Shown piece by piece: positions 1 through 62,869 of a stretch of DNA of 62,869 nucleotides. The DNA is from an uncultured Gammaproteobacteria bacterium. GTDB taxonomy: Bacteria > Patescibacteriota > Microgenomatia > Levybacterales > GWA1-39-11. Location: NCBI GenBank assembly GCA_964568885.1, contig CAZMSF010000004.1, positions 1 to 62,869 of the forward strand. The letters run 5' to 3'. Position 1 is the stretch's first letter. The number at the start of each line of letters is the position of its first letter. A program made the translations under genes and the position numbers. The notes under the pieces are model-generated. The model made no database searches and was not told the DNA's origin. It worked only from the letters and a program-made list of their open reading frames with translations.

Positions 1-2
1 TG

Positions 3-1136
3 TTAATTAAGCCTCAAACAGCAAGCTTCGCAAAAATCAGGGTTATGGGTATCGGAGGTGGTGGTGGTAATGCTACGAATTCAATGGTTCTTGACGGTCA
101 AATAGAGGGAGTCGATTTTATTGCAGTCAACACTGATGCCCAAGCGCTACTCAATTCTCAGGCAGCTTCAAAATTACAAATCGGTGAAAATATTACCCGT
201 GGTCTTGGTTCCGGCGGAAATCCTGAGGTAGGACGAGCGGCAGCCGAGGAAAGTAAAGAGCGTATCAAACAGTTTCTGGAGGGTTCGGATATGGTATTTC
301 TGACTGCAGGTATGGGAGGTGGAACCGGAACCGGGGCAACTCCCGTTATCGCACAAGTTGCAAAAGAGGTTGGGGCTTTGACAGTGGCCGTTGTGACAAA
401 ACCGTTCAACTTTGAGGGTACAAGAAGGATGGTTGCTGCGGAGGATGGGATTGAGGAATTGAAAGAATATGTGGATACGCTTATCGTTGTCCCCAATCAA
501 AGAATTCTTGATAGCGTAGACAAAAAGTTATCACTTTTGGAAGCCTTTCGGGTTGCCGATTCTGTTTTGGGTCATGGTGTAAAAGGTATCTCAGACCTTA
601 TTACGCAGTCGGGGTATGTTAATGTGGACTTTGCCGATGTGAAGGCTATCATGAACGATGCCGGAACGGCACTTATGGGTCTTGGAGTCGGAGTCGGAGA
701 GAACAGAGCTCAAATCGCTGCACGCCAGGCAATTTCATCTCCGCTTCTTGAGGTCTCCATGGATGGGGCGCGCGGTGTTTTGTTTAACATCGCCGGAGGG
801 GAAGACCTATCCCTCCAGGAAGTTGAAGAGGCATCACGCATTATCACCCAAGCTGCAGATCCGGACGCAAATATTATCTTCGGGGCAACAATTGATAAAG
901 GTGCATTTGACAGCATTCGGATTACTCTTATTGCAACCGGATTTGACGAGTCGAGAAAGAGGCTGCAGCAAATGGTCCAAAGCACACTTGAGGATCAGAA
1001 CCAAGACTATAACCAGCAGGATAATTACAACAACCAGAATGGGAACACACCGTATGTTGCAGAGGAGCCTTCACGAAAAGAGGATGATGAGGAGTCAGTC
1101 TTTGATATCCCCGCTTTCTTAAGACAAAAGAACTAA
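3..1136 (+). CDS. ftsZ: Cell division GTPase FtsZ, 5' end cut by the window edge
   Basis: Tubulin-type signature [12 protein letters not shown]-terminal box [14 protein letters not shown] and C-terminal conserved peptide DIPAFLR. The frame stays open upstream of the tracked ATG (45) back to nt 3 ([14 protein letters not shown]), so Met-45 is internal. Confidence 0.95.
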
Positions 1137-1137
1137 A

Positions 1138-2523
1138 ATGCCGAAGCACTCGAAAAATAGGGCGCTTACTTTTTTTTCCGCAACATTTCAAAAAATTAAA
1201 AATCCAGTAAAGAAAATCTACTTTGTCGTTGCTGTTTGGTCATATATTTTTCTTTTTTTCGGTTTTGTTTTTCACACTTCTGATAACAAGGATGTTCTTG
1301 GTAAATACAGCTCGCATTATTTTTTGATTTTTATAGCACTTTTAATCCTTTTTATTCCCTACGTTAAATTTTTGCAATTTATTCTTAGAGTGTCTATTTA
1401 CCATTATAAAAAAAGAAGAATAACACTTACCGCCGGGGCAAAAATTCTATTAACGGTATTGATAATTCTTGGGAGTTTGATAGTTGCTGAAATATATCTT
1501 AGGATGCGAAATTACAACGTTCAAAAAAATGTGTATGGAATAGAAAACATTCACCCGTTTTTGCAGGTAAAAATGACAAAAAGATTGGGCGAAAAATATC
1601 ACATTAACTCTCTGGGTTATCGAAACGACGAATTCAAAAAAACAAAAGACAGTGATACGTATAGGATTGTGTTGGTAGGCGGTTCAACGGTTATCAATAT
1701 TGATGTTTCCTATGAAAAAAATGTCGGAAAAGTTCTTGAAGATGAATTAACAAATTATTATCACAAGAAATTTGAAGTGATTAACGCAGGTGTCCAGGGG
1801 TATACTACCGAGCATTCCATCATCGACTACATGTTTCGCATCAGTGAGCTTAAGCCTGATTTGGTTATTATGTGGCATGGGGTAAACGATTTGTATGCCT
1901 CTTGTCCTACAAGGCTTGGTGCTTACAAGTCCGATTACTCACATTTGATAGGCCAACTTGAGAATCCTGTTATTTCCTATTTCAAAAAACCGATAATTCA
2001 AGTTAACGTGCATTCTGCTGTTGCCGATTACATTCTTAATCTGGCGAGTCTGTACCTATATACGGATATAACACCTATTCTTGAAAAAAGACCGCAGCAG
2101 ATACGATTTGCAAATAGCAAAGAGTTTGATTTTGATTTTCCGAGTATTAATAGTTACCGAAGAAATTTGGAATATTTTGTTACTGTTGTGAAATCCGATA
2201 ACGTAAAAGTGATATTGGGAAACCAACCCAACATTTATAGCAAACTCAAAGAATACAAGATGGACTATGCTTCGCTTGTTTGTTATGAAAATGGAAAACG
2301 CTCAAGCTTGCAATCAGTTTCAAAAGCTATGGACCAGTTCAATACTGTTGCAAAAGAAGTAGCCGACAAAAAAGACGTACCATTCATAGATTTGGATGCA
2401 ATGCTTCCCAAAAACAGACAGTATTATAGTGACGTTGTCCATTGGACTGCCGAAGGAAATGCCGTTATCGGAAAGGAATTATTTGAATTTATCCGTGATA
2501 ACAATTTCATTCCCAATCAATGA
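1138..2523 (+). CDS. Membrane-anchored SGNH/GDSL-family hydrolase or acyl-esterase, paralog A
   Basis: About 3 N-terminal TM helices, then SGNH blocks I GGSTV, II NAGVQGYT, III HGVNDL and V DVVHW. Clearly paralogous to 28675..30048(-) and 34085..35434(+). The ATG lies 1 nt after the ftsZ stop. Confidence 0.7.
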   Translation: MPKHSKNRALTFFSATFQKIKNPVKKIYFVVAVWSYIFLFFGFVFHTSDNKDVLGKYSSHYFLIFIALLILFIPYVKFLQFILRVSIYHYKKRRITLTAGAKILLTVLIILGSLIVAEIYLRMRNYNVQKNVYGIENIHPFLQVKMTKRLGEKYHINSLGYRNDEFKKTKDSDTYRIVLVGGSTVINIDVSYEKNVGKVLEDELTNYYHKKFEVINAGVQGYTTEHSIIDYMFRISELKPDLVIMWHGVNDLYASCPTRLGAYKSDYSHLIGQLENPVISYFKKPIIQVNVHSAVADYILNLASLYLYTDITPILEKRPQQIRFANSKEFDFDFPSINSYRRNLEYFVTVVKSDNVKVILGNQPNIYSKLKEYKMDYASLVCYENGKRSSLQSVSKAMDQFNTVAKEVADKKDVPFIDLDAMLPKNRQYYSDVVHWTAEGNAVIGKELFEFIRDNNFIPNQ

Positions 2524-3176
2524 CTGATTTTAAGATCGTCCGGTCAAAAAGAAAGTCAATTGCAATTATAATTTTGCCAACAGGCGTTGTGGAGGTAAGA
2601 GCACCAAAATCCATTCCTGAATTTGCCATCAAAGCATTTGTTAAAAGTAAAAGCGAGTGGATAGAAGAAAGACAGGCTCATGTTCTCAAAAACAAAATTG
2701 TCCCAAAACAATTTATTAACGGGGAGAAATTTCTTTATTTAGGAAATGAGTACCAACTCTTGTTGGGCCCTTCCCCGCATATTGAGATAGAAGGCCGTAT
2801 CATGCATTTTCCTCTTGCGCTTGCTCGTAGCGGGCACGGTTTTTTGGAAAAATGGTATATAAAACAGGCAAAACATGTCATAAAAAATCTCGTTGATGAA
2901 TATTCAAAAGAGATGAAACTGCCATATAACGGAATTTCCTTCTCAGACACAAGTTCCAAATGGGGTTCGTGCACTCCTGACAACAGATTACAATTTAATT
3001 GGCGCCTTGTTATGGCGCCCCTTCTTGTTATCCGGTATGTTGTTATCCATGAATTGGTTCATACTGTTGAAAAAAACCACAAAGTTCTTTTCTGGAACAA
3101 AGTCCGCGCCAAAAACCCGAGCTATAAAAATCAGATAAAATGGTTAAGGGAAAAAGGTGACAAACTGAAAATATAA
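2520..3176 (+). CDS. YgjP-like metal-dependent hydrolase (DUF45, HExxH)
   Basis: SKWGSCTPDNRLQFNWRLVMAPLLVIRYVVIHELVHTVEKNH carries the WGSC box plus HExxH zinc motif typical of YgjP/DUF45 proteins. The start overlaps the upstream stop (ATGA). Confidence 0.8.
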   Translation: MTDFKIVRSKRKSIAIIILPTGVVEVRAPKSIPEFAIKAFVKSKSEWIEERQAHVLKNKIVPKQFINGEKFLYLGNEYQLLLGPSPHIEIEGRIMHFPLALARSGHGFLEKWYIKQAKHVIKNLVDEYSKEMKLPYNGISFSDTSSKWGSCTPDNRLQFNWRLVMAPLLVIRYVVIHELVHTVEKNHKVLFWNKVRAKNPSYKNQIKWLREKGDKLKI

Positions 3177-3217
3177 TCCTATACATCTCAAAACTCCTCA
3201 TTTACAATAGGTAAAAT

Positions 3218-4333
3218 ATGGGTTTACTTCGTTTTATCTATGCTCTCGCAGTTGTCATCATTCATACAACTCCTATTCTTGGATTTACACTTCTTTCTCG
3301 CGACTTGGCGGTTTGGTCATTTTTTGTCATCTCGGGTTTTTACATGGGTCTTATTCTTAATGAAAAATACACCGGAAAAAATAGCTCCTTTTTTCTTTTC
3401 CTCTCCAACAGATTCTTAAGAATTTATCCGGTATATTTTGTGAGTCTTCTGCTGACTGTTGGAGTGCTCTTGATTCTTTTTGTTTTTCATCTCCAAAATC
3501 CTTTGTCCGAATATCTTTCAATTCACACGACTATTGTTTCAAGAATTTGGGATACACTTCGGAATATTACGCTTCTTATAGCACCCGAGTATTTCTATGA
3601 GCCAAAGACTTACCCCGGATTTTTGCTTTTATCGCAGGCGTGGACTCTGCAGCTTGAATTGTTATTTTATTTCTTTGCACCGTTTCTCTTACGGAAAAAA
3701 TGGTACTACGTGTTATTTGTTCTTCTTTTGGTCCTTGTTTTTGATTATAAATTTTTATTCCCGATGAAATTATTCTCCGGTCAATCTCTCGTGTACCGTT
3801 TTTTTGCAAATGTTCCGTTTTTTTTGATGGGTGGAGTAAGTTATAAATTGTATTCAGGATTGTCAAAAATAAAATTCAAGGAAAAGACATTATCGGTTAT
3901 CTTTATTATTTTTCTCTTCATCACTTTTTCATATAATTATTTGCACATTAATATCCCGCTTGTTTCCCCGCGCCATCATACGGATTGGTTATATTACGTA
4001 GGACTCTTAATTGTTATTCCTTTTGTTTTTTCTTATACAAAGAAAAACCGTTTTGACAGATTTATCGGAGAACTTTCCTATCCTGCTTATATTATCCACA
4101 CATTGATAATAACCCTGACGGTTGCTTTGTTCCCCGGCATTTCAAATTCGGCAGTGTACCCTTTGGTTGTGATAGTAGCAACCATGGTTGTGTCCATACT
4201 GCTTGCGTTATTCGTAGATAGAAAGGTCGACGGGTGGCGGCAAAAGAGATTGCGGCTTTCTCCCAAAAAGAAAAATCAATTCTATGGATTTTTTCCAAAA
4301 CTCCCGTTAAAAAAGAGAGGAGAAAGTGATTGA
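3218..4333 (+). CDS. Acyltransferase family 3 (AT3, OafA/OatA-type) integral membrane protein
   Basis: N-terminal LRFIYALAVVIIH motif, internal AWTLQLELLFYFFAPF motif and about 10 predicted TM helices. TACAAT at 3203..3208 lies 9 nt upstream of the ATG. Confidence 0.75.
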   Translation: MGLLRFIYALAVVIIHTTPILGFTLLSRDLAVWSFFVISGFYMGLILNEKYTGKNSSFFLFLSNRFLRIYPVYFVSLLLTVGVLLILFVFHLQNPLSEYLSIHTTIVSRIWDTLRNITLLIAPEYFYEPKTYPGFLLLSQAWTLQLELLFYFFAPFLLRKKWYYVLFVLLLVLVFDYKFLFPMKLFSGQSLVYRFFANVPFFLMGGVSYKLYSGLSKIKFKEKTLSVIFIIFLFITFSYNYLHINIPLVSPRHHTDWLYYVGLLIVIPFVFSYTKKNRFDRFIGELSYPAYIIHTLIITLTVALFPGISNSAVYPLVVIVATMVVSILLALFVDRKVDGWRQKRLRLSPKKKNQFYGFFPKLPLKKRGESD

Positions 4334-4354
4334 TTCTGGTATACTCAGATACTG

Positions 4355-4849
4355 ATGGATAAAACGGAAATAGTCGACCCACAAGTATTGGAAAGTCTCA
4401 GAAAAAATAACATAAAGTTTCAAGTTTTTGAATGTGATGAAGATTCTGCCGACACCTACACTTTTTGTGATAAATACGGATTTCCCCTTTCGGAGTCGGC
4501 AAACACAATTATAATTGCCGGGAAAGGGGAGCAGATAACGTATGCAGCATGTGTAGCTCTTGCAACTACAAAACTGGACGTCAACAAAAAGGTATGTCAA
4601 TTGTTGGGTGTCAAAAAAGCTTCATTTGCGACGCAAGAACAAACCATGCACGAAACAAGCATGAAGATAGGGGGAGTAACCGTTTTTGGAATTGAAAACA
4701 TGCCGGTATTTGTCGACTCGAAGGTGATTAATAACGGACAAATTGTTATGGGCGGTGGAAACCGTATATCGAAAGTTTTGCTTGACCCGCATGAGCTATT
4801 AAAACTTCCGAACGTTCAGATAGTTGAAGCCCTTGCCATTATGAAATGA
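4355..4849 (+). CDS. YbaK/EbsC-type aminoacyl-tRNA deacylase domain protein
   Basis: Size and motifs (KIGGVTVFGI, VFVDSKV, IVMGGGNRISKVLLDP) fit the YbaK/ProX trans-editing fold. Extended -10 TGGTATACT at 4337..4345. Confidence 0.65.
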   Translation: MDKTEIVDPQVLESLRKNNIKFQVFECDEDSADTYTFCDKYGFPLSESANTIIIAGKGEQITYAACVALATTKLDVNKKVCQLLGVKKASFATQEQTMHETSMKIGGVTVFGIENMPVFVDSKVINNGQIVMGGGNRISKVLLDPHELLKLPNVQIVEALAIMK

Positions 4850-4858
4850 TAAGAAGTC

Positions 4859-5191
4859 TTAATAATTTCTCTTTCGGTAGAATACAAAAAGCAAAACAAA
4901 TGAGACAAGCGCGATTATTATTAAGACCGTGATGATGGTGTTTATTGTTGTCGGAGGAATTATTTGGGTTGCGGCAGTCTGGAAGGAAGTTTCATCGGTA
5001 TTTACGACTACCGACCCGCTTGCGATAGTTGCAGCGCGTTGCCGTATCTCTAACGGATGCAGTGAGACTAAATAAATTACGGGAATAGTAATTGTCGCAA
5101 AGAAAAGGATCAAAAAAGGTACAAAGAATGGGGAGGAAACGGATTCCCGTAGTCTTCTTAAAAATGGTTTACTTCTAATTTGGCGGACCAC
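4859..5191 (-). CDS. Hypothetical membrane protein (N- and C-terminal TM helices)
   Basis: ORF of 110 aa, last gene of the minus-strand string 7395->4859. Hydrophobic helices at both ends and a basic C-terminal tail YRKRNY. No family recognised. Confidence 0.4.
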   Translation of the reverse strand: MVRQIRSKPFLRRLRESVSSPFFVPFLILFFATITIPVIYLVSLHPLEIRQRAATIASGSVVVNTDETSFQTAATQIIPPTTINTIITVLIIIALVSFVLLFVFYRKRNY

Positions 5192-5198
5192 AGGATTA

Positions 5199-5918
5199 TT
5201 ATTTCATCATTTGCCGGAGTTTTTCAACCTCTTTTCCCGTAAGCGTTCTATACTCTCCGCTTTTCAACCCTTCAAGCGTTAAATTGCCGAATTTTATTCT
5301 TTGTAGGTCAAGAAGCGTAAGCTTTAGCGCATCACACATTCTCCGAATTTGCCTTTTTTTCCCTTCAAATATAGTAAGCTCTAGAATGGTCGCATCTTTA
5401 CGCTTTTGAACAACAGTAACTTTGGCAGGCGCAGTTATTCCATCTTCAAGTTCTATTCCTTTTTCCAGAGCTTCGATTTGAAGGGGAGAAACAGTGCCTT
5501 TAATAGCGAGTTGGTACGTCTTTCCGATGTGAAATTTCGGGTGGATAAGCATATTGGTAAGCTCTCCGTCGTTGGTGAGAATAAGTAATCCATGAGTATC
5601 CCGGTCGAGCCGTCCTACCGGAAATATGCGGGCCTCGGTTTTGATAAGAGATACTACGTTTTTTCTCCCGAACTCGTCGGAGGAGGTTGAAATTATTCCT
5701 TTCGGTTTATTGAGAAGATAATATTCCTTTTTTATTTTTTTCAAGCTTTGACCGTTCACTTTGATGGTGGAGCGCGTAGGCACCCGCTGTCCATGCTCGG
5801 TGATTTTTACCTCATCTGCCGTAACCCTGTTGTTTTTGATGAATTGTTCAACACCCCTTCTTGAAGAAAGGCCCAGAGAGGAGAGAAGTTTGTCTGCACG
5901 TATTGTTTGCTGCTTCAT
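5199..5918 (-). CDS. Pseudouridine synthase, RsuA/RluB/RluF family
   Basis: N-terminal S4 RNA-binding domain (RADKLLSSLGLSSRR) and catalytic Asp motif GRLDRDTHGLLILTNDGEL. Confidence 0.9.
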   Translation of the reverse strand: MKQQTIRADKLLSSLGLSSRRGVEQFIKNNRVTADEVKITEHGQRVPTRSTIKVNGQSLKKIKKEYYLLNKPKGIISTSSDEFGRKNVVSLIKTEARIFPVGRLDRDTHGLLILTNDGELTNMLIHPKFHIGKTYQLAIKGTVSPLQIEALEKGIELEDGITAPAKVTVVQKRKDATILELTIFEGKKRQIRRMCDALKLTLLDLQRIKFGNLTLEGLKSGEYRTLTGKEVEKLRQMMK

Positions 5919-5922
5919 TGAA

Positions 5923-6987
5923 TTATCCGGTTATTTTATCAGCGTATGGAATTTTGTGTACAAAAAATGCTATCCCGAAAGAAATTATTGAAATTATCAA
6001 GAACAGTAAGGGGTCAAACCAAATGTTTCTTAGAAATGCCGAATTGCCATTGCCAATAATTGCATCAATGACATTGTCCCACAATAATGACTGTATCAAG
6101 ACATGAACGAAAAATACAAAAAATGAAAGCTTTGACATTGTGATAAAAAAGCTTCTGAGAAATTGCGTTTTTTCCAATGCAAAATAAAGAAGTGAAGAAA
6201 GGATAAGAGTATAAAGATAATTAAGAGGTCCGTACTGATTGTAGATAAAACGGGATGTGTGATATTTGGTGCTTAGTGCCTGCACATGTGCGAATATGAT
6301 GAAGGGGAAGAGAATTGTTGTAAAGGCAAAAACATATATATACTGCTTTACAAATTTAAAAATGTTTTCTTTATGATGGCTTGCGACCATCCCCGTTATA
6401 AACATAGCAAAGCTGAGGATTGCAATGCGAATGTCATAGGAAAAATCCCACTGTTTTATATAGTAGTCCTTGTAAAGGATGAAAAGTTCGGCTCCCCAAA
6501 GCAGAAGTAAGACCGCGGGGTTTTTGAGAAATCTGATTGCACTATGAAAAAAAGGAAATGCCAGATAAAAAAGGATTAATGTCGGGATGAAATAGAGGTG
6601 GTATGAGGCATTCCCCAAAAACAATGCGGTAATCAATTTTTGACTTAAAAGTTTGGTGAATTGAAAGTTAGTAAAGAACAAAAAATAAATGCATGTCCAA
6701 AAAAAATAAGGAACTACAATCCGGGACGCTCTTTTCTTGAAAAAAGTTATATAGGAAAGACCGTTCTTGTTATTGAGTTCCAAAACAAAGCCGGATATCA
6801 AAAAAAACAGAGGTACCGCGAACCTGGCTGCTTGGTTTAGGAAAAGAGAAAATGGGGCAGCGGCTATATCAAGATGGAGAGTTGCCAGCGTTTTGGTAGT
6901 TATGTGAATGGCTATTACGGCAAGAATTGCGATAACTCGTAGTGCGTCAATTGAGAACAGATAAGTATTTTTTTTTGAGTGGTCCAT
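5923..6987 (-). CDS. Acyltransferase family 3 (AT3) integral membrane protein, second copy
   Basis: N-terminal IDALRVIAILAVIAIH motif and a polytopic membrane profile throughout. Confidence 0.75.
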   Translation of the reverse strand: MDHSKKNTYLFSIDALRVIAILAVIAIHITTKTLATLHLDIAAAPFSLFLNQAARFAVPLFFLISGFVLELNNKNGLSYITFFKKRASRIVVPYFFWTCIYFLFFTNFQFTKLLSQKLITALFLGNASYHLYFIPTLILFYLAFPFFHSAIRFLKNPAVLLLLWGAELFILYKDYYIKQWDFSYDIRIAILSFAMFITGMVASHHKENIFKFVKQYIYVFAFTTILFPFIIFAHVQALSTKYHTSRFIYNQYGPLNYLYTLILSSLLYFALEKTQFLRSFFITMSKLSFFVFFVHVLIQSLLWDNVIDAIIGNGNSAFLRNIWFDPLLFLIISIISFGIAFFVHKIPYADKITG

Positions 6988-7020
6988 TACATTCCCGTCT
7001 GTTTTTCGAAAAAATCTTGG

Positions 7021-7395
7021 TTAAATTCCTGCCTGCTTTCTGAAAGTGAGCCAAAGCTTGCCCCAAAAAGACGCTTTCTCCATTTTTTTATCTAACTCCC
7101 GCATCTTTTCCATCTTTTTGTGGTATTTTTCCTTTTTCCGAAAATCGACAGTTCCAGCAAGAGGTGGGTCAATCCATGCGGACAGTACCACCCATTCTCC
7201 TATATCATTTTTTTTGCCGACTGCCGTTATTACGTGTCCGTTATTATGCTTGGTAAATTCTGTCGTGTATTTCTCTTTGCCGGGAGCTGTTCTGTCCGGA
7301 GTTCTGACAGCCTGCCAGACAAGGTCTCCGGGAATTCTTCGTTGTTTCATGCGTTCAATTGCATGATTGGTAAAGACGACATCATTTATTTTCAT
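7021..7395 (-). CDS. DUF4258-like small protein (toxin-like fold) with Lys-rich C-terminal tail
   Basis: VVFTNHAIERMKQRRI matches the DUF4258 signature region. The start is moved to ATG 7395 (M23 of the tracked ORF). On the minus strand the upstream sequence reads GGTATAATAAGGAT-ATG. The tracked TTG start at 7461 would read through the palindrome. Confidence 0.55.
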   Translation of the reverse strand: MKINDVVFTNHAIERMKQRRIPGDLVWQAVRTPDRTAPGKEKYTTEFTKHNNGHVITAVGKKNDIGEWVVLSAWIDPPLAGTVDFRKKEKYHKKMEKMRELDKKMEKASFWGKLWLTFRKQAGI

Positions 7396-7448
7396 ATCCT
7401 TATTATACCCCTTTACAAAAAAAAGCAGTCGAGCATAACATCTTCTAC

Positions 7449-7482
7449 GCTCAATTTGCAACCCAAATGTTGCAAATTGAGC
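7449..7482. repeat. Perfect 14-bp inverted repeat (34-nt palindromic element) in a divergent intergenic region
   Basis: GCTCAATTTGCAAC-CCAAAT-GTTGCAAATTGAGC. It lies between DUF4258 (start 7395, minus strand) and the nuclease gene (start 7598, plus strand). Confidence 0.85.
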
Positions 7483-7597
7483 AAGAAATGTATATATCGA
7501 CTCACAGAATTTCGCTCAAGTGAGCCTATTTGCATTCAAGATTTCAAATGGTATACAATGGGTGAACTTTTTGTGTCTCAAAAGGTCGTTGTCCGTT

Positions 7598-8461
7598 ATG
7601 GTATCTGATAAATATTCGGCAGTATGGGTATCGCACACGTCTATATGCGACTTTCTGAATTGTCCCCGCGCCTATTTTCTCAAACACGTGTATAAAGACC
7701 CAAAGACAAATCACAAGATAAAGCTAATGTCTCCTCCATTGGCATTAGGGCAGGCAGTTCATGAAGTTATTGAAAGCCTTTCGGTTCTTCCGGTGACAGA
7801 ACGGTTCAGGGAGCCTTTAATAAACAAGTTCGAGCAATCGTGGAAAAAAGTTTCAGGAAAAAGGGGAGGATTTTTGAATGATGAAGCGGAACAGCGTTAT
7901 AAAGTCCGGGGGGAAGAAATGCTCAAACGTGTTACCGATAACCCTGGCCCCATTGCAAGGCAAGCGGTCAAAATCAAAATGGACCTGCCTAATTATTGGC
8001 TTTCGGAGGAGGAGAATATTATTCTTTGTGGAAAAATCGATTGGCTCGAATATCTACCGGTAACCGATGGAGTTCACATAATCGATTTTAAGACGGGGAA
8101 AAATGACGAAGACGGTGACTCGTTGCAGTTGCCAATATATTTACTTCTTGTCAGTAATTGCCAAACAAGAAAAGTTGAGCGTGCATCGTATTGGTATCTT
8201 GAGAGAAATGATGAATTGACCCAATGCGAGCTGCCAAATACTGAAGATGCGTACAAAAAAATACTCGATGTTGCCCGAAAAATTAAATTGGCCCGGGCAC
8301 TTGAAAAATATTCCTGTAAGATGGGGAATGGATGTTTGCACTGCAAGCCCTACGAAGCAATACTTCGTGGAGAGGCAGAATTGGTCGGAACCGACGAATA
8401 CAACGCCGATGTGTACATATTGAGTAACGGACTGAGCGAGAACGAAAGCGTTATCCTCTGA
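7598..8461 (+). CDS. PD-(D/E)XK nuclease, Cas4/RecB/AddB-like, with 4-Cys cluster
   Basis: N-terminal Cys (NCPRAYF), GKIDW...IIDFKTGK (D...DxK), QLPIYLLL (QxxxY) and C-terminal CKMGNGCLHC (C-x5-C-x2-C). The start is moved to ATG 7598 (M27 of the tracked ORF). Confidence 0.75.
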   Translation: MVSDKYSAVWVSHTSICDFLNCPRAYFLKHVYKDPKTNHKIKLMSPPLALGQAVHEVIESLSVLPVTERFREPLINKFEQSWKKVSGKRGGFLNDEAEQRYKVRGEEMLKRVTDNPGPIARQAVKIKMDLPNYWLSEEENIILCGKIDWLEYLPVTDGVHIIDFKTGKNDEDGDSLQLPIYLLLVSNCQTRKVERASYWYLERNDELTQCELPNTEDAYKKILDVARKIKLARALEKYSCKMGNGCLHCKPYEAILRGEAELVGTDEYNADVYILSNGLSENESVIL

Positions 8462-8516
8462 ATTGTTTTTATCAATTTTTTCAGTACAATAGAGAAAAGT
8501 TTTTGAGGTGTCTTTT

Positions 8517-9395
8517 ATGCGTAAAAAGAAAAAAATCATAAGAAAAACGAAAAACAAAAGAGTAACAAGACTTGCGATTTTTTTGTTCGTTCTTTTAGTA
8601 GTATTCTCCTTTGCTTTTGGTGTGATTTTAGGGGCAAAAAAAGGGATAGCGCAAGTTGGTGAGGCGCCGACAAAGCGGGTGATGCAATCAAGAATGCTTG
8701 ATGTCCAGCCGGTTCTTCCAACCTCGAATATTCACGTTCCGATTCTTGTTTATCATTATGTTGAATTTGTTAAAGACCCTAAAGATTCGACACGAAGGTC
8801 ATTGGATATAATTCCACCGATTTTTGAAATGCAATTAAAAACATTGAAGGAAGCAGGATACAATTTCATAACAGCCTCAGAGCTTGGTCAATATTTGGAT
8901 GGAAAAAAACAGCTTCCGCAGAGGCCGGTAATTTTGACCTTTGATGACGGATATCAAGATTTTTATACGGACGTATTCCCTCTTCTTAAAAAATACAATG
9001 TTGCCGCTACCCAATACGTAATTTCGGGAGTTTTGGATACACCGAATTACATGACAACAGAACAGGTGAGAGAAGTAGCGCAAAGCGGTTTGGTTGAGAT
9101 TGGGGCACACACCGTCCATCACAAAAATTTACCATCACTTTCTCTTGAAGAGGCTCGGGTTGAGATTGAAAAAAGTCGAGAGGAGTTGGAGAAAATATTT
9201 GAGATGAATATCGTTTCTTTCGCATACCCTTACGGTGGTTTTAACGACAAGCTAGCCGAATTGGTGAAAAAGGCGGGTTTCACGAGTGCGGTTACAACAA
9301 AGGGCGGTACCATTGTAAATCAAGAAAACCGCTACACGTTGTTTCGGATTCATCCGGGTATTGCAGTCGGCGAAAGCTTGCTTCGTGAACTTTAG
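8517..9395 (+). CDS. Polysaccharide deacetylase (NodB homology domain), membrane-anchored
   Basis: ILTFDDGYQDFY and HTVHH motifs, with an N-terminal TM anchor. ATG 8517 is preceded by GAGGTG (8505..8510). Confidence 0.85.
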   Translation: MRKKKKIIRKTKNKRVTRLAIFLFVLLVVFSFAFGVILGAKKGIAQVGEAPTKRVMQSRMLDVQPVLPTSNIHVPILVYHYVEFVKDPKDSTRRSLDIIPPIFEMQLKTLKEAGYNFITASELGQYLDGKKQLPQRPVILTFDDGYQDFYTDVFPLLKKYNVAATQYVISGVLDTPNYMTTEQVREVAQSGLVEIGAHTVHHKNLPSLSLEEARVEIEKSREELEKIFEMNIVSFAYPYGGFNDKLAELVKKAGFTSAVTTKGGTIVNQENRYTLFRIHPGIAVGESLLREL

Positions 9396-9402
9396 GAGAA
9401 TA

Positions 9403-9431
9403 TTGACAAGACAGGTAATTCATTCTAAAGT
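9403..9431 (+). promoter_or_regulatory. Candidate promoter TTGACA-17-TAAAGT
   Basis: TTGACA at 9403..9408, a 17-nt spacer and TAAAGT at 9426..9431, then 6 nt to ATG 9438. Confidence 0.45.
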
Positions 9432-9437
9432 GTATGT

Positions 9438-9623
9438 ATGAGCAGAAAAAAGGCCTCAAAAGGCTCAAGAAAAAAGTCCGACATGTCGGCTTCAAAAATT
9501 ATGTTTTTGAGCATTATTCTGCTTTTTATCGTTTTTGAAGCACTCTATATTGTAAAAGGGCAAAATCAGCTTGCGAACAACAACTCCGTCCGGCAAGTGG
9601 CAGGCGTTAATACCTCAAAGTAG
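9438..9623 (+). CDS. Small single-pass membrane protein, hypothetical
   Basis: 61-aa ORF with a basic N-terminus and one TM helix. Promoter-like TTGACA-17-TAAAGT ends 6 nt before the ATG. Confidence 0.35.
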   Translation: MSRKKASKGSRKKSDMSASKIMFLSIILLFIVFEALYIVKGQNQLANNNSVRQVAGVNTSK

Positions 9624-9694
9624 CTTTTAAGAAGCAAATTCCATTGATTAATTTGAGAAAATCCGTATAATTTAAAAGACGTTTTTTGTTGACT

Positions 9695-9886
9695 ATGCAA
9701 AGGATAAAGAAAGAAATCGGACTGCTTCTGTTAAGAGCATCAATTCTCAAAGACTTATTTGGGTTCCTTTTTACTCATAAGTTGTGGTGGGCAACTCCCT
9801 TAATACTTCTCTCGATTATTCTTATTATCTTTTTCCTTTTCGGACAGACAACAGGAGTTGGACCATTTATTTACCCCTTCTTTTAA
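9695..9886 (+). CDS. DUF5989-like small membrane protein (usual carbamoyltransferase partner)
   Basis: LKDLFGFLFTHKLWWATPLILLSIILIIFFLFGQTTGVGPFIYPFF resembles the DUF5989 pattern (..FL...KKWWL.PII..L...GLL......APFIYTLF). The stop overlaps the next ATG (TAATG). Confidence 0.55.
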   Translation: MQRIKKEIGLLLLRASILKDLFGFLFTHKLWWATPLILLSIILIIFFLFGQTTGVGPFIYPFF

Positions 9887-10116
9887 TGAAAAACGCATGG
9901 CAGAGATGGATGAAGATATCCAAAAAGGTAGTAGGCGTGCAGGCCACGGTTGTTTTTGGCATTATATTTCTTATTATAATTACCCCTCTCTCGCTTTTTC
10001 TAAAACTTGTAAATAGAAATGTGTTCTTGGGAAGCGGCTATACAAAGAGACAAAATTCGTATTGGAGTAAAATGCCGAAAAAGGCATACGACTTGAATTC
10101 TGCCCGCAAACAATAA
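9886..10116 (+). CDS. Small membrane protein, possibly SxtJ-like
   Basis: 76-aa ORF with one or two TM helices, placed between the DUF5989-like gene and the carbamoyltransferase. The start is taken at the ATG overlapping the upstream stop. The family call rests on synteny, not strong motifs. Confidence 0.4.
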   Translation: MKNAWQRWMKISKKVVGVQATVVFGIIFLIIITPLSLFLKLVNRNVFLGSGYTKRQNSYWSKMPKKAYDLNSARKQ

Positions 10117-10120
10117 TTGC

Positions 10121-11821
10121 ATGTATATATTAGGCATCTCATGTTATTTTCATGATAGCGCTGCGGTTCTTATCCTTGACGGGGAGGTTGTTGCCGCTGC
10201 CCAAGAGGAACGGTTTACGAGAAAAAAGCACGATTTTTCTTTTCCGGAACAATCCATCCGGTTTTGCCTTAAAAAAGCGGGAATTTCTGAAAAAGACCTT
10301 TCGTATGTAGTGTTTTACGAAAAACCATTTTTGAAGTTTGAAAGAATTTTTCTCAATGCTCTTGAGTATGCACCGTTATCTCTCAAATTTTATACCGAGT
10401 CGATGAAGAAATGGTTTTTTGAACATACCTGGATAAAAACCCATATCGTCTCTTCCCTTAGAATCAGTCCTAATAAGGTCCTTTTCTCAGAGCATCACCT
10501 GTCCCATGCCGCAAGCGCATATTACGTTTCCCCATACGAAAAAGCCGCCGTTTTGACACTTGATGGAGTAGGAGAGTGGACAACTGCTGCATGGGGTGTA
10601 GGGAATGGCTCGGATATTGCTCTGAAAGAAGAGATTCGTTTTCCGCACTCCTTGGGTCTTTTATACAGCGCATTTACGTATTTCTGCGGCTATGAGGTCA
10701 ACGATGGAGAATATAAATTGATGGGGCTTGCTCCATACGGAAAACCTATCTATGAAGAAAAGATACGTAAGCTTTTGAAATTGAAGGGTGATGGGAGTTT
10801 CCAAATAGATACTTCATATTTTTCTTACCCATATTCTCTTGGCGGCGTGTATACAAAAAAATTTGAAGAATTGTTCGGAAAACCGAACGCGGCACCGGAC
10901 GAAATTGTTGCATATTATGCGGATATTGCCGCGAGTATCCAGAAGGTGCTCGAGGACATTGTTGTTGATATAGCAAAATATGTGAGGAAAAAAAGCGGTT
11001 GTTCTTATTTGTGTTTTGCCGGAGGAGTTGCATTCAATAGCGTTGCAAATTACAAGGTGCTTTTGAAAGCCGGTTTTAAAGATGTATTTATTCAACCGGC
11101 TGCAGGGGATGCAGGAGGTGCTTTAGGAGCTGCAATGTGGGCATATTATGCGGTTCTAAAAAATAAAAAAAGGCATGTCATGGATAATGTATATTTGGGA
11201 GAAGAGGAAAGTGAAGAGCAAATTCAGGCAACATTGAAGCAATTGAATGCCCGATATAAAAAAGTAAATGATGAAAAATTGGTTGATCAGATTTCTGACA
11301 AGCTTGCAAAGAAAAAAGTAATAGGATGGGTACAAGGAAGATTTGAATGGGGCCCACGGTCTTTAGGGAACAGAAGCATACTGGCAGACCCCAGAAGTTT
11401 TGAAATGAAAAGCATAGTAAATAGCAAAATTAAATTCAGAGAAGCATTCAGACCATTTGCACCTTCATTGCCTATTGAAAAAGCGACAAAATATTTTGAT
11501 ACAAAAAAAGAGCAAAGTTATCCGTTCCGCTTCATGCTGTATGTTGCACCAGTAAAAAAAGATAAGCAAAAGGAATTGGGAGCAGTGACCCATGAGGATG
11601 GCACCGCACGGCCTCAGTTTGTTGACAAAAAAAATCACCCTCTTTATCACAAGCTTATTTCCGAGTTCGGTAAAAAAACGGGCACACCTGTTATTCTCAA
11701 TACGTCCTTCAATCTGAGAGGTGAGCCTATCGTAAACACTACGGCAGAAGCATACAAAACGTTTATGAAAAGCGGTATCGACACGTTGGTTGTCAAGAAT
11801 TTTGTTATAGAAAAAAAATAA
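10121..11821 (+). CDS. Carbamoyltransferase, NodU/CmcH/NovN family
   Basis: N-terminal MYILGISCYFHDSAAVLILDGEVVAAAQEERFTRKKHD (Kae1/ASKHA-like domain) and C-terminal carbamoyltransferase domain (NTSFNLRGEPIV). 566 aa. Confidence 0.9.
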   Translation: MYILGISCYFHDSAAVLILDGEVVAAAQEERFTRKKHDFSFPEQSIRFCLKKAGISEKDLSYVVFYEKPFLKFERIFLNALEYAPLSLKFYTESMKKWFFEHTWIKTHIVSSLRISPNKVLFSEHHLSHAASAYYVSPYEKAAVLTLDGVGEWTTAAWGVGNGSDIALKEEIRFPHSLGLLYSAFTYFCGYEVNDGEYKLMGLAPYGKPIYEEKIRKLLKLKGDGSFQIDTSYFSYPYSLGGVYTKKFEELFGKPNAAPDEIVAYYADIAASIQKVLEDIVVDIAKYVRKKSGCSYLCFAGGVAFNSVANYKVLLKAGFKDVFIQPAAGDAGGALGAAMWAYYAVLKNKKRHVMDNVYLGEEESEEQIQATLKQLNARYKKVNDEKLVDQISDKLAKKKVIGWVQGRFEWGPRSLGNRSILADPRSFEMKSIVNSKIKFREAFRPFAPSLPIEKATKYFDTKKEQSYPFRFMLYVAPVKKDKQKELGAVTHEDGTARPQFVDKKNHPLYHKLISEFGKKTGTPVILNTSFNLRGEPIVNTTAEAYKTFMKSGIDTLVVKNFVIEKK

Positions 11822-11879
11822 AGGTACTTCCTCCCAAATAGTGATCAAAAAAGCATTTTCCCGAACCAATTTGATTGTC

Positions 11880-11908
11880 TTGAAGAAAATAGGGTCATAA
11901 GCTACAAT
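11880..11908 (+). promoter_or_regulatory. Candidate ileS promoter TTGAAG-17-TACAAT
   Basis: TTGAAG at 11880..11885, a 17-nt spacer and TACAAT at 11903..11908, then 7 nt to ATG 11916. No Shine-Dalgarno sequence is present. Confidence 0.55.
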
Positions 11909-11915
11909 TGAAGCT

Positions 11916-14735
11916 ATGTTAAAACCGGTTAGTCAGCGAATTTCATTTTCCGAAATGGAAGATGAGGTAACAAAATATTGGAAAGAGAACGGTATTTTCG
12001 AAAAGTCCGTATCAAGCCGCTCGAAAGACAAAAAATGGACTTTTTTGGATGGACCCCCTTTCGTTACGGGCAAACCGCATTACGGCTCTCTTCTGTCTTC
12101 TTTGCCGAAAGACCTTTTTGGAAGATATTGGACAATGAAAGGCTACCGAGTACGCCGCGTTTGGGGATGGGATGGACACGGTCTTCCTATCGAAAACAAA
12201 GTTGAGGGAAAACTTCATATAAAAAGAAAAAGAGACATAGAAGAAAAGGTTGGGGTGGATAAATTTATTGAGGAATGTAAGGCATATGTAGACGAGGTGT
12301 CGAGCGAATGGGAATGGTATATCGATAAGATAGGGAGATGGGTTGACTTCAAAAATGCATATAAAACATGGGACATCTCATATATGGAGTCGGTCATGTG
12401 GGTATTCCACAATCTTTATAAAGGCGGACATGTATATAAAGGTCTTCGGGTTTCTTTGTATTGCCCGCATTGCTCGACCCCGATTTCAAATTTTGAGGTG
12501 GCAATGGACGCAGATAATTACAAGGAGATTAAGGATGCTGCGACAACCTACAAATATCAATTAGAAGGGGAGGAGAACACGTATATTCTTGCTTGGTCGA
12601 CGACTCCCTGGAACAAAATTGTCACTCCTGCCTTAGCTATCAATCCGGCCTTTACCTACATCAAGGTGAAGCAGGGAGATGAGTATTATATTCTCGCCAA
12701 AACTACGATAAAAATGTTGAAAAATGAACCTCCTTATGAGGTTGTCGAGGAGATTCCCGGAAATGCGCTTGTGGGCAAAAAGTTCGTTCCTCACTACGAT
12801 TATTATAGGAAGGATGTTAAAGAAGGTGAAAAGGTGTTTGAGATTATTGGGGGTGATTTTGTTACTGCCGATGAAGGAACCGGAGTAGTGACAATAGCCG
12901 TATATGGTGAAGAGGACCTTCATGCAATGCAGGAGAATAATATCCATATTGAAGCACATGTTGACGAGGAGGGGACGATAAAGCCGGACGTTCCGTTATT
13001 TGGTGGCATGTATTATTTGGATGCAAATGAAGCAGTGAACGCCGACCTAGCGTCGCGGGGGCTTGTTTATGAGGACAAGCCGCTCCCTCACAAAGTGCCT
13101 CATTGCTGGAGGTGCGGAACACGATTGTACTATTCTCCACAAAATGCCTGGTACGTCAATGTGCAGGATATGAAAGAGAAATTGAAAAAAACAAACGAGA
13201 CCGTCAATTGGTTTCCGAAGCATTTCAAAACCGGACGATTTCTTAAAAGTCTTGAGAGCGCCCCTGACTGGAATATCTCCCGCTCGCGTTATTGGGGAAG
13301 TCCGGTGCCTGTCTGGGAATGTAAATGCGGAGAAAGATTTGTTCCCGAATCGATCAAAGAATTAGAACAAATTTCAGGCACAAAAATAAAAGATTTACAT
13401 AAACCCTTTATAGACGAAGTAACAATAAAGTGCAAAAAATGTGAACAGGTCGTAAAACGAGTACCGGAAGTACTCGATAGCTGGATTGAGGCTGGCAGTG
13501 CATCGTTTGCTGAGAGGCATTTCCCGTTTGAAAGCTCGGAGAAACTCGAGGACTTTTTCCCTCCCGACTTTATCGCCGAGTATACCGGACAAATTAGGGC
13601 ATGGTTTTATGTTCTGCATGTTATAGGCACGGCATTATATGATTCGCCCGCTTTTAAGAATGTGCTTGTTGAAGGGGTAATCCTCGGCACTGATGGGCGG
13701 AAAATGAGCAAGAACTACGGCAACTTTCCTGACCCCAAAAAACTTATCGAGACGTACGGTGGAGACGCTTTGAGGATGTATCTTTTAGGATCACCCGTCA
13801 TGAACGGTGAGGATATACGTATTTCGGAAATAGATTATAGGGATCAGGTTAGGGGAACACTACTTATCCTTTGGAATGTCTATAATTTCTTTGTAACCTA
13901 CGCACTTTCAGACAATTGGGCAGGGGGAGAGGTTATGCCTACTGAACGAAAAAATCCCCTCGATAGATGGATTCTTTCTCGCCTCAATGGACTTATCGGG
14001 GAAATGACCACTCAACTTGATAATTACAATACGGTCGCAGCAATTACCGGATACAAAAGATTTGTGAATGAGCTCTCGACATGGTACATAAGACGCTCAC
14101 GCGACAGGGTTGGGCCGAGCGTAGAAGATAAAAATGACAAGAATGATTTTTATGCAACATGCAATGAAGTGCTTGTTACTCTTTCAAAGCTCGCTGCCCC
14201 TATTATCCCTTTCGTTTCCGAAGAGATATTCAGAAACCTGGCGGGAAAAGAGTCTGTCCATCTTGAGGACTGGCCTCAAATGAACGCGGCATTAATTGAC
14301 AGTGCGCTTGAGGCGGAGATGGGTTATGCTCAAGAACTGGCCTCATCAATAAATTCCATAAGAAAACAGGAGGGAATAAAGGTGAAGGTTCCATTCAAAA
14401 AATTAGCCTATGAGGGTGCTTGTGAACTCTCGGATGAGGTAAGTGAGATAGTGAAAGCTGAAGGAAATGTTTATAAGCTGGAATTTACAAGGAAAAATGA
14501 TGTGTTCATAGTGCCCTCAATTGGTGGAGAAGAGAATTTGGACAAAAATGCAGGAGAAGCTCGGGATATTATCCGCTCAATTCAGCTGAAAAGAAAAGAA
14601 ATGGGCACGGAGCTGACGCAAAAGGTAAAAGTGTCGCTCCCGTCATGGCCGGAAGAATTTGAAGAGGAAATAAAGAAAAAAGCGTTGGTCTCAGAGCTTT
14701 TGAAGTCTGAAGAATTTACGGTAGAAACTCTATAA
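11916..14735 (+). CDS. ileS: Isoleucine--tRNA ligase (type 2-like, 939 aa)
   Basis: WTFLDGPPFVTGKPHYGS (HIGH region), GWDGHGLPIE, AWSTTPWN and KMSKN motifs. Promoter TTGAAG-17-TACAAT ends 7 nt before the ATG. Confidence 0.93.
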   Translation: MLKPVSQRISFSEMEDEVTKYWKENGIFEKSVSSRSKDKKWTFLDGPPFVTGKPHYGSLLSSLPKDLFGRYWTMKGYRVRRVWGWDGHGLPIENKVEGKLHIKRKRDIEEKVGVDKFIEECKAYVDEVSSEWEWYIDKIGRWVDFKNAYKTWDISYMESVMWVFHNLYKGGHVYKGLRVSLYCPHCSTPISNFEVAMDADNYKEIKDAATTYKYQLEGEENTYILAWSTTPWNKIVTPALAINPAFTYIKVKQGDEYYILAKTTIKMLKNEPPYEVVEEIPGNALVGKKFVPHYDYYRKDVKEGEKVFEIIGGDFVTADEGTGVVTIAVYGEEDLHAMQENNIHIEAHVDEEGTIKPDVPLFGGMYYLDANEAVNADLASRGLVYEDKPLPHKVPHCWRCGTRLYYSPQNAWYVNVQDMKEKLKKTNETVNWFPKHFKTGRFLKSLESAPDWNISRSRYWGSPVPVWECKCGERFVPESIKELEQISGTKIKDLHKPFIDEVTIKCKKCEQVVKRVPEVLDSWIEAGSASFAERHFPFESSEKLEDFFPPDFIAEYTGQIRAWFYVLHVIGTALYDSPAFKNVLVEGVILGTDGRKMSKNYGNFPDPKKLIETYGGDALRMYLLGSPVMNGEDIRISEIDYRDQVRGTLLILWNVYNFFVTYALSDNWAGGEVMPTERKNPLDRWILSRLNGLIGEMTTQLDNYNTVAAITGYKRFVNELSTWYIRRSRDRVGPSVEDKNDKNDFYATCNEVLVTLSKLAAPIIPFVSEEIFRNLAGKESVHLEDWPQMNAALIDSALEAEMGYAQELASSINSIRKQEGIKVKVPFKKLAYEGACELSDEVSEIVKAEGNVYKLEFTRKNDVFIVPSIGGEENLDKNAGEARDIIRSIQLKRKEMGTELTQKVKVSLPSWPEEFEEEIKKKALVSELLKSEEFTVETL

Positions 14736-15818
14736 ATGAATCGTTTTTCAATACAGAGAGTAGATTTTTCCCTACTCATCCCGTCAGTACTTTTGGTTGC
14801 TTTCAGCCTTGCGACCCTCTTTTCAATAGACACAATGCTTTTCAGACAGCAGCTTATATTTCTTCTCATCGGTCTATTTTTTTACTTTTTATTCCTCAAT
14901 ATTGACTATAAATTTTTTACCCTTTACCCAAAGGCGATATATGCCATGATTATCATAGGCTTTCTTGTCGTTCTTTTTTTTGGGACTGTCGTGAACGGTT
15001 CAAAGAGCTGGCTGGTATTTTTTGGGATTCACCTTCAAGTTGAGGAGTTCCTAAAACCATTTTTTATCCTTGTTATTGCTAATTTTCTCGCATTCTCAAC
15101 GCTCGCTGTCATTCAGAAATATGTCCTTTCGTTCGCCTTGGCAATTCCGGTTTTTTTCCTTATCTTAAGACAGCCGGATACCGGTACCGCTTTAATGTAC
15201 ATGGTCACATTTGCCGGGATGCTTTTAATGTACAGTTTTCCCTTTTATTATTACCTAACCACCCTTATTGTGGTGCTTTCTCCTGCGCCCATAATACTCA
15301 ATGTTTTAAGACCTTATCAAAAAGAACGGCTTGTAACGCTTTTTAACCTCACGGCGGATCCGTTCGGCTCATCATATAACGCTATTCAAGCTCTTATTTC
15401 AATCGGGAGTGGAGGATTGTTTGGGAAAGGACTTGGGGAGGGAACCCAGTCTGTCCTTCGTTTTTTGCCGGAAAGGCAGACAGATTTTATCTTCGCTTCG
15501 GTATCCGAAGGGTTGGGATTTATCGGCGGAGCAGGCATCATCTGCCTTCTTTGCTTTCTCTTGTATCGGATTTACCGGCTTTCAAAACCTATCGACGACT
15601 TATATCCGTATCTTATTGTGATGGGGGTATTTTTCCTGACTCTCGTCCAGACAGTCACCAATATCGGCATGAACATGGGAATGATGCCGATTATCGGAGT
15701 AACTCTTCCCTTCGTTTCATACGGAGGAAGCTCTCTGGTTACGAATTTCATTCTTTTGGGGATAGTTTCATCCGTCGGGTACGAATACAAAAAAAGACAG
15801 ACCCTAGAAATAATCTAG
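14736..15818 (+). CDS. SEDS-family peptidoglycan glycosyltransferase (FtsW/RodA/SpoVE)
   Basis: RQPDTGTALMY, ALISIGSGGLFGKGLGEGTQS and LPERQTDFIFASVSEGLGFIGG motifs. The ATG directly follows the ileS stop. Confidence 0.9.
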   Translation: MNRFSIQRVDFSLLIPSVLLVAFSLATLFSIDTMLFRQQLIFLLIGLFFYFLFLNIDYKFFTLYPKAIYAMIIIGFLVVLFFGTVVNGSKSWLVFFGIHLQVEEFLKPFFILVIANFLAFSTLAVIQKYVLSFALAIPVFFLILRQPDTGTALMYMVTFAGMLLMYSFPFYYYLTTLIVVLSPAPIILNVLRPYQKERLVTLFNLTADPFGSSYNAIQALISIGSGGLFGKGLGEGTQSVLRFLPERQTDFIFASVSEGLGFIGGAGIICLLCFLLYRIYRLSKPIDDLYPYLIVMGVFFLTLVQTVTNIGMNMGMMPIIGVTLPFVSYGGSSLVTNFILLGIVSSVGYEYKKRQTLEII

Positions 15819-15874
15819 CTCCCACGCCTAAATTATTGAACAACGATGACTTTTTTGGTACAATACCATTCATT

Positions 15875-16198
15875 ATGAATTTTGCAGTAATCAAAGCGGC
15901 AGGAAAACAGTATAAAGTGACCTCCGGCACAGTTCTTGAAATCGACAAAATTGAGGGTGAAAAAGGTAAAAATATCTCATTTGATGAGGTATTGCTTCTT
16001 AGTGATGAAAAAACAACCCTTGTCGGAACCCCGCTTGTAAAAAATGCATCGGTGACAGCAAAAATCGTCGACCAGATAAGGGGAGATAAAGTAAGAGTAG
16101 CAAAGTTTAAAGCAAAAGCAAGGTTTCGCAGAGCAACCGGATTTCGTTCCCAACTTACAAAAGTCGAAATTACAGGAATTAAAGGAGGAAAAGAATAA
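15875..16198 (+). CDS. rplU: 50S ribosomal protein L21
   Basis: MNFAVIKAAGKQYKVTSG...VRVAKFKAKARFRR. The tracked ORF (15551) is an artificial upstream extension overlapping the SEDS gene. Extended -10 TGGTACAAT at 15856..15864. Confidence 0.95.
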   Translation: MNFAVIKAAGKQYKVTSGTVLEIDKIEGEKGKNISFDEVLLLSDEKTTLVGTPLVKNASVTAKIVDQIRGDKVRVAKFKAKARFRRATGFRSQLTKVEITGIKGGKE

Positions 16199-16444
16199 AT
16201 GGCACATACAAAGTCGGCAGGTTCAGTCAAAGGAAATAAGGACTCCATCTCAAAGCGTCTTGGCGTCAAGGTTTTCGGCGGTCAAAAGGTTATTTCAGGC
16301 AACGTCATCGTAAGACAAAAAGGAACCAAATTTCATCCTGGAATAGGAGTTTCTATGGGAAAGGATTACACCATTTTTGCTATTTCCGACGGGACTGTCC
16401 AGTTCAAAAATGCCCGTGGAAAAAAAGTCGTAGAAGTAGTATAG
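16199..16444 (+). CDS. rpmA: 50S ribosomal protein L27
   Basis: [29 protein letters not shown]...[11 protein letters not shown]. There is no N-terminal propeptide. Confidence 0.95.
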
Positions 16445-16456
16445 TATTGAACAAAT

Positions 16457-17278
16457 ATGGACGATTATAAGACAATGTCAATTGTCGAACTGGACTTATC
16501 TCTTTTGCAGCCAAATCCTCTCCAGCCCCGGGGACTCATTTCACCTGAATCATTAACCGACCTTGTCAATTCCATCCGTGAACAAGGCATACTTGAACCC
16601 ATTGTGGTTGCAGAAACTCCTGCCGGATACCAAATCATCGCCGGTGAAAGGCGATGGAGAGCTGCAAAAATCCTTGGACTCATAAAGGTTCCTGTGGTTG
16701 TAAAACAGACAACCCCTCAACAGATGCTTGAAATGTCTATCGTTGAGAACGTACAGCGTGAAGACCTCAACCCTATCGAGCGTGCACAAGCTTACAAAAG
16801 ACTTATTGACGAATTTAACCTTTCGGTAACCGAAGTTGCAAAAAGGGTCGGAAAATCATTGCCATACATCTCAAACACCATTCGTCTTTTGACCCTCCCG
16901 GACGCCATTAAGGATGCTCTTGCCGCAGGAGTTATAACAGAAGGTCACGTGAGGCCGCTTATTTCAATCGGCGACCCAAAACTTATGCTCACTGCTTTTA
17001 AGAAGATTCTCGTTGAAGGTATTAGTGTTCGGGGAGCAGAAGATGTTGCTCGGCAGGTCAAGGCAGAAATTCAGAAGAAAGAGCCTCAAAAAAAGAGCGA
17101 TAAAATTTATATTCCCGAGCAAGACGAAATGGCCCGCACTCTGGGTGAAAAATACGGCTGGAACGTAAAGTTCGATCAGTCACGGGCATTGGGAAAAATT
17201 GTTATTACAATTAAAGGCGCAGAAGAGAAAACAGGCGAAGAACTCAAAAGAATCTATCAAAAACTCCTCGAGGCATAA
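16457..17278 (+). CDS. parB: ParB/Spo0J-family partition protein
   Basis: LQPNPLQPRG, GERRWRAAK and an HTH region (VTEVAKRVGKSLPYISNTIRLL). Confidence 0.9.
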   Translation: MDDYKTMSIVELDLSLLQPNPLQPRGLISPESLTDLVNSIREQGILEPIVVAETPAGYQIIAGERRWRAAKILGLIKVPVVVKQTTPQQMLEMSIVENVQREDLNPIERAQAYKRLIDEFNLSVTEVAKRVGKSLPYISNTIRLLTLPDAIKDALAAGVITEGHVRPLISIGDPKLMLTAFKKILVEGISVRGAEDVARQVKAEIQKKEPQKKSDKIYIPEQDEMARTLGEKYGWNVKFDQSRALGKIVITIKGAEEKTGEELKRIYQKLLEA

Positions 17279-17389
17279 TAAAAATACCTCAAAATCATCC
17301 CTTTTTCTTTATATATCAATAAAAATTAGGTCATTTACTGCTGAAATACCTTCTCAGACCTTCAAAAAGGGTGTAATTTGGGGTTTTTT

Positions 17390-17950
17390 CTAGAACGAAG
17401 CGTGTTTGACCACCCTAAGGTGATTTAAGGGCCAATAAACGAGAAATGACTTGCCGATGACTGCATTTTTTGTCACAAATCCCCATTCTCTGGAGTCCGA
17501 GCTGAATTCCCTATTGTCTCCCATGACAAAATATTGCCCTTCAGGCACAATTACTTCGTCTCCTTCACCCAAAAAAGCTCCTCCATTTGTCCGGACGTCG
17601 GATGAGAGGAAAGATCCCTGATCGAGTTTGTTGCCATTAAGATATACCGCCCCTCCTGAAATCTTCACCTTGTCACCGGGAAGTCCTATAATTCTTTTTA
17701 TATAATCCTTCTCTTTATCGGGGGGAGCGACAAAAACGACAATGTCTCCTCTCTTGAGAGGAGAGAATCGAAGGGAGATCAAATTGGTAAGGACATATTC
17801 TCCGTTTTGAAATGTTGGATCCATAGAATGGCCGTTTACTTGATAAGGTCTAAAAAGGAACGCATAAATAACGACAAATATTGCACCCGCGATTACCAAA
17901 GTCTGGATTAAATCAAAAAGCAGATAATATATTTTTTTTAGGATTTCCAT
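17390..17950 (-). CDS. lepB: Signal peptidase I
   Basis: GHSMDPTF (Ser box), KRIIGLPGD and GDNREFSSDSREWG motifs. The start is set to ATG 17950 (MEILKK...); the tracked start at 17986 is a TTG. Confidence 0.9.
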   Translation of the reverse strand: MEILKKIYYLLFDLIQTLVIAGAIFVVIYAFLFRPYQVNGHSMDPTFQNGEYVLTNLISLRFSPLKRGDIVVFVAPPDKEKDYIKRIIGLPGDKVKISGGAVYLNGNKLDQGSFLSSDVRTNGGAFLGEGDEVIVPEGQYFVMGDNREFSSDSREWGFVTKNAVIGKSFLVYWPLNHLRVVKHASF

Positions 17951-17978
17951 GATTACTCGAAGATTTCCGCTCTTAGTA

Positions 17979-18007
17979 ATTATCAAACCAAACGTTTCTT
18001 ATTTCAA
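17979..18007 (-). promoter_or_regulatory. Candidate lepB promoter TTGAAA-17-GATAAT
   Basis: On the minus strand, TTGAAA (18007..18002), a 17-nt spacer and GATAAT (17984..17979), 28 nt upstream of the lepB ATG. Confidence 0.35.
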
Positions 18008-18039
18008 GAACTTTTTTGTCGCAAGAAAAAACGCCTTGC

Positions 18040-18069
18040 AAAAAAATTGTCCGGAAAGCATCCCGGACA
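18040..18069 (-). terminator. Intrinsic terminator with no annotated upstream gene
   Basis: The minus strand reads TGTCCGG-GATGCTTT-CCGGACA followed by A and T7. This is a 7-bp GC-rich stem with an 8-nt loop and a U tract. On the plus strand no T tract follows. Confidence 0.6.
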
Positions 18070-18236
18070 CATTCATTGTGAATAAAAAATCTTCATTTGT
18101 CAATCTAAATCAATTATTTCTGTTACAATACAGAAAATAGAATTGAGCCTAAAGATGCTTTAGCACTCCTGGTCTTTAAGTGATAATAGGGGATGCGATT
18201 CAGTTTGGACCGTAAAATCAATCTAAAGTGAAAAAA
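18070..18236 (-). ncRNA. Candidate small RNA or leader ending at the orphan terminator
   Basis: There is no plausible ORF here. Promoter-like TTGATA-16-TATATA lies at 18270..18243 on the minus strand. Internal hairpins are CTAAAG-CAT-CTTTAG and TTCTGT-ATTGTA-ACAGAA, and the terminator lies at 18040..18069. Confidence 0.25.
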
Positions 18237-18271
18237 TCTAACTATATAAAAATGATATTATCTATATCAAT

Positions 18272-19294
18272 ATGATACAGAAGAAAAGAATTTTATTCCT
18301 CACAAGATTATACCATCCTCACATAGGCGGTGTCGAGAAGCACGTTGAAGAGCTGTCTTCAGTGTTCATAAAAAAGGGGTACGAAATAACTATCATTACG
18401 GAAAAATTCAATAAGAAACTTCCGGGAAGTGATGTAATAAAAGGGTGCAAAGTATATCGCATTGATATTCCGGGTAACGCCTTTCTAAAAAAATTTTTTA
18501 TATGGAAATGGATGGTTCTCCATGTGAATATAATAGCCCAGTCAGATATCTTGCATATCCATGACGTGTTTTATTGGTATATTCCTTTTCGTTTTTTATT
18601 TTTATTTAAAAAAACATACATAACCTTCCATGGTTACGAGGGATTTCCGATAAAAAGGACATGGAAAATGCAAAGGAAATTGGCTGAAGTGCTCACAAAT
18701 GGCAATATATGCGTCGGAGAGTTCATGAAAAAGTGGTATAAAACACGTCCTACCTCAGTCATCTATGGTGGAGTGAGGCTGGAAGGCAAAAAATATATGT
18801 CAAAAGCACGTACGGGTGTATTTTTTGGGAGACTAGATGGGCAAACAGGAATACTCGACTATATAAAAGCCTATAATTTGGTAAAAAGGAAATATCCCGA
18901 TTTTGTGATGACTGTTGTCGGGGAGGGGAAATTAAAAGTCCGTATTCCTAAAGGAGTAAATGTTATCGGGTTTCGGAAGGATATTTATCCCTATATTCAA
19001 AAGAATAGACTAATATTTGTTTCAAGGTATCTATCAATGCTTGAGGCACTTGCTTCAAAAAGGGAAGTTATCGCAACCTACGACAATGCTGTAAAAAGGG
19101 ATTATCTGCTTCTTTCCCCCTTCAAAAAATACATTCATGTTGGAAGTAGTGCCTCAGAAATTGCAGATATCGTAATAACGCTTCTTGGACGAAAAACACC
19201 ATCAAAAGAGCTTTATATGGGAGCAAAATGGGCTCAAACTCAGACGTGGGATAAAGTTGCAACAACCTATCTTTCCCTTTGGAATACAAAATAA
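18272..19294 (+). CDS. Glycosyltransferase, GT4-type (GT-B fold)
   Basis: N-terminal LTRLYHPHIGGVEKHVEEL motif and typical GT1/GT4 size. Extended -10 TGATATTAT at 18253..18261. Confidence 0.75.
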   Translation: MIQKKRILFLTRLYHPHIGGVEKHVEELSSVFIKKGYEITIITEKFNKKLPGSDVIKGCKVYRIDIPGNAFLKKFFIWKWMVLHVNIIAQSDILHIHDVFYWYIPFRFLFLFKKTYITFHGYEGFPIKRTWKMQRKLAEVLTNGNICVGEFMKKWYKTRPTSVIYGGVRLEGKKYMSKARTGVFFGRLDGQTGILDYIKAYNLVKRKYPDFVMTVVGEGKLKVRIPKGVNVIGFRKDIYPYIQKNRLIFVSRYLSMLEALASKREVIATYDNAVKRDYLLLSPFKKYIHVGSSASEIADIVITLLGRKTPSKELYMGAKWAQTQTWDKVATTYLSLWNTK

Positions 19295-20970
19295 TACGTC
19301 AAATATAGAAGGGTTGAGGCAAATGCAAAAAGACTTATTGTGTTTCCCAGCCTTCTTACGGGAGTATCCTCAAATTTTAATGACACTTTATATGTGCCCT
19401 CAGGCAATGTAAATGTAATAAGTCCGGTTTTCCCATTGTCCACCATAAATTGATGTATTTTCCCGTTCACATATAAATTCCAGCCAGGAAAATACAGAGT
19501 GTTTTCTCTAATGGAAGACTCTTTTAGTACTCTGATAGCATATTCATGCACAATAGGAGTTCTTTTGGTGGACTTTATCAGTGCTTCACCTTTTAAAACG
19601 GCAATAGGAGAAGCGGGGTGAGTTGCGAACCAAAGGTTTGTATTGTCCCTCCATCTCGGAACCGCGGCTTGTAGCCCTTCTCCCTCGGAGGTTGCAATGG
19701 GTACATGCCGGATAAGGTATTCATCGGTAATGTCAGTTATCATGCCTCTCGTTCCCCAATTGAGTATCGTTAGTACTATCGCAAAGAAAGCAAGCGTTAC
19801 AATAACCTTCCGGTTCATGTACTCCGAAGAAATGCCTCCAACAATTGCCAGTACGAATGAAATAGGAAGCATGAGACGGTATGCAAATTGAAAATTTGTC
19901 ATCATTGGAAGGCTTTTCCAGAGAGGCAAAGATATGGGAAAGAGTAAAAAAAGTAAAGCAAAAAAAATTGAAAGACTTCCAATAAGAATTTTTTTATGGA
20001 TTTTTTTTATTCGCGATTTCATTAAAAAGACCAAGGCAACTATAAGCATGAGCAGTTGGATAATTCCCATAGGAAAGGAGATCTGACCCGTAGGTCCTTG
20101 ATAGAGAAAACCATATCTCCATGGAGAAAGAAAATAAAGAGAAGGGTTTTCAAAAGAGATGCTTTTCCCGAATTGATGCTGCAGCGTAGAAGTTGTTTCT
20201 GCGAGTGCTGGAAGCCAATAAAATGAAGCGAAAAAAAGGCCTGTTGTTAATGCTAAAAATACCCGGGCTTTATTTACTTTTTTGATGAAAAGTGGAAGTG
20301 TAAAAATAAAAGGAGTTGCAACAACAGTGATTGCCGGGTGGGAAAGAATAAGAGCTGCATAACAAACGGCACAGAAGAAGAAATTCCATACCGATATTTT
20401 CATTGAGAGTTTTATCGTAAAATAAAACACAAAAGGTAAAAGGGCGTATGCAAATAATTCACCTATTGCTACTCTAAAATGCATATCCACGAGATGGTAG
20501 GGGGCAAATAAATATAAAATGCTTGAAAATGCCGAAGGCACGGGTTTTAAAAACGTACGTGTCATTTTGTACATTCCTATTCCGGAAAATATGAATGTAC
20601 CTGCAATAAGAATTTTTTCGGAAAGAATGAAAGAGATGCCAAAAATTTTCAAAACTGCCAGAAGGTAGTAGGGTAAAGGATAAATAAAAATAAAAAGCGG
20701 ATATCCGTATGTGAAATTAAGAACTGCCGCCCAATGCACCGGAAAAATTCCATATTGCAAAGAATTCCATAAATCAACTGCCCGCTCTATGTGGAGAGCA
20801 AAATCCCCGCTTTGATGGACTCCTTTTCTGAGTAACGAAATGAGAGGAAGCAGTGACGCAAGTATGGTTATTTGGAAGGGGTAATTTTTCGACTTACGTA
20901 GAAAAAAAGAAATTGTCACAAAAAGAAAAAGTGCAATAAGGCTGACAACAACAAGTCGGTACGATTCCAT
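19267..20970 (-). CDS. Large polytopic membrane protein, GT-C-like (PTPS-related/YfhO-like) with C-terminal extracytoplasmic domain
   Basis: At least 12 TM helices, a first-loop motif SGDFALHIERAVDLW and a soluble C-terminus. The start is set to ATG 20970 (M58), because upstream starts overlap the divergent GT2 gene. Confidence 0.5.
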   Translation of the reverse strand: MESYRLVVVSLIALFLFVTISFFLRKSKNYPFQITILASLLPLISLLRKGVHQSGDFALHIERAVDLWNSLQYGIFPVHWAAVLNFTYGYPLFIFIYPLPYYLLAVLKIFGISFILSEKILIAGTFIFSGIGMYKMTRTFLKPVPSAFSSILYLFAPYHLVDMHFRVAIGELFAYALLPFVFYFTIKLSMKISVWNFFFCAVCYAALILSHPAITVVATPFIFTLPLFIKKVNKARVFLALTTGLFFASFYWLPALAETTSTLQHQFGKSISFENPSLYFLSPWRYGFLYQGPTGQISFPMGIIQLLMLIVALVFLMKSRIKKIHKKILIGSLSIFFALLFLLFPISLPLWKSLPMMTNFQFAYRLMLPISFVLAIVGGISSEYMNRKVIVTLAFFAIVLTILNWGTRGMITDITDEYLIRHVPIATSEGEGLQAAVPRWRDNTNLWFATHPASPIAVLKGEALIKSTKRTPIVHEYAIRVLKESSIRENTLYFPGWNLYVNGKIHQFMVDNGKTGLITFTLPEGTYKVSLKFEDTPVRRLGNTISLFAFASTLLYLTYYFVFQRER

Positions 20971-20977
20971 TAGTGGT

Positions 20978-21006
20978 ATTATAACGCCTGGAAAAAGCGG
21001 TATAAT
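20978..21006. promoter_or_regulatory. Back-to-back -10 hexamers for divergent genes
   Basis: TATAAT on the plus strand (21001..21006) lies 7 nt before ATG 21014. TATAAT on the minus strand (20983..20978) lies 7 nt before ATG 20970. Confidence 0.4.
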
Positions 21007-21013
21007 AGCAAAA

Positions 21014-21940
21014 ATGAAAAAAGCATTCATAACTACCGTATATAACGAGGAAAAAACAATAGCTCTTCTTTTAGACAGTCTGCTGAAGCAAAATGAAATT
21101 CCGAACGAAATAATTCTCGTTGATGCTTTCTCGAAAGACAAAACATTTCAAATCCTCAGTGATTTCAAAAAAAAGTACCCAAAACTTATTAAAGTTTTTC
21201 GGAAAAAAGGGAACCGTTCGGAAGGCAGGAATTTTGCAATCAAAAATGCAAGGTCGGATATCATTGCGGCAAGTGATAGCGGATGCATTCTTAAGAAAGA
21301 CTGGTTTAACGAAATAACAAAGCCATTCAAGGAAAAAAATATCGACGTAGTTGCAGGATTTTACAAACCGATAACAAGAAATAGCTTTGAAAAATGCCTG
21401 TCTGTTTATACCTGTGTTATGGAGGATAAAGTCACAAAGGATTTTTTACCGTCTTCCAGATCCATTGCTTTTCGAAAGAATGCTTGGAAGAATGTGGACG
21501 GTTATCCCGAGCAACTTGATACATGTGAAGATTTGGTGTTCGCGAAAAAAATGAAAAAAGAAGGAATGAAATTTTCAGTAAACAAAAAAGCAATAGTTTA
21601 TTGGCCCCAGCGTAAAAATATTCTTCAAGCGTTCCGACAATTCTTTAGCTACGCCAAGGGAGATGGGAAAGCATTATATATAAGGCGTCAAACACCCTTC
21701 CTTTTTATTAGGATGATTGGTGGATTCCTTTTATTGTTGCTATTGTTTTACTCACCCAGCACTCAGAACAAATTGATAATATTGGTGTTAATGCTGCTAT
21801 ATTCAATATTGTCTGTCTTAAAAAATGCTCGCTATATTAACCATACAAAAGATGTTTTGAATTTGATTTTATTACAATTATCCTCGGATATTGCAGTCTT
21901 TTTTGGTTTTATTTATGGTGTATTCAAAAGACTTGGGTAA
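21014..21940 (+). CDS. Glycosyltransferase family 2 with C-terminal TM segments
   Basis: FITTVYNEEKTIALLLDSLLKQ...IILVDAFSKDKT (GT-A DxD region), CEDLVF, and a hydrophobic C-terminal third. Confidence 0.8.
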   Translation: MKKAFITTVYNEEKTIALLLDSLLKQNEIPNEIILVDAFSKDKTFQILSDFKKKYPKLIKVFRKKGNRSEGRNFAIKNARSDIIAASDSGCILKKDWFNEITKPFKEKNIDVVAGFYKPITRNSFEKCLSVYTCVMEDKVTKDFLPSSRSIAFRKNAWKNVDGYPEQLDTCEDLVFAKKMKKEGMKFSVNKKAIVYWPQRKNILQAFRQFFSYAKGDGKALYIRRQTPFLFIRMIGGFLLLLLLFYSPSTQNKLIILVLMLLYSILSVLKNARYINHTKDVLNLILLQLSSDIAVFFGFIYGVFKRLG

Positions 21941-21942
21941 AG

Positions 21943-23400
21943 TTAAGCAAAAGAGCTTATTATAAGTTTGATACTTAATTTCAATGTTTTTGGTGTAAAC
22001 ACCTGTACTAAGGTAAAATAACTGGCTGTTGCAATAACTACTTTTACAAAAAAATCGACAATTGTCTTTGATTCATAGAAATTTATTAAATAAAAGCAGC
22101 AGGAGCTCAAAAGTAAAATCAATGCATTTGACAATAAAATCTTCGTTAGGTTTATAGATATCTCGGACCTTCGGCAAAAGATTATGAATGCAAAAAACAA
22201 AATAGCATTGCTAACGAAAAACCCTACGGCAATTCCATAAAAACCAAGTCTTATCATTAATAAATACGAAATTAAAATTTCAAATAAAGTTATCAGGGAA
22301 CCTACTACAAGCATTAATCTCAATTTGCCGACTGCAAGTAGAGCATGCCCCATAAGTCCGTTTCCGTTAAGAAAAAAAATGCTTGCAACATACCATATTA
22401 GCGCCGGTAAGGCGGGAAGCCATCTGTCATTTAAAAAATAATGGATGGTATCATAGCCAAAAATAACTGTTATTGGAATTGCAAATATAGCGGCAATACT
22501 CAGAATACCAAATGCATGTTCAAGAGAAGTCGCAATAATCTTTTTGTCATTCTGCATTCTTGAAAAGGATGCAAATGAAACTCTTCCGACATTGTCGATA
22601 AATACCCGAGGAAAGGAAGAGATATTATAGCTCCAGTCAAGAAGTCCAACTTGGGCGGTTGGCAGATTGACACCTGCCATAACAGGTATTGTAGAATTTT
22701 TTATTACCGACAAAATTAGACCAAGCTGAAAATATTTCCCTACGTTTATATAATTCCTCACCTCCTTTAGATTAAATTCCAATACTGGGACTAATGGTTT
22801 GTAGATAAATGTGACCGTGTTTTCTATAATCGTTTTAACAACAACCGCCCACACAAAACTCCAAATTCCAAATCCGATATTTGCCATTACAATTGCGATT
22901 ATGTAATAAGAAATAATGCCGCTAACATCAATAATTGCGATAGCTTTGTATTTTAAATCCCGTTCCAAAAGAGATGTTATAAGTGATTGCATGGGTTTTA
23001 GTAAAAGCGTTATTGAAAGAATATTAAGCATCGTTAGCTCACTCGGTCCAAAACTTGGATATATGAAATGAAGGAGCGGAGCTATTATAAAAAGAAGTAC
23101 TACTGCTATGGCAGCCATTGCGAATTTAATATATAAGATTGTGGAAATCTGTCTTTTTGATGCGTTTTCATTCTTCTGAATTAACGAGAGATTGAGTCCG
23201 ATGTCCGTAAATATTTCCGCTATTCCAAGGATAAAGGAGAGTATCGCAAATATTCCAAATGCAGAAGGCGAAAGAAGCCTGACGAGTAAAATTTGACCTA
23301 AGATTGCGATTCCTTTCATTCCCACCTCTCTCCACAATAATTGCGCCGTTCCCTTGACAGTCTTTTTCTTGAGTCGTTGGAGGTGAATCTTCGAAGCCAT
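21943..23400 (-). CDS. Oligosaccharide/polysaccharide flippase (Wzx-like, MOP superfamily)
   Basis: 485 aa with about 12-14 TM helices and an N-terminal basic stretch followed by LLVRLLSPSAFGIF, typical of polysaccharide biosynthesis (Wzx) proteins. Confidence 0.7.
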   Translation of the reverse strand: MASKIHLQRLKKKTVKGTAQLLWREVGMKGIAILGQILLVRLLSPSAFGIFAILSFILGIAEIFTDIGLNLSLIQKNENASKRQISTILYIKFAMAAIAVVLLFIIAPLLHFIYPSFGPSELTMLNILSITLLLKPMQSLITSLLERDLKYKAIAIIDVSGIISYYIIAIVMANIGFGIWSFVWAVVVKTIIENTVTFIYKPLVPVLEFNLKEVRNYINVGKYFQLGLILSVIKNSTIPVMAGVNLPTAQVGLLDWSYNISSFPRVFIDNVGRVSFASFSRMQNDKKIIATSLEHAFGILSIAAIFAIPITVIFGYDTIHYFLNDRWLPALPALIWYVASIFFLNGNGLMGHALLAVGKLRLMLVVGSLITLFEILISYLLMIRLGFYGIAVGFFVSNAILFFAFIIFCRRSEISINLTKILLSNALILLLSSCCFYLINFYESKTIVDFFVKVVIATASYFTLVQVFTPKTLKLSIKLIISSFA

Positions 23401-23422
23401 AATTACTATTTTGAGGAAGCTG

Positions 23423-24100
23423 TTACTTCAGCAGATTGTTCTTCTTAAACTCTTCCCATGCCTTATCAAATTCTATAATAGTTTCTTCGGTCTTTTTCTC
23501 CACAAGCATTGCACTCAGTATAGTTGGCGGAATTGTAACAATATCGCTTCCGCAAGCAAAAGCATTGCCGACATCTCTCACATTTCGAATAGAGCCGGTA
23601 ATAATTTGGGTTTTGTAATCTCCATAATCAATAAAATTTCTTGATCTTTTTATTATTTCAAGTCCATCATAGCCAACATCATTTGCCCTGTTTAGAAAAA
23701 TACTTGCGTAGGTAGCTCCTGCGTTTATTGCAAGCAGCATTTGTTCAAAAGAAACCATGACGGTTGCGTTAGTTTTGATTTTTAACTTTGAGAGACATTT
23801 TATTGCAGTTAAGCCTGTACCATCTATTGTCATCGGGACCTTAATTACCACGTTTTTATCCCAACTTGAAATTTTTTTTGCTTCCTTTATCATGCCATCC
23901 AAAGTGTCATGGGTAGTTAATTCTATAGAGACGGGAACATTTATGAGTTTGCAGATTGAGAGGACAGTTTTTTTAAAATCAATATTTTTTTGTAATGAAA
24001 ATATTTTTTGATTTGTTGTAACTCCACTTAAAGATAGACGGTTTTTCCATTCCTTTATATCAGAAATACTTGCAGTATCTATGAAAATTGAACGTGCCAT
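23423..24100 (-). CDS. Transaldolase / fructose-6-phosphate aldolase family (TalC/Fsa-type, 225 aa)
   Basis: IFIDTASISDIKEW...GVTTNQ and the Schiff-base lysine context VVIKVPMT. Confidence 0.85.
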   Translation of the reverse strand: MARSIFIDTASISDIKEWKNRLSLSGVTTNQKIFSLQKNIDFKKTVLSICKLINVPVSIELTTHDTLDGMIKEAKKISSWDKNVVIKVPMTIDGTGLTAIKCLSKLKIKTNATVMVSFEQMLLAINAGATYASIFLNRANDVGYDGLEIIKRSRNFIDYGDYKTQIITGSIRNVRDVGNAFACGSDIVTIPPTILSAMLVEKKTEETIIEFDKAWEEFKKNNLLK

Positions 24101-24127
24101 TGGTATGATTTAAAAATAATCATACCA
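24101..24127 (-). promoter_or_regulatory. Perfect 10-bp stem-loop filling the intercistronic gap and abutting the transaldolase ATG
   Basis: TGGTATGATT-7 nt loop-AATCATACCA. On the mRNA strand the 3' arm is immediately followed by the ATG (24100). No U tract follows on either strand. Confidence 0.5.
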
Positions 24128-24132
24128 CAATG

Positions 24133-24912
24133 TTAGGTGTTATCAAAAAGAATTTTTATGGTGCTGTAGTTGAAGTTAAGTTTATGATTGCGAAGCATAT
24201 TTTCTATCATAGCCTTTTTGTCTAATCTTTTTTTAGCTCCTGTTTTATATGCAATAATGCCCAAACTTAATGGGAGAAGATCCTCGTCATAACAGCATCG
24301 AAAAATCAACATATGTTGAAATCCGGCATTCCTGAATATTTTTTTTAGTGTTTCTTTATCGAAAAGAGTTTTATGTAATTGTGCTAACCACCACGTCGGT
24401 GCTTGTTCAGGATCGCCGTGCGTAAGTCTATATGCTTGATGAAGGTCGAACAATTTTCTTTTGGTCATTTTTTGCTTTGAAAGATAAGAGCGGGATATTT
24501 CTTCAAAATCGGGAATACTAAAAATGGCTGCTGTCCCTCCTTTTTTTAGGACTCGATAAATTTCGTTAATGGTTTTCTGCCTTTCAGAAAGATATACGTG
24601 TTCTAAAAAGGCATTCGCAAATACATATTCTACAGAGCTGTTTGGTAAAAACTTGAGGTCGGTACAATCTGAAATAATATCTGTGGCGGTCGTTGCCCGA
24701 ATATCAACGTTAATGAAGTTATCAATCTTAATTTCTCCGCACCCCAAATGTATTTTGTGTGATCTTTTTAATAAATCAGATATTGTGAGTTTGTTGTAAT
24801 AGGACGTAAATACCCAGTAAATATATTTACAAGAAAAAATGCATTTTTTCAATGAACCCTTAACAAAGGGAGGGAGCATATGTTTTACTTGAGCTTTAAG
24901 ATTGACCGACAT
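24133..24912 (-). CDS. Class I SAM-dependent methyltransferase
   Basis: Motif I-like IHLGCGEIKID and post-I/II LKKGGTAAIFSIPD. Embedded in the heptose operon. Confidence 0.65.
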   Translation of the reverse strand: MSVNLKAQVKHMLPPFVKGSLKKCIFSCKYIYWVFTSYYNKLTISDLLKRSHKIHLGCGEIKIDNFINVDIRATTATDIISDCTDLKFLPNSSVEYVFANAFLEHVYLSERQKTINEIYRVLKKGGTAAIFSIPDFEEISRSYLSKQKMTKRKLFDLHQAYRLTHGDPEQAPTWWLAQLHKTLFDKETLKKIFRNAGFQHMLIFRCCYDEDLLPLSLGIIAYKTGAKKRLDKKAMIENMLRNHKLNFNYSTIKILFDNT

Positions 24913-24917
24913 ATGAA

Positions 24918-25517
24918 TTATTTTTTACTTTTTATTACTTCCAATGCTTGATCTAAATTCTTAACAATAAATTTTGGCGGCGATCCCTTCAGCCGTTCTT
25001 CAAACTCTTCAAGATAAACAGTTTCGTTCACGTTGGTGATCAGGATTGTTTTTAATCCAACAGCATTTCCGGCTATTATATCGAATAGGCCGTCTCCAAT
25101 TGCCCATGATTTTTTTGGATCGATATCAAACCTTTTTATTGCTTTCGCGTATGACAAGGTTTTGGGTTTTCGACAGAAGCAGTCTTTTCTATATTTTTTG
25201 ACATCCGCAAATGGATGATGAAAGCAGTAATATTCGGCATCGAGTGTTACGCCTTTCTTTTTCAACTCTTTTTTTATGTAGGTCGTCAAACTTTTAAATT
25301 GTTCCATACTCATTTTCTTTATCCCAATATTGGGTTGATTGGAAACAACTATCAGCAAATAACCTAATTTTTTTGCTTCTATCAGAAGGTTGAAAATCCC
25401 AAACACAAATTCTACCTGGGCTTGATTAAGCGGTGTATGAATTATCCCTAGTTCCGTATCATAATGGAGTTTATTAATAATTCCATCTTTGTCCAAAAAT
25501 ATTGCTTTTTTTTTCAT
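24918..25517 (-). CDS. gmhB: D-glycero-D-manno-heptose 1,7-bisphosphate phosphatase (HAD)
   Basis: HAD motif I FLDKDGIIN, VVSNQPNIG, zinc-binding CFHHP...DCFCRKPK, and GDGLFDI. Confidence 0.85.
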   Translation of the reverse strand: MKKKAIFLDKDGIINKLHYDTELGIIHTPLNQAQVEFVFGIFNLLIEAKKLGYLLIVVSNQPNIGIKKMSMEQFKSLTTYIKKELKKKGVTLDAEYYCFHHPFADVKKYRKDCFCRKPKTLSYAKAIKRFDIDPKKSWAIGDGLFDIIAGNAVGLKTILITNVNETVYLEEFEERLKGSPPKFIVKNLDQALEVIKSKK

Positions 25518-26236
25518 TCGTTGTAGGCTCCATTTCTTAAGTCATCCTCGGCTCTTTTCAACTTTTCAATAGTGCCAACATCCAAAAAATATCCAGTTTG
25601 TATGTTGGCATAAATCTTTTTTTTATCGGAAACGATTTTTGGGAAAACGTCCTTCCCAAAATCGCTGGGGATGCCGTTGGGAATGTAGTCAAAAACTTCA
25701 GGTTCGAGTATATACAAACTTGCATTTGACCAAATTTTTCCGAGCGGTAGCTTTCTTGGACGTTCCAAAAAGTCAATAATTCTGCCCATTCTATTAAAAG
25801 TTACGATGCTTTTTGGATTAGGTTTTTTATTGTCATAAACTCCGATAGTTGTAATAGCCTTTTTCTTCTTGTGAAATTCGATAAGGCTGTTGATATTTGA
25901 TTCCCTCAAAATATCACCCGCACAAACAACAAAAGTATCTTTTATTTTTCCCCTCAGCGCCGATAAGGCTCCCGCCGTTCCAAGAGGACTATTCTCACTC
26001 TCTATTATATAGGAAGTGTTAATTCCAAATTTTTTTCCATCACCAAAATATTCTTTTATTTTTTGAGGCAAATAGCAAAGAGTAAATACAAAATCCTTAT
26101 ATCCGTTTTTTTTGAATAGATTTACGGTATATTCAATTAGCGGTTTGCCGCCGACCTTTACCATAGGTTTTGGAAGGGTATTTGTAAGGGGAAGGAGTCG
26201 TTCTCCTTTTCCTCCGGCAAGAAGTATTATTTTCAC
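25514..26236 (-). CDS. hddC: Sugar-1-phosphate nucleotidyltransferase, probable heptose-1-phosphate guanylyltransferase
   Basis: MKIILLAGGKGERLLPLTNTLPKPMV nucleotidyltransferase signature. Sits between gmhB and gmhA and overlaps both neighbours. Nucleotide specificity is inferred from context. Confidence 0.7.
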   Translation of the reverse strand: MKIILLAGGKGERLLPLTNTLPKPMVKVGGKPLIEYTVNLFKKNGYKDFVFTLCYLPQKIKEYFGDGKKFGINTSYIIESENSPLGTAGALSALRGKIKDTFVVCAGDILRESNINSLIEFHKKKKAITTIGVYDNKKPNPKSIVTFNRMGRIIDFLERPRKLPLGKIWSNASLYILEPEVFDYIPNGIPSDFGKDVFPKIVSDKKKIYANIQTGYFLDVGTIEKLKRAEDDLRNGAYNE

Positions 26237-26868
26237 TGTTTTAAGTATTGGTTTATGAGCTCTCTCAATCTATGGATTATTAAGTGATGTATAACTACAT
26301 GAATGCCTTCAACTTGAGGAGTTATTGTTTGTTTGTTGACTGTCGGGACGACTATGCAGGCATCTGCAGTTTGTTTCATTATGCCTCCAGTGTCACCAGC
26401 CATGCCCAAAAGTATTGCATGGTGCTTTCTTGCCAGCGCAAATGCTTTTGGTATGTTTTGCGACCATTTCCCAAACTTTGTTTCACCGGAGCCGCCATGA
26501 ACGGAGAAAGCGAAGACTATGTCACCCTTTTTAATCCAAGTCAATAATTGTTCGGAAAATATAGAATCGAATCCAATATCATTTGTCACCGCACTTGTTA
26601 GCGGCATGTTGTCGTTGAGGCACAACACCTTGAATCTTTTTTTTGCATTTTTTCCCTCAATCCCGTCAGTTGGATATTTGGCCAAATCCGCTGCAAAATG
26701 AGAAGCGGTTGATGATGAGCCACCGTTTCCCATGACAAAAACAGTTGAATTTCTCTTCCAGCCTTCAAAAAGAATGTCTACGACTTCTGCAATATCCTTA
26801 ATGGGTAAAGAGTTGAGTATTTCATTTGTTTCTTTAAGATAGTCTTTTATAAAAGGTTTGTTAGTCAT
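26233..26868 (-). CDS. gmhA: Sedoheptulose-7-phosphate isomerase (SIS domain)
   Basis: VFVMGNGGSSSTASHFAADL SIS motif, about 210 aa, in operon context with hddA, gmhB and hddC. Confidence 0.8.
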   Translation of the reverse strand: MTNKPFIKDYLKETNEILNSLPIKDIAEVVDILFEGWKRNSTVFVMGNGGSSSTASHFAADLAKYPTDGIEGKNAKKRFKVLCLNDNMPLTSAVTNDIGFDSIFSEQLLTWIKKGDIVFAFSVHGGSGETKFGKWSQNIPKAFALARKHHAILLGMAGDTGGIMKQTADACIVVPTVNKQTITPQVEGIHVVIHHLIIHRLRELINQYLKQ

Positions 26869-26871
26869 AAT

Positions 26872-27858
26872 CTAAGAATTCAAAATAAGCTTGGTGCCTT
26901 CAAAATCAAAGTGGAATTTCAATTCTTCCAATCCTTCTTTTTCCAGTGCTTTTCTTATTTTTGTCTTATTTTTTTCGCAGTAGAAAAGGAAAAAACCTCC
27001 ACCCCCGGCACCCATTATTTTCCCACCTATAGCACCATTTGCTTTTGCGATATTATAGCATCTGTCAATCTTTTCATTGCTGGTATTTTTCCTTTGACGT
27101 TTTAACATCCAGTGTTTGTCAAGAAGCGTTCCGAATAGTTTTGTGTTCCCCGCTTCAAGTGCATTTTTTATTTCGTATCCGATTTTTTGTATTTCCATTA
27201 AATTGTCTATTGTTTTTTTATTTCCCTTATTAATATCTCTTTTTTGATTTGTTAACGGAATTCGTGATGTTCTTGTGATTCCCGTATAGAACATCATTAA
27301 GTTGCTTTCCAATTTCTGTATGGTTTTTGAAGATATCGCTAGCGGATATGATTGTATGCTACCTTTTTTATCTATTCTAAAACAGGTAATGCCGCCATAA
27401 GATGCGATATATTCGTCTTGCTTGCCGGAAGGATTTTTTAATTTGTTAATATTAATGTCGCAAGCAAATTTTGCAAGAGCTTCCTTTGTTATCTTTTTTT
27501 TGTTCATAACCAATAACGCATGCACCAATCCTACCGTAAAGCTTCCGGATGAGCCCAGTCCCGTACTTGAAGGTAAGTCACCGATAGAAGCTATTTCTAG
27601 ACCTCTCTTCGTAGGTATTTTTAGATATTTAAGTGAAGCTTTTATAATAGGGTGGGTAATTTGTGAGATATTAGATACTTCCTCTATTTGTGAATGTCCA
27701 AGCCGTATGCCTTTTAGCGGCCTATGCTTGACAGCAACATAAATGTAATAATCTAATGATGCACTGATAAAAAAGGAGCCGTATTTCTCATAGAAACTTG
27801 GTAGGTCTGTTCCACCGCCCCCTAAAGGAATTCTTAAAGGGGTTCTGGTTATTATCAT
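26872..27858 (-). CDS. hddA: GHMP kinase, probable D-glycero-D-manno-heptose 7-phosphate kinase
   Basis: N-terminal IITRTPLRIPLGGGGTD and GHMP motif LPSSTGLGSSGS. First gene of the operon. Confidence 0.8.
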   Translation of the reverse strand: MIITRTPLRIPLGGGGTDLPSFYEKYGSFFISASLDYYIYVAVKHRPLKGIRLGHSQIEEVSNISQITHPIIKASLKYLKIPTKRGLEIASIGDLPSSTGLGSSGSFTVGLVHALLVMNKKKITKEALAKFACDININKLKNPSGKQDEYIASYGGITCFRIDKKGSIQSYPLAISSKTIQKLESNLMMFYTGITRTSRIPLTNQKRDINKGNKKTIDNLMEIQKIGYEIKNALEAGNTKLFGTLLDKHWMLKRQRKNTSNEKIDRCYNIAKANGAIGGKIMGAGGGGFFLFYCEKNKTKIRKALEKEGLEELKFHFDFEGTKLILNS

Positions 27859-27875
27859 AGGTAATTTTGAAATAC

Positions 27876-27904
27876 ATTCTACAAACAGTACTATGCATTG
27901 TCAA
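27876..27904 (-). promoter_or_regulatory. Near-consensus sigma70-type promoter of the heptose operon
   Basis: On the minus strand, TTGACA (27904..27899), a 17-nt spacer and TAGAAT (27881..27876), then 17 nt to the hddA ATG. No Shine-Dalgarno sequence is present. Confidence 0.6.
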
Positions 27905-27986
27905 TTTGACTCGAGCTATCTTGATTTAAGTAATTCAGTTTTAATTATGATGTTTTTTTGTATAATGTGTTACGTGTTATTTGGCT

Positions 27987-28682
27987 ATGCAAATTCCTTT
28001 TCATCACAAAGTTTATAGAAAGCTTGTCTATACTTTCCATTTGTGGGACTCTTTTCCTGTCGCTGAACACTTGACGAAAGAGGAAAGAAATGTTCTCGAT
28101 CTTAATATAATGAAGGAAATAGATGGGTGGTTAACAACCAAGGAGGCGATAGCTCTTTTTCGAATCGCAAAGAGATTAAAAAGAAAATGTACAATAGTCG
28201 AAATTGGCACCTGGAAAGGAAAAAGTACATTTGTCTTAGCAAAAGGGTTGGGTTCTAAAGGGGAAATTATATGTATTGACCCTTTTGATGCAACAGCACC
28301 ATTTGATAAAGCATCCGAGAAAACTTACAAAAGTAAAACTAGCAAAACTTCATTGTTCCTACAATTTAAAAGAAAGATGGTTAAATTGAAGGTATGGAAT
28401 AAGATAACACCTTTCAAAGGGTATTCAAGCGAGTATAATTCCAAAAGAGCAATCGACTTTCTTTTTATCGACGGTGATCATTCAAAGAAAGGATGTATGT
28501 TTGATTTTGCAAAATTTTCACCACTTATAAAAAAAGGGGGGTTTATTGGATTTCATGATTATAATGAAAACAGGAAAAAATTTGGTGTCACGCAAACCGT
28601 AGATCTGTGTGTCGCTGATAATAATGAGTATAAATATGTTGGACTGTATGATTCCCTTTGGGTTGCACAAAAGGTTAGTTAG
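27987..28682 (+). CDS. Class I SAM-dependent methyltransferase (Methyltransf_24/CmcI-like)
   Basis: IVEIGTWKGKST (motif I) and FIDGDHS. The start is set to ATG 27987; the tracked start at 27981 is a TTG. Confidence 0.7.
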   Translation: MQIPFHHKVYRKLVYTFHLWDSFPVAEHLTKEERNVLDLNIMKEIDGWLTTKEAIALFRIAKRLKRKCTIVEIGTWKGKSTFVLAKGLGSKGEIICIDPFDATAPFDKASEKTYKSKTSKTSLFLQFKRKMVKLKVWNKITPFKGYSSEYNSKRAIDFLFIDGDHSKKGCMFDFAKFSPLIKKGGFIGFHDYNENRKKFGVTQTVDLCVADNNEYKYVGLYDSLWVAQKVS

Positions 28683-30048
28683 CCCCGCTCATGCGTTCGG
28701 TAACAAGAGGAGAGTTGATTATTTCTTCAAATAACGCATTTGCCACTATTTCATTTCCGGGGGCATTGTAAAAATGCACATCGTCAGAAAAGTATGTTTT
28801 GGTTTTTGGCAATTTTGATTCCAAATCAACAAAGCGGATATTATTCTCTTCGGCAACTGATTTACTGACCCTGTTAAAGGTATCTATATTTTTTATGATG
28901 GATGAAAGTGAGGGATAGGTATTGTTTGATTTACATAGCCACTGTATATCCCAGTATTGTTTTTTATCAATTCGTACATTGTATAAATATGGTTGATTGG
29001 CCATTATGAGCTGGATATCGTCGGCTCTAATAACATTAACAGTTTCTTGAATATTTCTTTTATACTCATTCAGGCTCGGAAAATTCATGTCTATGGGTTT
29101 TCCATCCGGTTTTATTAGCTGCTTGTTTGACAATAGAGTCCTATTGAGTAAGTCAGAAAAAAGTGAGGTTTTTAAGAGGTGAAATAAAAAATCTACCGAT
29201 ATTAACGAAACTATAGGTTTTGGAGAATAATAGTAGGAAACCATATTATGAAGAGGCCCGAGCAGATGAGAATAGTCTGGCTTGTATGGTCCCTTCGTGA
29301 ATTGGGGTGGGGTACACGAAGCAGTCATGTCGTTTATTCCATGCCACATAATAATAAGATCGGGCTTGAAATCTCTAATATTGAAGAGATATTGAATTAG
29401 TGAATGTTCACTGGTATATCCATCCGCGCCGGCATTGAGAACTTCTATCCTTAAGTCTTTATAGTATTTATTGAGCCTGTTTTCTAAAAGTTTAGCGAAG
29501 GTTTTCTCATAGGGTGTTTTTTTGTTTAGGACTGTGGAACCGCCAAGTATAAATATTCGGTAAACATTTGAGTTCTTTGTTTTCTTTATTTCCTCTCCTC
29601 TAAAACCATACGAATTTATGTGAAAATTAGCAAATCTGCTATTATCCGTTTTATTATTTTGATGCTGTAGAAAAGGATGGAGATTATCAATTGTATAATT
29701 AGAGTACTCTGATTGGTCTATTGGGGTTCCAAATTTGACACTTTTCATTCTCAAAAATAGTTCAAGAGGCAGTAAAAAAAGAAACACACAAATAAATAAT
29801 AAGATGAAAATCTTATTCAGTGGGGTAAAGGAATATTTTTTTTTAGCAAAAGTAATAATTGTAGTCTTTGATAAGTAGGATAGTAATTTTATATATGGAA
29901 CAAAAAGAATCAGCAGTATGACAAGAAGCAGAAAATATTTAACTGTGTATTTGTCAAATATCTCCTTGTGAGAAGAAGTGTGAAAAACCAATCCGAAGAA
30001 CAAAATTACATAGAGATAACCCATAACAAACGATACAGTTTTTTTCAT
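28675..30048 (-). CDS. Membrane-anchored SGNH/GDSL-family hydrolase, paralog B
   Basis: Same architecture as 1138..2523. It has an N-terminal FGLVFHTS motif, HPFLQ, SGNH blocks LGGSTVL / NAGADGYT / HGINDM / DDVHF, and the inserted DYSH and FPSLNEYKRN motifs. Confidence 0.7.
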   Translation of the reverse strand: MKKTVSFVMGYLYVILFFGLVFHTSSHKEIFDKYTVKYFLLLVILLILFVPYIKLLSYLSKTTIITFAKKKYSFTPLNKIFILLFICVFLFLLPLELFLRMKSVKFGTPIDQSEYSNYTIDNLHPFLQHQNNKTDNSRFANFHINSYGFRGEEIKKTKNSNVYRIFILGGSTVLNKKTPYEKTFAKLLENRLNKYYKDLRIEVLNAGADGYTSEHSLIQYLFNIRDFKPDLIIMWHGINDMTASCTPPQFTKGPYKPDYSHLLGPLHNMVSYYYSPKPIVSLISVDFLFHLLKTSLFSDLLNRTLLSNKQLIKPDGKPIDMNFPSLNEYKRNIQETVNVIRADDIQLIMANQPYLYNVRIDKKQYWDIQWLCKSNNTYPSLSSIIKNIDTFNRVSKSVAEENNIRFVDLESKLPKTKTYFSDDVHFYNAPGNEIVANALFEEIINSPLVTERMSGAN

Positions 30049-30050
30049 AT

Positions 30051-30971
30051 CTACCTCTTTTGAATATATGCTTCAATCATTGACCCATTCATTCTGACAT
30101 TAAGAACTCTGTACGCTAGTTCTCTGAATACATTTTCAAATAAATATTTTCTCACCTTTTGAGTGAGTCGAGGTTTTTGTTTTTTACTAATGAAATTTTT
30201 AACATTTGGATTTATGTCGCTTATGTTTACGGAGTTTTGTTTGGTGCGCTTTACTTTAATCGCCCTATATGCTATTCCCGCGTCTTCAGGATAGCCATAT
30301 GAATGTATCTTGACCAGTTTGAAGCCTGAATTTTCTATAAATTTAGTAAGTGTTGCCGGCGAAAAATAAAGTAAGTGGTTAGGTGGTGAAAGATAATTGA
30401 AATCTTTTCCAAGTACCCGAGCTAAAAAGCTTGTGATATTTGGTGTTGATATGCATGCGATTCCATCATTTTTTAACAGTTTGGAAATCTTAATTAGGAC
30501 AGGGCGGGGGTCTGCAAAATGTTCAATGACTTGGCTTAGGATAATTGTGTCAAATTTATTGTTCGTTTCAAAATCCAATATCCCTTTCCTAGTTATTTTA
30601 AGTTTCAATTTTTTCTCAGCATGAGCAAGAGGAATTGGGGCTATTTCAATGCCTTGGGTTTTCCATCCCTGCTTTCTCGCCTCGTCGAGAAGAAAACCGG
30701 CGCCTGCCCCCATATCGAGTAGGGTTCCTTTTTTGTGTTTAATCTTTTTGATGTTGCTTAATATTCTTTTTGCATCCCTTCTTATTAATTTTTCGTTTGC
30801 GAAACCTTCCTCATACGTGAATTTGTTATATAATTTTTGGAGCTCTGCGTTGGTTGGTAAAGGGTATGTAAATATGAAATGACACGAGCTGCACTTAAGT
30901 ATTGAATATCCATTTAATTTATATAACTTTTTGTTTTTTCTCCCATCACAAATAATGCATCTCTTTTCCAT
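30051..30971 (-). CDS. Class I SAM-dependent methyltransferase with N-terminal 4-Cys zinc ribbon
   Basis: CIICDG...CSSCHF, then motif I LLDMGAGAGFLLDE. Paralogous architecture to 50743..51651. Confidence 0.75.
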   Translation of the reverse strand: MEKRCIICDGRKNKKLYKLNGYSILKCSSCHFIFTYPLPTNAELQKLYNKFTYEEGFANEKLIRRDAKRILSNIKKIKHKKGTLLDMGAGAGFLLDEARKQGWKTQGIEIAPIPLAHAEKKLKLKITRKGILDFETNNKFDTIILSQVIEHFADPRPVLIKISKLLKNDGIACISTPNITSFLARVLGKDFNYLSPPNHLLYFSPATLTKFIENSGFKLVKIHSYGYPEDAGIAYRAIKVKRTKQNSVNISDINPNVKNFISKKQKPRLTQKVRKYLFENVFRELAYRVLNVRMNGSMIEAYIQKR

Positions 30972-30979
30972 AAAAAACG

Positions 30980-31936
30980 TTACCCATTAATAACTCCCAT
31001 TGTGGGAACAGCGTTTTGATTAATTTTTGTTTGTTTCCCAGTCTTAATGGGTTTTGCTCTGAGTGAGCGAAAAAAGATTCTGGCTAAGTGCTTCAACTCC
31101 AGAAAAAAGAGGTGCTGTTTTTTAAAAAGACTTCTTTTGTCTTCGGGCAAGAGCATGCTGGAATACTTATTCCTATTATTCTGGATATATATTGGCAGTT
31201 CCTCAATTTCAATAAATCCAAATTTATCACCATGGTTGAATGCATCCTTTCTTTCAATAATTGACTGCAGAATTTTCTCTTTCGTATTGTAGTTATTGTT
31301 GTTGTATTCCTGGTGTGTTCCTGTTGCTATTTTATCCCGTATTCTTTGAAGACCTCCCATATAGGAAAAATGCCACCCTCCATTTTTAATAAGAACATCA
31401 TTGTAGCTATGTCTAATTATGTAGGCGTCAAAATATTTCTTGAAATTTTTATACTTTATCATTTTGGTTCCCACCCACTTATGATTAGTTGATGCAAGGT
31501 TTAAGAAATAGTAAAAAAATCTCTGTTCAAAAGCTTTAAGATTGCCCGGTTTTTCTTTGTATTCAAGAATTTTTTTTGGATCCGGAATTTCATCGAGATT
31601 TGAAATAAGAATCGTGTCATTTGGCTTTGAGTGAATTAAACCCCGCTTTGCTGCTGCCATTAGATAATGTTCAATAAACCATGGGTTAGAAACATTTGGG
31701 GTATCTTCAACAATAACATGTATGATTTTGTCTTTGAATTTTTGGAATCTTTTCTGGTTTCTTTTAAAATAAAGAGGCTTTGGTTGGTTAGTATAGGTTA
31801 CGGTGCTTTCGATAAGAACGAATTTATCAACAACCTCATCAAGTATGCCAAGTCTTACTTCTAATAATTCCAATTCATTATAGAATGTAAAACAATCATA
31901 AATTTTATTTTTCGTAGTTATGTGCTTATTAGGCAT
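30980..31936 (-). CDS. Glycosyltransferase family 17-like (GnT-III-like)
   Basis: IYDCFTFYNELELLEVRLGILDEVVDKFVLIESTVTYTNQPKPLYF resembles the Glyco_transf_17 N-terminal signature. Confidence 0.6.
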   Translation of the reverse strand: MPNKHITTKNKIYDCFTFYNELELLEVRLGILDEVVDKFVLIESTVTYTNQPKPLYFKRNQKRFQKFKDKIIHVIVEDTPNVSNPWFIEHYLMAAAKRGLIHSKPNDTILISNLDEIPDPKKILEYKEKPGNLKAFEQRFFYYFLNLASTNHKWVGTKMIKYKNFKKYFDAYIIRHSYNDVLIKNGGWHFSYMGGLQRIRDKIATGTHQEYNNNNYNTKEKILQSIIERKDAFNHGDKFGFIEIEELPIYIQNNRNKYSSMLLPEDKRSLFKKQHLFFLELKHLARIFFRSLRAKPIKTGKQTKINQNAVPTMGVING

Positions 31937-32046
31937 TTCTGATAGGTGGAATTATTGATGCGAACAATGCTTGCGTAAGTTTATGATATTATATCGAGGC
32001 TGTCAATATAAAATAGTGGCTATTGCAACCACTTATTTAAAGAAAT

Positions 32047-32949
32047 ATGAACAATAAAAAAATCAGTTGCATAATACTTAATTGGAATGGCAAGCAGTAT
32101 CTTAAAGATTGCTTGGACTCTGTCCTCAGCAGTTCTTATAAAAATTTAAAAGTAATAGTCGTAGATAACGCTTCTACTGATGGCTCAAGTGAATTTATTA
32201 AGAACAATTACAAAAAAGTCGTGGTAATTGAAAATAAAACAAATCTGGGATGGACAGGAGGGAACAATAAGGGAATAAAATATGCTTTAGGAAAAAAGAC
32301 AGATTTTATTTTTATTCTTAACAATGACACACAAATCGACAAAAAATGCATAGAAGAATTAGCGAAAGAGATTGACGAGAAAGACGAAATCGGGATCGTG
32401 GGACCCAAAATATTTTTGAAAGTAAATGGTAAAAAAACTAACCGTATCTCATTTGCCGGTGGGAAATTTAAACCAAACCGATATTTCGGAGTGCATATTG
32501 GTAATAACAAACTTGATAGCAAGGCATATGGCAAGGTGAAGCAAACGGAATTTGTTACCGGTGCAGCGATAATGATAAAAAATGAAGTTTTTAAGAAGGT
32601 GGGGTTATTTGATGACAAGTACTTTATCTATTACGATGAAGCAGATTTTTGCATGCGGGCAAGAAAGAAGGGGTATAAGATTTTTTATGTGCCAACAGCT
32701 CATGTCTATCATGATTTTTCCGGAACTGTTGAGCTAAATTCTCCATTCCAAAATTATTACACGACTCGCAATCATTATCTTTTTGTGGAGAAAAACGCCC
32801 CGCAAAGCGTGAAGATTCGAGAGTTTTTAAGAACGCCAAAGACTGCTTACGAATTTTTCAAAAGCAAGGACAGGAATATAAAGAAATACTCGCTTCTTGG
32901 AATAAGAGATTACTATTTAAGAAGGTTCGGAAAGCGTACGTATTGGTAG
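32047..32949 (+). CDS. Glycosyltransferase family 2
   Basis: ISCIILNWNGKQYLKDCLDSV...VIVVDNASTDGS and YYDEADFCMRARKKGYKI, as in rhamnosyltransferase-like GT2 enzymes. Confidence 0.85.
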   Translation: MNNKKISCIILNWNGKQYLKDCLDSVLSSSYKNLKVIVVDNASTDGSSEFIKNNYKKVVVIENKTNLGWTGGNNKGIKYALGKKTDFIFILNNDTQIDKKCIEELAKEIDEKDEIGIVGPKIFLKVNGKKTNRISFAGGKFKPNRYFGVHIGNNKLDSKAYGKVKQTEFVTGAAIMIKNEVFKKVGLFDDKYFIYYDEADFCMRARKKGYKIFYVPTAHVYHDFSGTVELNSPFQNYYTTRNHYLFVEKNAPQSVKIREFLRTPKTAYEFFKSKDRNIKKYSLLGIRDYYLRRFGKRTYW

Positions 32950-32952
32950 GGT

Positions 32953-34062
32953 ATGAAAATTGCTGTATTTCATGAACTGCCCCTTGGTGGTGCAAGAAGA
33001 GTTGCGAATGATTTTTCCAAAGAGTTAAAAAAAAGACATCAGATTGATGGATATATTGTAGGTAGTGAGAAGAATGCGATGGAAAAAGAATGCTACACGA
33101 AGATGTATTTTTATAAGTTTATAACAAAAAATTGGAGTGGTCATAATTGGAAGGCAAAATTATACAAGGATACATTTGAGCTTTACAATCTCTATAAATT
33201 GCACAAAAAAATTGCCGCTGATATTGACAAGAAAAAATATGACGTTGTTATAGTGCACCCTTCGAAATTTACGCAAGCCCCGTTTGTTTTGCGTTTTTTA
33301 ATGACTAACAAAATATATTATGCCCATGAAGCGTACAGGATAATGTATGAGGAGCATTTTCGCATAAGAAATTCAGGAAATCTTTTAAAAGACTTATACG
33401 AATTTCTTTCCAGAAAAATAAAAAAAACAATTGATGCTACCAACTTGGCAAATGCCCCAACGATTTTTGTTAATTCGGAGAATACAAAGAGGAATATTTT
33501 CAGATTTTACTCACGAAAAAGTACTATTTGTTATCCAGGCATCGATACGGCATTTTTCAAACTACAAAAGGTTAAAAAAGCAATTGATGTGTTATTTATC
33601 GGCTCAACAACGGATAACACCGATGGGTTTTTCGATCTAAAAAATGCGATTGATATCATAAAGAAAAAAATCAAACTGGAAGTTGTCGGAGGCGGAGAAA
33701 AATGGATAGATGATAAGAGACTCCGGTTATTGTACGCACAGTCAAAAATGGTATTCTGCGGAGCTCACAATGAGCCGTTTGGTCTAATACCTCTGGAGGC
33801 AATACTAAGCGGAAGTTATGTTGTTGCGCTTAATGAAGGGGGATATAAAGAAACCTACATAAAAGGCAAAACAATATTGGTGGAGAGAAAAACAGAAGCA
33901 ATTGCCAATGCAATTCAGAAGGTGCTGAAACGAAAAAGCCCACATATAAATAGTACGATGAACACTCGGATCTGGAGTCTTACTGTGCGAACCAAGATGC
34001 TTGAGAGTGAAATAAAAAATGCTCTAAAAATTCGGAAAAATTTTAGGAAAACCGATAAGTAG
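32953..34062 (+). CDS. Glycosyltransferase, GT4-type (GT-B fold)
   Basis: C-terminal EPFGLIPLEAILSG motif, 369 aa. Confidence 0.75.
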   Translation: MKIAVFHELPLGGARRVANDFSKELKKRHQIDGYIVGSEKNAMEKECYTKMYFYKFITKNWSGHNWKAKLYKDTFELYNLYKLHKKIAADIDKKKYDVVIVHPSKFTQAPFVLRFLMTNKIYYAHEAYRIMYEEHFRIRNSGNLLKDLYEFLSRKIKKTIDATNLANAPTIFVNSENTKRNIFRFYSRKSTICYPGIDTAFFKLQKVKKAIDVLFIGSTTDNTDGFFDLKNAIDIIKKKIKLEVVGGGEKWIDDKRLRLLYAQSKMVFCGAHNEPFGLIPLEAILSGSYVVALNEGGYKETYIKGKTILVERKTEAIANAIQKVLKRKSPHINSTMNTRIWSLTVRTKMLESEIKNALKIRKNFRKTDK

Positions 34063-34084
34063 TATATGCTATAATTCGGAATAA

Positions 34085-35434
34085 ATGAGGCGGAAAGCGA
34101 AATTTATTACTATAAATATATGGCTTTTTTTTGTGCTTGGGCTCGTATTGCACACTTCAAGAAATCCGCAAATCTTACATAAATATTCATTCAAGTATTT
34201 CATTGTTTTACTCTTCATTATTCTTTTGATTTTACCCCTGTTAAAACTTGTCGGTTATTTGTTTTCCCCATCGACATATAAGTTTCACAATAAGAAATAT
34301 GAATTTTCAGTATTAAGAAAGATAGTGCTATGTGTTCTTATTCTTATTTTTCTTTTGTTGCCTATTGAATATTATTTGCGGTATAAGTATAAGAATTTTG
34401 AATCGAATTCTTATCAATACACAATAGACAATTTCCATCCATTTTTACAGGCACAGCTTGCTCAGGGGGACAACATTCATGTTAATAAGTTTGGTTTTCG
34501 GGGAGAGGAGATAAAGCTGAAAAAACCTCGAAACACCTATCGAATTGCGATTCTTGGCGGTTCAACAGTGTTAAACCGAGAGGTACCGTTTGAGAAAAAC
34601 GCAGTAAGACTATTAGAAAAAAAACTTCGAGAAGAATATCCTGATAAAAAAATAGAGGTTATCAATGCCGGTAAGGATGGATATAGTTCTGAGCATTCAC
34701 TAATTCAATATTTATTTAATGTTAAAGATTTTTCTCCCGATTTGGTTATCATGTGGCAAGGGGTAAATGATTTATATCTTTCATGCACGCCCTCTGACAC
34801 CGAAAAGGGACCCTTTAAAAGGGATTATTCGCATGCCTTTGGGGCTCTCATGCGTATGGCATCCAACTATTTCAGACCACAACCTCTCATGGCATTTAGA
34901 TTTGTGGGATTAGATATTCTTTCGAAACATTTGCGTGACAATCTATATTCTGACCTCATAATCCCTTATAAGGAAAAAGCTCTCACCTTGCTTGCCGAAA
35001 ACTATAGAATGGGGGGTAGAGAGTATAGAGAGGTAACTAATTTCCCAAGTCTGTCAACCTATTATAGGAACCTTAATTCTTTTATTGATGCTGTTAAAGC
35101 TGATGGAGTCCCTCTTATTCTTGGGAATCAGGCGAATTTGTATAAGAAGAGCGTATCCGTTGAGGAGGCAAAGAAACTTATTTTTCCCAACCTTGTTTGT
35201 AAAGAGGGGGGAAAATACTACAGTATGCGCTCTATTAAAAATGGGATAGAGCAGTTCAATAGAGCAACTCAAAAAGCTGCCGAAGAAAACGGTATCTCTT
35301 TTATCGATTTTGACTCAAAGGTGCCGAAAAATCTGGAATACTTTTTGGACAGCGTACATTACACTGAAAAAGGGAACGTCCTTATCGCTTCAATTCTTTT
35401 CAATTATTTAAAGGAAAAACATTTGATTGAATAA
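34085..35434 (+). CDS. Membrane-anchored SGNH/GDSL-family hydrolase, paralog C
   Basis: LGLVLHTS, HPFLQ, SGNH blocks LGGSTVL / NAGKDGYS / QGVNDL / DSVHY, and the DYSH and FPSLSTYYRN motifs. It has its own extended -10, TGCTATAAT (34067..34075), 9 nt before the ATG. Confidence 0.7.
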   Translation: MRRKAKFITINIWLFFVLGLVLHTSRNPQILHKYSFKYFIVLLFIILLILPLLKLVGYLFSPSTYKFHNKKYEFSVLRKIVLCVLILIFLLLPIEYYLRYKYKNFESNSYQYTIDNFHPFLQAQLAQGDNIHVNKFGFRGEEIKLKKPRNTYRIAILGGSTVLNREVPFEKNAVRLLEKKLREEYPDKKIEVINAGKDGYSSEHSLIQYLFNVKDFSPDLVIMWQGVNDLYLSCTPSDTEKGPFKRDYSHAFGALMRMASNYFRPQPLMAFRFVGLDILSKHLRDNLYSDLIIPYKEKALTLLAENYRMGGREYREVTNFPSLSTYYRNLNSFIDAVKADGVPLILGNQANLYKKSVSVEEAKKLIFPNLVCKEGGKYYSMRSIKNGIEQFNRATQKAAEENGISFIDFDSKVPKNLEYFLDSVHYTEKGNVLIASILFNYLKEKHLIE

Positions 35435-35437
35435 TTT

Positions 35438-37675
35438 ATGAATAAAAAAATGAAAGTTTCTGTCATATATGTTTATTACAATACGCCGCTTGAGCTTGTC
35501 CAATCCGTTGACTCGGTTTTGGATAATTCTAAGAAAATTCAACTCGAGATAATTTTGGTTGACAATGATTCACCCAAAAGGATTCCTAAAGTATTGGAAA
35601 AAAGAAAAGGTATAAAAATAATAAGAAACAAGCAAAACTTAGGGTTTGGGAGAGGCTGCAATGTTGGTGCTAAAGCGGCGACAGGAGAATATCTGATGTT
35701 TCTCAACCCTGACACTCTTGTTCATGATAACGCTATTTATGAAATGCTAAAAACATTAAATGAACAGCGGGTTGGTATTGTGGGTCCGAAAATGATTGAC
35801 ATAGATGGCAATACGCTTCCGACAATTAATTCGTTTCTTACATTTCCGGCACTCCTGGTCGTGTATTCGTTTTTGGATATCATTTTTAAAAACAATCCCA
35901 TTTCAAATCACTTTTGGCTGTATGACGTTAATCGCGACAAAGAACAAAAAGTGGATGTTCTTAGCGGAGCGTGTTTGATGATAAAAAAAACGATATTTGA
36001 AAAAGTTGGAGGATTTGATGAACGATTCTTTATGTATTTTGAAGAGCAGGATATCTGTTTAAATTTAAGAAAAAAAGGGTTCAAGGCAATATTTAACCCA
36101 AGAGCAAAAATAACACATTTCATCGGAAGAAGCCTGAATGATAAATCTGAAATAAAGAAATATTTTCAAGAGAGCAGGTTTTTATACACAAAAAAAAATT
36201 TAGGGCCCGGAAAGGCAATTATGTCGGAATTATTCTTGCGTTATTTAACATTTTCCAATCTTATTGCAGTTTTAACTTTTACTTCTTCATTATTTTTGAA
36301 TATCTATAAGCAAGATCGGTTGATGCTTTTTATAGGGGATGCTGCAAGGGACTTTCTTGCAGCAAGAGATATGATTCTAACGCACACCCTCCCTCTTGTT
36401 GGTATACCGTCTTCCGTTCCTTGGCTTCATCAAGGTCCACTGTCTATATATGGCATAGGACTCGCATTTCTATTGGCACACTTCAATCCAATCGCGCCGG
36501 GCATTTTATTTGGATTTATTGGTGCCCTTACAACCCTTTTATTGTATTTTTTTGCAAAGAAATATTTCGGTATTAATACGGCCGTTATTGCATCACTTCT
36601 CTATGCAACTTCTCCTATGGTAGTTGTTAATGCTCGGATGCCTTACCATACTTCACTTATTCCATTTTTTACGCTTATTTTTTTCCTTACTCTATATAAA
36701 GCTCTGAGGACCTCAAGATATACACCTCTTATTTTTTTCACTTTTGGACTCCTTTTGCAGGTCGAGTTGTCAAATATAGTCGTTGGAGCAATTATTTTAA
36801 TTTTACTTTACCAGCACAAAGTAAAAGTAAAAAAAAATATTATCTATTATTCAGTAGCCGCTTTTTTATTAGGCGTGCTTCCATTTATAATTTACGAATT
36901 TGTTAATGGACCGGCTTACATAAAATTTCCGCTTTGGATTGCCAACAGAATCCGTCTGTTTTTCGGATTAACGCTTCATCACAACTCAACAACTTCTTCA
37001 TTGCCCGGAGCATTGCTTACTACTTATCAACAGATTAGTGGAACCATACTGCCGCATATCCACGTGGTGGGCCTTTTCATATATCTTGTCGCATTTTTTT
37101 ATTTGATTTTAGGAAATGGAAATATTATAAAAAATCGTTATCAAGGAGGGCTGATGCTGTGGATAATAATTCCTCTATTGGCTTTCTCTCTGCATGCTTC
37201 CCCCGGAACTGCATACTTCGGTCTTTTATATCCAGCGATAATACTTCTTGTTGCAATATTTTTTGATGCTCTGGTAAGAGTAAATAGAATATTTTTCCTA
37301 TTAGTAATATTCATTGCATTTCTTAATGCAAATCTCCTTGTTAAAAATGATTTTTTTGCTTCAAGCGAAAGTGGGGCTCATCCGATGCCCCCGACTTTCT
37401 ATAACTTCGGAACATCATGGAAATTAAGCGATGAGGTTTCAAGAGCAATCGTTGATGATGCAAAGGGGAGAAGTCTTCAGGTCATTGCTAAAGGTGGTCT
37501 TACTCTTTACAAGACAAGTATAGATCCCTATATTTATCTAATTTGGTATCATGGAGGACAAATTTCTCAAAGTTCTTCATTGAAATATGAAATTTATCAA
37601 CCGCAGGCAACCCCTTTAGTTAGAAAGGGAATAATTTATAACGACAAAGGAGGAGTTGTGATAAAAAGTGAGTAA
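35438..37675 (+). CDS. Fusion protein: N-terminal GT2 domain plus C-terminal polytopic GT-C/PMT-ArnT-like domain
   Basis: Residues 1-250 are GT2 (VSVIYVYYNTPLEL...LVDNDS, FMYFEEQDICLNLRKKG). About 12 TM helices follow, with the first-loop motif GDAARDFLAARDMI and a soluble C-terminus. Confidence 0.7.
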   Translation: MNKKMKVSVIYVYYNTPLELVQSVDSVLDNSKKIQLEIILVDNDSPKRIPKVLEKRKGIKIIRNKQNLGFGRGCNVGAKAATGEYLMFLNPDTLVHDNAIYEMLKTLNEQRVGIVGPKMIDIDGNTLPTINSFLTFPALLVVYSFLDIIFKNNPISNHFWLYDVNRDKEQKVDVLSGACLMIKKTIFEKVGGFDERFFMYFEEQDICLNLRKKGFKAIFNPRAKITHFIGRSLNDKSEIKKYFQESRFLYTKKNLGPGKAIMSELFLRYLTFSNLIAVLTFTSSLFLNIYKQDRLMLFIGDAARDFLAARDMILTHTLPLVGIPSSVPWLHQGPLSIYGIGLAFLLAHFNPIAPGILFGFIGALTTLLLYFFAKKYFGINTAVIASLLYATSPMVVVNARMPYHTSLIPFFTLIFFLTLYKALRTSRYTPLIFFTFGLLLQVELSNIVVGAIILILLYQHKVKVKKNIIYYSVAAFLLGVLPFIIYEFVNGPAYIKFPLWIANRIRLFFGLTLHHNSTTSSLPGALLTTYQQISGTILPHIHVVGLFIYLVAFFYLILGNGNIIKNRYQGGLMLWIIIPLLAFSLHASPGTAYFGLLYPAIILLVAIFFDALVRVNRIFFLLVIFIAFLNANLLVKNDFFASSESGAHPMPPTFYNFGTSWKLSDEVSRAIVDDAKGRSLQVIAKGGLTLYKTSIDPYIYLIWYHGGQISQSSSLKYEIYQPQATPLVRKGIIYNDKGGVVIKSE

Positions 37676-40244
37676 ATATTTCTTAGTAGCCTTCATTTGT
37701 ATTATTATTCTGGTATTTATTGCAAATCAGTTGCAATTAATTTATTTTCCTCTAGATATCCTTAATTTATTTCCCTTATTTCATTCACATTCATCGGTCG
37801 TACCACACAATACACTTGTATCCGATCCGGTATTTCAGTTTGAGCCGTGGAGATATTTATCAAAGCAAATGATACTTAATGGACAATTCCCTTTTTGGAA
37901 TAGTTACAATGCTGCAGGGGTTCCTTTATTTGCGAATTCTCAATCTGCGATTTTATTCCCATTGAACTTACTGTATCTCATTTTTCCAATTACGATAGCT
38001 TTGAATTTAATTCTACTATTAAAATTTTTTCTACTTTTTTGTTTTTCGTTCCTATATTTAAGGTCAATTGGGTTAACCTCCAGAAATAGCTTGATAGGAG
38101 GGGTGGCTGTTATTTTTTCTGGATTTCCTATTCTGTGGAGTTTGTGGCCACATACAAATGTCTTTTTGTTCCTACCTCTTTTCCTTTATGTTACCGAAAA
38201 AATAAAAAAAAGTAACAAGAAAAGCACCTACCGTTGGTATGTAATTCTTTCTATATCTTATCTTTTAGCGATTCTTGGAGGGCATTATGAGACATTGATG
38301 CATATTATGCTTTTACATTTTCCGTATATCATATTTAGGTTTTATCGCAATCGAAAAAAAATAGTCTTAACTATGTTTTTTATTTTTTTCGGATTTTTAT
38401 TGGCATCAGTGCAATTATTTCCTTTCATTGAATATTTAATCCAGAGTGAAGCTTTTGTTCACAGGATGCATCTTGATTATTTGTATCTTCCTTTACAAAG
38501 CGGTATTCTTAATTTTATCCCATTTCTTTTAGGTGCTCCACACCTGCAATATTACAAACCAATTTTACCAATTACGAATTTCCAGGAATCAATGAATGGG
38601 TACACTGGCATAATTGTCTTAATGACAGCTTTGGTAGGAATGAGAGCACTTTTCACTAAGAAAAAAATGGTGAGATTTTGGGCTATCGTAGCATTCACTT
38701 TCTGGGTATTAGCTTTTAAAATTTGGCCACTCGGTTTATTGCTGGATTTGCCGATCATCTCACAAGCACAAAACAGTCGGTTTCCTGCAGTAGCTTCTTT
38801 TGCAATCGTAGTTATCTTTTCTTATGCGCTTGACTCTCTATCCTATGTAGTAAAGCGACGAGGGAAATTATTGAAAATTGTTTTTTCAGCATTTCTTCTT
38901 TTTATTTTATTAACGCTTTTTGTCATAGGAATGTTGCGCTTGTTTACAGACAATCAAATGATTCGTCATCCATTTATAATGCAGTTAATCTTTCATCTGC
39001 TTTACTTATTTGCTTCAACTGGTTTGTTTCTTTTTATAATTAGGCTGCGAAAAACAAAAGTATTTTCATTTTTACTAATGATATTAATATTTGCGCAAAC
39101 CATGGCTCTTCTGGCCGGCTACATCCCCCTTGTCAGTGCCAAACAATATTATCCTACCGCTCCCGTTATACGAAAGTTGCAAAGCATGCCGGCGGGAGTT
39201 TTATTAGAGGTTGGTAACCCTTCAATTCCTCCGGATACTAATATCATGTACGGTATTTTTCATGCACAAAATTACGATGGAATAGAGTTGAGATCATACA
39301 AAGAAGCTTTTGACAAAGCGTTCAATGTAAAAAATCATTGGGGGAAAGTTGAAAATTTTACATTAAACAATCTACAAAGATTTAACATCCGTTATCTATT
39401 GACAGATTATGACGTGAATAGTAAAAAGCAAATCTTGCAAGGTGAATCATTTAATTTGCTCGGCCCCCTAATGAATGGGGATAATTTGGAGTTAAATTTT
39501 CTTCCTGCAGATCGGATTCTCTCGGAAATTCGATTAATTACAGCAAACTATAACAGGAAGAACTCATGTGATTTCGATGTGTCCATTGTTGAGGAGGCAA
39601 GTGGTGTCAGTATCTTCAGAAAAAAAATTAGCTGTGCTGATTTACTAGACAAAATGTATTATACGATTGAAACAGGAGGCATCGCTGTAGACTATCTGAA
39701 ACAATATGTTCTAATAATAAGTCCAAATAACACGAACACAGAAAATAGTTTTGGTCTATGGGGCAATAATAATACACCTTTTGTTCAGTTACTATATCAA
39801 TCTTCGTCTGGTGTTTACAGCTACGTAGGTAAATATAAAAATGTAAAACTTTTTGAGGTCCCTGGGAGTGGAATCCTGCGATACAAAGGCACGGTAGGGA
39901 AAATACGGGACAACAATAATTCTCTCTCTTTTCAATATAGCTCCCGATCCTCTTCAAATGCCGAAATTAAGAAGGTGTATTATCCAGGTTGGAAAGCAAC
40001 AATAGATGGAGAGGTTGTTCAATTAGAAGATAAAAATCCCTTTATTGGCATTTATTTACCATCCGGGTCCCATACTGTTAGGTTGTATTATCATCCTGAC
40101 AGCTTCTATACAGGACTGCTTTTATCATGCATAACTTTTCTTTTGTTGGGTGCCTACTATATAAGAGGGTGGATATTACAAGCTAACAATTTTGGGAGCA
40201 GGAAGCGGAAGTATAAATTTCCCTTTAAATCCTTTCGCTTTTAA
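37668..40244 (+). CDS. YfhO-family GT-C membrane glycosyltransferase
   Basis: FEPWRY...GQFPFWNSYNAAGVPLFANSQSAILFPLN and C-terminal YYPGWKATIDGEVV motifs. GTG start overlapping the upstream stop. Confidence 0.8.
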   Translation: MSKYFLVAFICIIILVFIANQLQLIYFPLDILNLFPLFHSHSSVVPHNTLVSDPVFQFEPWRYLSKQMILNGQFPFWNSYNAAGVPLFANSQSAILFPLNLLYLIFPITIALNLILLLKFFLLFCFSFLYLRSIGLTSRNSLIGGVAVIFSGFPILWSLWPHTNVFLFLPLFLYVTEKIKKSNKKSTYRWYVILSISYLLAILGGHYETLMHIMLLHFPYIIFRFYRNRKKIVLTMFFIFFGFLLASVQLFPFIEYLIQSEAFVHRMHLDYLYLPLQSGILNFIPFLLGAPHLQYYKPILPITNFQESMNGYTGIIVLMTALVGMRALFTKKKMVRFWAIVAFTFWVLAFKIWPLGLLLDLPIISQAQNSRFPAVASFAIVVIFSYALDSLSYVVKRRGKLLKIVFSAFLLFILLTLFVIGMLRLFTDNQMIRHPFIMQLIFHLLYLFASTGLFLFIIRLRKTKVFSFLLMILIFAQTMALLAGYIPLVSAKQYYPTAPVIRKLQSMPAGVLLEVGNPSIPPDTNIMYGIFHAQNYDGIELRSYKEAFDKAFNVKNHWGKVENFTLNNLQRFNIRYLLTDYDVNSKKQILQGESFNLLGPLMNGDNLELNFLPADRILSEIRLITANYNRKNSCDFDVSIVEEASGVSIFRKKISCADLLDKMYYTIETGGIAVDYLKQYVLIISPNNTNTENSFGLWGNNNTPFVQLLYQSSSGVYSYVGKYKNVKLFEVPGSGILRYKGTVGKIRDNNNSLSFQYSSRSSSNAEIKKVYYPGWKATIDGEVVQLEDKNPFIGIYLPSGSHTVRLYYHPDSFYTGLLLSCITFLLLGAYYIRGWILQANNFGSRKRKYKFPFKSFRF

Positions 40245-41444
40245 TTTGGGCATCAATTCATCTGCTATATGCCACGAAAAAAGAAGTGCATAGTCAGGTT
40301 GATCTTTAAATAGTTTTTCCTCATCAACAACAGGAATAATTGTTCCCGGCAAGTACCTCCCAATTTTATGAGATCCTTTTACTTCGACAACACAGTCAAT
40401 AATTGCATCATCAAGTCCAGTGTAACTTGCAAGTGTTGTTCCTCTCGAGGGAGCACTTATTGCATATATCCTTTTATTTTTCTTTTTAATATCATATAAA
40501 AGTGAATTTAGTTGAAGTTTGGATAATATAACTTTTTTACGGAAATTCTCAAACGCCTTTTTTTCAGTTACATAGGGTTTTTCTGATTTTAACATTTTTT
40601 TTACTGTATCAAATGTTTTGTACGTACCTTTCTTTGCCGCATATACCCGGATAGAACCCCCATGAGAAGGAATTTTCTTTGCATGAAAAATTTCAAGGTC
40701 ATGATGTTTTAAAAGGTTAATAAGAGAAATTAATGAATAGTATCGCAAATGCTCATGATAAATAGTGTCGTACTGGACGGTTTTTATGAGAGGAAGTAGA
40801 TAGTGTGACTCGGATATGAATACGCCGTCTGAGGACATCAATTTTTTAATATTACCGATTAACTCATGGACATTTTCGATATGAGCAAATGCATTTGTGA
40901 GAGCGACGATTTTTGCTTTCCCATATTTTTTTAACACATCTTGAGTCACTTTGGATGTGAAATAGTCAAGGATTGTCGGTATTCCTCTTTCAATCGCAAG
41001 TTTTCCAATTTCCTCCGGGGTAATGCCTAGGACTTTGTGATTTACCTTAAAATTACTTAGTAAATTTCCGTCATTGGATCCAATATCGACAATTAAATCG
41101 TCATGTTTTAAATTAAGCAATTTGCTGGATTCTTTATACAACTCGGCAAAATTTTCCCGTAACACTTTAGTCGTGCTGCTCGTATAGGGATAACTTTTAG
41201 GAAATAGAATTGTCGGATCGACAACAAGTCCTAATTGGACAAGATGGCATTTTTCGCAATACAGCATATTTGCGGGGTAACTGGGTTGGACTACGGGAAC
41301 ATCGCCCGCGGTGGGCATAGAGTTAACGGGAGGCAAATAGCCAAGAAAAATTATTGAATAGAGTTTTTCAGAAGCGCAGGACTGGCATTTTGTAACCGGA
41401 AGAGATTTGCCGGTATTAATTGTTTTGGGAAGTGTATCTTTCAC
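40176..41444 (-). CDS. NDP-sugar C-methyltransferase-type enzyme (Zn-ribbon + SAM MTase + C-terminal domain)
   Basis: CQSC...CEKCHLVQL zinc ribbon, SAM motif VDIGSNDG and C-terminal KFILPLP, a TylC3-like three-domain layout. GTG start, with TATAAT 7 nt upstream. Confidence 0.7.
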   Translation of the reverse strand: MKDTLPKTINTGKSLPVTKCQSCASEKLYSIIFLGYLPPVNSMPTAGDVPVVQPSYPANMLYCEKCHLVQLGLVVDPTILFPKSYPYTSSTTKVLRENFAELYKESSKLLNLKHDDLIVDIGSNDGNLLSNFKVNHKVLGITPEEIGKLAIERGIPTILDYFTSKVTQDVLKKYGKAKIVALTNAFAHIENVHELIGNIKKLMSSDGVFISESHYLLPLIKTVQYDTIYHEHLRYYSLISLINLLKHHDLEIFHAKKIPSHGGSIRVYAAKKGTYKTFDTVKKMLKSEKPYVTEKKAFENFRKKVILSKLQLNSLLYDIKKKNKRIYAISAPSRGTTLASYTGLDDAIIDCVVEVKGSHKIGRYLPGTIIPVVDEEKLFKDQPDYALLFSWHIADELMPKLKAKGFKGKFILPLPAPKIVSL

Positions 41445-41483
41445 GTTATGGATTATAAAGTAATATCAATAAAAATTCTATTG

Positions 41484-42431
41484 TTAATTATTGTTATACC
41501 AATCAATTGTTTGTCGTAAACCCATATCAAGATTGAATTCTTCTGCAAATCCCAGTTTTTTAATTTTTGATATATCAGGGCAACGCCTTGGAGTGCTGCC
41601 TTGGCGTAAATCTCCGGGGATTATCGTAACTTCTAGCTCTTCAAGGTCTGCAATTTTCTTCGCAAGTTTTTCCGTGGAAATTTCATTTTGTGTACCAAGG
41701 TTATATGTTTCAAGGTGTTTGCTTTTTCTTAACAATAGCAAAAACTGTTTTGTAAAATCATCGATATATACATATGAACGGGTTTCCTTTCCGGTTCCTT
41801 GGATGAAAAGTTTGCTTAATTTATCTTTTTTTAACTTCTGAATTTTTCTAATTAACTCCGGTATGACATGTTCTTCTCCCATATCGGGGCCATATACATT
41901 GTGAGGTCTAAAGATAACGACCTTTTTAAAGTATAAGGGAGCGTTGTGGATAGCCATAAGCTCATGCAGTATCTTTCCTCCCCCATAAGAATAACGTGGA
42001 TTATAGGGGTCGGGAATAACAAGCGGAACTTCTTCCGGCGTCGGAATAACCTTTGGATTTTGATATACTTCGGAACTTGAAGCAACAAAAAGTTCTGAAT
42101 TCCCATTTTTCCTGCCCGCTTCAATAACCGATTGCATCCCCTTAATTGCAATATCAAGTACCAAGTCAGGATTCGAATAGAAGAATTTTGTGCCGTTGAC
42201 ATATGCAAGATGGATAATGCCATCACAGCCTTGTCCTGCTTTTACTACTTTTTTTGCATCTCGTATATCGCCCTTTATAAATTCGAATTTTCCTTCAACT
42301 TCTTCGAGTTTTGAAAGCTTCCCTCGTTGCAGACTATCAAACACTTTTACATGATAGCCTTGTAAGACGAGTTTTTTTACAATTGAACTTCCAATAAATC
42401 CAGCTCCTCCCGTAACCAAATACTTTCTCAT
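41484..42431 (-). CDS. NAD-dependent sugar epimerase/dehydratase (extended SDR)
   Basis: VTGGAGFIGSSIV Rossmann motif, SSSEVY, and catalytic YSYGGGK (YxxxK). Confidence 0.85.
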   Translation of the reverse strand: MRKYLVTGGAGFIGSSIVKKLVLQGYHVKVFDSLQRGKLSKLEEVEGKFEFIKGDIRDAKKVVKAGQGCDGIIHLAYVNGTKFFYSNPDLVLDIAIKGMQSVIEAGRKNGNSELFVASSSEVYQNPKVIPTPEEVPLVIPDPYNPRYSYGGGKILHELMAIHNAPLYFKKVVIFRPHNVYGPDMGEEHVIPELIRKIQKLKKDKLSKLFIQGTGKETRSYVYIDDFTKQFLLLLRKSKHLETYNLGTQNEISTEKLAKKIADLEELEVTIIPGDLRQGSTPRRCPDISKIKKLGFAEEFNLDMGLRQTIDWYNNN

Positions 42432-42514
42432 GTAGGGCTTTTATTATAGATAAGTGATGTTCATAAGTAAACCTAATATGTAGATGGTATTTGTTATGTA
42501 TAATAGGTGAGAAT

Positions 42515-42832
42515 ATGACTAAGAATTTCTTTTTCAAATATAAAAAGATGTGGAAGAAAAAATCGTTTAAAGTAATCAAATCCATTTCTTTAACAACCCA
42601 TATTATTGTTGTTATCTCCTCGCTTTGTGCGGGAATTATTTTTTTTATTTTCGTAAATACATTCATACTTCCTACCTCCTTAGAACTCCCCAAAACAACA
42701 GCCATTAATTGGTTAGTTCTTAATAGACACTCTATGACTCTTGACTATGTCCGTTTTTTTGCATTTATTGTAATTATTCAAACCTTCATAATGGTGGGAT
42801 GGATGTTTTTTGTATGGAAAAAAAGCGAGTAA
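42515..42832 (+). CDS. Small membrane protein (2-3 TM), possibly the detached N-terminus of the next gene
   Basis: ATG 42515 follows TATAAT (42499..42504) and AGGTGA. The ORF ends just after an A7 run (42818..42824) where the next ORF begins in the -1 frame. Confidence 0.4.
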   Translation: MTKNFFFKYKKMWKKKSFKVIKSISLTTHIIVVISSLCAGIIFFIFVNTFILPTSLELPKTTAINWLVLNRHSMTLDYVRFFAFIVIIQTFIMVGWMFFVWKKSE

Positions 42833-44370
42833 TTGTATATATTGTTTTTTTTACATTTGTTCTTTTTTGGTTGTTAGTTTTTGGACAGCTTAATGGGGCG
42901 AGCGGACTAAGGGGAGATGTCAATCTGATAGATGAGGGACAATTTGGGGCATGGATAAATCACATGCTAAATGGGAAAAAAATGTATAAGGATTTTTTTC
43001 CGCCATATGGACCTTTGCAAGTTTTTCCTATATATGTATTAACGAAAATATTTGGACCGACATATTTTATTATAAGGTTTTACGTTACCGTTTTGGGTGT
43101 TTTTTTGGGACTTGTTGCATCTTTTATAACTCTTAAGATATTAAAAATAAGTAACAAAATTGGCTGGATAGTTTTATTTTTTTTCATTCTATATCCGGGT
43201 ATTCATATCCGGTCATGGATAGTTGTTCTTGCGTTGGCGTTATTGGTTAAGTATTTTAATAAGAATTCAGTAAGGAGCTTATTTTTAATTGGGGTACTAT
43301 CCGGATATACTCTGCTTCAAAGTGTGGAGTCGGGTATCTTTCTTTTTCTTATATCATTTGGGTATGTTTTGGTGAAGGTGTTTAAAAATAATAACCGACA
43401 AATAAATATTAAAAATGCAACTTATTATTATGGGGGCTTTTTGATTTTGTTAACGGCTTTTTCGTTGTTTTCTGCATGGGAGGGTTGGCTTTTTAATTAT
43501 ATACAGTCAACCATTAGTTTTTTAACTTCTGTCTCCGGAATAAATTTGCCCAATGGTCAAGGATTACCGAATATACTCGGTGATTTCACGCGAGTTGATT
43601 CAATATTTACTCTTATAAAGTTTATCTTTTCAAAAAACCTTTTATTCTATTGGACTATTGTTTTATTGGTACTTTCTCAAACGGTCGTATTTATCAGATA
43701 TATTTTACATAGAAATACAAGCGAAGATACTATTGTTTTTCTAATAATTATTTATGTATGGATGTCTTATTTTGGAACAATAGGGAGGTCAGGGCATCAT
43801 TTTTTCTACGCTTCTTTTATTGTGTTATTTGCAGGCTACTTTCTTTCACTTTTGTTTAGAACTAGAAAGAAGCAATTGGTTGCCGGAAAATTGAAAATTG
43901 TGTTGATCATTTTGCTGTTAGCATATATTTCTCGGTACTTGATGATTTATCGCTACACGTCATATTTCGACTTTAGTGGTGTGAATTACGTAAATCGGGT
44001 AGGGGCTATAACAATATCAAAAGAGCAGGCAAAAGATATACGATTAATGCAGGAATATATTAACCGTACAACAAGAAAAAAGGACACTATATTTCTTTTC
44101 AACAATATGCCAGGCTGGTATTTTTTACTTGATAGAGAAAATGCTACGAAATATGATTTTCCATTGCTCGCGCTGCTTAAGAGAGACAGATTGGAGCTTG
44201 TTGCAATGCTAGAAAAAAACAATCCCGTTTATATAATCGAGGATTTAAATGCGTGGCCCGTTGACGAAGTGAGCGACAGGCAAAGAATGCCCGAGGTTTT
44301 AAATTACATGAATAAGAATTATTTCGTATATGCTAAAAAAGAGCATTTCCTCATATACAAAAAACGTTGA
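42814..44370 (+). CDS. Polytopic membrane protein, possible GT-C-type, with C-terminal soluble domain
   Basis: The first loop carries an acidic motif VNLIDEGQFGAWINHM. There are at least 10 TM helices. An alternative ATG lies at 42799. Confidence 0.45.
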   Translation: MEKKRVIVYIVFFTFVLFWLLVFGQLNGASGLRGDVNLIDEGQFGAWINHMLNGKKMYKDFFPPYGPLQVFPIYVLTKIFGPTYFIIRFYVTVLGVFLGLVASFITLKILKISNKIGWIVLFFFILYPGIHIRSWIVVLALALLVKYFNKNSVRSLFLIGVLSGYTLLQSVESGIFLFLISFGYVLVKVFKNNNRQINIKNATYYYGGFLILLTAFSLFSAWEGWLFNYIQSTISFLTSVSGINLPNGQGLPNILGDFTRVDSIFTLIKFIFSKNLLFYWTIVLLVLSQTVVFIRYILHRNTSEDTIVFLIIIYVWMSYFGTIGRSGHHFFYASFIVLFAGYFLSLLFRTRKKQLVAGKLKIVLIILLLAYISRYLMIYRYTSYFDFSGVNYVNRVGAITISKEQAKDIRLMQEYINRTTRKKDTIFLFNNMPGWYFLLDRENATKYDFPLLALLKRDRLELVAMLEKNNPVYIIEDLNAWPVDEVSDRQRMPEVLNYMNKNYFVYAKKEHFLIYKKR

Positions 44371-44374
44371 ATTG

Positions 44375-44395
44375 GCAATATGTAATTGCTTTTTT
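44375..44395 (+). terminator. Weak candidate intrinsic terminator
   Basis: GCAAT-ATGTA-ATTGC followed by T6, directly after the stop at 44370. The stem is short and AT-rich. Confidence 0.3.
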
Positions 44396-44441
44396 ACTAA
44401 GTATAGTTTAAGATTTTTCCACCTGTCTTCGTAATCCTATT

Positions 44442-45701
44442 ATGGCAAAAGAAAGTCTCCAAAAAAAAGTAGCAGTTATAGGAATTGGAAGAGTGGGGTT
44501 GCCACTTGCCTTAACGATAGCATCAAAAAATTATTTTGTATTCGGCGTAGATAGGGATATTGAAAAAGCGGACATCATAAACAAAGGAAAAATGCCTTTC
44601 ATAGAACATGGGGCAAAAGCGTTATTAAAAAAGACAAAAGGCAAGAACTTCATAGCAACAACCGACTATTCCGTAGTAAAACAATGCAGTGTGATAATAA
44701 TTACCTTGGGAACTCCCATTGATGAAAACATGAATCCTGTTTTTACCCAGATAGAGTCTGCCATAGAAACGATGAAGCCTTATCTAAAAAGAGGTCAATT
44801 ATTAATTCTTCGAAGTACAGTTTCACCGGGAACAACGGAATATGTCGCATCAATGATTGAGGAGGAAACTGACTTGAAAATCGGTAAAAATTTCTATCTT
44901 GCATTTTGTCCGGAGAGAATTTCGGAAGGAAGATCTATAGAAGAAATTCCAAAAATTACACAAATTGTTGGCGGTCTTGACAAAAAAAGCACAAGAATTG
45001 CCTCAGAGCTTTTTCAATCTATCGGAGTTAAAACATTGGAGACCGATGCGGTTTCCTCGGAGTTGGCAAAATTATTTACAAATATGTATCGCTATATCAA
45101 TTTTGCTATTTCAAATGAATTTATGGTTCTCGCGGAAAAATACAAAAGGGATATATACGAAATAATAAATTTGGTAAATTACGGATATCCCAGGGGGGGT
45201 CTAAGATCGCCCGGCCTTACCGGGGGTCCATGCTTGTTTAAGGATGGGTTTTTCCTTATTTCAGATTTGCCTTTCGGAGATTTGATTTCGGCAAGTTGGA
45301 AAATTAACGAATCAATTCCTGTAATGCTGGTAAATAGAGTAGCAGAACAAATGAAATTGAAAGGGAAACGGGCGACGGTCTTGGGACTTACCTTTAAAGC
45401 AGACATTGATGATATTCGTGAGTCATTAAGTTTTAAAGTGCGAAAATCTCTCTTTCGCGAACGGGCAATTGTAACCCTCCACGACCCTTATATACGTGAA
45501 TATGCATATCAGGAAATTGAAACGGATGTTTATAAAGCGGTAAAGAATGCCGACTTGATTTTTGTTGCTACCAATCACAAAGAATATAAGAAGCTGGATA
45601 TTGTCAAATTGAAATCACTTGCGAAGAAAGAGTGTTTGGTGTGTGATATATGGAATGTTTTTAACACCAACAAAATAACATTCAAACTGAAAGAACTTTA
45701 G
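44442..45701 (+). CDS. Nucleotide-sugar dehydrogenase (UDP-glucose/GDP-mannose dehydrogenase family)
   Basis: N-terminal VAVIGIGRVGLPLAL Rossmann motif and catalytic Cys context GGPCLFKD. Confidence 0.85.
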   Translation: MAKESLQKKVAVIGIGRVGLPLALTIASKNYFVFGVDRDIEKADIINKGKMPFIEHGAKALLKKTKGKNFIATTDYSVVKQCSVIIITLGTPIDENMNPVFTQIESAIETMKPYLKRGQLLILRSTVSPGTTEYVASMIEEETDLKIGKNFYLAFCPERISEGRSIEEIPKITQIVGGLDKKSTRIASELFQSIGVKTLETDAVSSELAKLFTNMYRYINFAISNEFMVLAEKYKRDIYEIINLVNYGYPRGGLRSPGLTGGPCLFKDGFFLISDLPFGDLISASWKINESIPVMLVNRVAEQMKLKGKRATVLGLTFKADIDDIRESLSFKVRKSLFRERAIVTLHDPYIREYAYQEIETDVYKAVKNADLIFVATNHKEYKKLDIVKLKSLAKKECLVCDIWNVFNTNKITFKLKEL

Positions 45702-46450
45702 TGGATGTTGGTGGGAATTCTTACCATAACTTTTTTTGCTTTTCTTTTTGGCTTATTACGAATTCCGTATAAAAACCATTTCATATATTCCTTAAGCCAT
45801 GATCCAATTCTGAATGTTGAGCTTCCACCATACAATCTATCGATAGACACAATTGGCACTTCGCCCATTCGGATATTAAGAGCCTTGGCCTTAATAGCAA
45901 GCTCAAAAAGAACTGCCCACCCGACATTTGATTGTAGGTTCAATTTATCAAATACATCGCGCCTGAACATTTTAATCCCGGTTGTCGCATCTGTTAGTGG
46001 CAAACCACCAAGAAGTCTGAACAAATAATTTCCTGTGTAAGACAGCAATGCTTGCGTAAGAGAGCCGCCAAGCCGTCTGCCCCCATATGCGTATCTTGTG
46101 CAACTTACAAGCTCACATCCATTGTCCATAAGATACACCATGTCCTCAACCGCCAGAACCGGTCCAACTTCGTCTGCGGCAAAGATCAATATATACTTAC
46201 CATTTGAGGCAACGACGCCTGCTTTTATTGCGTTTGTAACACCTTTTCCGTATCTATTGTGAATGAGACGGATAGATTTATTTGCTTTTTGGGCTTTTTT
46301 TACAATTGGAATAGTTGTGTCATTCTTTGAATCGTAAACAACAAGAACCTCATGCGGGAAGTCGAGGGCCGACACCAAAATGCGTAGCATTACCCTGACA
46401 TTTATGCTTTCGTTACGGACAGGAATAATTATTGAGAGTTTAGTTTTCAA
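45698..46450 (-). CDS. Short GT2, polyprenol-phosphate glycosyltransferase-like (Dpm1/GtrB-type)
   Basis: LSIIIPVRNESINV and NRYGKGVTNAIKAG. About 250 aa with no TM-rich extension. Confidence 0.65.
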   Translation of the reverse strand: MKTKLSIIIPVRNESINVRVMLRILVSALDFPHEVLVVYDSKNDTTIPIVKKAQKANKSIRLIHNRYGKGVTNAIKAGVVASNGKYILIFAADEVGPVLAVEDMVYLMDNGCELVSCTRYAYGGRRLGGSLTQALLSYTGNYLFRLLGGLPLTDATTGIKMFRRDVFDKLNLQSNVGWAVLFELAIKAKALNIRMGEVPIVSIDRLYGGSSTFRIGSWLKEYMKWFLYGIRNKPKRKAKKVMVRIPTNIH

Positions 46451-46968
46451 CTTCCTTTCTGGGTTAATTTCTCAAATTGCATGAGTATATTTTTTTTGTT
46501 TCTTTTCTTGATGAACTTTATGGGAATTCCGGCATATATACTCCACTGCTCGAACTCGAAATTGGGTGGAACAAAACTTAAAGCACCGATAACCGTTCCT
46601 TCTGGAATGTTGTTGTTTGGCATAACAACGCTGTTTGATCCAATGCCACTCATTCTTCCCATCGTAACATTGCCTTTAATCGGATTGTCGCCAATCATTT
46701 CATGGTTAATGTTTAGAATTACAAGGTCATTGGTAAAGTCATTGCTTTGACACCAAATTTTGACACCCGCGGAAATACTGCTAAAGTCTCCCATGGTAAA
46801 TTCATATGATTGACCTCCGCCAATTGAGCATCCATTCGCAATGTGACAATTCTTTCCGATTTTAATTTTTGTTGAAAAGTAACAAAAATCATCTATAACC
46901 GAATTTTCTCCAATTTCAAAATATTCTTTGTGTCGAAGTCTTATATTTTTTGAAATAATGGGTTTCAT
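46447..46968 (-). CDS. Hexapeptide-repeat (left-handed beta-helix) acetyltransferase
   Basis: Tandem hexapeptide repeats (IGKNCHIANGCSIGG..., IGSNSVVMPNNNIPEGTVIGA). Overlaps the upstream aminotransferase gene by 4 nt. Confidence 0.8.
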   Translation of the reverse strand: MKPIISKNIRLRHKEYFEIGENSVIDDFCYFSTKIKIGKNCHIANGCSIGGGQSYEFTMGDFSSISAGVKIWCQSNDFTNDLVILNINHEMIGDNPIKGNVTMGRMSGIGSNSVVMPNNNIPEGTVIGALSFVPPNFEFEQWSIYAGIPIKFIKKRNKKNILMQFEKLTQKGS

Positions 46969-48059
46969 TGTTTGTAAAATTGCCTTATGTATGAACAGAC
47001 TGTTGCAACATCTTTATCGGTCATGGTAAATGAAGAAGGAAGCCATAACGTCCGGGGCGAAACTTTACTGCTGTACGGGAAATTTCTATCCTCCTGTTTG
47101 TAGGGTTTTTGTCTGTGTATCGGATGCCATAATCTTCTACAGAAAACATTATTTTTCTCAAGAAATTTATCAAGTTCGTTTCTATTCTTGCACGCGGCAT
47201 CTATCCACTGTGGAATTTCATCTTGATCAATTTTAAATTCAAAAATTTTTATTTCTTCGACATCTTGAAGCTTTTCTTTGTAAATTTTATATGTTTTTTT
47301 TATCCTTGCAATTCTTGTTTTCAGGTAGTCAAGTTGTCCGATACCGATTGCTGCTTGAAGATCCGTAAATTTAAAATTAAAACCGATACTGTTATGGATG
47401 TCGTCTCCGCCGGTACCTCTTGTTGGTCTGCCTTGGTCTTTTAATTCCCGAAGAGAAAGCGCCAGCTTGCTGTTATTCGTAACAATAACTCCCCCCTGGC
47501 CGGTCGTAATAGTTTTGGCAGGAGAAAAAGAGAAACATCCGGCATCCCCGATAGTTCCTAAATAACTGCCATTGCACTTTGACATAAAAGCCTCGGCAGC
47601 ATCTTCAATGATGTATAATTTTTTCTCTTTTGCCAGATTTTTAATCTGCTCCATATCTGCAGCTCTCCCGCTTACATGCACGGGAATAACGGCTTTCGTT
47701 TTGGATGTTATTGCGTCTCTAAAGCTTTTAATATCCAACGTTAAATTTTGCGGATTTACATCAACAAGAATCGGTTTTGCACCGCACATGACTACGGAAT
47801 TCGCAGTTGCAATAAATGTCAGATCAGGGACAATTACTTCGTCTCCATGTCCTATGCCAAGTGCTTTTAAAGCAAGAAAAATTGCCGCAGTTCCACTAGT
47901 TACCGCTATAGCATGCTTTACCCTTAATAGATCTTGAATTTTTTTCTCAAATTGGGTGGTAAATTTCCCTTCATTCGGAAAATTACTTTGCAGTACGTTT
48001 TGAATCAGTTTATATTCTTTTCTTCCGATTGTAGGTTCCCACCAAGATATTTTTTTCAT
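46965..48059 (-). CDS. DegT/DnrJ/EryC1/StrS-family PLP-dependent sugar aminotransferase
   Basis: AVTSGTAAIFLALKALGIGHGDEVIVPDLTFIAT and PLP-lysine context FSFSPAKTITTGQGG. Confidence 0.9.
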   Translation of the reverse strand: MKKISWWEPTIGRKEYKLIQNVLQSNFPNEGKFTTQFEKKIQDLLRVKHAIAVTSGTAAIFLALKALGIGHGDEVIVPDLTFIATANSVVMCGAKPILVDVNPQNLTLDIKSFRDAITSKTKAVIPVHVSGRAADMEQIKNLAKEKKLYIIEDAAEAFMSKCNGSYLGTIGDAGCFSFSPAKTITTGQGGVIVTNNSKLALSLRELKDQGRPTRGTGGDDIHNSIGFNFKFTDLQAAIGIGQLDYLKTRIARIKKTYKIYKEKLQDVEEIKIFEFKIDQDEIPQWIDAACKNRNELDKFLEKNNVFCRRLWHPIHRQKPYKQEDRNFPYSSKVSPRTLWLPSSFTMTDKDVATVCSYIRQFYKQ

Positions 48060-48132
48060 TGTGGATTATTGGCATTATAATATAATTGCGCTTGAAATGT
48101 AAATTTAGAGGCAATAGTGTATACTAGCTTGT

Positions 48133-49101
48133 ATGCTGGCAGGTGTATTCCAAAAGAAGGACAAGGATTTTTTTAAAGGAAAAAGAATATTGGTTACCGG
48201 TGGAAATGGGTTTTTGGGAAAACATCTTGTCAAGCAACTTCGCAAACTCTCCCCGAAAGAAATAAGAATACCCGATTCTAAAAAAGACGACTTACGTGTA
48301 GTTGCCAACATAAAAAAGGTTTTGAAAGATATCGATATTATTATACATATGGCTGCGCGGGTAGGGGGTATCGAATATAACCAAAATTTTCCGGGAACAC
48401 TTTTTTATGAAAACATTATTATGGGGACTCAGCTCATGGAGTATGCAAGAAGAGAAGGAGTTAAGAAGTTTGTAGCATTAGGTACAATATGCGCATATCC
48501 CAAATTTGCACCTACCCCGTTTAAGGAAACAGACTTATGGAATGGATACCCCGAAGAAACTAATGCACCGTACGGGCTGGCAAAAAAGATGCTTTTAGTA
48601 CAAGCTCAAGCATACAAGAAAGAATTTGACTTTAATGTAATTTATCTTCTACCTGTAAATCTGTATGGCCCTGGAGACAATTTCAATCCAAAATCATCAC
48701 ATGTAATCCCGGCTCTCATAAAAAAAATTGAAGATGCAAGGGCCGCAAACGAGAAAGAAGTTGTTGTGTGGGGAACAGGAAAAGCAACCCGTGAGTTCTT
48801 GTATGTTGAGGATTGTGCTCTTGGGATTTTACTTGCAACCTCTCGTTATAATGATGTAGAGCCGGTAAATTTAGGAGCTGGTTTTGAGATTTCAATCGCG
48901 GAGTTGGCCTTAAAAATAAAGAGGCTGTGTGGGTATAAAGGTAAACTAATTTTTGACACGACAAAGCCCGACGGGCAGCCGAGGAGAATGCTTGATACTT
49001 CAAGAGCGAGAAAAGAATTTGGTTTTAAAGCAACAAGCTCCTTCCAAAAAGGCCTAAAAGAAACAATTAGCTGGTATAGAAAAAACAAGAAATTACTTTA
49101 A
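48133..49101 (+). CDS. fcl: GDP-L-fucose synthase-family 3,5-epimerase/4-reductase
   Basis: ILVTGGNGFLGKHL, GTICAYPKFAPTPFKE, TNAPYGLAKKML (YxxxK) and NLYGPGDNFNPKSSHVIPALI. The substrate could be a GDP-6-deoxyheptose rather than GDP-fucose. Confidence 0.75.
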   Translation: MLAGVFQKKDKDFFKGKRILVTGGNGFLGKHLVKQLRKLSPKEIRIPDSKKDDLRVVANIKKVLKDIDIIIHMAARVGGIEYNQNFPGTLFYENIIMGTQLMEYARREGVKKFVALGTICAYPKFAPTPFKETDLWNGYPEETNAPYGLAKKMLLVQAQAYKKEFDFNVIYLLPVNLYGPGDNFNPKSSHVIPALIKKIEDARAANEKEVVVWGTGKATREFLYVEDCALGILLATSRYNDVEPVNLGAGFEISIAELALKIKRLCGYKGKLIFDTTKPDGQPRRMLDTSRARKEFGFKATSSFQKGLKETISWYRKNKKLL

Positions 49102-49779
49102 GGGAGCGAGTCTTGCCTTAATAATAGACTTTAATATAAGAAAACCGTCCTTAAGGGGAGAGACTTGCGAGATTCCGGTGTTTCGTCTTGTATAGCTGAC
49201 GGGGACCTCAACCAGTCTGTAGTGCATCCTTATACTTTTAACAACAGTTTCTGCTTCGTATCCAAAGTGTCTTTCGGTCAGATTTAATTTTCTGAATTTA
49301 TTTTTTCGTATCGCCTTAAAGCCGGCAAGTGAATCGGAGATTTTCCTTCCAACAACAATTGACGTTACAAATGTCAACAAAAAATTTCCCAGAGTTCTTA
49401 TGAATGGGGCATCACCGTGATCGATGCGTTTGCCAATAGCAATGTCTGCTCCTTTATCCAGTTCATTGACTAGCAATGGTATTTCTTTCGGTTGAAATTG
49501 ATAGTCCGCATCTATTTGGACTATGTAGTCACCTATTGCCTTAAGTCCTGCCTGCCAGAAATCAATTCCCTTACCTCTTTTTTTTGGAAATTTAATTACT
49601 CGTACTTTTTCTTTTTCTGCGTAGCTTACGGTTCTGTCACTAGATCCGCCGTCTGCCACAATAATTTCCAAGGTAAATTTTTTCTTCAGTTTTTTAATGT
49701 CCCGGATCATCCGTACGATGCTTTTTTCTTCGTTATAAGTCGGTAAAATAATAGAAACTTTTATTGCCTCTTTTTTCAT
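49093..49779 (-). CDS. Short GT2, polyprenol-phosphate glycosyltransferase-like (Dpm1/GtrB-type)
   Basis: VSIILPTYNEEKSI, IIVADGGSSDRT and KKRGKG. The start is set to ATG 49779 (M10 of the tracked ORF). Confidence 0.7.
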   Translation of the reverse strand: MKKEAIKVSIILPTYNEEKSIVRMIRDIKKLKKKFTLEIIVADGGSSDRTVSYAEKEKVRVIKFPKKRGKGIDFWQAGLKAIGDYIVQIDADYQFQPKEIPLLVNELDKGADIAIGKRIDHGDAPFIRTLGNFLLTFVTSIVVGRKISDSLAGFKAIRKNKFRKLNLTERHFGYEAETVVKSIRMHYRLVEVPVSYTRRNTGISQVSPLKDGFLILKSIIKARLAPLK

Positions 49780-49822
49780 AAAGACGATTTGAATATAATA
49801 TACCACAGCATTTGAATAGTAA

Positions 49823-50746
49823 ATGAATAAAAAAACAATAATTGTTACCGGCGGGTCTGGATATCTCGGATTACAAGTAGTCTCTCATTTATCAAAAAAG
49901 TATAATATTATTATTATTGATAAAAAAAATCCTTCGCAGTTATTTGCAGGAGTTCAGTTTGTAAAACATGATCTACTTAGCCCTTCGGGTTTGTTGGAAA
50001 TTTTCAAGAAAAGTGAATTATGCATTCATTTGGCAGCCGAGGTAGGGGGCGTTGCATTTGCAAATCAATACCCTGCCAAAATTCTTACCAACAATTCATT
50101 AATTGATGTTAATACCATAAGCCTTTCACAAAAGGCGAAATTGAAAAGATTCGTTTACATCTCTTCATCTCTGGTTTACGAAAAATGTCAGAAGTTCCCG
50201 TTGAAAGAAGAATATGTCGATGGTATTTCAATACCATCTTTGTCATACGGATTTGAAAAACTATATGGTGAGAATTTATGTAAGGCGTATCAACAAGAGT
50301 ATGGCCTAAATTTTTCCGTATGTAGAATATTTAATGTATACGGAAAAAACATAGTAGGCAACCAAGACCCCAATGGACATGTCATACCCGACTTAATAAA
50401 AAAGGTATCAAATTCGAATGGGATGGTGGAAATTATTGGCAAACAGGGAATAGCAAGAAATTTTAGTCACGTTGACGATGTAGCAAAAGGAATTGTTAAG
50501 ACCCTTGAAAGTAAAAATGCTGTTAATGACATTTTTAATATTGCGGATAAAAAAGAATATACTCTCGAGCAAATTGTAAAAATTCTCTGGAAGATTTTTC
50601 AAAAAAGGGAACCACTTAACTTTAACTACATACCTTCTTTCAAAAAGGATGTGTCAAGAAATTACGCGAGCCTTTCAAAGACGCGCAAATTGCTAGGATG
50701 GGAAGCGGTAAAAAAAGTGGAAGACGGACTGTCCGAAATGATTTAA
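49823..50746 (+). CDS. NAD-dependent sugar epimerase/dehydratase (extended SDR)
   Basis: IIVTGGSGYLGLQV, SSSLVY and YGFEKLYGE (YxxxK). Confidence 0.8.
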   Translation: MNKKTIIVTGGSGYLGLQVVSHLSKKYNIIIIDKKNPSQLFAGVQFVKHDLLSPSGLLEIFKKSELCIHLAAEVGGVAFANQYPAKILTNNSLIDVNTISLSQKAKLKRFVYISSSLVYEKCQKFPLKEEYVDGISIPSLSYGFEKLYGENLCKAYQQEYGLNFSVCRIFNVYGKNIVGNQDPNGHVIPDLIKKVSNSNGMVEIIGKQGIARNFSHVDDVAKGIVKTLESKNAVNDIFNIADKKEYTLEQIVKILWKIFQKREPLNFNYIPSFKKDVSRNYASLSKTRKLLGWEAVKKVEDGLSEMI

Positions 50747-51651
50747 ATTTTCTGCGCAATAACAAGTAATTCATCTTTAAAATTTATGGTAATAGGTAGT
50801 TGGGCAAGTGCCGGGAAAAGATTTATGAGTTTTATTAGATTATTTGAGAATGGCAATAGAGGATTTAGCTTTTCCATATAATAAACGAGCGGATATGTCC
50901 GTCCATAATATGTTATTTGTTTAATCGCAAAACCTGTACTCTCCAGAATCCTTGTAATTGTCCTTTCTCCAAATAACACAACATGCATGCGGATAAAGAA
51001 CGGGTGGTGGGAACCAAGCAGTTTTACCGTAAAGCTTTCGACGTTGGGGGTTCCAATGACTACTATACCGTCTTTAACTAAGGCCCTGTGTATTCTACTA
51101 AGCTCTTTTTTCGGGTTTCCCAAATGCTCAATTACATCAAAAAGTGTAATGACATCAAATTTCTGCTTTTTAATTTCATTCAAGGATTTTCCGATAATTC
51201 TTACTCTTCTACGCTTTGCCTCATTGGAAGCCCATAACGAAGGTTCAATTCCATACGCCTTAAATCTCTTTTTTTGTGCAAGCTCCAGAAAAAATCCACA
51301 AAAACAACCGATATCAAGCAGACTACCGCTTGTTCTAAATTTCAGAAGCTGATTGAGGTGTTTCTTGAAGAGTAATTTTCTGAATCTCTCAGTCTTTAGG
51401 TATTCCTCATCAACAACATTCCCGTATGCTTTAAGAATTTGTTTTTGGTCCTCTTGAGGATTGACATACACCAACAGGCACCCTTTACATCTGACTATCC
51501 GTCCGTGTTTTGTAAAATCATCAAGACTGTTTTTTAGATGTAATTGCAAAACCTTGGGCGAATAATCTTTCTTTTGTAGGGTTGATTCAAATATAATTTC
51601 GTAATCATTTGAATCACAAAGCGGGCAAAGAATTTCTGAGAGATATTTCAT
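50743..51651 (-). CDS. Class I SAM-dependent methyltransferase with N-terminal 4-Cys zinc ribbon
   Basis: CPLCDS...CKGCLLVYVNP, then motif I LLDIGCFCGFFLE. Same architecture as 30051..30971. Confidence 0.75.
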   Translation of the reverse strand: MKYLSEILCPLCDSNDYEIIFESTLQKKDYSPKVLQLHLKNSLDDFTKHGRIVRCKGCLLVYVNPQEDQKQILKAYGNVVDEEYLKTERFRKLLFKKHLNQLLKFRTSGSLLDIGCFCGFFLELAQKKRFKAYGIEPSLWASNEAKRRRVRIIGKSLNEIKKQKFDVITLFDVIEHLGNPKKELSRIHRALVKDGIVVIGTPNVESFTVKLLGSHHPFFIRMHVVLFGERTITRILESTGFAIKQITYYGRTYPLVYYMEKLNPLLPFSNNLIKLINLFPALAQLPITINFKDELLVIAQKI

Positions 51652-51735
51652 AATACAAAAAGAAGAAATGCTATAATGAGTGCATTATATAGGTAAGGTG
51701 AATTACAATTCTATACCCAAAAAACTTCCCTTCTC

Positions 51736-53259
51736 ATGAAAAATAAAATTTTCGTCTTTTTTCTCCTTTTTGCAGTAGGTGTAACTACTCGGTTTCCGTT
51801 ATCTGAGCGGTATATGTCGCACACGGACGCTTCATCTCTGACATTGGCTTTATCACATTACAATCTTTTGCAAGAGACTCCGGCCCCGCCGGGGTACCCT
51901 TTGTACTTTGCAATGGGTACCGTAATCAATTTTTTCTTCAGCAATCCGCATCTGTCACTTGTTTTCGAGAGCGCGCTTTTTAGTGGTATCGGAGCAGTTG
52001 CATTTTACCTATTTGGTAAGTCAATTGGTGGAATAAAAACAGGTATTATCTCCTCATTGCTTTTCCTTTGTGCGCCTTCTCTTTATTTTTTTGGGTTGAC
52101 TGTATATCCCTATGTCGTTGTGATAAGTATATATACAATTTTCATTTGGATTGCATATTTGATTATCATAAAGAAAGAGTTTAAAAGATGGTTACCGCTT
52201 GGGTTCGTATACGCGCTTCTTATTGGAACTCGTCCACAAGAACTTATTACAACACTTCCCTTATTTGTTTTTGCGGCGCTTGTTTTACCCAAATTTTATA
52301 AACTTAAAACTTTTATTGTTTTTATTATCATTACTCTTGTTTGGTTGATACCTTTTCTTTCATTTGTTGGAGGCATTGGAAGTTATGTTGCCGTTTCCTC
52401 AAGGGCAGCTTCACAAGCCATTCCAAGTCCTTCATTAATTCAATTCGTTGCAAAAAAATTTGAATTATTAAGCGGGCTTTACTTAACTCTTGGAGTAGGT
52501 CTTCTTATTTTACCCTTATATGCAGTTGTTTTTATAAAAAAAATTATTGAAAAAAAGTGGAGAACAAAAGTAAATCGGAAAAAAGTAATTTTTATTCTGC
52601 TTTGGGTATTGCCGGTTCTTTTTTTCAATCTGTTTATTCGTACAGAGCATGTAGGATATCAGTCGGGGTATCTCATTTTTCTGCTCCTGGTGATATCTTG
52701 TGCAATGCCTCGGCTGTTTAAAAAAAATAGTATTCTTATTATTGCTGCGGCACTTGTAGCAGCGGTAAATTTGTTTATTTTTTTTCAGGATAGAGATCCT
52801 GGTTACAAGAAAGCATATAGGCAAAGCTCGTTTCATTATTCGGACATCAGAAGAAATGATTATGAACTCTCAAATAAAATTTCATATATTAATAGGAACT
52901 TCTCTCCTCAAAAGACAATAATAATAGCAGGCCCATTTTTTTGGAGACATGCTCGATATTACCTACCCGAGTACTTGCTCTATGAAATAGATGCTATCGC
53001 TCAAGACATGGACAATTCAAACACACGGCGTGATGCAAAGAATTTACTTTTTAGGTCCTACCAATCAAATAACCGCTTTTTTGTCGTCCCTCCGGGCATC
53101 AATGCAATTGTTCTTTTTGATGATGATATGGATGAATGGGTCACAACAAGCAAGAAGGTAGCAAGCTTTAAGGGTACTGCAAAGCTTACCGTTCTTACTG
53201 TAAAGGGCGGGGATACTGTCAAATATGGATATCACAGATTGGAGGTCGTCGCAAAATGA
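51736..53259 (+). CDS. GT-C-type membrane glycosyltransferase, DUF2723/TMEM260-like
   Basis: The first-loop segment HTDASSLTLALSHYNLLQETPAPPGYPLY resembles the D...HPPGYPL signature of DUF2723 proteins. About 11 TM helices plus a soluble C-terminus. Confidence 0.5.
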   Translation: MKNKIFVFFLLFAVGVTTRFPLSERYMSHTDASSLTLALSHYNLLQETPAPPGYPLYFAMGTVINFFFSNPHLSLVFESALFSGIGAVAFYLFGKSIGGIKTGIISSLLFLCAPSLYFFGLTVYPYVVVISIYTIFIWIAYLIIIKKEFKRWLPLGFVYALLIGTRPQELITTLPLFVFAALVLPKFYKLKTFIVFIIITLVWLIPFLSFVGGIGSYVAVSSRAASQAIPSPSLIQFVAKKFELLSGLYLTLGVGLLILPLYAVVFIKKIIEKKWRTKVNRKKVIFILLWVLPVLFFNLFIRTEHVGYQSGYLIFLLLVISCAMPRLFKKNSILIIAAALVAAVNLFIFFQDRDPGYKKAYRQSSFHYSDIRRNDYELSNKISYINRNFSPQKTIIIAGPFFWRHARYYLPEYLLYEIDAIAQDMDNSNTRRDAKNLLFRSYQSNNRFFVVPPGINAIVLFDDDMDEWVTTSKKVASFKGTAKLTVLTVKGGDTVKYGYHRLEVVAK

Positions 53260-53732
53260 TGAGACCAAAACAACTTATTATTCTCTCCTATGGCATCGTG
53301 ATCATTTTATGGGTTGGTATATCCTTTTTCCGCATGGCAAACAATCTCGGGAATTTAGTAAAGGATTTTCGTCTATTATCCTTATCCGATGGGATGAGGA
53401 AAGAAATTGTGTATGGAACAATCTATGATTTTTGCAATTTTGTCGAACAAAAAACCCCAGCCCGCTCAGAAATAATTTTCTTGTCTTCGGGTGCAAAACC
53501 TTTTTATTTTTGCCGCTACCAACTTTACCCCCGAAAGCTTTATTTTGCCAGAACGATAAAAGAGGTGGAAGATATGAAAAGGCAAGGACGTTACGATTAC
53601 CTTTTGATATACAAAAGCTCTAACCCTTTAGAAAACGAGAATCAGTCCTCAAAGTGGAATCTTAATAACTTTTCTTCAAAGGATGTTTATAGGAGTGACA
53701 CCGGAGACGAAGGGAGGGTAATACCGCTATGA
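53256..53732 (+). CDS. Membrane-anchored hypothetical protein
   Basis: One N-terminal TM helix plus a ~125-aa extracytoplasmic domain. ATGA overlaps on both sides place it inside the operon. Confidence 0.4.
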   Translation: MMRPKQLIILSYGIVIILWVGISFFRMANNLGNLVKDFRLLSLSDGMRKEIVYGTIYDFCNFVEQKTPARSEIIFLSSGAKPFYFCRYQLYPRKLYFARTIKEVEDMKRQGRYDYLLIYKSSNPLENENQSSKWNLNNFSSKDVYRSDTGDEGRVIPL

Positions 53733-55057
53733 ATTTTATATTAGCGTTACTGTCAATTTTACTCATGACAGTAATTGGGTTTTCTATCATTAAGTTCCTG
53801 AACGTTTTTGAAAAAAGGAGTGGTTATGAAATACTGCCGTATGCTTTCGGCTTGGGAGCTGGGGTTGCATCATTGCAGCTATATCTCTATTCAAGGGTAG
53901 GAGCTCCATGGCAATTAGGACTTATTACTGCCCCCTGGATAGTTGTTGTTCTCGCCTGTTTTTTTCGTTGGAAATTAGCTATTAGCAAACAAAAAATTAT
54001 GGGAAAGAATTCATTGGTTGAAAAGCTTCTGCTCATAGCAATCGGCATTCTTATCATCTTTGTAACTTTGGAGTCTCAGATGCGTCCGGTTACCGCGTGG
54101 GATGGATGGTCAAGTTGGTTATTGAGGGCAAAAATGTTTTTTATTGAAAAAGGGGTTACACCTGGAACTTTTGCCTACATACCTTCGGAATATCCCGTCG
54201 CTGTAAGTCTAATGTCGACGTTTCTATATCTGTTCATGGGAAAATTAGATGACAAAAGCGTGCTATTATTGTATCCTGCCTTTTATATTGCATTGGGTCT
54301 CCTTTTCTTTAGCTCGCTTACATTAATAACCGGGAAGAAAATTGCGTTACTTTTTACATTTCTTCTCTTGTCTATTCAAAACGTAATCCGTCACAGTGGG
54401 AGATTTGAGGCTGGACAGGCGGATATCATTTTGGGCTTCTATGCCTTTGCAAGCCTGATGCTTTTTTCACTTTACAGTAAAGTTAAAAACTTAAAAACTC
54501 TTCTCTTGCTGCAGATGTTTCTTGTGATAACAAGTCTCATAAAGGATGATGGGATCTCGCTTGTCCTCTTTATTCAAGGAATCTTGCTTTTTCTTATTCT
54601 CAAGAGAAAATCATATACGCATTTGCTTCTGTTCGTAGTTTGGCTTCTACCTTTCATAGAATGGCAATTATTCAAAACTAAATTAGTGCTCCCCTCGGCT
54701 CCATCGTATATCGGAAACACACTTCATTTAGACAGGATTCCCCTGATTTTTGTAGAATTCGCAAAAGAATTCCTAAATATTGGCAATTGGAATCTGGTGT
54801 GGATTGCATTTGCTATTTCGGTAGTTATCTACATTACTTCTATCAAGCGGAATTTACGTTATCTTCCCTATTATGGAATTGTTATTTTCCAAATATGTGT
54901 ATATGCCGGAGTTTTTCTGGTCACCTCACCCGACCCGCATCACCACATTCCCAACGTGATAAACAGAGCATTTCTGCATATTGTTCCCATTGCGATGTTT
55001 GCAGTAGCTGCAAATACTGCTATCATTAAAGGAAAATTAAAAAATGACAAAATATAA
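53729..55057 (+). CDS. Polytopic membrane protein, possible GT-C-like
   Basis: About 12 TM helices with a loop motif RPVTAWDGWSSWLLRAKMFF. No confident family assignment. Confidence 0.4.
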   Translation: MNFILALLSILLMTVIGFSIIKFLNVFEKRSGYEILPYAFGLGAGVASLQLYLYSRVGAPWQLGLITAPWIVVVLACFFRWKLAISKQKIMGKNSLVEKLLLIAIGILIIFVTLESQMRPVTAWDGWSSWLLRAKMFFIEKGVTPGTFAYIPSEYPVAVSLMSTFLYLFMGKLDDKSVLLLYPAFYIALGLLFFSSLTLITGKKIALLFTFLLLSIQNVIRHSGRFEAGQADIILGFYAFASLMLFSLYSKVKNLKTLLLLQMFLVITSLIKDDGISLVLFIQGILLFLILKRKSYTHLLLFVVWLLPFIEWQLFKTKLVLPSAPSYIGNTLHLDRIPLIFVEFAKEFLNIGNWNLVWIAFAISVVIYITSIKRNLRYLPYYGIVIFQICVYAGVFLVTSPDPHHHIPNVINRAFLHIVPIAMFAVAANTAIIKGKLKNDKI

Positions 55058-55748
55058 AAGTGTAAAGACATTGGAGATACTTGAAGGTGCTGACAATTAT
55101 AATAGTTGGATTGCATCAAGAGTAAAAAAGTTCATTGAAAGTCCTGCCCTCGAAATTGGCGCGGGGACAGGGAATATTTCAGAATATTTCTCAGATCTTA
55201 AAGAATTGGTACTTAGCGATAACGACGTAAATTTAGTGGAATGCTTGAGAAACAAATTTGGCGGAAAAAAGAATGTAAGGGTTGAAATCTTGGATATCTC
55301 GAAGCACTTTTCAAAAATTATCAATAAATTCTCTTCAATATATGCAATTAACGTGCTGGAGCACATCGAACAAGATACTATCGCGCTTTCAAATATAAAC
55401 CGGCTCTTGAAATCGGATGGAAGGGTGGTATTACTTGTTCCTGCAAAGAAATTTGCCTATACGAAACTTGACAAAAGCTTGGGGCATTTTAGAAGGTATG
55501 AAAAAAAAGAATTGAGGGAAAAGCTGGAAAGAGCAGGATTTACGGTTGAATATCTTGAATATTTCAATATTGTTGGGCTTTTCAGCTGGCTCATACGGAC
55601 CAAATTAACCCGTAAACACAGCGAGTTAAAAAGTTCACACGTAAAGCTTTTTGACTTTATTGTTCCCATTCTAAGAAAAACAGAACCGGTAAACGGAATG
55701 CCATTGGGAATTTCACTCATTGCGGTCGGAAAAAAAGTAAGACTGTAG
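55044..55748 (+). CDS. Class I SAM-dependent methyltransferase
   Basis: Motif I ALEIGAGTGNISEYF, plus INVLEHIE and LKSDGRVVLLVP. Confidence 0.8.
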   Translation: MTKYKSVKTLEILEGADNYNSWIASRVKKFIESPALEIGAGTGNISEYFSDLKELVLSDNDVNLVECLRNKFGGKKNVRVEILDISKHFSKIINKFSSIYAINVLEHIEQDTIALSNINRLLKSDGRVVLLVPAKKFAYTKLDKSLGHFRRYEKKELREKLERAGFTVEYLEYFNIVGLFSWLIRTKLTRKHSELKSSHVKLFDFIVPILRKTEPVNGMPLGISLIAVGKKVRL

Positions 55749-55782
55749 TTATTGGATTTTTTTGTCAAAATAGAATAATGTC

Positions 55783-56529
55783 ATGAAAAGCTCTCTTAGT
55801 ATCGTTGTTTTGACTCATAATGACGAGAGTAAAATTGTAGATTGCCTTGAGTGCCTGAGTTTCGCCGACGAGTTGATAGTTGTGGATGACAACTCGCATG
55901 ACAGGACGGTAGAGCTGGCAAAACAATTTACCGATAAAATATATGTACGGGAGCTTAATAGGAATTTTTCCAATCAGCGGAATTTTGCATTAAACAATGT
56001 GCACTCAACCTGGGTTCTATTTGTTGATTCGGACGAATTGGTCTCAAAAGCATTGAGAGATGAAATCCTTCAAGCTATCGAAAAAAAGGGTATTTCCGGA
56101 TTTTCCTTAAAGAGATTTGATTATGTGTGGGGTAAAAAAATGACACATGGAGAGTTAAGCCAAGTTAAACTTTTAAGATTGGCAAAAAAAGATGACGGCA
56201 AATGGCATGGTAAAGTTCATGAAACATTGAAAGTTATCGGAGAAATTGGAGAGCTTGCTCAGCCTTTGCTGCATGTACCTCATCAGAATATTAAAGAATT
56301 TGTCTCGGATATTGACGAATACTCAACGCTTAGAGCTGAAGAACTTATGGAGAAGGGTGTTTCATCGTCGGTTTTTCAAGTCATATGTTTTCCTCTTGGT
56401 AAATTCATTCAGAATTATATAGTAAGACAAGGATACAAAGATGGAATCCCCGGAATGCTATACGCATTAATGATGAGCTTTCATTCGTTTTTAGTGCGGG
56501 CAAAATTATATCAGCTCAATCATGGGTAG
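55783..56529 (+). CDS. Glycosyltransferase family 2
   Basis: LSIVVLTHNDESKIVDCLECL...LIVVDDNSHDRT and FVDSDE (DxD). Confidence 0.85.
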   Translation: MKSSLSIVVLTHNDESKIVDCLECLSFADELIVVDDNSHDRTVELAKQFTDKIYVRELNRNFSNQRNFALNNVHSTWVLFVDSDELVSKALRDEILQAIEKKGISGFSLKRFDYVWGKKMTHGELSQVKLLRLAKKDDGKWHGKVHETLKVIGEIGELAQPLLHVPHQNIKEFVSDIDEYSTLRAEELMEKGVSSSVFQVICFPLGKFIQNYIVRQGYKDGIPGMLYALMMSFHSFLVRAKLYQLNHG

Positions 56530-58090
56530 ACGTTCCACGAAGAGTAGTTTCGGTAATTCCTTTGCATTGTTTTTGACAAGTAAGTGGCCCGTAGCTTTAT
56601 TGCTTTTCCTTTTCGCTTTTTCCATACGGTTACTTACTCTTAACAAAATCGGGAAAACGTGGGATGAGGGCGCATATGTCGAATTGGGCCACAGATATGT
56701 CGAGTTGGCGCTCAAACATGACTTTGCAAATTCATATTGGTATCTACAGTCGGATCATCCTCCGCTGGCACGGTATATCTACGGTTTGGCGAGTACTTTT
56801 GACAGTAAAAATGTCGACGGTAAGGTCATCTTCAATAATTCGTACACTGTCTCGCGAGTAGTATCGGCTCTCATGGGTTCACTTGCTGTGTTGTTTGTTG
56901 CGCTCATCGGGTACAAGTATTTTTCCTCTTTTGTTGCAATTTCGTCGGGTTTAATTTTTGCGCTTATTCCTTTTTTTGTCGGATTGTCGCAACTCGGGAC
57001 CCTTGAAAGCCCGATTATGCTTTTTTTCACAGCGAGCGTATTCTTTTTCTTGGAATACCTGTCAAAACCTACAAGTAGAAATCTCATTGTTACCGGTGTG
57101 CTTCTCGGCTGCTCAGTTCTTGTTAAACAGTCAAATATCATTATTGTTCCACTTCTTTTTTTTATTGCGATTACAAAAAATGTAACAGCAGGGAAAAAAA
57201 TAAAGAGAAAAACATTGTTTTTTGACATAAGAAGTATTGCATTTATAATTCTTATCTCATTCTTCACCTGTTTCGCGCTTTGGCCAATGCCGTTTTTTCA
57301 CCTCAATGAGCTTTTGGAAGTACAAAATAAGATGTGGGTGCTCGCAGTGAAGCTTCCGCCGCCCGAAGTTTATTTTGGAGTATTGCGTTTGGTTCCGAAG
57401 CCATACTATGTAGTCATGTTTCTTTTTACAACTCCTCTGCTTCTTTTAGTGTTGGGAATTCTGGGAGGAGCGAAGGTATTAATGAGAAAGAAATTCATGA
57501 TGGTTGTTGTGTTGGTTTGGTTTTTCTTTCCATTTTTTCAGACGTTCTATCCTTTTAAACAACATGGCGTGCGGTATATTATTGAAATTTATGCACCTTT
57601 TTCTTTACTGTGCGGTATTGGATTGGAATTCTTTTGTGAAGCACTGCGAAAAGTACAATACATAAAATCAATTTCGATAGCTTTTGTCCTTGTGTATCTT
57701 TTCATTGTGTTATCAAAAGTTTCACCGTATTATCTTGATTATTTCAATGAGATTATCGGCGGGAACAATTATGTATATCGACACACATTATTCCAGATGG
57801 GGTGGTGGGGACAGGGCATCGAAGAAGCTGTAAAATTTATTTCATCAAAAGAAAAAAATGTAGTAACCGTTGCAGTCAATGGGCCACAGCCTGCAACTGT
57901 TGTGCCTCGTTTATGGAATATAAAAACGGTCTATTACAATAGAAATTCGGATTCCGATTATGTTATTGTCCCATATTTTGATGTAGTAAGGCTTGGTTTT
58001 CCGGAGGAAGAATTAAAGGCAAAATATAAAGAAGTGCATAGTGTTTTTGTCGACAATGCAAAGCTCGTGAAAGTCTACAAGCACATTTAG
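56522..58090 (+). CDS. GT-C membrane glycosyltransferase, PMT/ArnT-like (GT39/GT83-type)
   Basis: First-loop WDEGAYVELGHRY...SDHPPLARYIYG, typical of PMT_2/ArnT-like enzymes. About 12 TM helices and a soluble C-terminus. Confidence 0.75.
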   Translation: MGRRSTKSSFGNSFALFLTSKWPVALLLFLFAFSIRLLTLNKIGKTWDEGAYVELGHRYVELALKHDFANSYWYLQSDHPPLARYIYGLASTFDSKNVDGKVIFNNSYTVSRVVSALMGSLAVLFVALIGYKYFSSFVAISSGLIFALIPFFVGLSQLGTLESPIMLFFTASVFFFLEYLSKPTSRNLIVTGVLLGCSVLVKQSNIIIVPLLFFIAITKNVTAGKKIKRKTLFFDIRSIAFIILISFFTCFALWPMPFFHLNELLEVQNKMWVLAVKLPPPEVYFGVLRLVPKPYYVVMFLFTTPLLLLVLGILGGAKVLMRKKFMMVVVLVWFFFPFFQTFYPFKQHGVRYIIEIYAPFSLLCGIGLEFFCEALRKVQYIKSISIAFVLVYLFIVLSKVSPYYLDYFNEIIGGNNYVYRHTLFQMGWWGQGIEEAVKFISSKEKNVVTVAVNGPQPATVVPRLWNIKTVYYNRNSDSDYVIVPYFDVVRLGFPEEELKAKYKEVHSVFVDNAKLVKVYKHI

Positions 58091-58797
58091 TTAGCACCAA
58101 GCCGTATCCGAATTAAATCTCTTACCGAAATGTAGATTTCATGGAGATCAGCTTTTGAGCCACCCAATCTTCTATTCACGAAAGTTGTTGGTCGTTCTCT
58201 CAATTTATACCCTTTTCTGAAAAGATAATATGTCGCTTCGGGTATTGTAACAAATCCGGTGCTTTTGAAATCGTAGTTTACCAACAATTCGACTGCAGTT
58301 CTTGGGTATAATCTGAAGCCATTCGTATTGTCATGAATTGGTAATCCAAAAAGCAAAGAATTAAAAGAATTCGCAAGCTTACTAAGCAATCTCCTGTGAT
58401 ATGGACTATTGATGATCTTGCTTCTTTTTAAATAGCGCGAAGCGATTACGACTGTCTTGTTATCGGTAAGTTTAAGCAGCTGCGGCAATTCATCGGGGTC
58501 GTGGGAAAGGTCGGCATCCATTTCAATAAATGTTTGTGATTTAAAGTGGGTAAGCGCATATCGAAATCCATGGAGTACAGCGGTCCCTCTGCCCATTTTT
58601 GATTTTCTTTTGAGATGCAGAACTGTTTTGTATTTTTTCGTAAGTGCAGAAAGAACTTCTTTTGTGTTATCTTTTGAATTATCATCAACAACAACTACAT
58701 AAACTCTTCTGACGTTTTTAAATATTTTTGGAATAAGAATTTTTAAATTTTCCGCTTCGTTGTAAACAGGTACTACAATTGTGGGTGGCAAATTCAT
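58087..58797 (-). CDS. Short GT2, polyprenol-monophosphate sugar synthase-like (Dpm1/Ppm1-type)
   Basis: IVVPVYNEAENL, VVVVDDNSKDNT and RKSKMGRGTAVLHGF. The start is set to ATG 58797 (M23 of the tracked ORF). Confidence 0.75.
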   Translation of the reverse strand: MNLPPTIVVPVYNEAENLKILIPKIFKNVRRVYVVVVDDNSKDNTKEVLSALTKKYKTVLHLKRKSKMGRGTAVLHGFRYALTHFKSQTFIEMDADLSHDPDELPQLLKLTDNKTVVIASRYLKRSKIINSPYHRRLLSKLANSFNSLLFGLPIHDNTNGFRLYPRTAVELLVNYDFKSTGFVTIPEATYYLFRKGYKLRERPTTFVNRRLGGSKADLHEIYISVRDLIRIRLGAN

Positions 58798-58863
58798 GGA
58801 AAAAGTATAGTTCGTAGCTTTGCTTCGTGCAATAACCAATTTTTTGCATAGTATAATAGCCAT

Positions 58864-58956
58864 ATGAAAAAAATTGACATGTTTTATCTATTGTGGAGCA
58901 TTCTCATTCTTGGAGCATATCTTTTTCATATTATTTGTAAATCCGGAAGATGTTAA
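58864..58956 (+). CDS. 30-codon single-TM micro-ORF overlapping the start of the next gene
   Basis: MKKIDMFYLLWSILILGAYLFHIICKSGRC. TATAAT (58852..58857) lies 6 nt upstream. Its stop overlaps ATG 58950 (AGATGTTAA). It is too short to appear in the ORF track. Confidence 0.3.
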   Translation: MKKIDMFYLLWSILILGAYLFHIICKSGRC

Positions 58957-60509
58957 AAATCGCATTTTTAATCGGTATTTATTCATATTGCGTATTACTG
59001 CTTGGCCTTGCAGGTTGCCTTAGAGTTTCGTTTCTGTTGCCGCTCACTGTGTTATTTGTGCTTGTTAGCTTGTATTTAATGCAAGAAGAACTGAAATATA
59101 TAGGGAGGGCAAAGAGTATCTTTAATAAAAAAAAGGAAAGGGTTCTGTTTCTTTTTCTTGGGCTACTATTACTTGTAAATCTTATTGGTGCACTCGGACC
59201 GGAGCTGGCGTTTGACGCATTATGGTATCACTTAACAATCCCAAAAATTTATTTATTGCATGCAAAGACATATTTTATACCGGGAAATCTTTTATATTAC
59301 AACCTGATGCCGAAGCTTTCCGAAATGTTGTATGTTGCCGCTCTTGCATTAGGGAATGAAATTGTTGCCAAAATGGTGCATTATTTCTTTGGTATTTTAT
59401 CCTGCATTGCGCTATACAGACTTTCCCGTTTGTATCTTACGAGGAGTTGGGCAATTGTCGCGGTCATCGTTTTTTATTCCAACCTCGTCATTTCTTGGCT
59501 TTCCATTACCGCATATTCCGATTTGCCCCGGGTATTTTTTGAAATACTTTCATTCTATTATTTTTTGTTGTACACAAAGAAAAAGAAGAATTCTCATTTT
59601 GTTGCAAGCGCATTGTTATTGGGTTTTGCGATTTCGACAAAAGTTCTTGCAGTCGGAACGGTTGCAATATTTGGCGTTCTTATTTGGTCTTTAAAGTTAA
59701 ATACGCGTATCAAATTGAGGAGAATGCTTTTTTTCTCTTTACTCTCGCTTCTGGTCCCTCTTCCTTGGTTTGTAATTTCCTATATGAATACTGGTAACCC
59801 CGTTTTTCCGCTGTTTACTCATTTAGGATTAAGAAATTTTTCTTTTCAACTCTTATCTCCCTTCACCATCGTAAAAACATTCATGAATATATTTCTTTTT
59901 TCATCCGACCCAATAAGCCCTATATACATAATTTGTCTTCCTTTGGTTTTTCTTTTGTTAGTTTCGAAATTCAAAACATACAAGCTTCTTTTTCTTTATT
60001 CAGTTATTTCATTCATTATTTGGTATACGACATCTCAATCGGGAGGGGCAAGGTTTCTTTCAGCATATTTGCCCGTATATACACTCCTTTCAGTATTGGC
60101 GATAAGTAGCCTTAAAAGAAAAATGATTGTTTCAATTTCTTTTGGCCTGATACTTTTCATTGCCGTTGTAACAATTGTGTACCGGGCTACGGCAAACGCA
60201 AGATATATTCCGGTACTGTTAGGACTTCAGACAAAACAAGATTTTTTGATGAAGAATCTTAATTTTTCTTTTGGAGATTTTTATGATGAAAATTCAGAAA
60301 TAAAGAAAATAGTCGGGGAAGAGACTGTCGAATTATTGAACATGCACAATCTTTATTATGTCGATTTCCCTTTTACTCTTAGTGAGTTTTCGGAAGACAA
60401 AAAAGCTACATATGTTCTTGTCCAAAGTGGAGATATTCCCCAAAGCTATAGAAATACCCGACTTATCTATAAAAACGATAAAACCCATGTTAAACTCTAT
60501 AAATTATGA
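58950..60509 (+). CDS. Polytopic membrane protein, GT-C-like
   Basis: About 13 TM helices, a loop motif PELAFDALWYHLTIPK and a soluble C-terminal domain. Confidence 0.5.
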   Translation: MLKIAFLIGIYSYCVLLLGLAGCLRVSFLLPLTVLFVLVSLYLMQEELKYIGRAKSIFNKKKERVLFLFLGLLLLVNLIGALGPELAFDALWYHLTIPKIYLLHAKTYFIPGNLLYYNLMPKLSEMLYVAALALGNEIVAKMVHYFFGILSCIALYRLSRLYLTRSWAIVAVIVFYSNLVISWLSITAYSDLPRVFFEILSFYYFLLYTKKKKNSHFVASALLLGFAISTKVLAVGTVAIFGVLIWSLKLNTRIKLRRMLFFSLLSLLVPLPWFVISYMNTGNPVFPLFTHLGLRNFSFQLLSPFTIVKTFMNIFLFSSDPISPIYIICLPLVFLLLVSKFKTYKLLFLYSVISFIIWYTTSQSGGARFLSAYLPVYTLLSVLAISSLKRKMIVSISFGLILFIAVVTIVYRATANARYIPVLLGLQTKQDFLMKNLNFSFGDFYDENSEIKKIVGEETVELLNMHNLYYVDFPFTLSEFSEDKKATYVLVQSGDIPQSYRNTRLIYKNDKTHVKLYKL

Positions 60510-61699
60510 GCGGTACGCTTGGAAAAATACTTTTTTTTGCCCTTCTCGCAACATTTCCGCTTGGCTTGCTCGTAAGACTTAGGCTAGCTACCAATATATA
60601 TATTACTCCACAAGACATTCTTGTATTCCTTCTTTTTGTTCTGACCGTTACCAAATTTTTTAGGAAAAGTAGACCGATTTTTTCAGATAAATTTATTTTC
60701 TTTCAATTACTGTTTTTACTTATTGGTGGACTGAGTCTTATTGTCAGCTCCTTTTTGCATGGGGAGATAAATCTCTTAGTCTCTTTTCTCTATCTTTTGA
60801 GGTATATTTTCTACCTATCTCTTCTTAATGTTGGTAATCTCTTCGAAAAAACCGGAGCTGAACGAAAAATTTTAACACTGACAGGGATTGCCGTTCTTTT
60901 ATTGGGATACCTACAATACTTCCTGTATTATGATTTAAAGTACTTGTATTATTACGGATGGGACAACCACCTATATCGGCTTTTTTCGTCCTTTCTTGAC
61001 CCAAATTATGCAGGAGTATTCTATTCGCTTTTCTTTATTTTTATTTTTTCACCTGTCTTATATTTGAGAATAAAACAAAGTTACAGAGAGCTTGTCCTTT
61101 CCTTCTTTACCGTAATTGCACTTTACCTTACTTACTCAAGAACGGCACTTATTGCTCTTCTTGCGGGTATTGTTTCCATCGCGGTTCTTAAAGGTAAAAT
61201 ACGCGTGTTACTTCTTGCTTTGGCTGCTTTTTCTATACTTCTTGTAACGCTCTCAGATACGTCAATTGAAGGACTCAATCCACTAAGAACGGCATCATCG
61301 ATAGAACGGGTCATTTCAGCGAAAGAAGCTTGGCAAATTTTTACCGAGAGCCCACTAATAGGAAGCGGATTTAACTCATATCGATATACCATGATAAGAT
61401 ACGGATTCAGGAATCCAACGGGTGCATCCCTGAGTAATGCCGACGCTGGAACCGACAATAGCTTTCTCTTTGTTTTGGCAACGAGTGGAATTTTTGGCTT
61501 TGCTTTCTTTGCTTTAAGCTACATTTTTCTTTTAAGAAAACTTTACAGTGAGCGCGGAACGATTGGAATTATCCCTCTTTGTTTGGTTATCTCTTTTCTT
61601 GCTGCAAGCCTTTTTCTCAACGTATTGTTTTATACGCCTATACTGACTTTTATATTCATCACAATTTCTCTGAGGAAGCGGATATTTGGAAAAACCTGA
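60506..61699 (+). CDS. O-antigen ligase/polymerase family (Wzy_C-type) membrane protein
   Basis: LTYSRTALIALLAG motif and a periplasmic loop with SGFNSYRY and NADAGTDNSFL. About 10 TM helices. Confidence 0.7.
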   Translation: MSGTLGKILFFALLATFPLGLLVRLRLATNIYITPQDILVFLLFVLTVTKFFRKSRPIFSDKFIFFQLLFLLIGGLSLIVSSFLHGEINLLVSFLYLLRYIFYLSLLNVGNLFEKTGAERKILTLTGIAVLLLGYLQYFLYYDLKYLYYYGWDNHLYRLFSSFLDPNYAGVFYSLFFIFIFSPVLYLRIKQSYRELVLSFFTVIALYLTYSRTALIALLAGIVSIAVLKGKIRVLLLALAAFSILLVTLSDTSIEGLNPLRTASSIERVISAKEAWQIFTESPLIGSGFNSYRYTMIRYGFRNPTGASLSNADAGTDNSFLFVLATSGIFGFAFFALSYIFLLRKLYSERGTIGIIPLCLVISFLAASLFLNVLFYTPILTFIFITISLRKRIFGKT

Positions 61700-61718
61700 A
61701 AATTTTTCCGGTACGAAA

Positions 61719-62450
61719 CTACGGATTGTAGGTTACTTTCAACTGTTTTTGAGTTGTAAGTCCGGCCGGATTCTGAGCCTCAATTGTTATTTGGTTATCT
61801 CCATCATTAAGCGTGAGTTGGTACGAGAACTTTCCACCGTTTTCAACAATTGCACGGAATGAATTAATAGACACCGTGTTATCAGGATCTGTCTGTCCCG
61901 TTACAGTGATTGTTTTATCGGCCCTGGAGAGAGTGGCATTATCAACAGGAAAACTCACCTCGAGTTTCGGCTTGTCGCTTTGGTAATTCACTTGAAAATC
62001 AGGAGTGAAGGCACTTGTTTTGTCTCCTTTATTGAAGCGCGCCTTTATTGTATTTGGGCCTTTCGTAAGCGGTATGTTTTGGACAGGAAATTCGAGCTTA
62101 TCTTGAACTTCAACTTCTTTGGCAAGTTCATCGTTTACGTATACTTCAACTGTTCCATTCTTATCGGGTGCATATCCACTGAAATTAATCCGTGCACTTT
62201 GCGTTGCATCAGGAATTCCGCTGAGAGTAGGAGGTTGGAGGAGTTCTTTTCCTACCAACTGATTTCCGTCACTTTTGTCTCCGCCCCGTATCGTATATAT
62301 GGCATTGCCGAAAATATTAATAAGACCAGGTCCGAATTGGAAAAGAACACCTATCAATACAATAATACCAATCGTAAAAAAAAGCGCCTGCTTCTTATTT
62401 TGTTTTTCGCTAGTCCTTGCCAAACGGGACGAACGGAGTCTTCGCTGCAT
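61719..62450 (-). CDS. Membrane-anchored extracytoplasmic protein with two Ig-like beta-sandwich repeats
   Basis: Basic N-terminus plus a TM helix, then two similar modules (INFSGYAPDKNGTVEVYVND... and ITVTGQTDPDNTVSINSF...NQITIEAQN). No family is assigned. Confidence 0.45.
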   Translation of the reverse strand: MQRRLRSSRLARTSEKQNKKQALFFTIGIIVLIGVLFQFGPGLINIFGNAIYTIRGGDKSDGNQLVGKELLQPPTLSGIPDATQSARINFSGYAPDKNGTVEVYVNDELAKEVEVQDKLEFPVQNIPLTKGPNTIKARFNKGDKTSAFTPDFQVNYQSDKPKLEVSFPVDNATLSRADKTITVTGQTDPDNTVSINSFRAIVENGGKFSYQLTLNDGDNQITIEAQNPAGLTTQKQLKVTYNP

Positions 62451-62454
62451 AATA

Positions 62455-62862
62455 TTAGGAGTGGTGTTTTACTTTATCTGCCACCTTAAGCTCAAGCAAA
62501 GATTTTTGAAGATTTTTTTCCGCCATGATAAGCTCTGCGGTTGATTGTTTGTTTATGATTATTTCCTCCGCTAACTTTTTTGCCTCAAGAGCTCGTGCCG
62601 ACTGGATGGATTCGGCCCTGATAGCATAGTCGGATAATACCATAACGACGTTCTCCTTCACTTTAAGAAATCCTCCAAGAATTGCGATAATGGTGTTTTT
62701 TCCGCCTCTTTTGACTGTGATTGTGCCTTCCGACAGCTTTGAAAATATAGGTACATGATGAGTAAGTACGGAAATTTCGCCGTTTGGGGTGGGAAGCTGT
62801 ACTTCATCAACGGAATCCGAAAAAATCTGTCCTTCGGGCGAAAGAATTTGAAGTGCGAACAT
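62455..62862 (-). CDS. atpC: F-type ATP synthase epsilon subunit
   Basis: MFALQILSPEGQIFSDSVDEVQLPTPNGEISVLTHHVP, typical of the AtpC N-terminal beta-sandwich, followed by a C-terminal helical hairpin. Confidence 0.9.
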   Translation of the reverse strand: MFALQILSPEGQIFSDSVDEVQLPTPNGEISVLTHHVPIFSKLSEGTITVKRGGKNTIIAILGGFLKVKENVVMVLSDYAIRAESIQSARALEAKKLAEEIIINKQSTAELIMAEKNLQKSLLELKVADKVKHHS

Positions 62863-62869
62863 ATAATTA

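Follow-up and report, generated by a model that had tools for sequence, protein, structure and literature searches.

Gene content of the locus

The window is the whole 62,869-bp stretch of DNA analysed. A Pfam scan of the 40 ORFs of 100 aa or longer within positions 18272-61699, together with a comparison of relatives, showed that this block of approximately 43 kb is a cell-surface sugar locus typical of its lineage; the host is an uncultivated bacterium with a small genome, whose IleRS relatives are Levybacteria (Patescibacteria/CPR). The inventory of an initial annotation (seven GT2 domains, two GT4s, one GT17, a Wzx-like and a Wzy_C protein, six methyltransferases and two SGNH proteins) agreed with Pfam in every count. 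The GT2 domains are encoded at 21014 (+), 32047 (+), 35438 (+, N-terminal half), 45698 (-), 49093 (-), 55783 (+) and 58087 (-). The soluble-type and related glycosyltransferases, the flippase and the genes of the right end are:

18272-19294 (+), GT4 (Glyco_transf_4, 1.4e-14)
21014-21940 (+), GT2 with three C-terminal TM segments, not Dpm1-like (PF00535, 3.6e-23)
21943-23400 (-), MOP-family (Wzx-like) flippase (Polysacc_synt_3, 1.3e-48)
30980-31936 (-), GT17-family protein (PF04724, 1.5e-27, 97 bits)
32047-32949 (+), soluble rhamnosyltransferase-like GT2 (PF00535, 1.5e-26; NCBIfam rhamnosyltran, 4e-31)
32953-34062 (+), GT4 (PF00534, 8e-15)
55783-56529 (+), soluble GT2 of GmaR/SunS/TarS type, not Dpm1-like (PF00535, 8.2e-19)
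60506-61699 (+), Wzy_C/O-antigen-ligase-family polytopic protein (PF04932, 5.8e-17)
61719-62450 (-), N-terminally anchored beta-sandwich protein, Glucodextran_B-like (PF09136, 1.7e-17)

The flippase matched the NCBIfam models for MOP flippases (2.6e-27), an O-glycosylation flippase (6e-24) and TuaB (1e-23). The GT2 at 32047 and the N-terminal GT2 domain of the fusion protein at 35438 are paralogues (phmmer, 1e-33), and the stop of 55783 overlaps the start of the PMT-like gene at 56522. The Wzy_C protein had no PDB or NCBIfam match and is not assignable to the polymerases, ligases or O-oligosaccharyltransferases. The beta-sandwich gene lies outside the block as first delimited and possibly belongs to the glycan system.

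Sugar pathways and modifying enzymes

The heptose, C-methyl, amino and uronic sugar pathways proposed in the initial annotation were all represented by enzymes detected with Pfam or NCBIfam:

23423-27858 (-), heptose block: FSA/transaldolase, methyltransferase, GmhB-like phosphatase, HddC-like nucleotidyltransferase, GmhA-like isomerase and HddA-like kinase (Pfam)
27981-28682 (+), SAM methyltransferase, Methyltransf_24, O-methyltransferase-like (PF13578, 3.7e-19)
28675-30048 (-), membrane-anchored SGNH/GDSL protein with three N-terminal TM segments (PF13472, 4.5e-13)
30051-30971 (-), SAM methyltransferase (PF13489, 1.4e-22)
34085-35434 (+), second membrane-anchored SGNH/GDSL protein (PF13472, 2.1e-14; TM prediction)
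40176-41444 (-), sugar C-methyltransferase (PF08484, 5.3e-40; PF08421)
41484-42431 (-), NDP-sugar 4,6-dehydratase-like SDR (Epimerase, 1e-42; dTDP-glucose 4,6-dehydratase, 1e-40)
44442-45701 (+), NDP-sugar 6-dehydrogenase, uronic acid branch (PF03721, 3.6e-43; NCBIfam NDP-sugDHase, 4.5e-101, above cut-off)
46447-46968 (-), hexapeptide acetyltransferase (PF00132, 1.3e-12)
46965-48059 (-), DegT-type sugar aminotransferase (PF01041, 3.5e-105)
48133-49101 (+), GDP-L-fucose-synthase-like SDR, 6-deoxyhexose branch (PF01370, 4.7e-52; NCBIfam Fcl, 6.7e-88, below cut-off)
49823-50746 (+), SDR epimerase/reductase (PF01370, 4.8e-47)
50743-51651 (-), SAM methyltransferase (PF13489, 2.4e-24)
55044-55748 (+), SAM methyltransferase (PF08242, 1.5e-11)

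The heptose enzymes matched GmhB (1.9e-36), gmhA (8e-24), HddA (1.5e-44) and HddC (6e-22), and because all of these and most of the other sugar-pathway matches fall below the NCBIfam equivalog cut-offs, the sugar identities are guesses. The sixth SAM methyltransferase, at 24133 (-), is the one within the heptose block. The SGNH protein at 28675 probably acts outside the cytoplasm as an O-acyl transferase or esterase, and has paralogues at 34085 (+) and 1138 (+). An ORF at 42337-42705 (-) is probably no gene, as it has no Pfam match and no gene is called there in a relative.

Polyprenyl-phosphate sugar synthases

Three short GT2s without TM segments had been described as Dpm1/GtrB/Ppm1-like, and the best matches in PDB and NCBIfam agreed:

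45698-46450 (-), short GT2 synthase, most divergent of the three (PDB: DPMS 5mlz, 1.6e-11, then GtrB and ArnC)
49093-49806 (-), short GT2 synthase, AglJ/DPMS-like (PDB: DPMS, 1.1e-20; ArnC, 3e-14)
58087-58863 (-), short GT2 synthase, DPM1/Ppm1-type (PDB: DPMS, 1e-24, over residues 21-253; ArnC, 3.6e-11)

Together their best matches were DPMS, AglJ, ArnC, GtrB, PpgS and PgfS. In 45698, which shares an operon with the acetyltransferase at 46447 and the aminotransferase at 46965, AADE replaces DAD; its NCBIfam matches were Dol-P hexose transferase, PgfS, AglJ, ArnC and PpgS. The motif is DADYQFQP in 49093 (NCBIfam AglJ, 5.4e-38; Dol-P hexose transferase, 8e-29) and DADLSHDP in 58087, which lies between two GT-C genes and matched PpgS, ArnC, PgfS and AglJ. 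Three control GT2s (21014, 55783 and 32047) were not of the polyprenyl-phosphate synthase type in PDB or NCBIfam: 21014 matched TarS (5tze) best in PDB, with no polyprenyl-phosphate GT families among its NCBIfam matches, and 55783 matched GmaR (1.3e-15) and SunS (1.6e-8). By this best-match specificity, exactly three GT2s are predicted to be polyprenyl-phosphate sugar synthases.

GT-C candidates

Eight polytopic proteins had been proposed as GT-C enzymes on the basis of an acidic motif in the first outside loop and a soluble C-terminal domain. All eight were supported, 53729 weakly: five pass Pfam GT-C-type models, 51736 is assigned through its homologues and 42799 through an AlphaFold model.

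19267-21141 (-), GT-C polytopic protein, PTPS_related (PF10131, 1.1e-14, 54 bits)
35438-37675 (+), GT2::GT-C fusion (PF00535, 6.5e-26; PF13231 (PMT_2), 5.3e-10, 40 bits, at 332-486)
37668-40244 (+), YfhO-like GT-C (PF09586, 5.4e-9, 35 bits, C-terminal 73 residues only)
42799-44370 (+), GT-C of a rare un-named family (AlphaFold2 and Foldseek)
51736-53259 (+), PMT_2-type GT-C (PF13231, 3.3e-5, 24.6 bits against a cut-off of 26.1)
53256-53732 (+), 158-aa single-TM protein
53729-55057 (+), membrane-only polytopic protein, weakest GT-C candidate of the eight (AlphaFold2 and Foldseek)
56522-58090 (+), PMT-family GT-C (PF02366 (PMT), 3.9e-16, 60 bits; PF13231, 1.4e-14, 55 bits)
58950-60509 (+), PMT_2-type GT-C (PF13231, 2.4e-7, 31.5 bits; NCBIfam LIC_10190 family, 5e-9)

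The acidic residue in the first predicted outside loop was indeed conserved in seven families; the comparison for the eighth, 51736, covered two sequences. It is D113 in 19267 (14 of 15 homologues), D or E at position 301 of the fusion, after the first TM segment of its GT-C half (24/24), D30, D53 and E59 in 37668 (5/5), the invariant D45-E46-G47-Q48 after TM1 of 42799, D48 and E49 of a W-D48-E49-G motif after TM1 of 56522 (4/4), and E85 and D89 in 58950 (5/5). In 53729, E115, R119, P120 and D125 are invariant and E34 is kept in 21 of 25 homologues.

TM prediction for 19267 indicated about 10 segments, besides a domain on the outside and a TM at the C-terminus. Alignments with its homologues in 15 related loci begin near residue 48, and translation probably starts some 40-47 codons downstream of the TTG given in the ORF list. 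The fusion consists of a cytoplasmic GT2 (residues ~1-260), a PMT_2-type polytopic domain and a soluble C-terminus; it has more than 100 full-length homologues, confined among species representatives to Levy- and Woesebacteria. For 37668, approximately 11 TM segments, an outside domain of roughly 330 aa and a C-terminal TM were predicted. The protein at 51736 has 10 TM segments and ends in a soluble domain, and PF13231 is found in most of its full-length homologues (33-72% identity), one of which is named ArnT-like. The sole PDB sequence match of 56522 was yeast Pmt1 (6p25, 6.4e-8).

The protein at 42799, for which the start first given (42814) is the second Met, has no Pfam or NCBIfam match, only 16 homologues and a small alpha/beta C-terminal domain. 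Its AlphaFold2 model (pLDDT 75.6) showed a predicted GT-C fold, the top 29 Foldseek matches in PDB all being GT-Cs (STT3 at 3e-6, AftA, DPY19, PglB, ArnT). The model of 53729 (pLDDT 86.7) also matched GT-Cs (EmbB, STT3, Pmt4, ArnT; probability 0.92-0.99, TM-score 0.42-0.47), with E-values of 0.14-0.8, and one of 25 homologues has a PMT_2 match (3.6e-7). This protein lacks the soluble C-terminal domain, so that hallmark fails here; it is probably a GT-C, on weak structural similarity. The start of the small gene at 53256 overlaps the 51736 stop and its stop overlaps the 53729 start. Its product has no Pfam or NCBIfam match and homologues in L081 (82% identity) and L076 (33%, beside a 53729-like gene), and is a possible accessory subunit.

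Conservation of the island

Flanked by lepB and the atp operon, the island occupies a site at which relatives carry smaller multi-GT-C islands, with GT-C and synthase genes recurring as neighbours. JGI contig Ga0172278_1017 is syntenic gene for gene with 32-62.8 kb. The left core (GT4, GT-C, GT2, Wzx) is kept 3' of lepB in L001 and L007 and partly in L003-L006; its GT4 at 18272, the first gene after lepB, shares 79% identity with its L001 counterpart and 42-59% with those found at this site in other Levybacteria. The right frame, consisting of Wzy_C and the beta-sandwich protein, is conserved across related loci: the two adjoin in L040, L058, L064 and L077, where Wzy_C almost directly follows lepB, and in L093, L095 and L097.

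Between these ends, sub-modules recur. A GT4 of the 32953 type is found just upstream of the fusion in eight of ten related loci examined (seen in L089-L093, L095, L098 and L083, and not in L094, L096 and L097), and in L083, L090, L091 and L098 the fusion is followed by a 37668-like gene. L090, L091 and L098 contain GT4, fusion, YfhO-like, 42799-like GT-C and Dpm1-like GT2, the last two adjoining. L092-L097 contain, variously complete, the fusion, directly followed by a 55783-like GT2, usually a 58950-like GT-C (preceding Wzy_C in L095), and then Wzy_C. In L089 and L076, 53729-like genes also adjoin a Dpm1-like GT2. Against the close relative that carries Ga0172278_1017, identity is 90-97% for the cytoplasmic enzymes but only 49-85% for the GT-Cs, which is the pattern of conserved GtrB and variable Gtr(type) known from serotype-converting systems. 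With its many strand switches, the island is at most a candidate for a single co-regulated unit.

Proposed function

The initial annotation read the locus as multi-branch extracytoplasmic glycosylation rather than a classical Wzx/Wzy cluster. Three predicted synthases, eight GT-C candidates and the recurrence of 42799-like and 53729-like genes beside a synthase in other Levybacteria make several extracytoplasmic branches the best reading, but the exclusion was too strong: the MOP/Wzx protein, Wzy_C, six soluble-type GTs and nucleotide-sugar pathways in the same locus equally indicate a cytoplasmically assembled lipid-linked glycan. Most likely the two routes are combined. As expected from that annotation, no Bac_transf, MraY/WecA or Wzz domain was found by Pfam in the window's 60 ORFs, in agreement with a motif scan whose positive controls worked, nor is a GtrA/SMR-type small flippase encoded in the window. 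These absences count against a hybrid, as does the weak GT-C case of 53729. The missing primer is not diagnostic, since no Bac_transf motif was seen in any of the Patescibacteria loci retrieved, and when 104 ORFs downstream of lepB in relatives were sorted by family, Bac_transf was not one of the 25 most frequent. Either the primer gene lies elsewhere or the system does without one. The TagO/GacO primer is likewise absent from the rhamnan clusters of streptococci and lactococci.

Taken as one whole, we think it fairly probable that this is a variable envelope-glycan island of Candidatus Levybacteria, whose place in the chromosome is fixed, with lepB on one side and the Wzy_C gene beside the atp operon on the other; a hybrid of two coupled routes is its best explanation, held with the same moderate confidence. 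In-locus pathways would make activated sugars (GDP-heptose-like, 6-deoxy/C-methyl, N-acetylamino and uronic acid), from which soluble GT4, GT2 and GT17 enzymes may build an oligosaccharide on a polyprenyl carrier inside the cell. The MOP/Wzx protein would flip it, and the Wzy_C protein would polymerise the glycan or ligate it to an acceptor. In parallel, the three DPM1/AglJ/ArnC-like GT2s would load single sugars onto polyprenyl monophosphate, and once these are flipped, up to eight GT-Cs would pass the sugars to the glycan, to surface proteins or to both, on the outer side of the membrane. Methyltransferases would add methyl groups and the membrane SGNH proteins acyl groups. We infer that both routes feed one product, and likewise the pairing of sugars with GT-Cs, the primer and acceptor involved, and the protein that would flip the monophosphate donors.

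A literature search found no paper with experimental data on Levybacteria envelopes. In the known three-component mechanism, MATE/MOP-type flippases serve monophosphate donors (PMC11127046), and YfhO-type GT-Cs glycosylate proteins using GtrB/PgfS donors (PMC12041528). It was therefore overstated that the locus maps onto no described system, as each branch maps onto a known one: Gtr, Arn, Ppm1/Pmt, CsbB/YfhO, Pgf or GT136 (PMC11127046, PMC12041528). The part types are already known; such a number and combination of branches, here in a CPR bacterium, has been described for no studied organism.

Gene content of the glycan island

The open reading frames (ORFs) of the window were listed and every substantial one (60 ORFs in all) was scanned with Pfam, revealing a compact bacterial genome segment in which the left 18 kb carry ftsZ, ileS, ftsW/rodA, rplU, parB and lepB, and the right end carries atpC. 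Between lepB and the atp operon lies a surface-glycan island (18272-61699) of 39 credible genes with hardly any spacer and a GC content of ~0.35, against ~0.40 to its left. The gene list drawn up by motif reading in the initial annotation was reproduced by Pfam: seven GT2 domains, two GT4 and one GT17; one MOP/Wzx flippase (21943-) and one Wzy_C protein (60506+), ORFs being labelled here by first listed coordinate; six SAM methyltransferases, among them a sugar C-methyltransferase; and two membrane-anchored SGNH proteins. The sugar pathways were likewise recovered: a heptose block resembling GmhA/HddA/GmhB/HddC that includes FSA/transaldolase, a DegT aminotransferase accompanied by a hexapeptide acetyltransferase, one NDP-sugar dehydrogenase and a number of SDR dehydratases/epimerases. 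Since the NCBIfam scores of these enzymes are mostly under equivalog cut-offs, the pathways resemble those after which they are named, and the sugars that they make are tentative assignments.

The flippase gene 21943 matches Polysacc_synt_3 (1.3e-48) and an NCBIfam "O-glycosylation flippase" model (6e-24); its product could serve as a donor flippase, yet it looks like Wzx. The Wzy_C domain of 60506 is common to polymerases, WaaL ligases and PglL/PilO O-OTases. Neither 60506 nor the GT4 18272 gave a match in PDB sequence searches, and the second GT4, 32953, matched generic GT4 models only (NCBIfam). ORF 42337-42705 (-) has no matches and is not called as a gene in the relative, and was treated as non-coding spacer between divergent operons.

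Relatives of the IleRS among one-genome-per-species contigs are nearly all Candidatus Levybacteria/Levyibacteriota or other Microgenomates (best 90% identical), and the organism is therefore a member of the Levybacteria (Patescibacteria/CPR). Many of the MAG records behind the related loci L001-L080 are titled "uncultured Gammaproteobacteria bacterium" and are clearly Levybacteria/Patescibacteria (IleRS 60-90% identical, synteny shared), which suggests that the deposited TPA assemblies were mislabelled. At gathering threshold, the 62.9-kb window yielded no tRNA, tmRNA or Rfam family. The island was also considered as a mobile element or phage; this was rejected, there being no tRNA, Rfam RNA, integrase or transposase domain, or direct or inverted repeat of at least 40 nt.

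Eight GT-C candidates

All eight large polytopic proteins that had been credited with GT-C hallmarks have 8-11 hydropathy-predicted TM segments, and five of them score above the gathering score of a GT-C-type Pfam family:

19267-21141 (-): PTPS_related, above gathering score
35438-37675 (+): fusion of a cytoplasmic GT2 half to a GT-C half; C-terminal half PMT_2, above gathering score
37668: YfhO (PF09586), above cut-off; aligned over residues 748-820 only (the C-terminal 73 residues), architecture fits
42799: no Pfam or NCBIfam match
51736: 1.5 bits short of the PMT_2 cut-off; supported via homologues
53729: GT-C candidate; PMT_2 matched by 1/25 homologues
56522: PMT (PF02366) at 59.8 bits, and PMT_2; ~520 aa without MIR domains
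58950: PMT_2, above gathering score

PF10131 and PF09586 are both members of Pfam's GT-C clan. Most full-length homologues of 51736 (33-72% identity) carry PF13231, and one is named ArnT-like by one source. NCBIfam matched almost nothing among the GT-Cs. With phmmer, similarity was undetectable for every pair of the eight; they are different GT-C lineages rather than a recent expansion.

Two of the proteins, 42799 and 53729, were modelled. For 42799, only 16 homologues were found in 5.8 billion clustered proteins, and the family has an invariant D45-E46-G47-Q48 directly after TM1 and conserved W486-x-V488-D489 towards the C-terminus. An AlphaFold2 model built on the family alignment (pLDDT 75.6, pTM 0.78) is a helical bundle whose top Foldseek matches in PDB are GT-C only: STT3 (3e-6), AftA, DPY19, PglB, ArnT, Pmt4, Emb and ALG9. 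Although STT3 comes first, PglB, ArnT and AftA score about equally, the likeness to STT3 is at fold level only (TM-score ~0.5, 10-12% identity), and the WWD motif of the WWDYG type that marks STT3/PglB/AglB is absent from the 42799 sequence; assignment as a bacterial oligosaccharyltransferase is thus unsupported. The AF2 model of 53729, a confident one (pLDDT 86.7), is also a helical bundle, with GT-C matches (EmbB, STT3, Pmt4, ArnT) at probability 0.92-0.99, TM-score 0.42-0.47 and E of at least 0.14. It has no soluble C-terminal domain, and an hhalign comparison of its family with that of 42799 was not significant. The weakest GT-C case of the eight is 53729, and 42799 and 53729 appear to be un-named GT-C families outside Pfam. 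A significant match to a GT-C model or fold comes from Pfam in five cases, from homologues for 51736 and from Foldseek (E 3e-6) for 42799, whereas for 53729 the fold match is weak.

Acidic residues in the first loop, for which an outside location is predicted, are retained in seven of the eight families: D45/E46 in 42799 (15/15), D or E at position 301 in the fusion (24/24), D48/E49 in 56522 (4/4), E85/D89 in 58950 (5/5), D30/D53/E59 in 37668 (5/5), D113 in 19267 (14/15), and E34 in 53729 (21/25, with E115/D125 invariant). The comparison for 51736 comprises only two sequences.

A small gene, 53256-53732 (+), lies between two of these candidates, its start overlapping the stop of 51736 and its stop the start of 53729. 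The 158-aa product has a single TM segment and no family match, is 82% identical in the close relative, and has a 33% identical counterpart beside a 53729-like gene in the related locus L076; it is possibly an accessory subunit.

Predicted donor synthases

Three short GT2s, 45698, 49093 and 58087 (237-258 aa, TM-less), had been called Dpm1/GtrB-like, and database searches show that there are exactly three. The best PDB match of each is the Pyrococcus dolichol-phosphate mannose synthase (1.6e-11, 1.1e-20 and 1e-24, respectively), with ArnC and GtrB next, while the top NCBIfam matches are AglJ, haloarchaeal dolichyl-phosphate hexose transferase, ArnC, PpgS and PgfS. All three score under the NCBIfam equivalog cut-offs, so no specific orthology is claimed. 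The DAD-type motif reads DADLSHDP in 58087, in keeping with DADLSH.P, the DPM1 metal-binding signature, and DADYQFQP in 49093; AADEVGP in 45698 is deviant. Control GT2s 21014, 55783 and 32047 match instead TarS, GmaR/SunS and a rhamnosyltransferase, respectively. By best and specific similarity to characterised members, 45698, 49093 and 58087 are thus predicted polyprenyl-phosphate sugar synthases.

Three further GT2s were considered for this role. The GT2 21014, which has C-terminal TM segments, and 55783, whose stop overlaps the start of the PMT-like GT-C, were rejected as a fourth and fifth Dpm1-like synthase on similarity, their best matches being TarS and GmaR/SunS and their hits including no polyprenyl-phosphate GT family. 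Within the fusion, the GT2 half is paralogous to the rhamnosyltransferase-like 32047 and is not Dpm1-like, so that a role as donor synthase for its own GT-C half is unsupported.

Absence of a primer, Wzz and a small flippase from the window

That the locus has no priming phosphoglycosyltransferase (PGT) and no Wzz was borne out: Bac_transf, MraY/WecA and Wzz domains are absent from all 60 window ORFs (Pfam), and when all six frames were scanned for the DE.PQ / GPRP / PG.TG motif cluster, no PGT turned up in the window. The same scan did pick up true PGTs in four non-CPR loci that had been retrieved for other purposes; it detected no Bac_transf in any fetched Patescibacteria locus, and MraY/WecA-type motifs appear in some relatives solely upstream of IleRS. 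In a Pfam census of 104 ORFs located 3' of lepB in relatives, GT2 (20), GT4 (20), methyltransferases (14), PTPS_related (7) and Polysacc_synt_3 (5) were counted, and no primer family is among the 25 commonest families. The window contains no GtrA-like ORF, nor is there room for one.

Conservation and variation among relatives

The site of the island is fixed between relatives and its content is variable. The left core after lepB (GT4 18272, GT-C 19267, GT2 21014 and Wzx) is common to L001 and L007 and partial in L003-L006. Four other loci (L040, L058, L064 and L077) have lepB followed almost directly by the Wzy_C gene and a gene like 61719, which is the right frame of this island. The latter gene, 61719-62450 (-), encodes an N-terminal anchor and a Glucodextran_B / cadherin-like beta-sandwich domain. 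In Levy- and Woesebacteria it is a constant neighbour of the Wzy_C gene (L040, L058, L064, L077, L093, L095 and L097), and acceptor, chain-length factor and scaffold are candidate roles.

Two contigs, Ga0172278_1017 (a 218-kb JGI metagenome contig) and a Logan contig, show gene-for-gene synteny with the window from position 32 kb to the atp operon. Against Ga0172278_1017 the cytoplasmic enzymes are 90-97% identical, whereas the GT-Cs are 49% (37668), 52% (42799), 68% (fusion), 73% (51736), 75% (56522), 82% (53729) and 85% (58950) identical. An example is the contrast between 42799 (52%) and its neighbour, dehydrogenase 44442 (97%), and DNA identity falls from ~87% to ~67% or undetectable with a sharp break around 42.5-44.0 kb. 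Such GT-C divergence suggests allele replacement or diversifying selection on outward-facing enzymes. No close homologue of 37668 was found in GTDB species representatives, the nearest (L001) included; the matches there are remote and to Bacteroidota only.

Among loci fetched with the fusion protein, two sub-modules recur. One (A), in L090, L091 and L098, consists of a GT4, the GT2::GT-C fusion, a YfhO-like protein, a 42799-like GT-C and, beside it, a Dpm1-like GT2. The other (B), variously complete in L092-L097, consists of the fusion, a 55783-like GT2, usually a 58950-like GT-C, Wzy_C and the 61719-like gene; in some loci a GT4 lies upstream and a PMT-like GT-C is included. The window combines A and B and adds the heptose block and further sugar pathways. 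Genes for a synthase and a GT-C adjoin each other in the window (56522 / 58087 / 58950, and 42799 ... 45698) and elsewhere, 53729-like genes lying next to Dpm1-like GT2s in L089 and L076. Islands of three to four GT-Cs per 14 kb are thus normal for the lineage, and the window's island is especially large. Full-length homologues of the fusion number more than 100 at the 50%-cluster level; among species representatives the fusion is confined to Levy- and Woesebacteria, and it received no name from the cluster look-up.

Comparison with described systems

The initial annotation could map this combination onto no described system. Its building blocks are in fact known (PMC11127046, PMC12041528): in the three-component mechanism, which has multi-GT-C variants and MATE-type flippases, examples are GtrA/GtrB/Gtr(type) of Shigella and Salmonella, CsbB/YfhO and GtlA/GtlB of Bacillus and Listeria, and the GT136 pentofuranose system of Citrobacter (PMC11127046). 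These systems share with the island a GT2 polyprenyl-phosphate sugar synthase and a GT-C encoded side by side, a conserved synthase with a GT-C that varies between strains, and action on top of a separately assembled glycan; in the island, too, a MOP/MATE-type protein could be the donor flippase. The described systems differ in having one synthase and one GT-C, as opposed to three and eight. In addition, the island synthases are without the C-terminal TM helices found in GtrB and ArnC, no GtrA/SMR-type flippase gene is present, one GT-C is fused to a GT2 of non-Dpm1 type, and the 42799 and 53729 families are not in Pfam. No CsbB orthologue could be singled out, and the YfhO-family match is C-terminal only.

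The architecture of Ppm1/Pmt, which performs protein O-mannosylation in actinobacteria, is seen in the pair of 58087 (with the DADLSH motif and, as in the catalytic domain of Ppm1, no TM segment) and the adjacent 56522 (PMT family, GT39, with the loop-1 D-E, ~520 aa and no MIR), although a Ppm2/Lnt-like anchor partner of the synthase was not seen in the window. Similarly, 37668 has the YfhO architecture of PgtC2/PgfM1 in the streptococcal GtrB/PgtC2 and PgfS/PgfM1/PgfM2 systems (PMC12041528). Similarity to the characterised members is low in both cases, 56522 scoring 35 bits to yeast Pmt1 and the YfhO model being matched at the C-terminus only.

To our knowledge, the lipomannan (LM), LAM and arabinogalactan of mycobacteria and corynebacteria are the only well-studied bacterial case of many GT-Cs working on one envelope polymer with polyprenyl-monophosphate donors. 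LM/LAM synthesis (PimA/PimB', Ppm1, PimE, MptA-C, Emb, Aft) is initiated by GT4 enzymes and does not need a PGT. The fold searches with 42799 and 53729 brought up AftA and Emb, but there is no sequence-level orthology, the LM, LAM and arabinogalactan genes are scattered and those here form one island, and the island has no arabinose (DPA) pathway and does have Wzx/Wzy_C-type genes. In Haloferax volcanii, the Agl N-glycosylation cluster (AglJ, AglD, AglG, AglI, AglE, AglP, AglM, AglF, AglR, AglS, AglB) likewise uses a monophosphate carrier and PGT-free assembly. It shares with the island DPM1-like GT2s, 49093 being the best NCBIfam match among the three synthases (131 bits to AglJ), as well as soluble GT2/GT4s, a SAM methyltransferase, an NDP-sugar dehydrogenase, a nucleotidyltransferase, a Wzx-like flippase, and a GT-C adding the final sugar from a monophosphate donor. 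However, matches to Agl equivalogs are far under cut-offs and no AglB/STT3 orthologue is present, 42799 resembling STT3 in fold and lacking WWD.

The block 42799-48059 parallels the Arn pathway for L-Ara4N modification of lipid A, with a GT-C, a Ugd-like NDP-sugar dehydrogenase, an ArnC-like GT2, an ArnB-like DegT aminotransferase and an N-acyltransferase, and the same logic of an amino sugar made, loaded on polyprenyl phosphate and transferred outside. The ArnA decarboxylase/formyltransferase, the ArnD deformylase and ArnE/F are absent (no formyltransferase or deformylase domain was found), an acetyltransferase stands where Arn has a formyltransferase, and by sequence the GT-C is no homologue of ArnT. 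The organism is not known to have lipid A.

Compared with all of these, what is unusual is scale, with eight GT-Cs, three donor synthases and one fusion; what is new is the setting in a CPR genome with unstudied envelope chemistry. Two of the GT-C families are un-named.

Proposed mechanism and alternatives

The best reading of the sequence evidence is a hybrid of assembly inside the cell and GT-C branches outside. The in-locus nucleotide-sugar pathways and soluble GTs would build an oligosaccharide on a carrier, the MOP protein would flip it, and the Wzy_C protein would polymerise or ligate the flipped glycan. Because the Wzy_C gene is kept at the island edge whatever the island contains, we infer that a ligase/O-OTase is favoured over a repeat-specific polymerase. 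In parallel, the three monophosphate-donor synthases would supply GT-Cs acting outside, in branches that may be delimited by neighbourhood: an Arn-like amino-sugar branch (42799, dehydrogenase, 45698, acetyltransferase, aminotransferase), a deoxy/methyl-sugar branch (Fcl-like, 49093, epimerase, methyltransferases, 51736, 53256, 53729) and a Ppm1/Pmt-like branch (56522, 58087, 58950). Conserved synthases with fast-diverging GT-Cs mirror GtrB and type-specific Gtr in serotype conversion. Sequence alone leaves protein, wall polymer and lipoglycan as candidate acceptors. The suggestion of multi-branch extracytoplasmic glycosylation is thus upheld by the recurring synthase/GT-C pairs, whereas the view that it stands instead of a Wzx/Wzy system is not, since MOP and Wzy_C genes are present.

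A more radical version, which we put forward as speculative and probably wrong, is a glycan made without any PGT, in which a DPM1/AglJ-like GT2 or a lipid-acting GT4 would prime the carrier and the eight GT-Cs would then build or branch most of the glycan outside from polyprenyl-monophosphate donors, by archaeal-Agl-like or lipomannan-like logic. It would involve at least two database-undescribed GT-C families (42799, 53729) and the lineage-specific GT2::GT-C fusion. We know of no such PGT-free logic in Patescibacteria; an Agl-like monophosphate-carrier pathway is itself a rival. In a related scheme, held to be quite improbable, GT4s would add sugars to a glycerolipid of the membrane from the cytoplasmic side; once flipped, this glycolipid would be extended into a branched polymer outside by GT-Cs using polyprenyl-P-sugars, as in lipomannan/LAM. 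This would account for the lack of a PGT in the window and of Bac_transf in the fetched Patescibacteria loci, where a scan able to find PGTs in four non-CPR loci was used; two GT4s, three Ppm1-like synthases and many GT-Cs repeat the enzyme logic of PimA/PimB', Ppm1 and PimE/MptA-C/Emb/Aft, and GT4 18272 and GT-C 19267 form a conserved core beside lepB. Yet for 18272 no similarity to PimA/PimB, or to any solved structure, could be detected, 32953 matches generic GT4 models only, inositol or glycolipid-anchor genes were not seen, and the Wzx-like flippase, Wzy_C, GT17 and soluble GT2s are typical of repeat-unit assembly.

A dedicated protein O-glycosylation system is another candidate, though a rather unlikely one. 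Here the PMT-like 56522, the YfhO-like 37668 and the PMT_2 types would modify Ser/Thr-rich stretches of surface proteins (pilins, S-layer or membrane-anchored proteins) straight from polyprenyl-P-sugars, like actinobacterial Ppm1/Pmt or streptococcal GtrB/PgtC2 and PgfS/PgfM1, and Wzy_C would be a PglL-type O-oligosaccharyltransferase for the flipped oligosaccharide. YfhO-type GT-Cs glycosylate Ser/Thr-rich protein regions using GtrB/PgfS donors (PMC12041528). In addition, 56522 passes the PMT model, has yeast Pmt1 as its sole PDB sequence match, bears the loop-1 D-E pair and adjoins 58087 with its DPM1 motif; 55783 is closest to the protein/peptide glycosyltransferases GmaR and SunS; and 21943 matches the O-glycosylation flippase model. 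The presence of the Wzy_C domain in PglL/PilO O-OTases also fits. Against this, enzymes acting on lipids and glycans, ArnT for one, are matched by PMT/PMT_2 models as well, and teichoic acids are among the substrates of YfhO; no candidate acceptor protein was found in the window, and eight GT-Cs with ~15 sugar-pathway genes exceed the needs of any known such system. Very improbable is an ordinary Wzx/Wzy heteropolysaccharide cluster (capsule or secondary cell-wall polymer) with its primer elsewhere and mostly redundant or unrelated membrane proteins accumulating as "GT-Cs" at a hot spot of recombination. The locus does contain Wzx, Wzy_C, soluble GTs and sugar pathways, and the island is a mosaic with sharp identity breaks, many strand switches and a GC content below the ~0.40 of its flanks; but there is no Wzz, and three monophosphate-donor synthases would be roleless in a pure Wzx/Wzy scheme. 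It is the least compatible of the rivals because the synthase/GT-C pairs recur in independent genomes and the catalytic-loop residues are invariant in the GT-C families.

Implications

The CPR/Patescibacteria make up a large share of bacterial diversity and most are thought to be attached to host cells, yet their surface chemistry is almost unstudied; a literature search on CPR or Levybacteria glycosylation machinery found nothing relevant. Should the genome match the complete Levybacteria chromosome in size (~1.1 Mb), the island would account for roughly 4% of it. To devote this share to a hypervariable glycan island, with outward-facing GT-Cs that diverge far more quickly than the cytoplasmic enzymes beside them, indicates that surface glycans are under strong selection, for instance by host recognition or phage pressure. 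The island provides two un-named GT-C families and a widespread, uncharacterised GT2::GT-C fusion, and its clean synthase/GT-C pairs, which can be expressed and assayed, offer an experimental handle on CPR envelopes and GT-C specificities to add to the glycoengineering catalogue. The locus would be more noteworthy still if the primer-independent reading were true.

Additional features of the window

Glycan-modifying genes are also interspersed with the housekeeping genes of the left flank, at 1138-2523 (+), 3218-4333 (+), 5923-6987 (-), 8508-9395 (+) and 10121-11821 (+). The set comprises a third membrane SGNH paralogue (E 1e-98 to 1e-106 to the two island SGNH proteins), two Acyl_transf_3 (AT3) membrane acyltransferases, a polysaccharide deacetylase and a NodU/CmcH-type carbamoyltransferase; AT3 and SGNH are encoded as separate proteins, which resembles a split OatA/OafA-type O-acetylation system. 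Proteins with a Peptidase_C39_2 domain recur 3' of lepB in relatives (L008, L010, L013, L015, L032 and others; 7/104 scanned ORFs) and are absent from the window. Two mechanically listed starts are probably too far upstream: in the 215-aa ORF 15551-16198 (+), which overlaps ftsW, the L21 domain starts at residue 111, and homologues of the 19267-21141 (-) GT-C align only from about residue 48, a later start abolishing the overlap with 21014. A DUF4258 protein, 7021-7461 (-), is divergent from a PD-(D/E)XK (Cas4-like) nuclease, 7520-8461 (+); both are kept in L001-L007, and the pair could be toxin-like or defence-related and unrelated to the glycan island.
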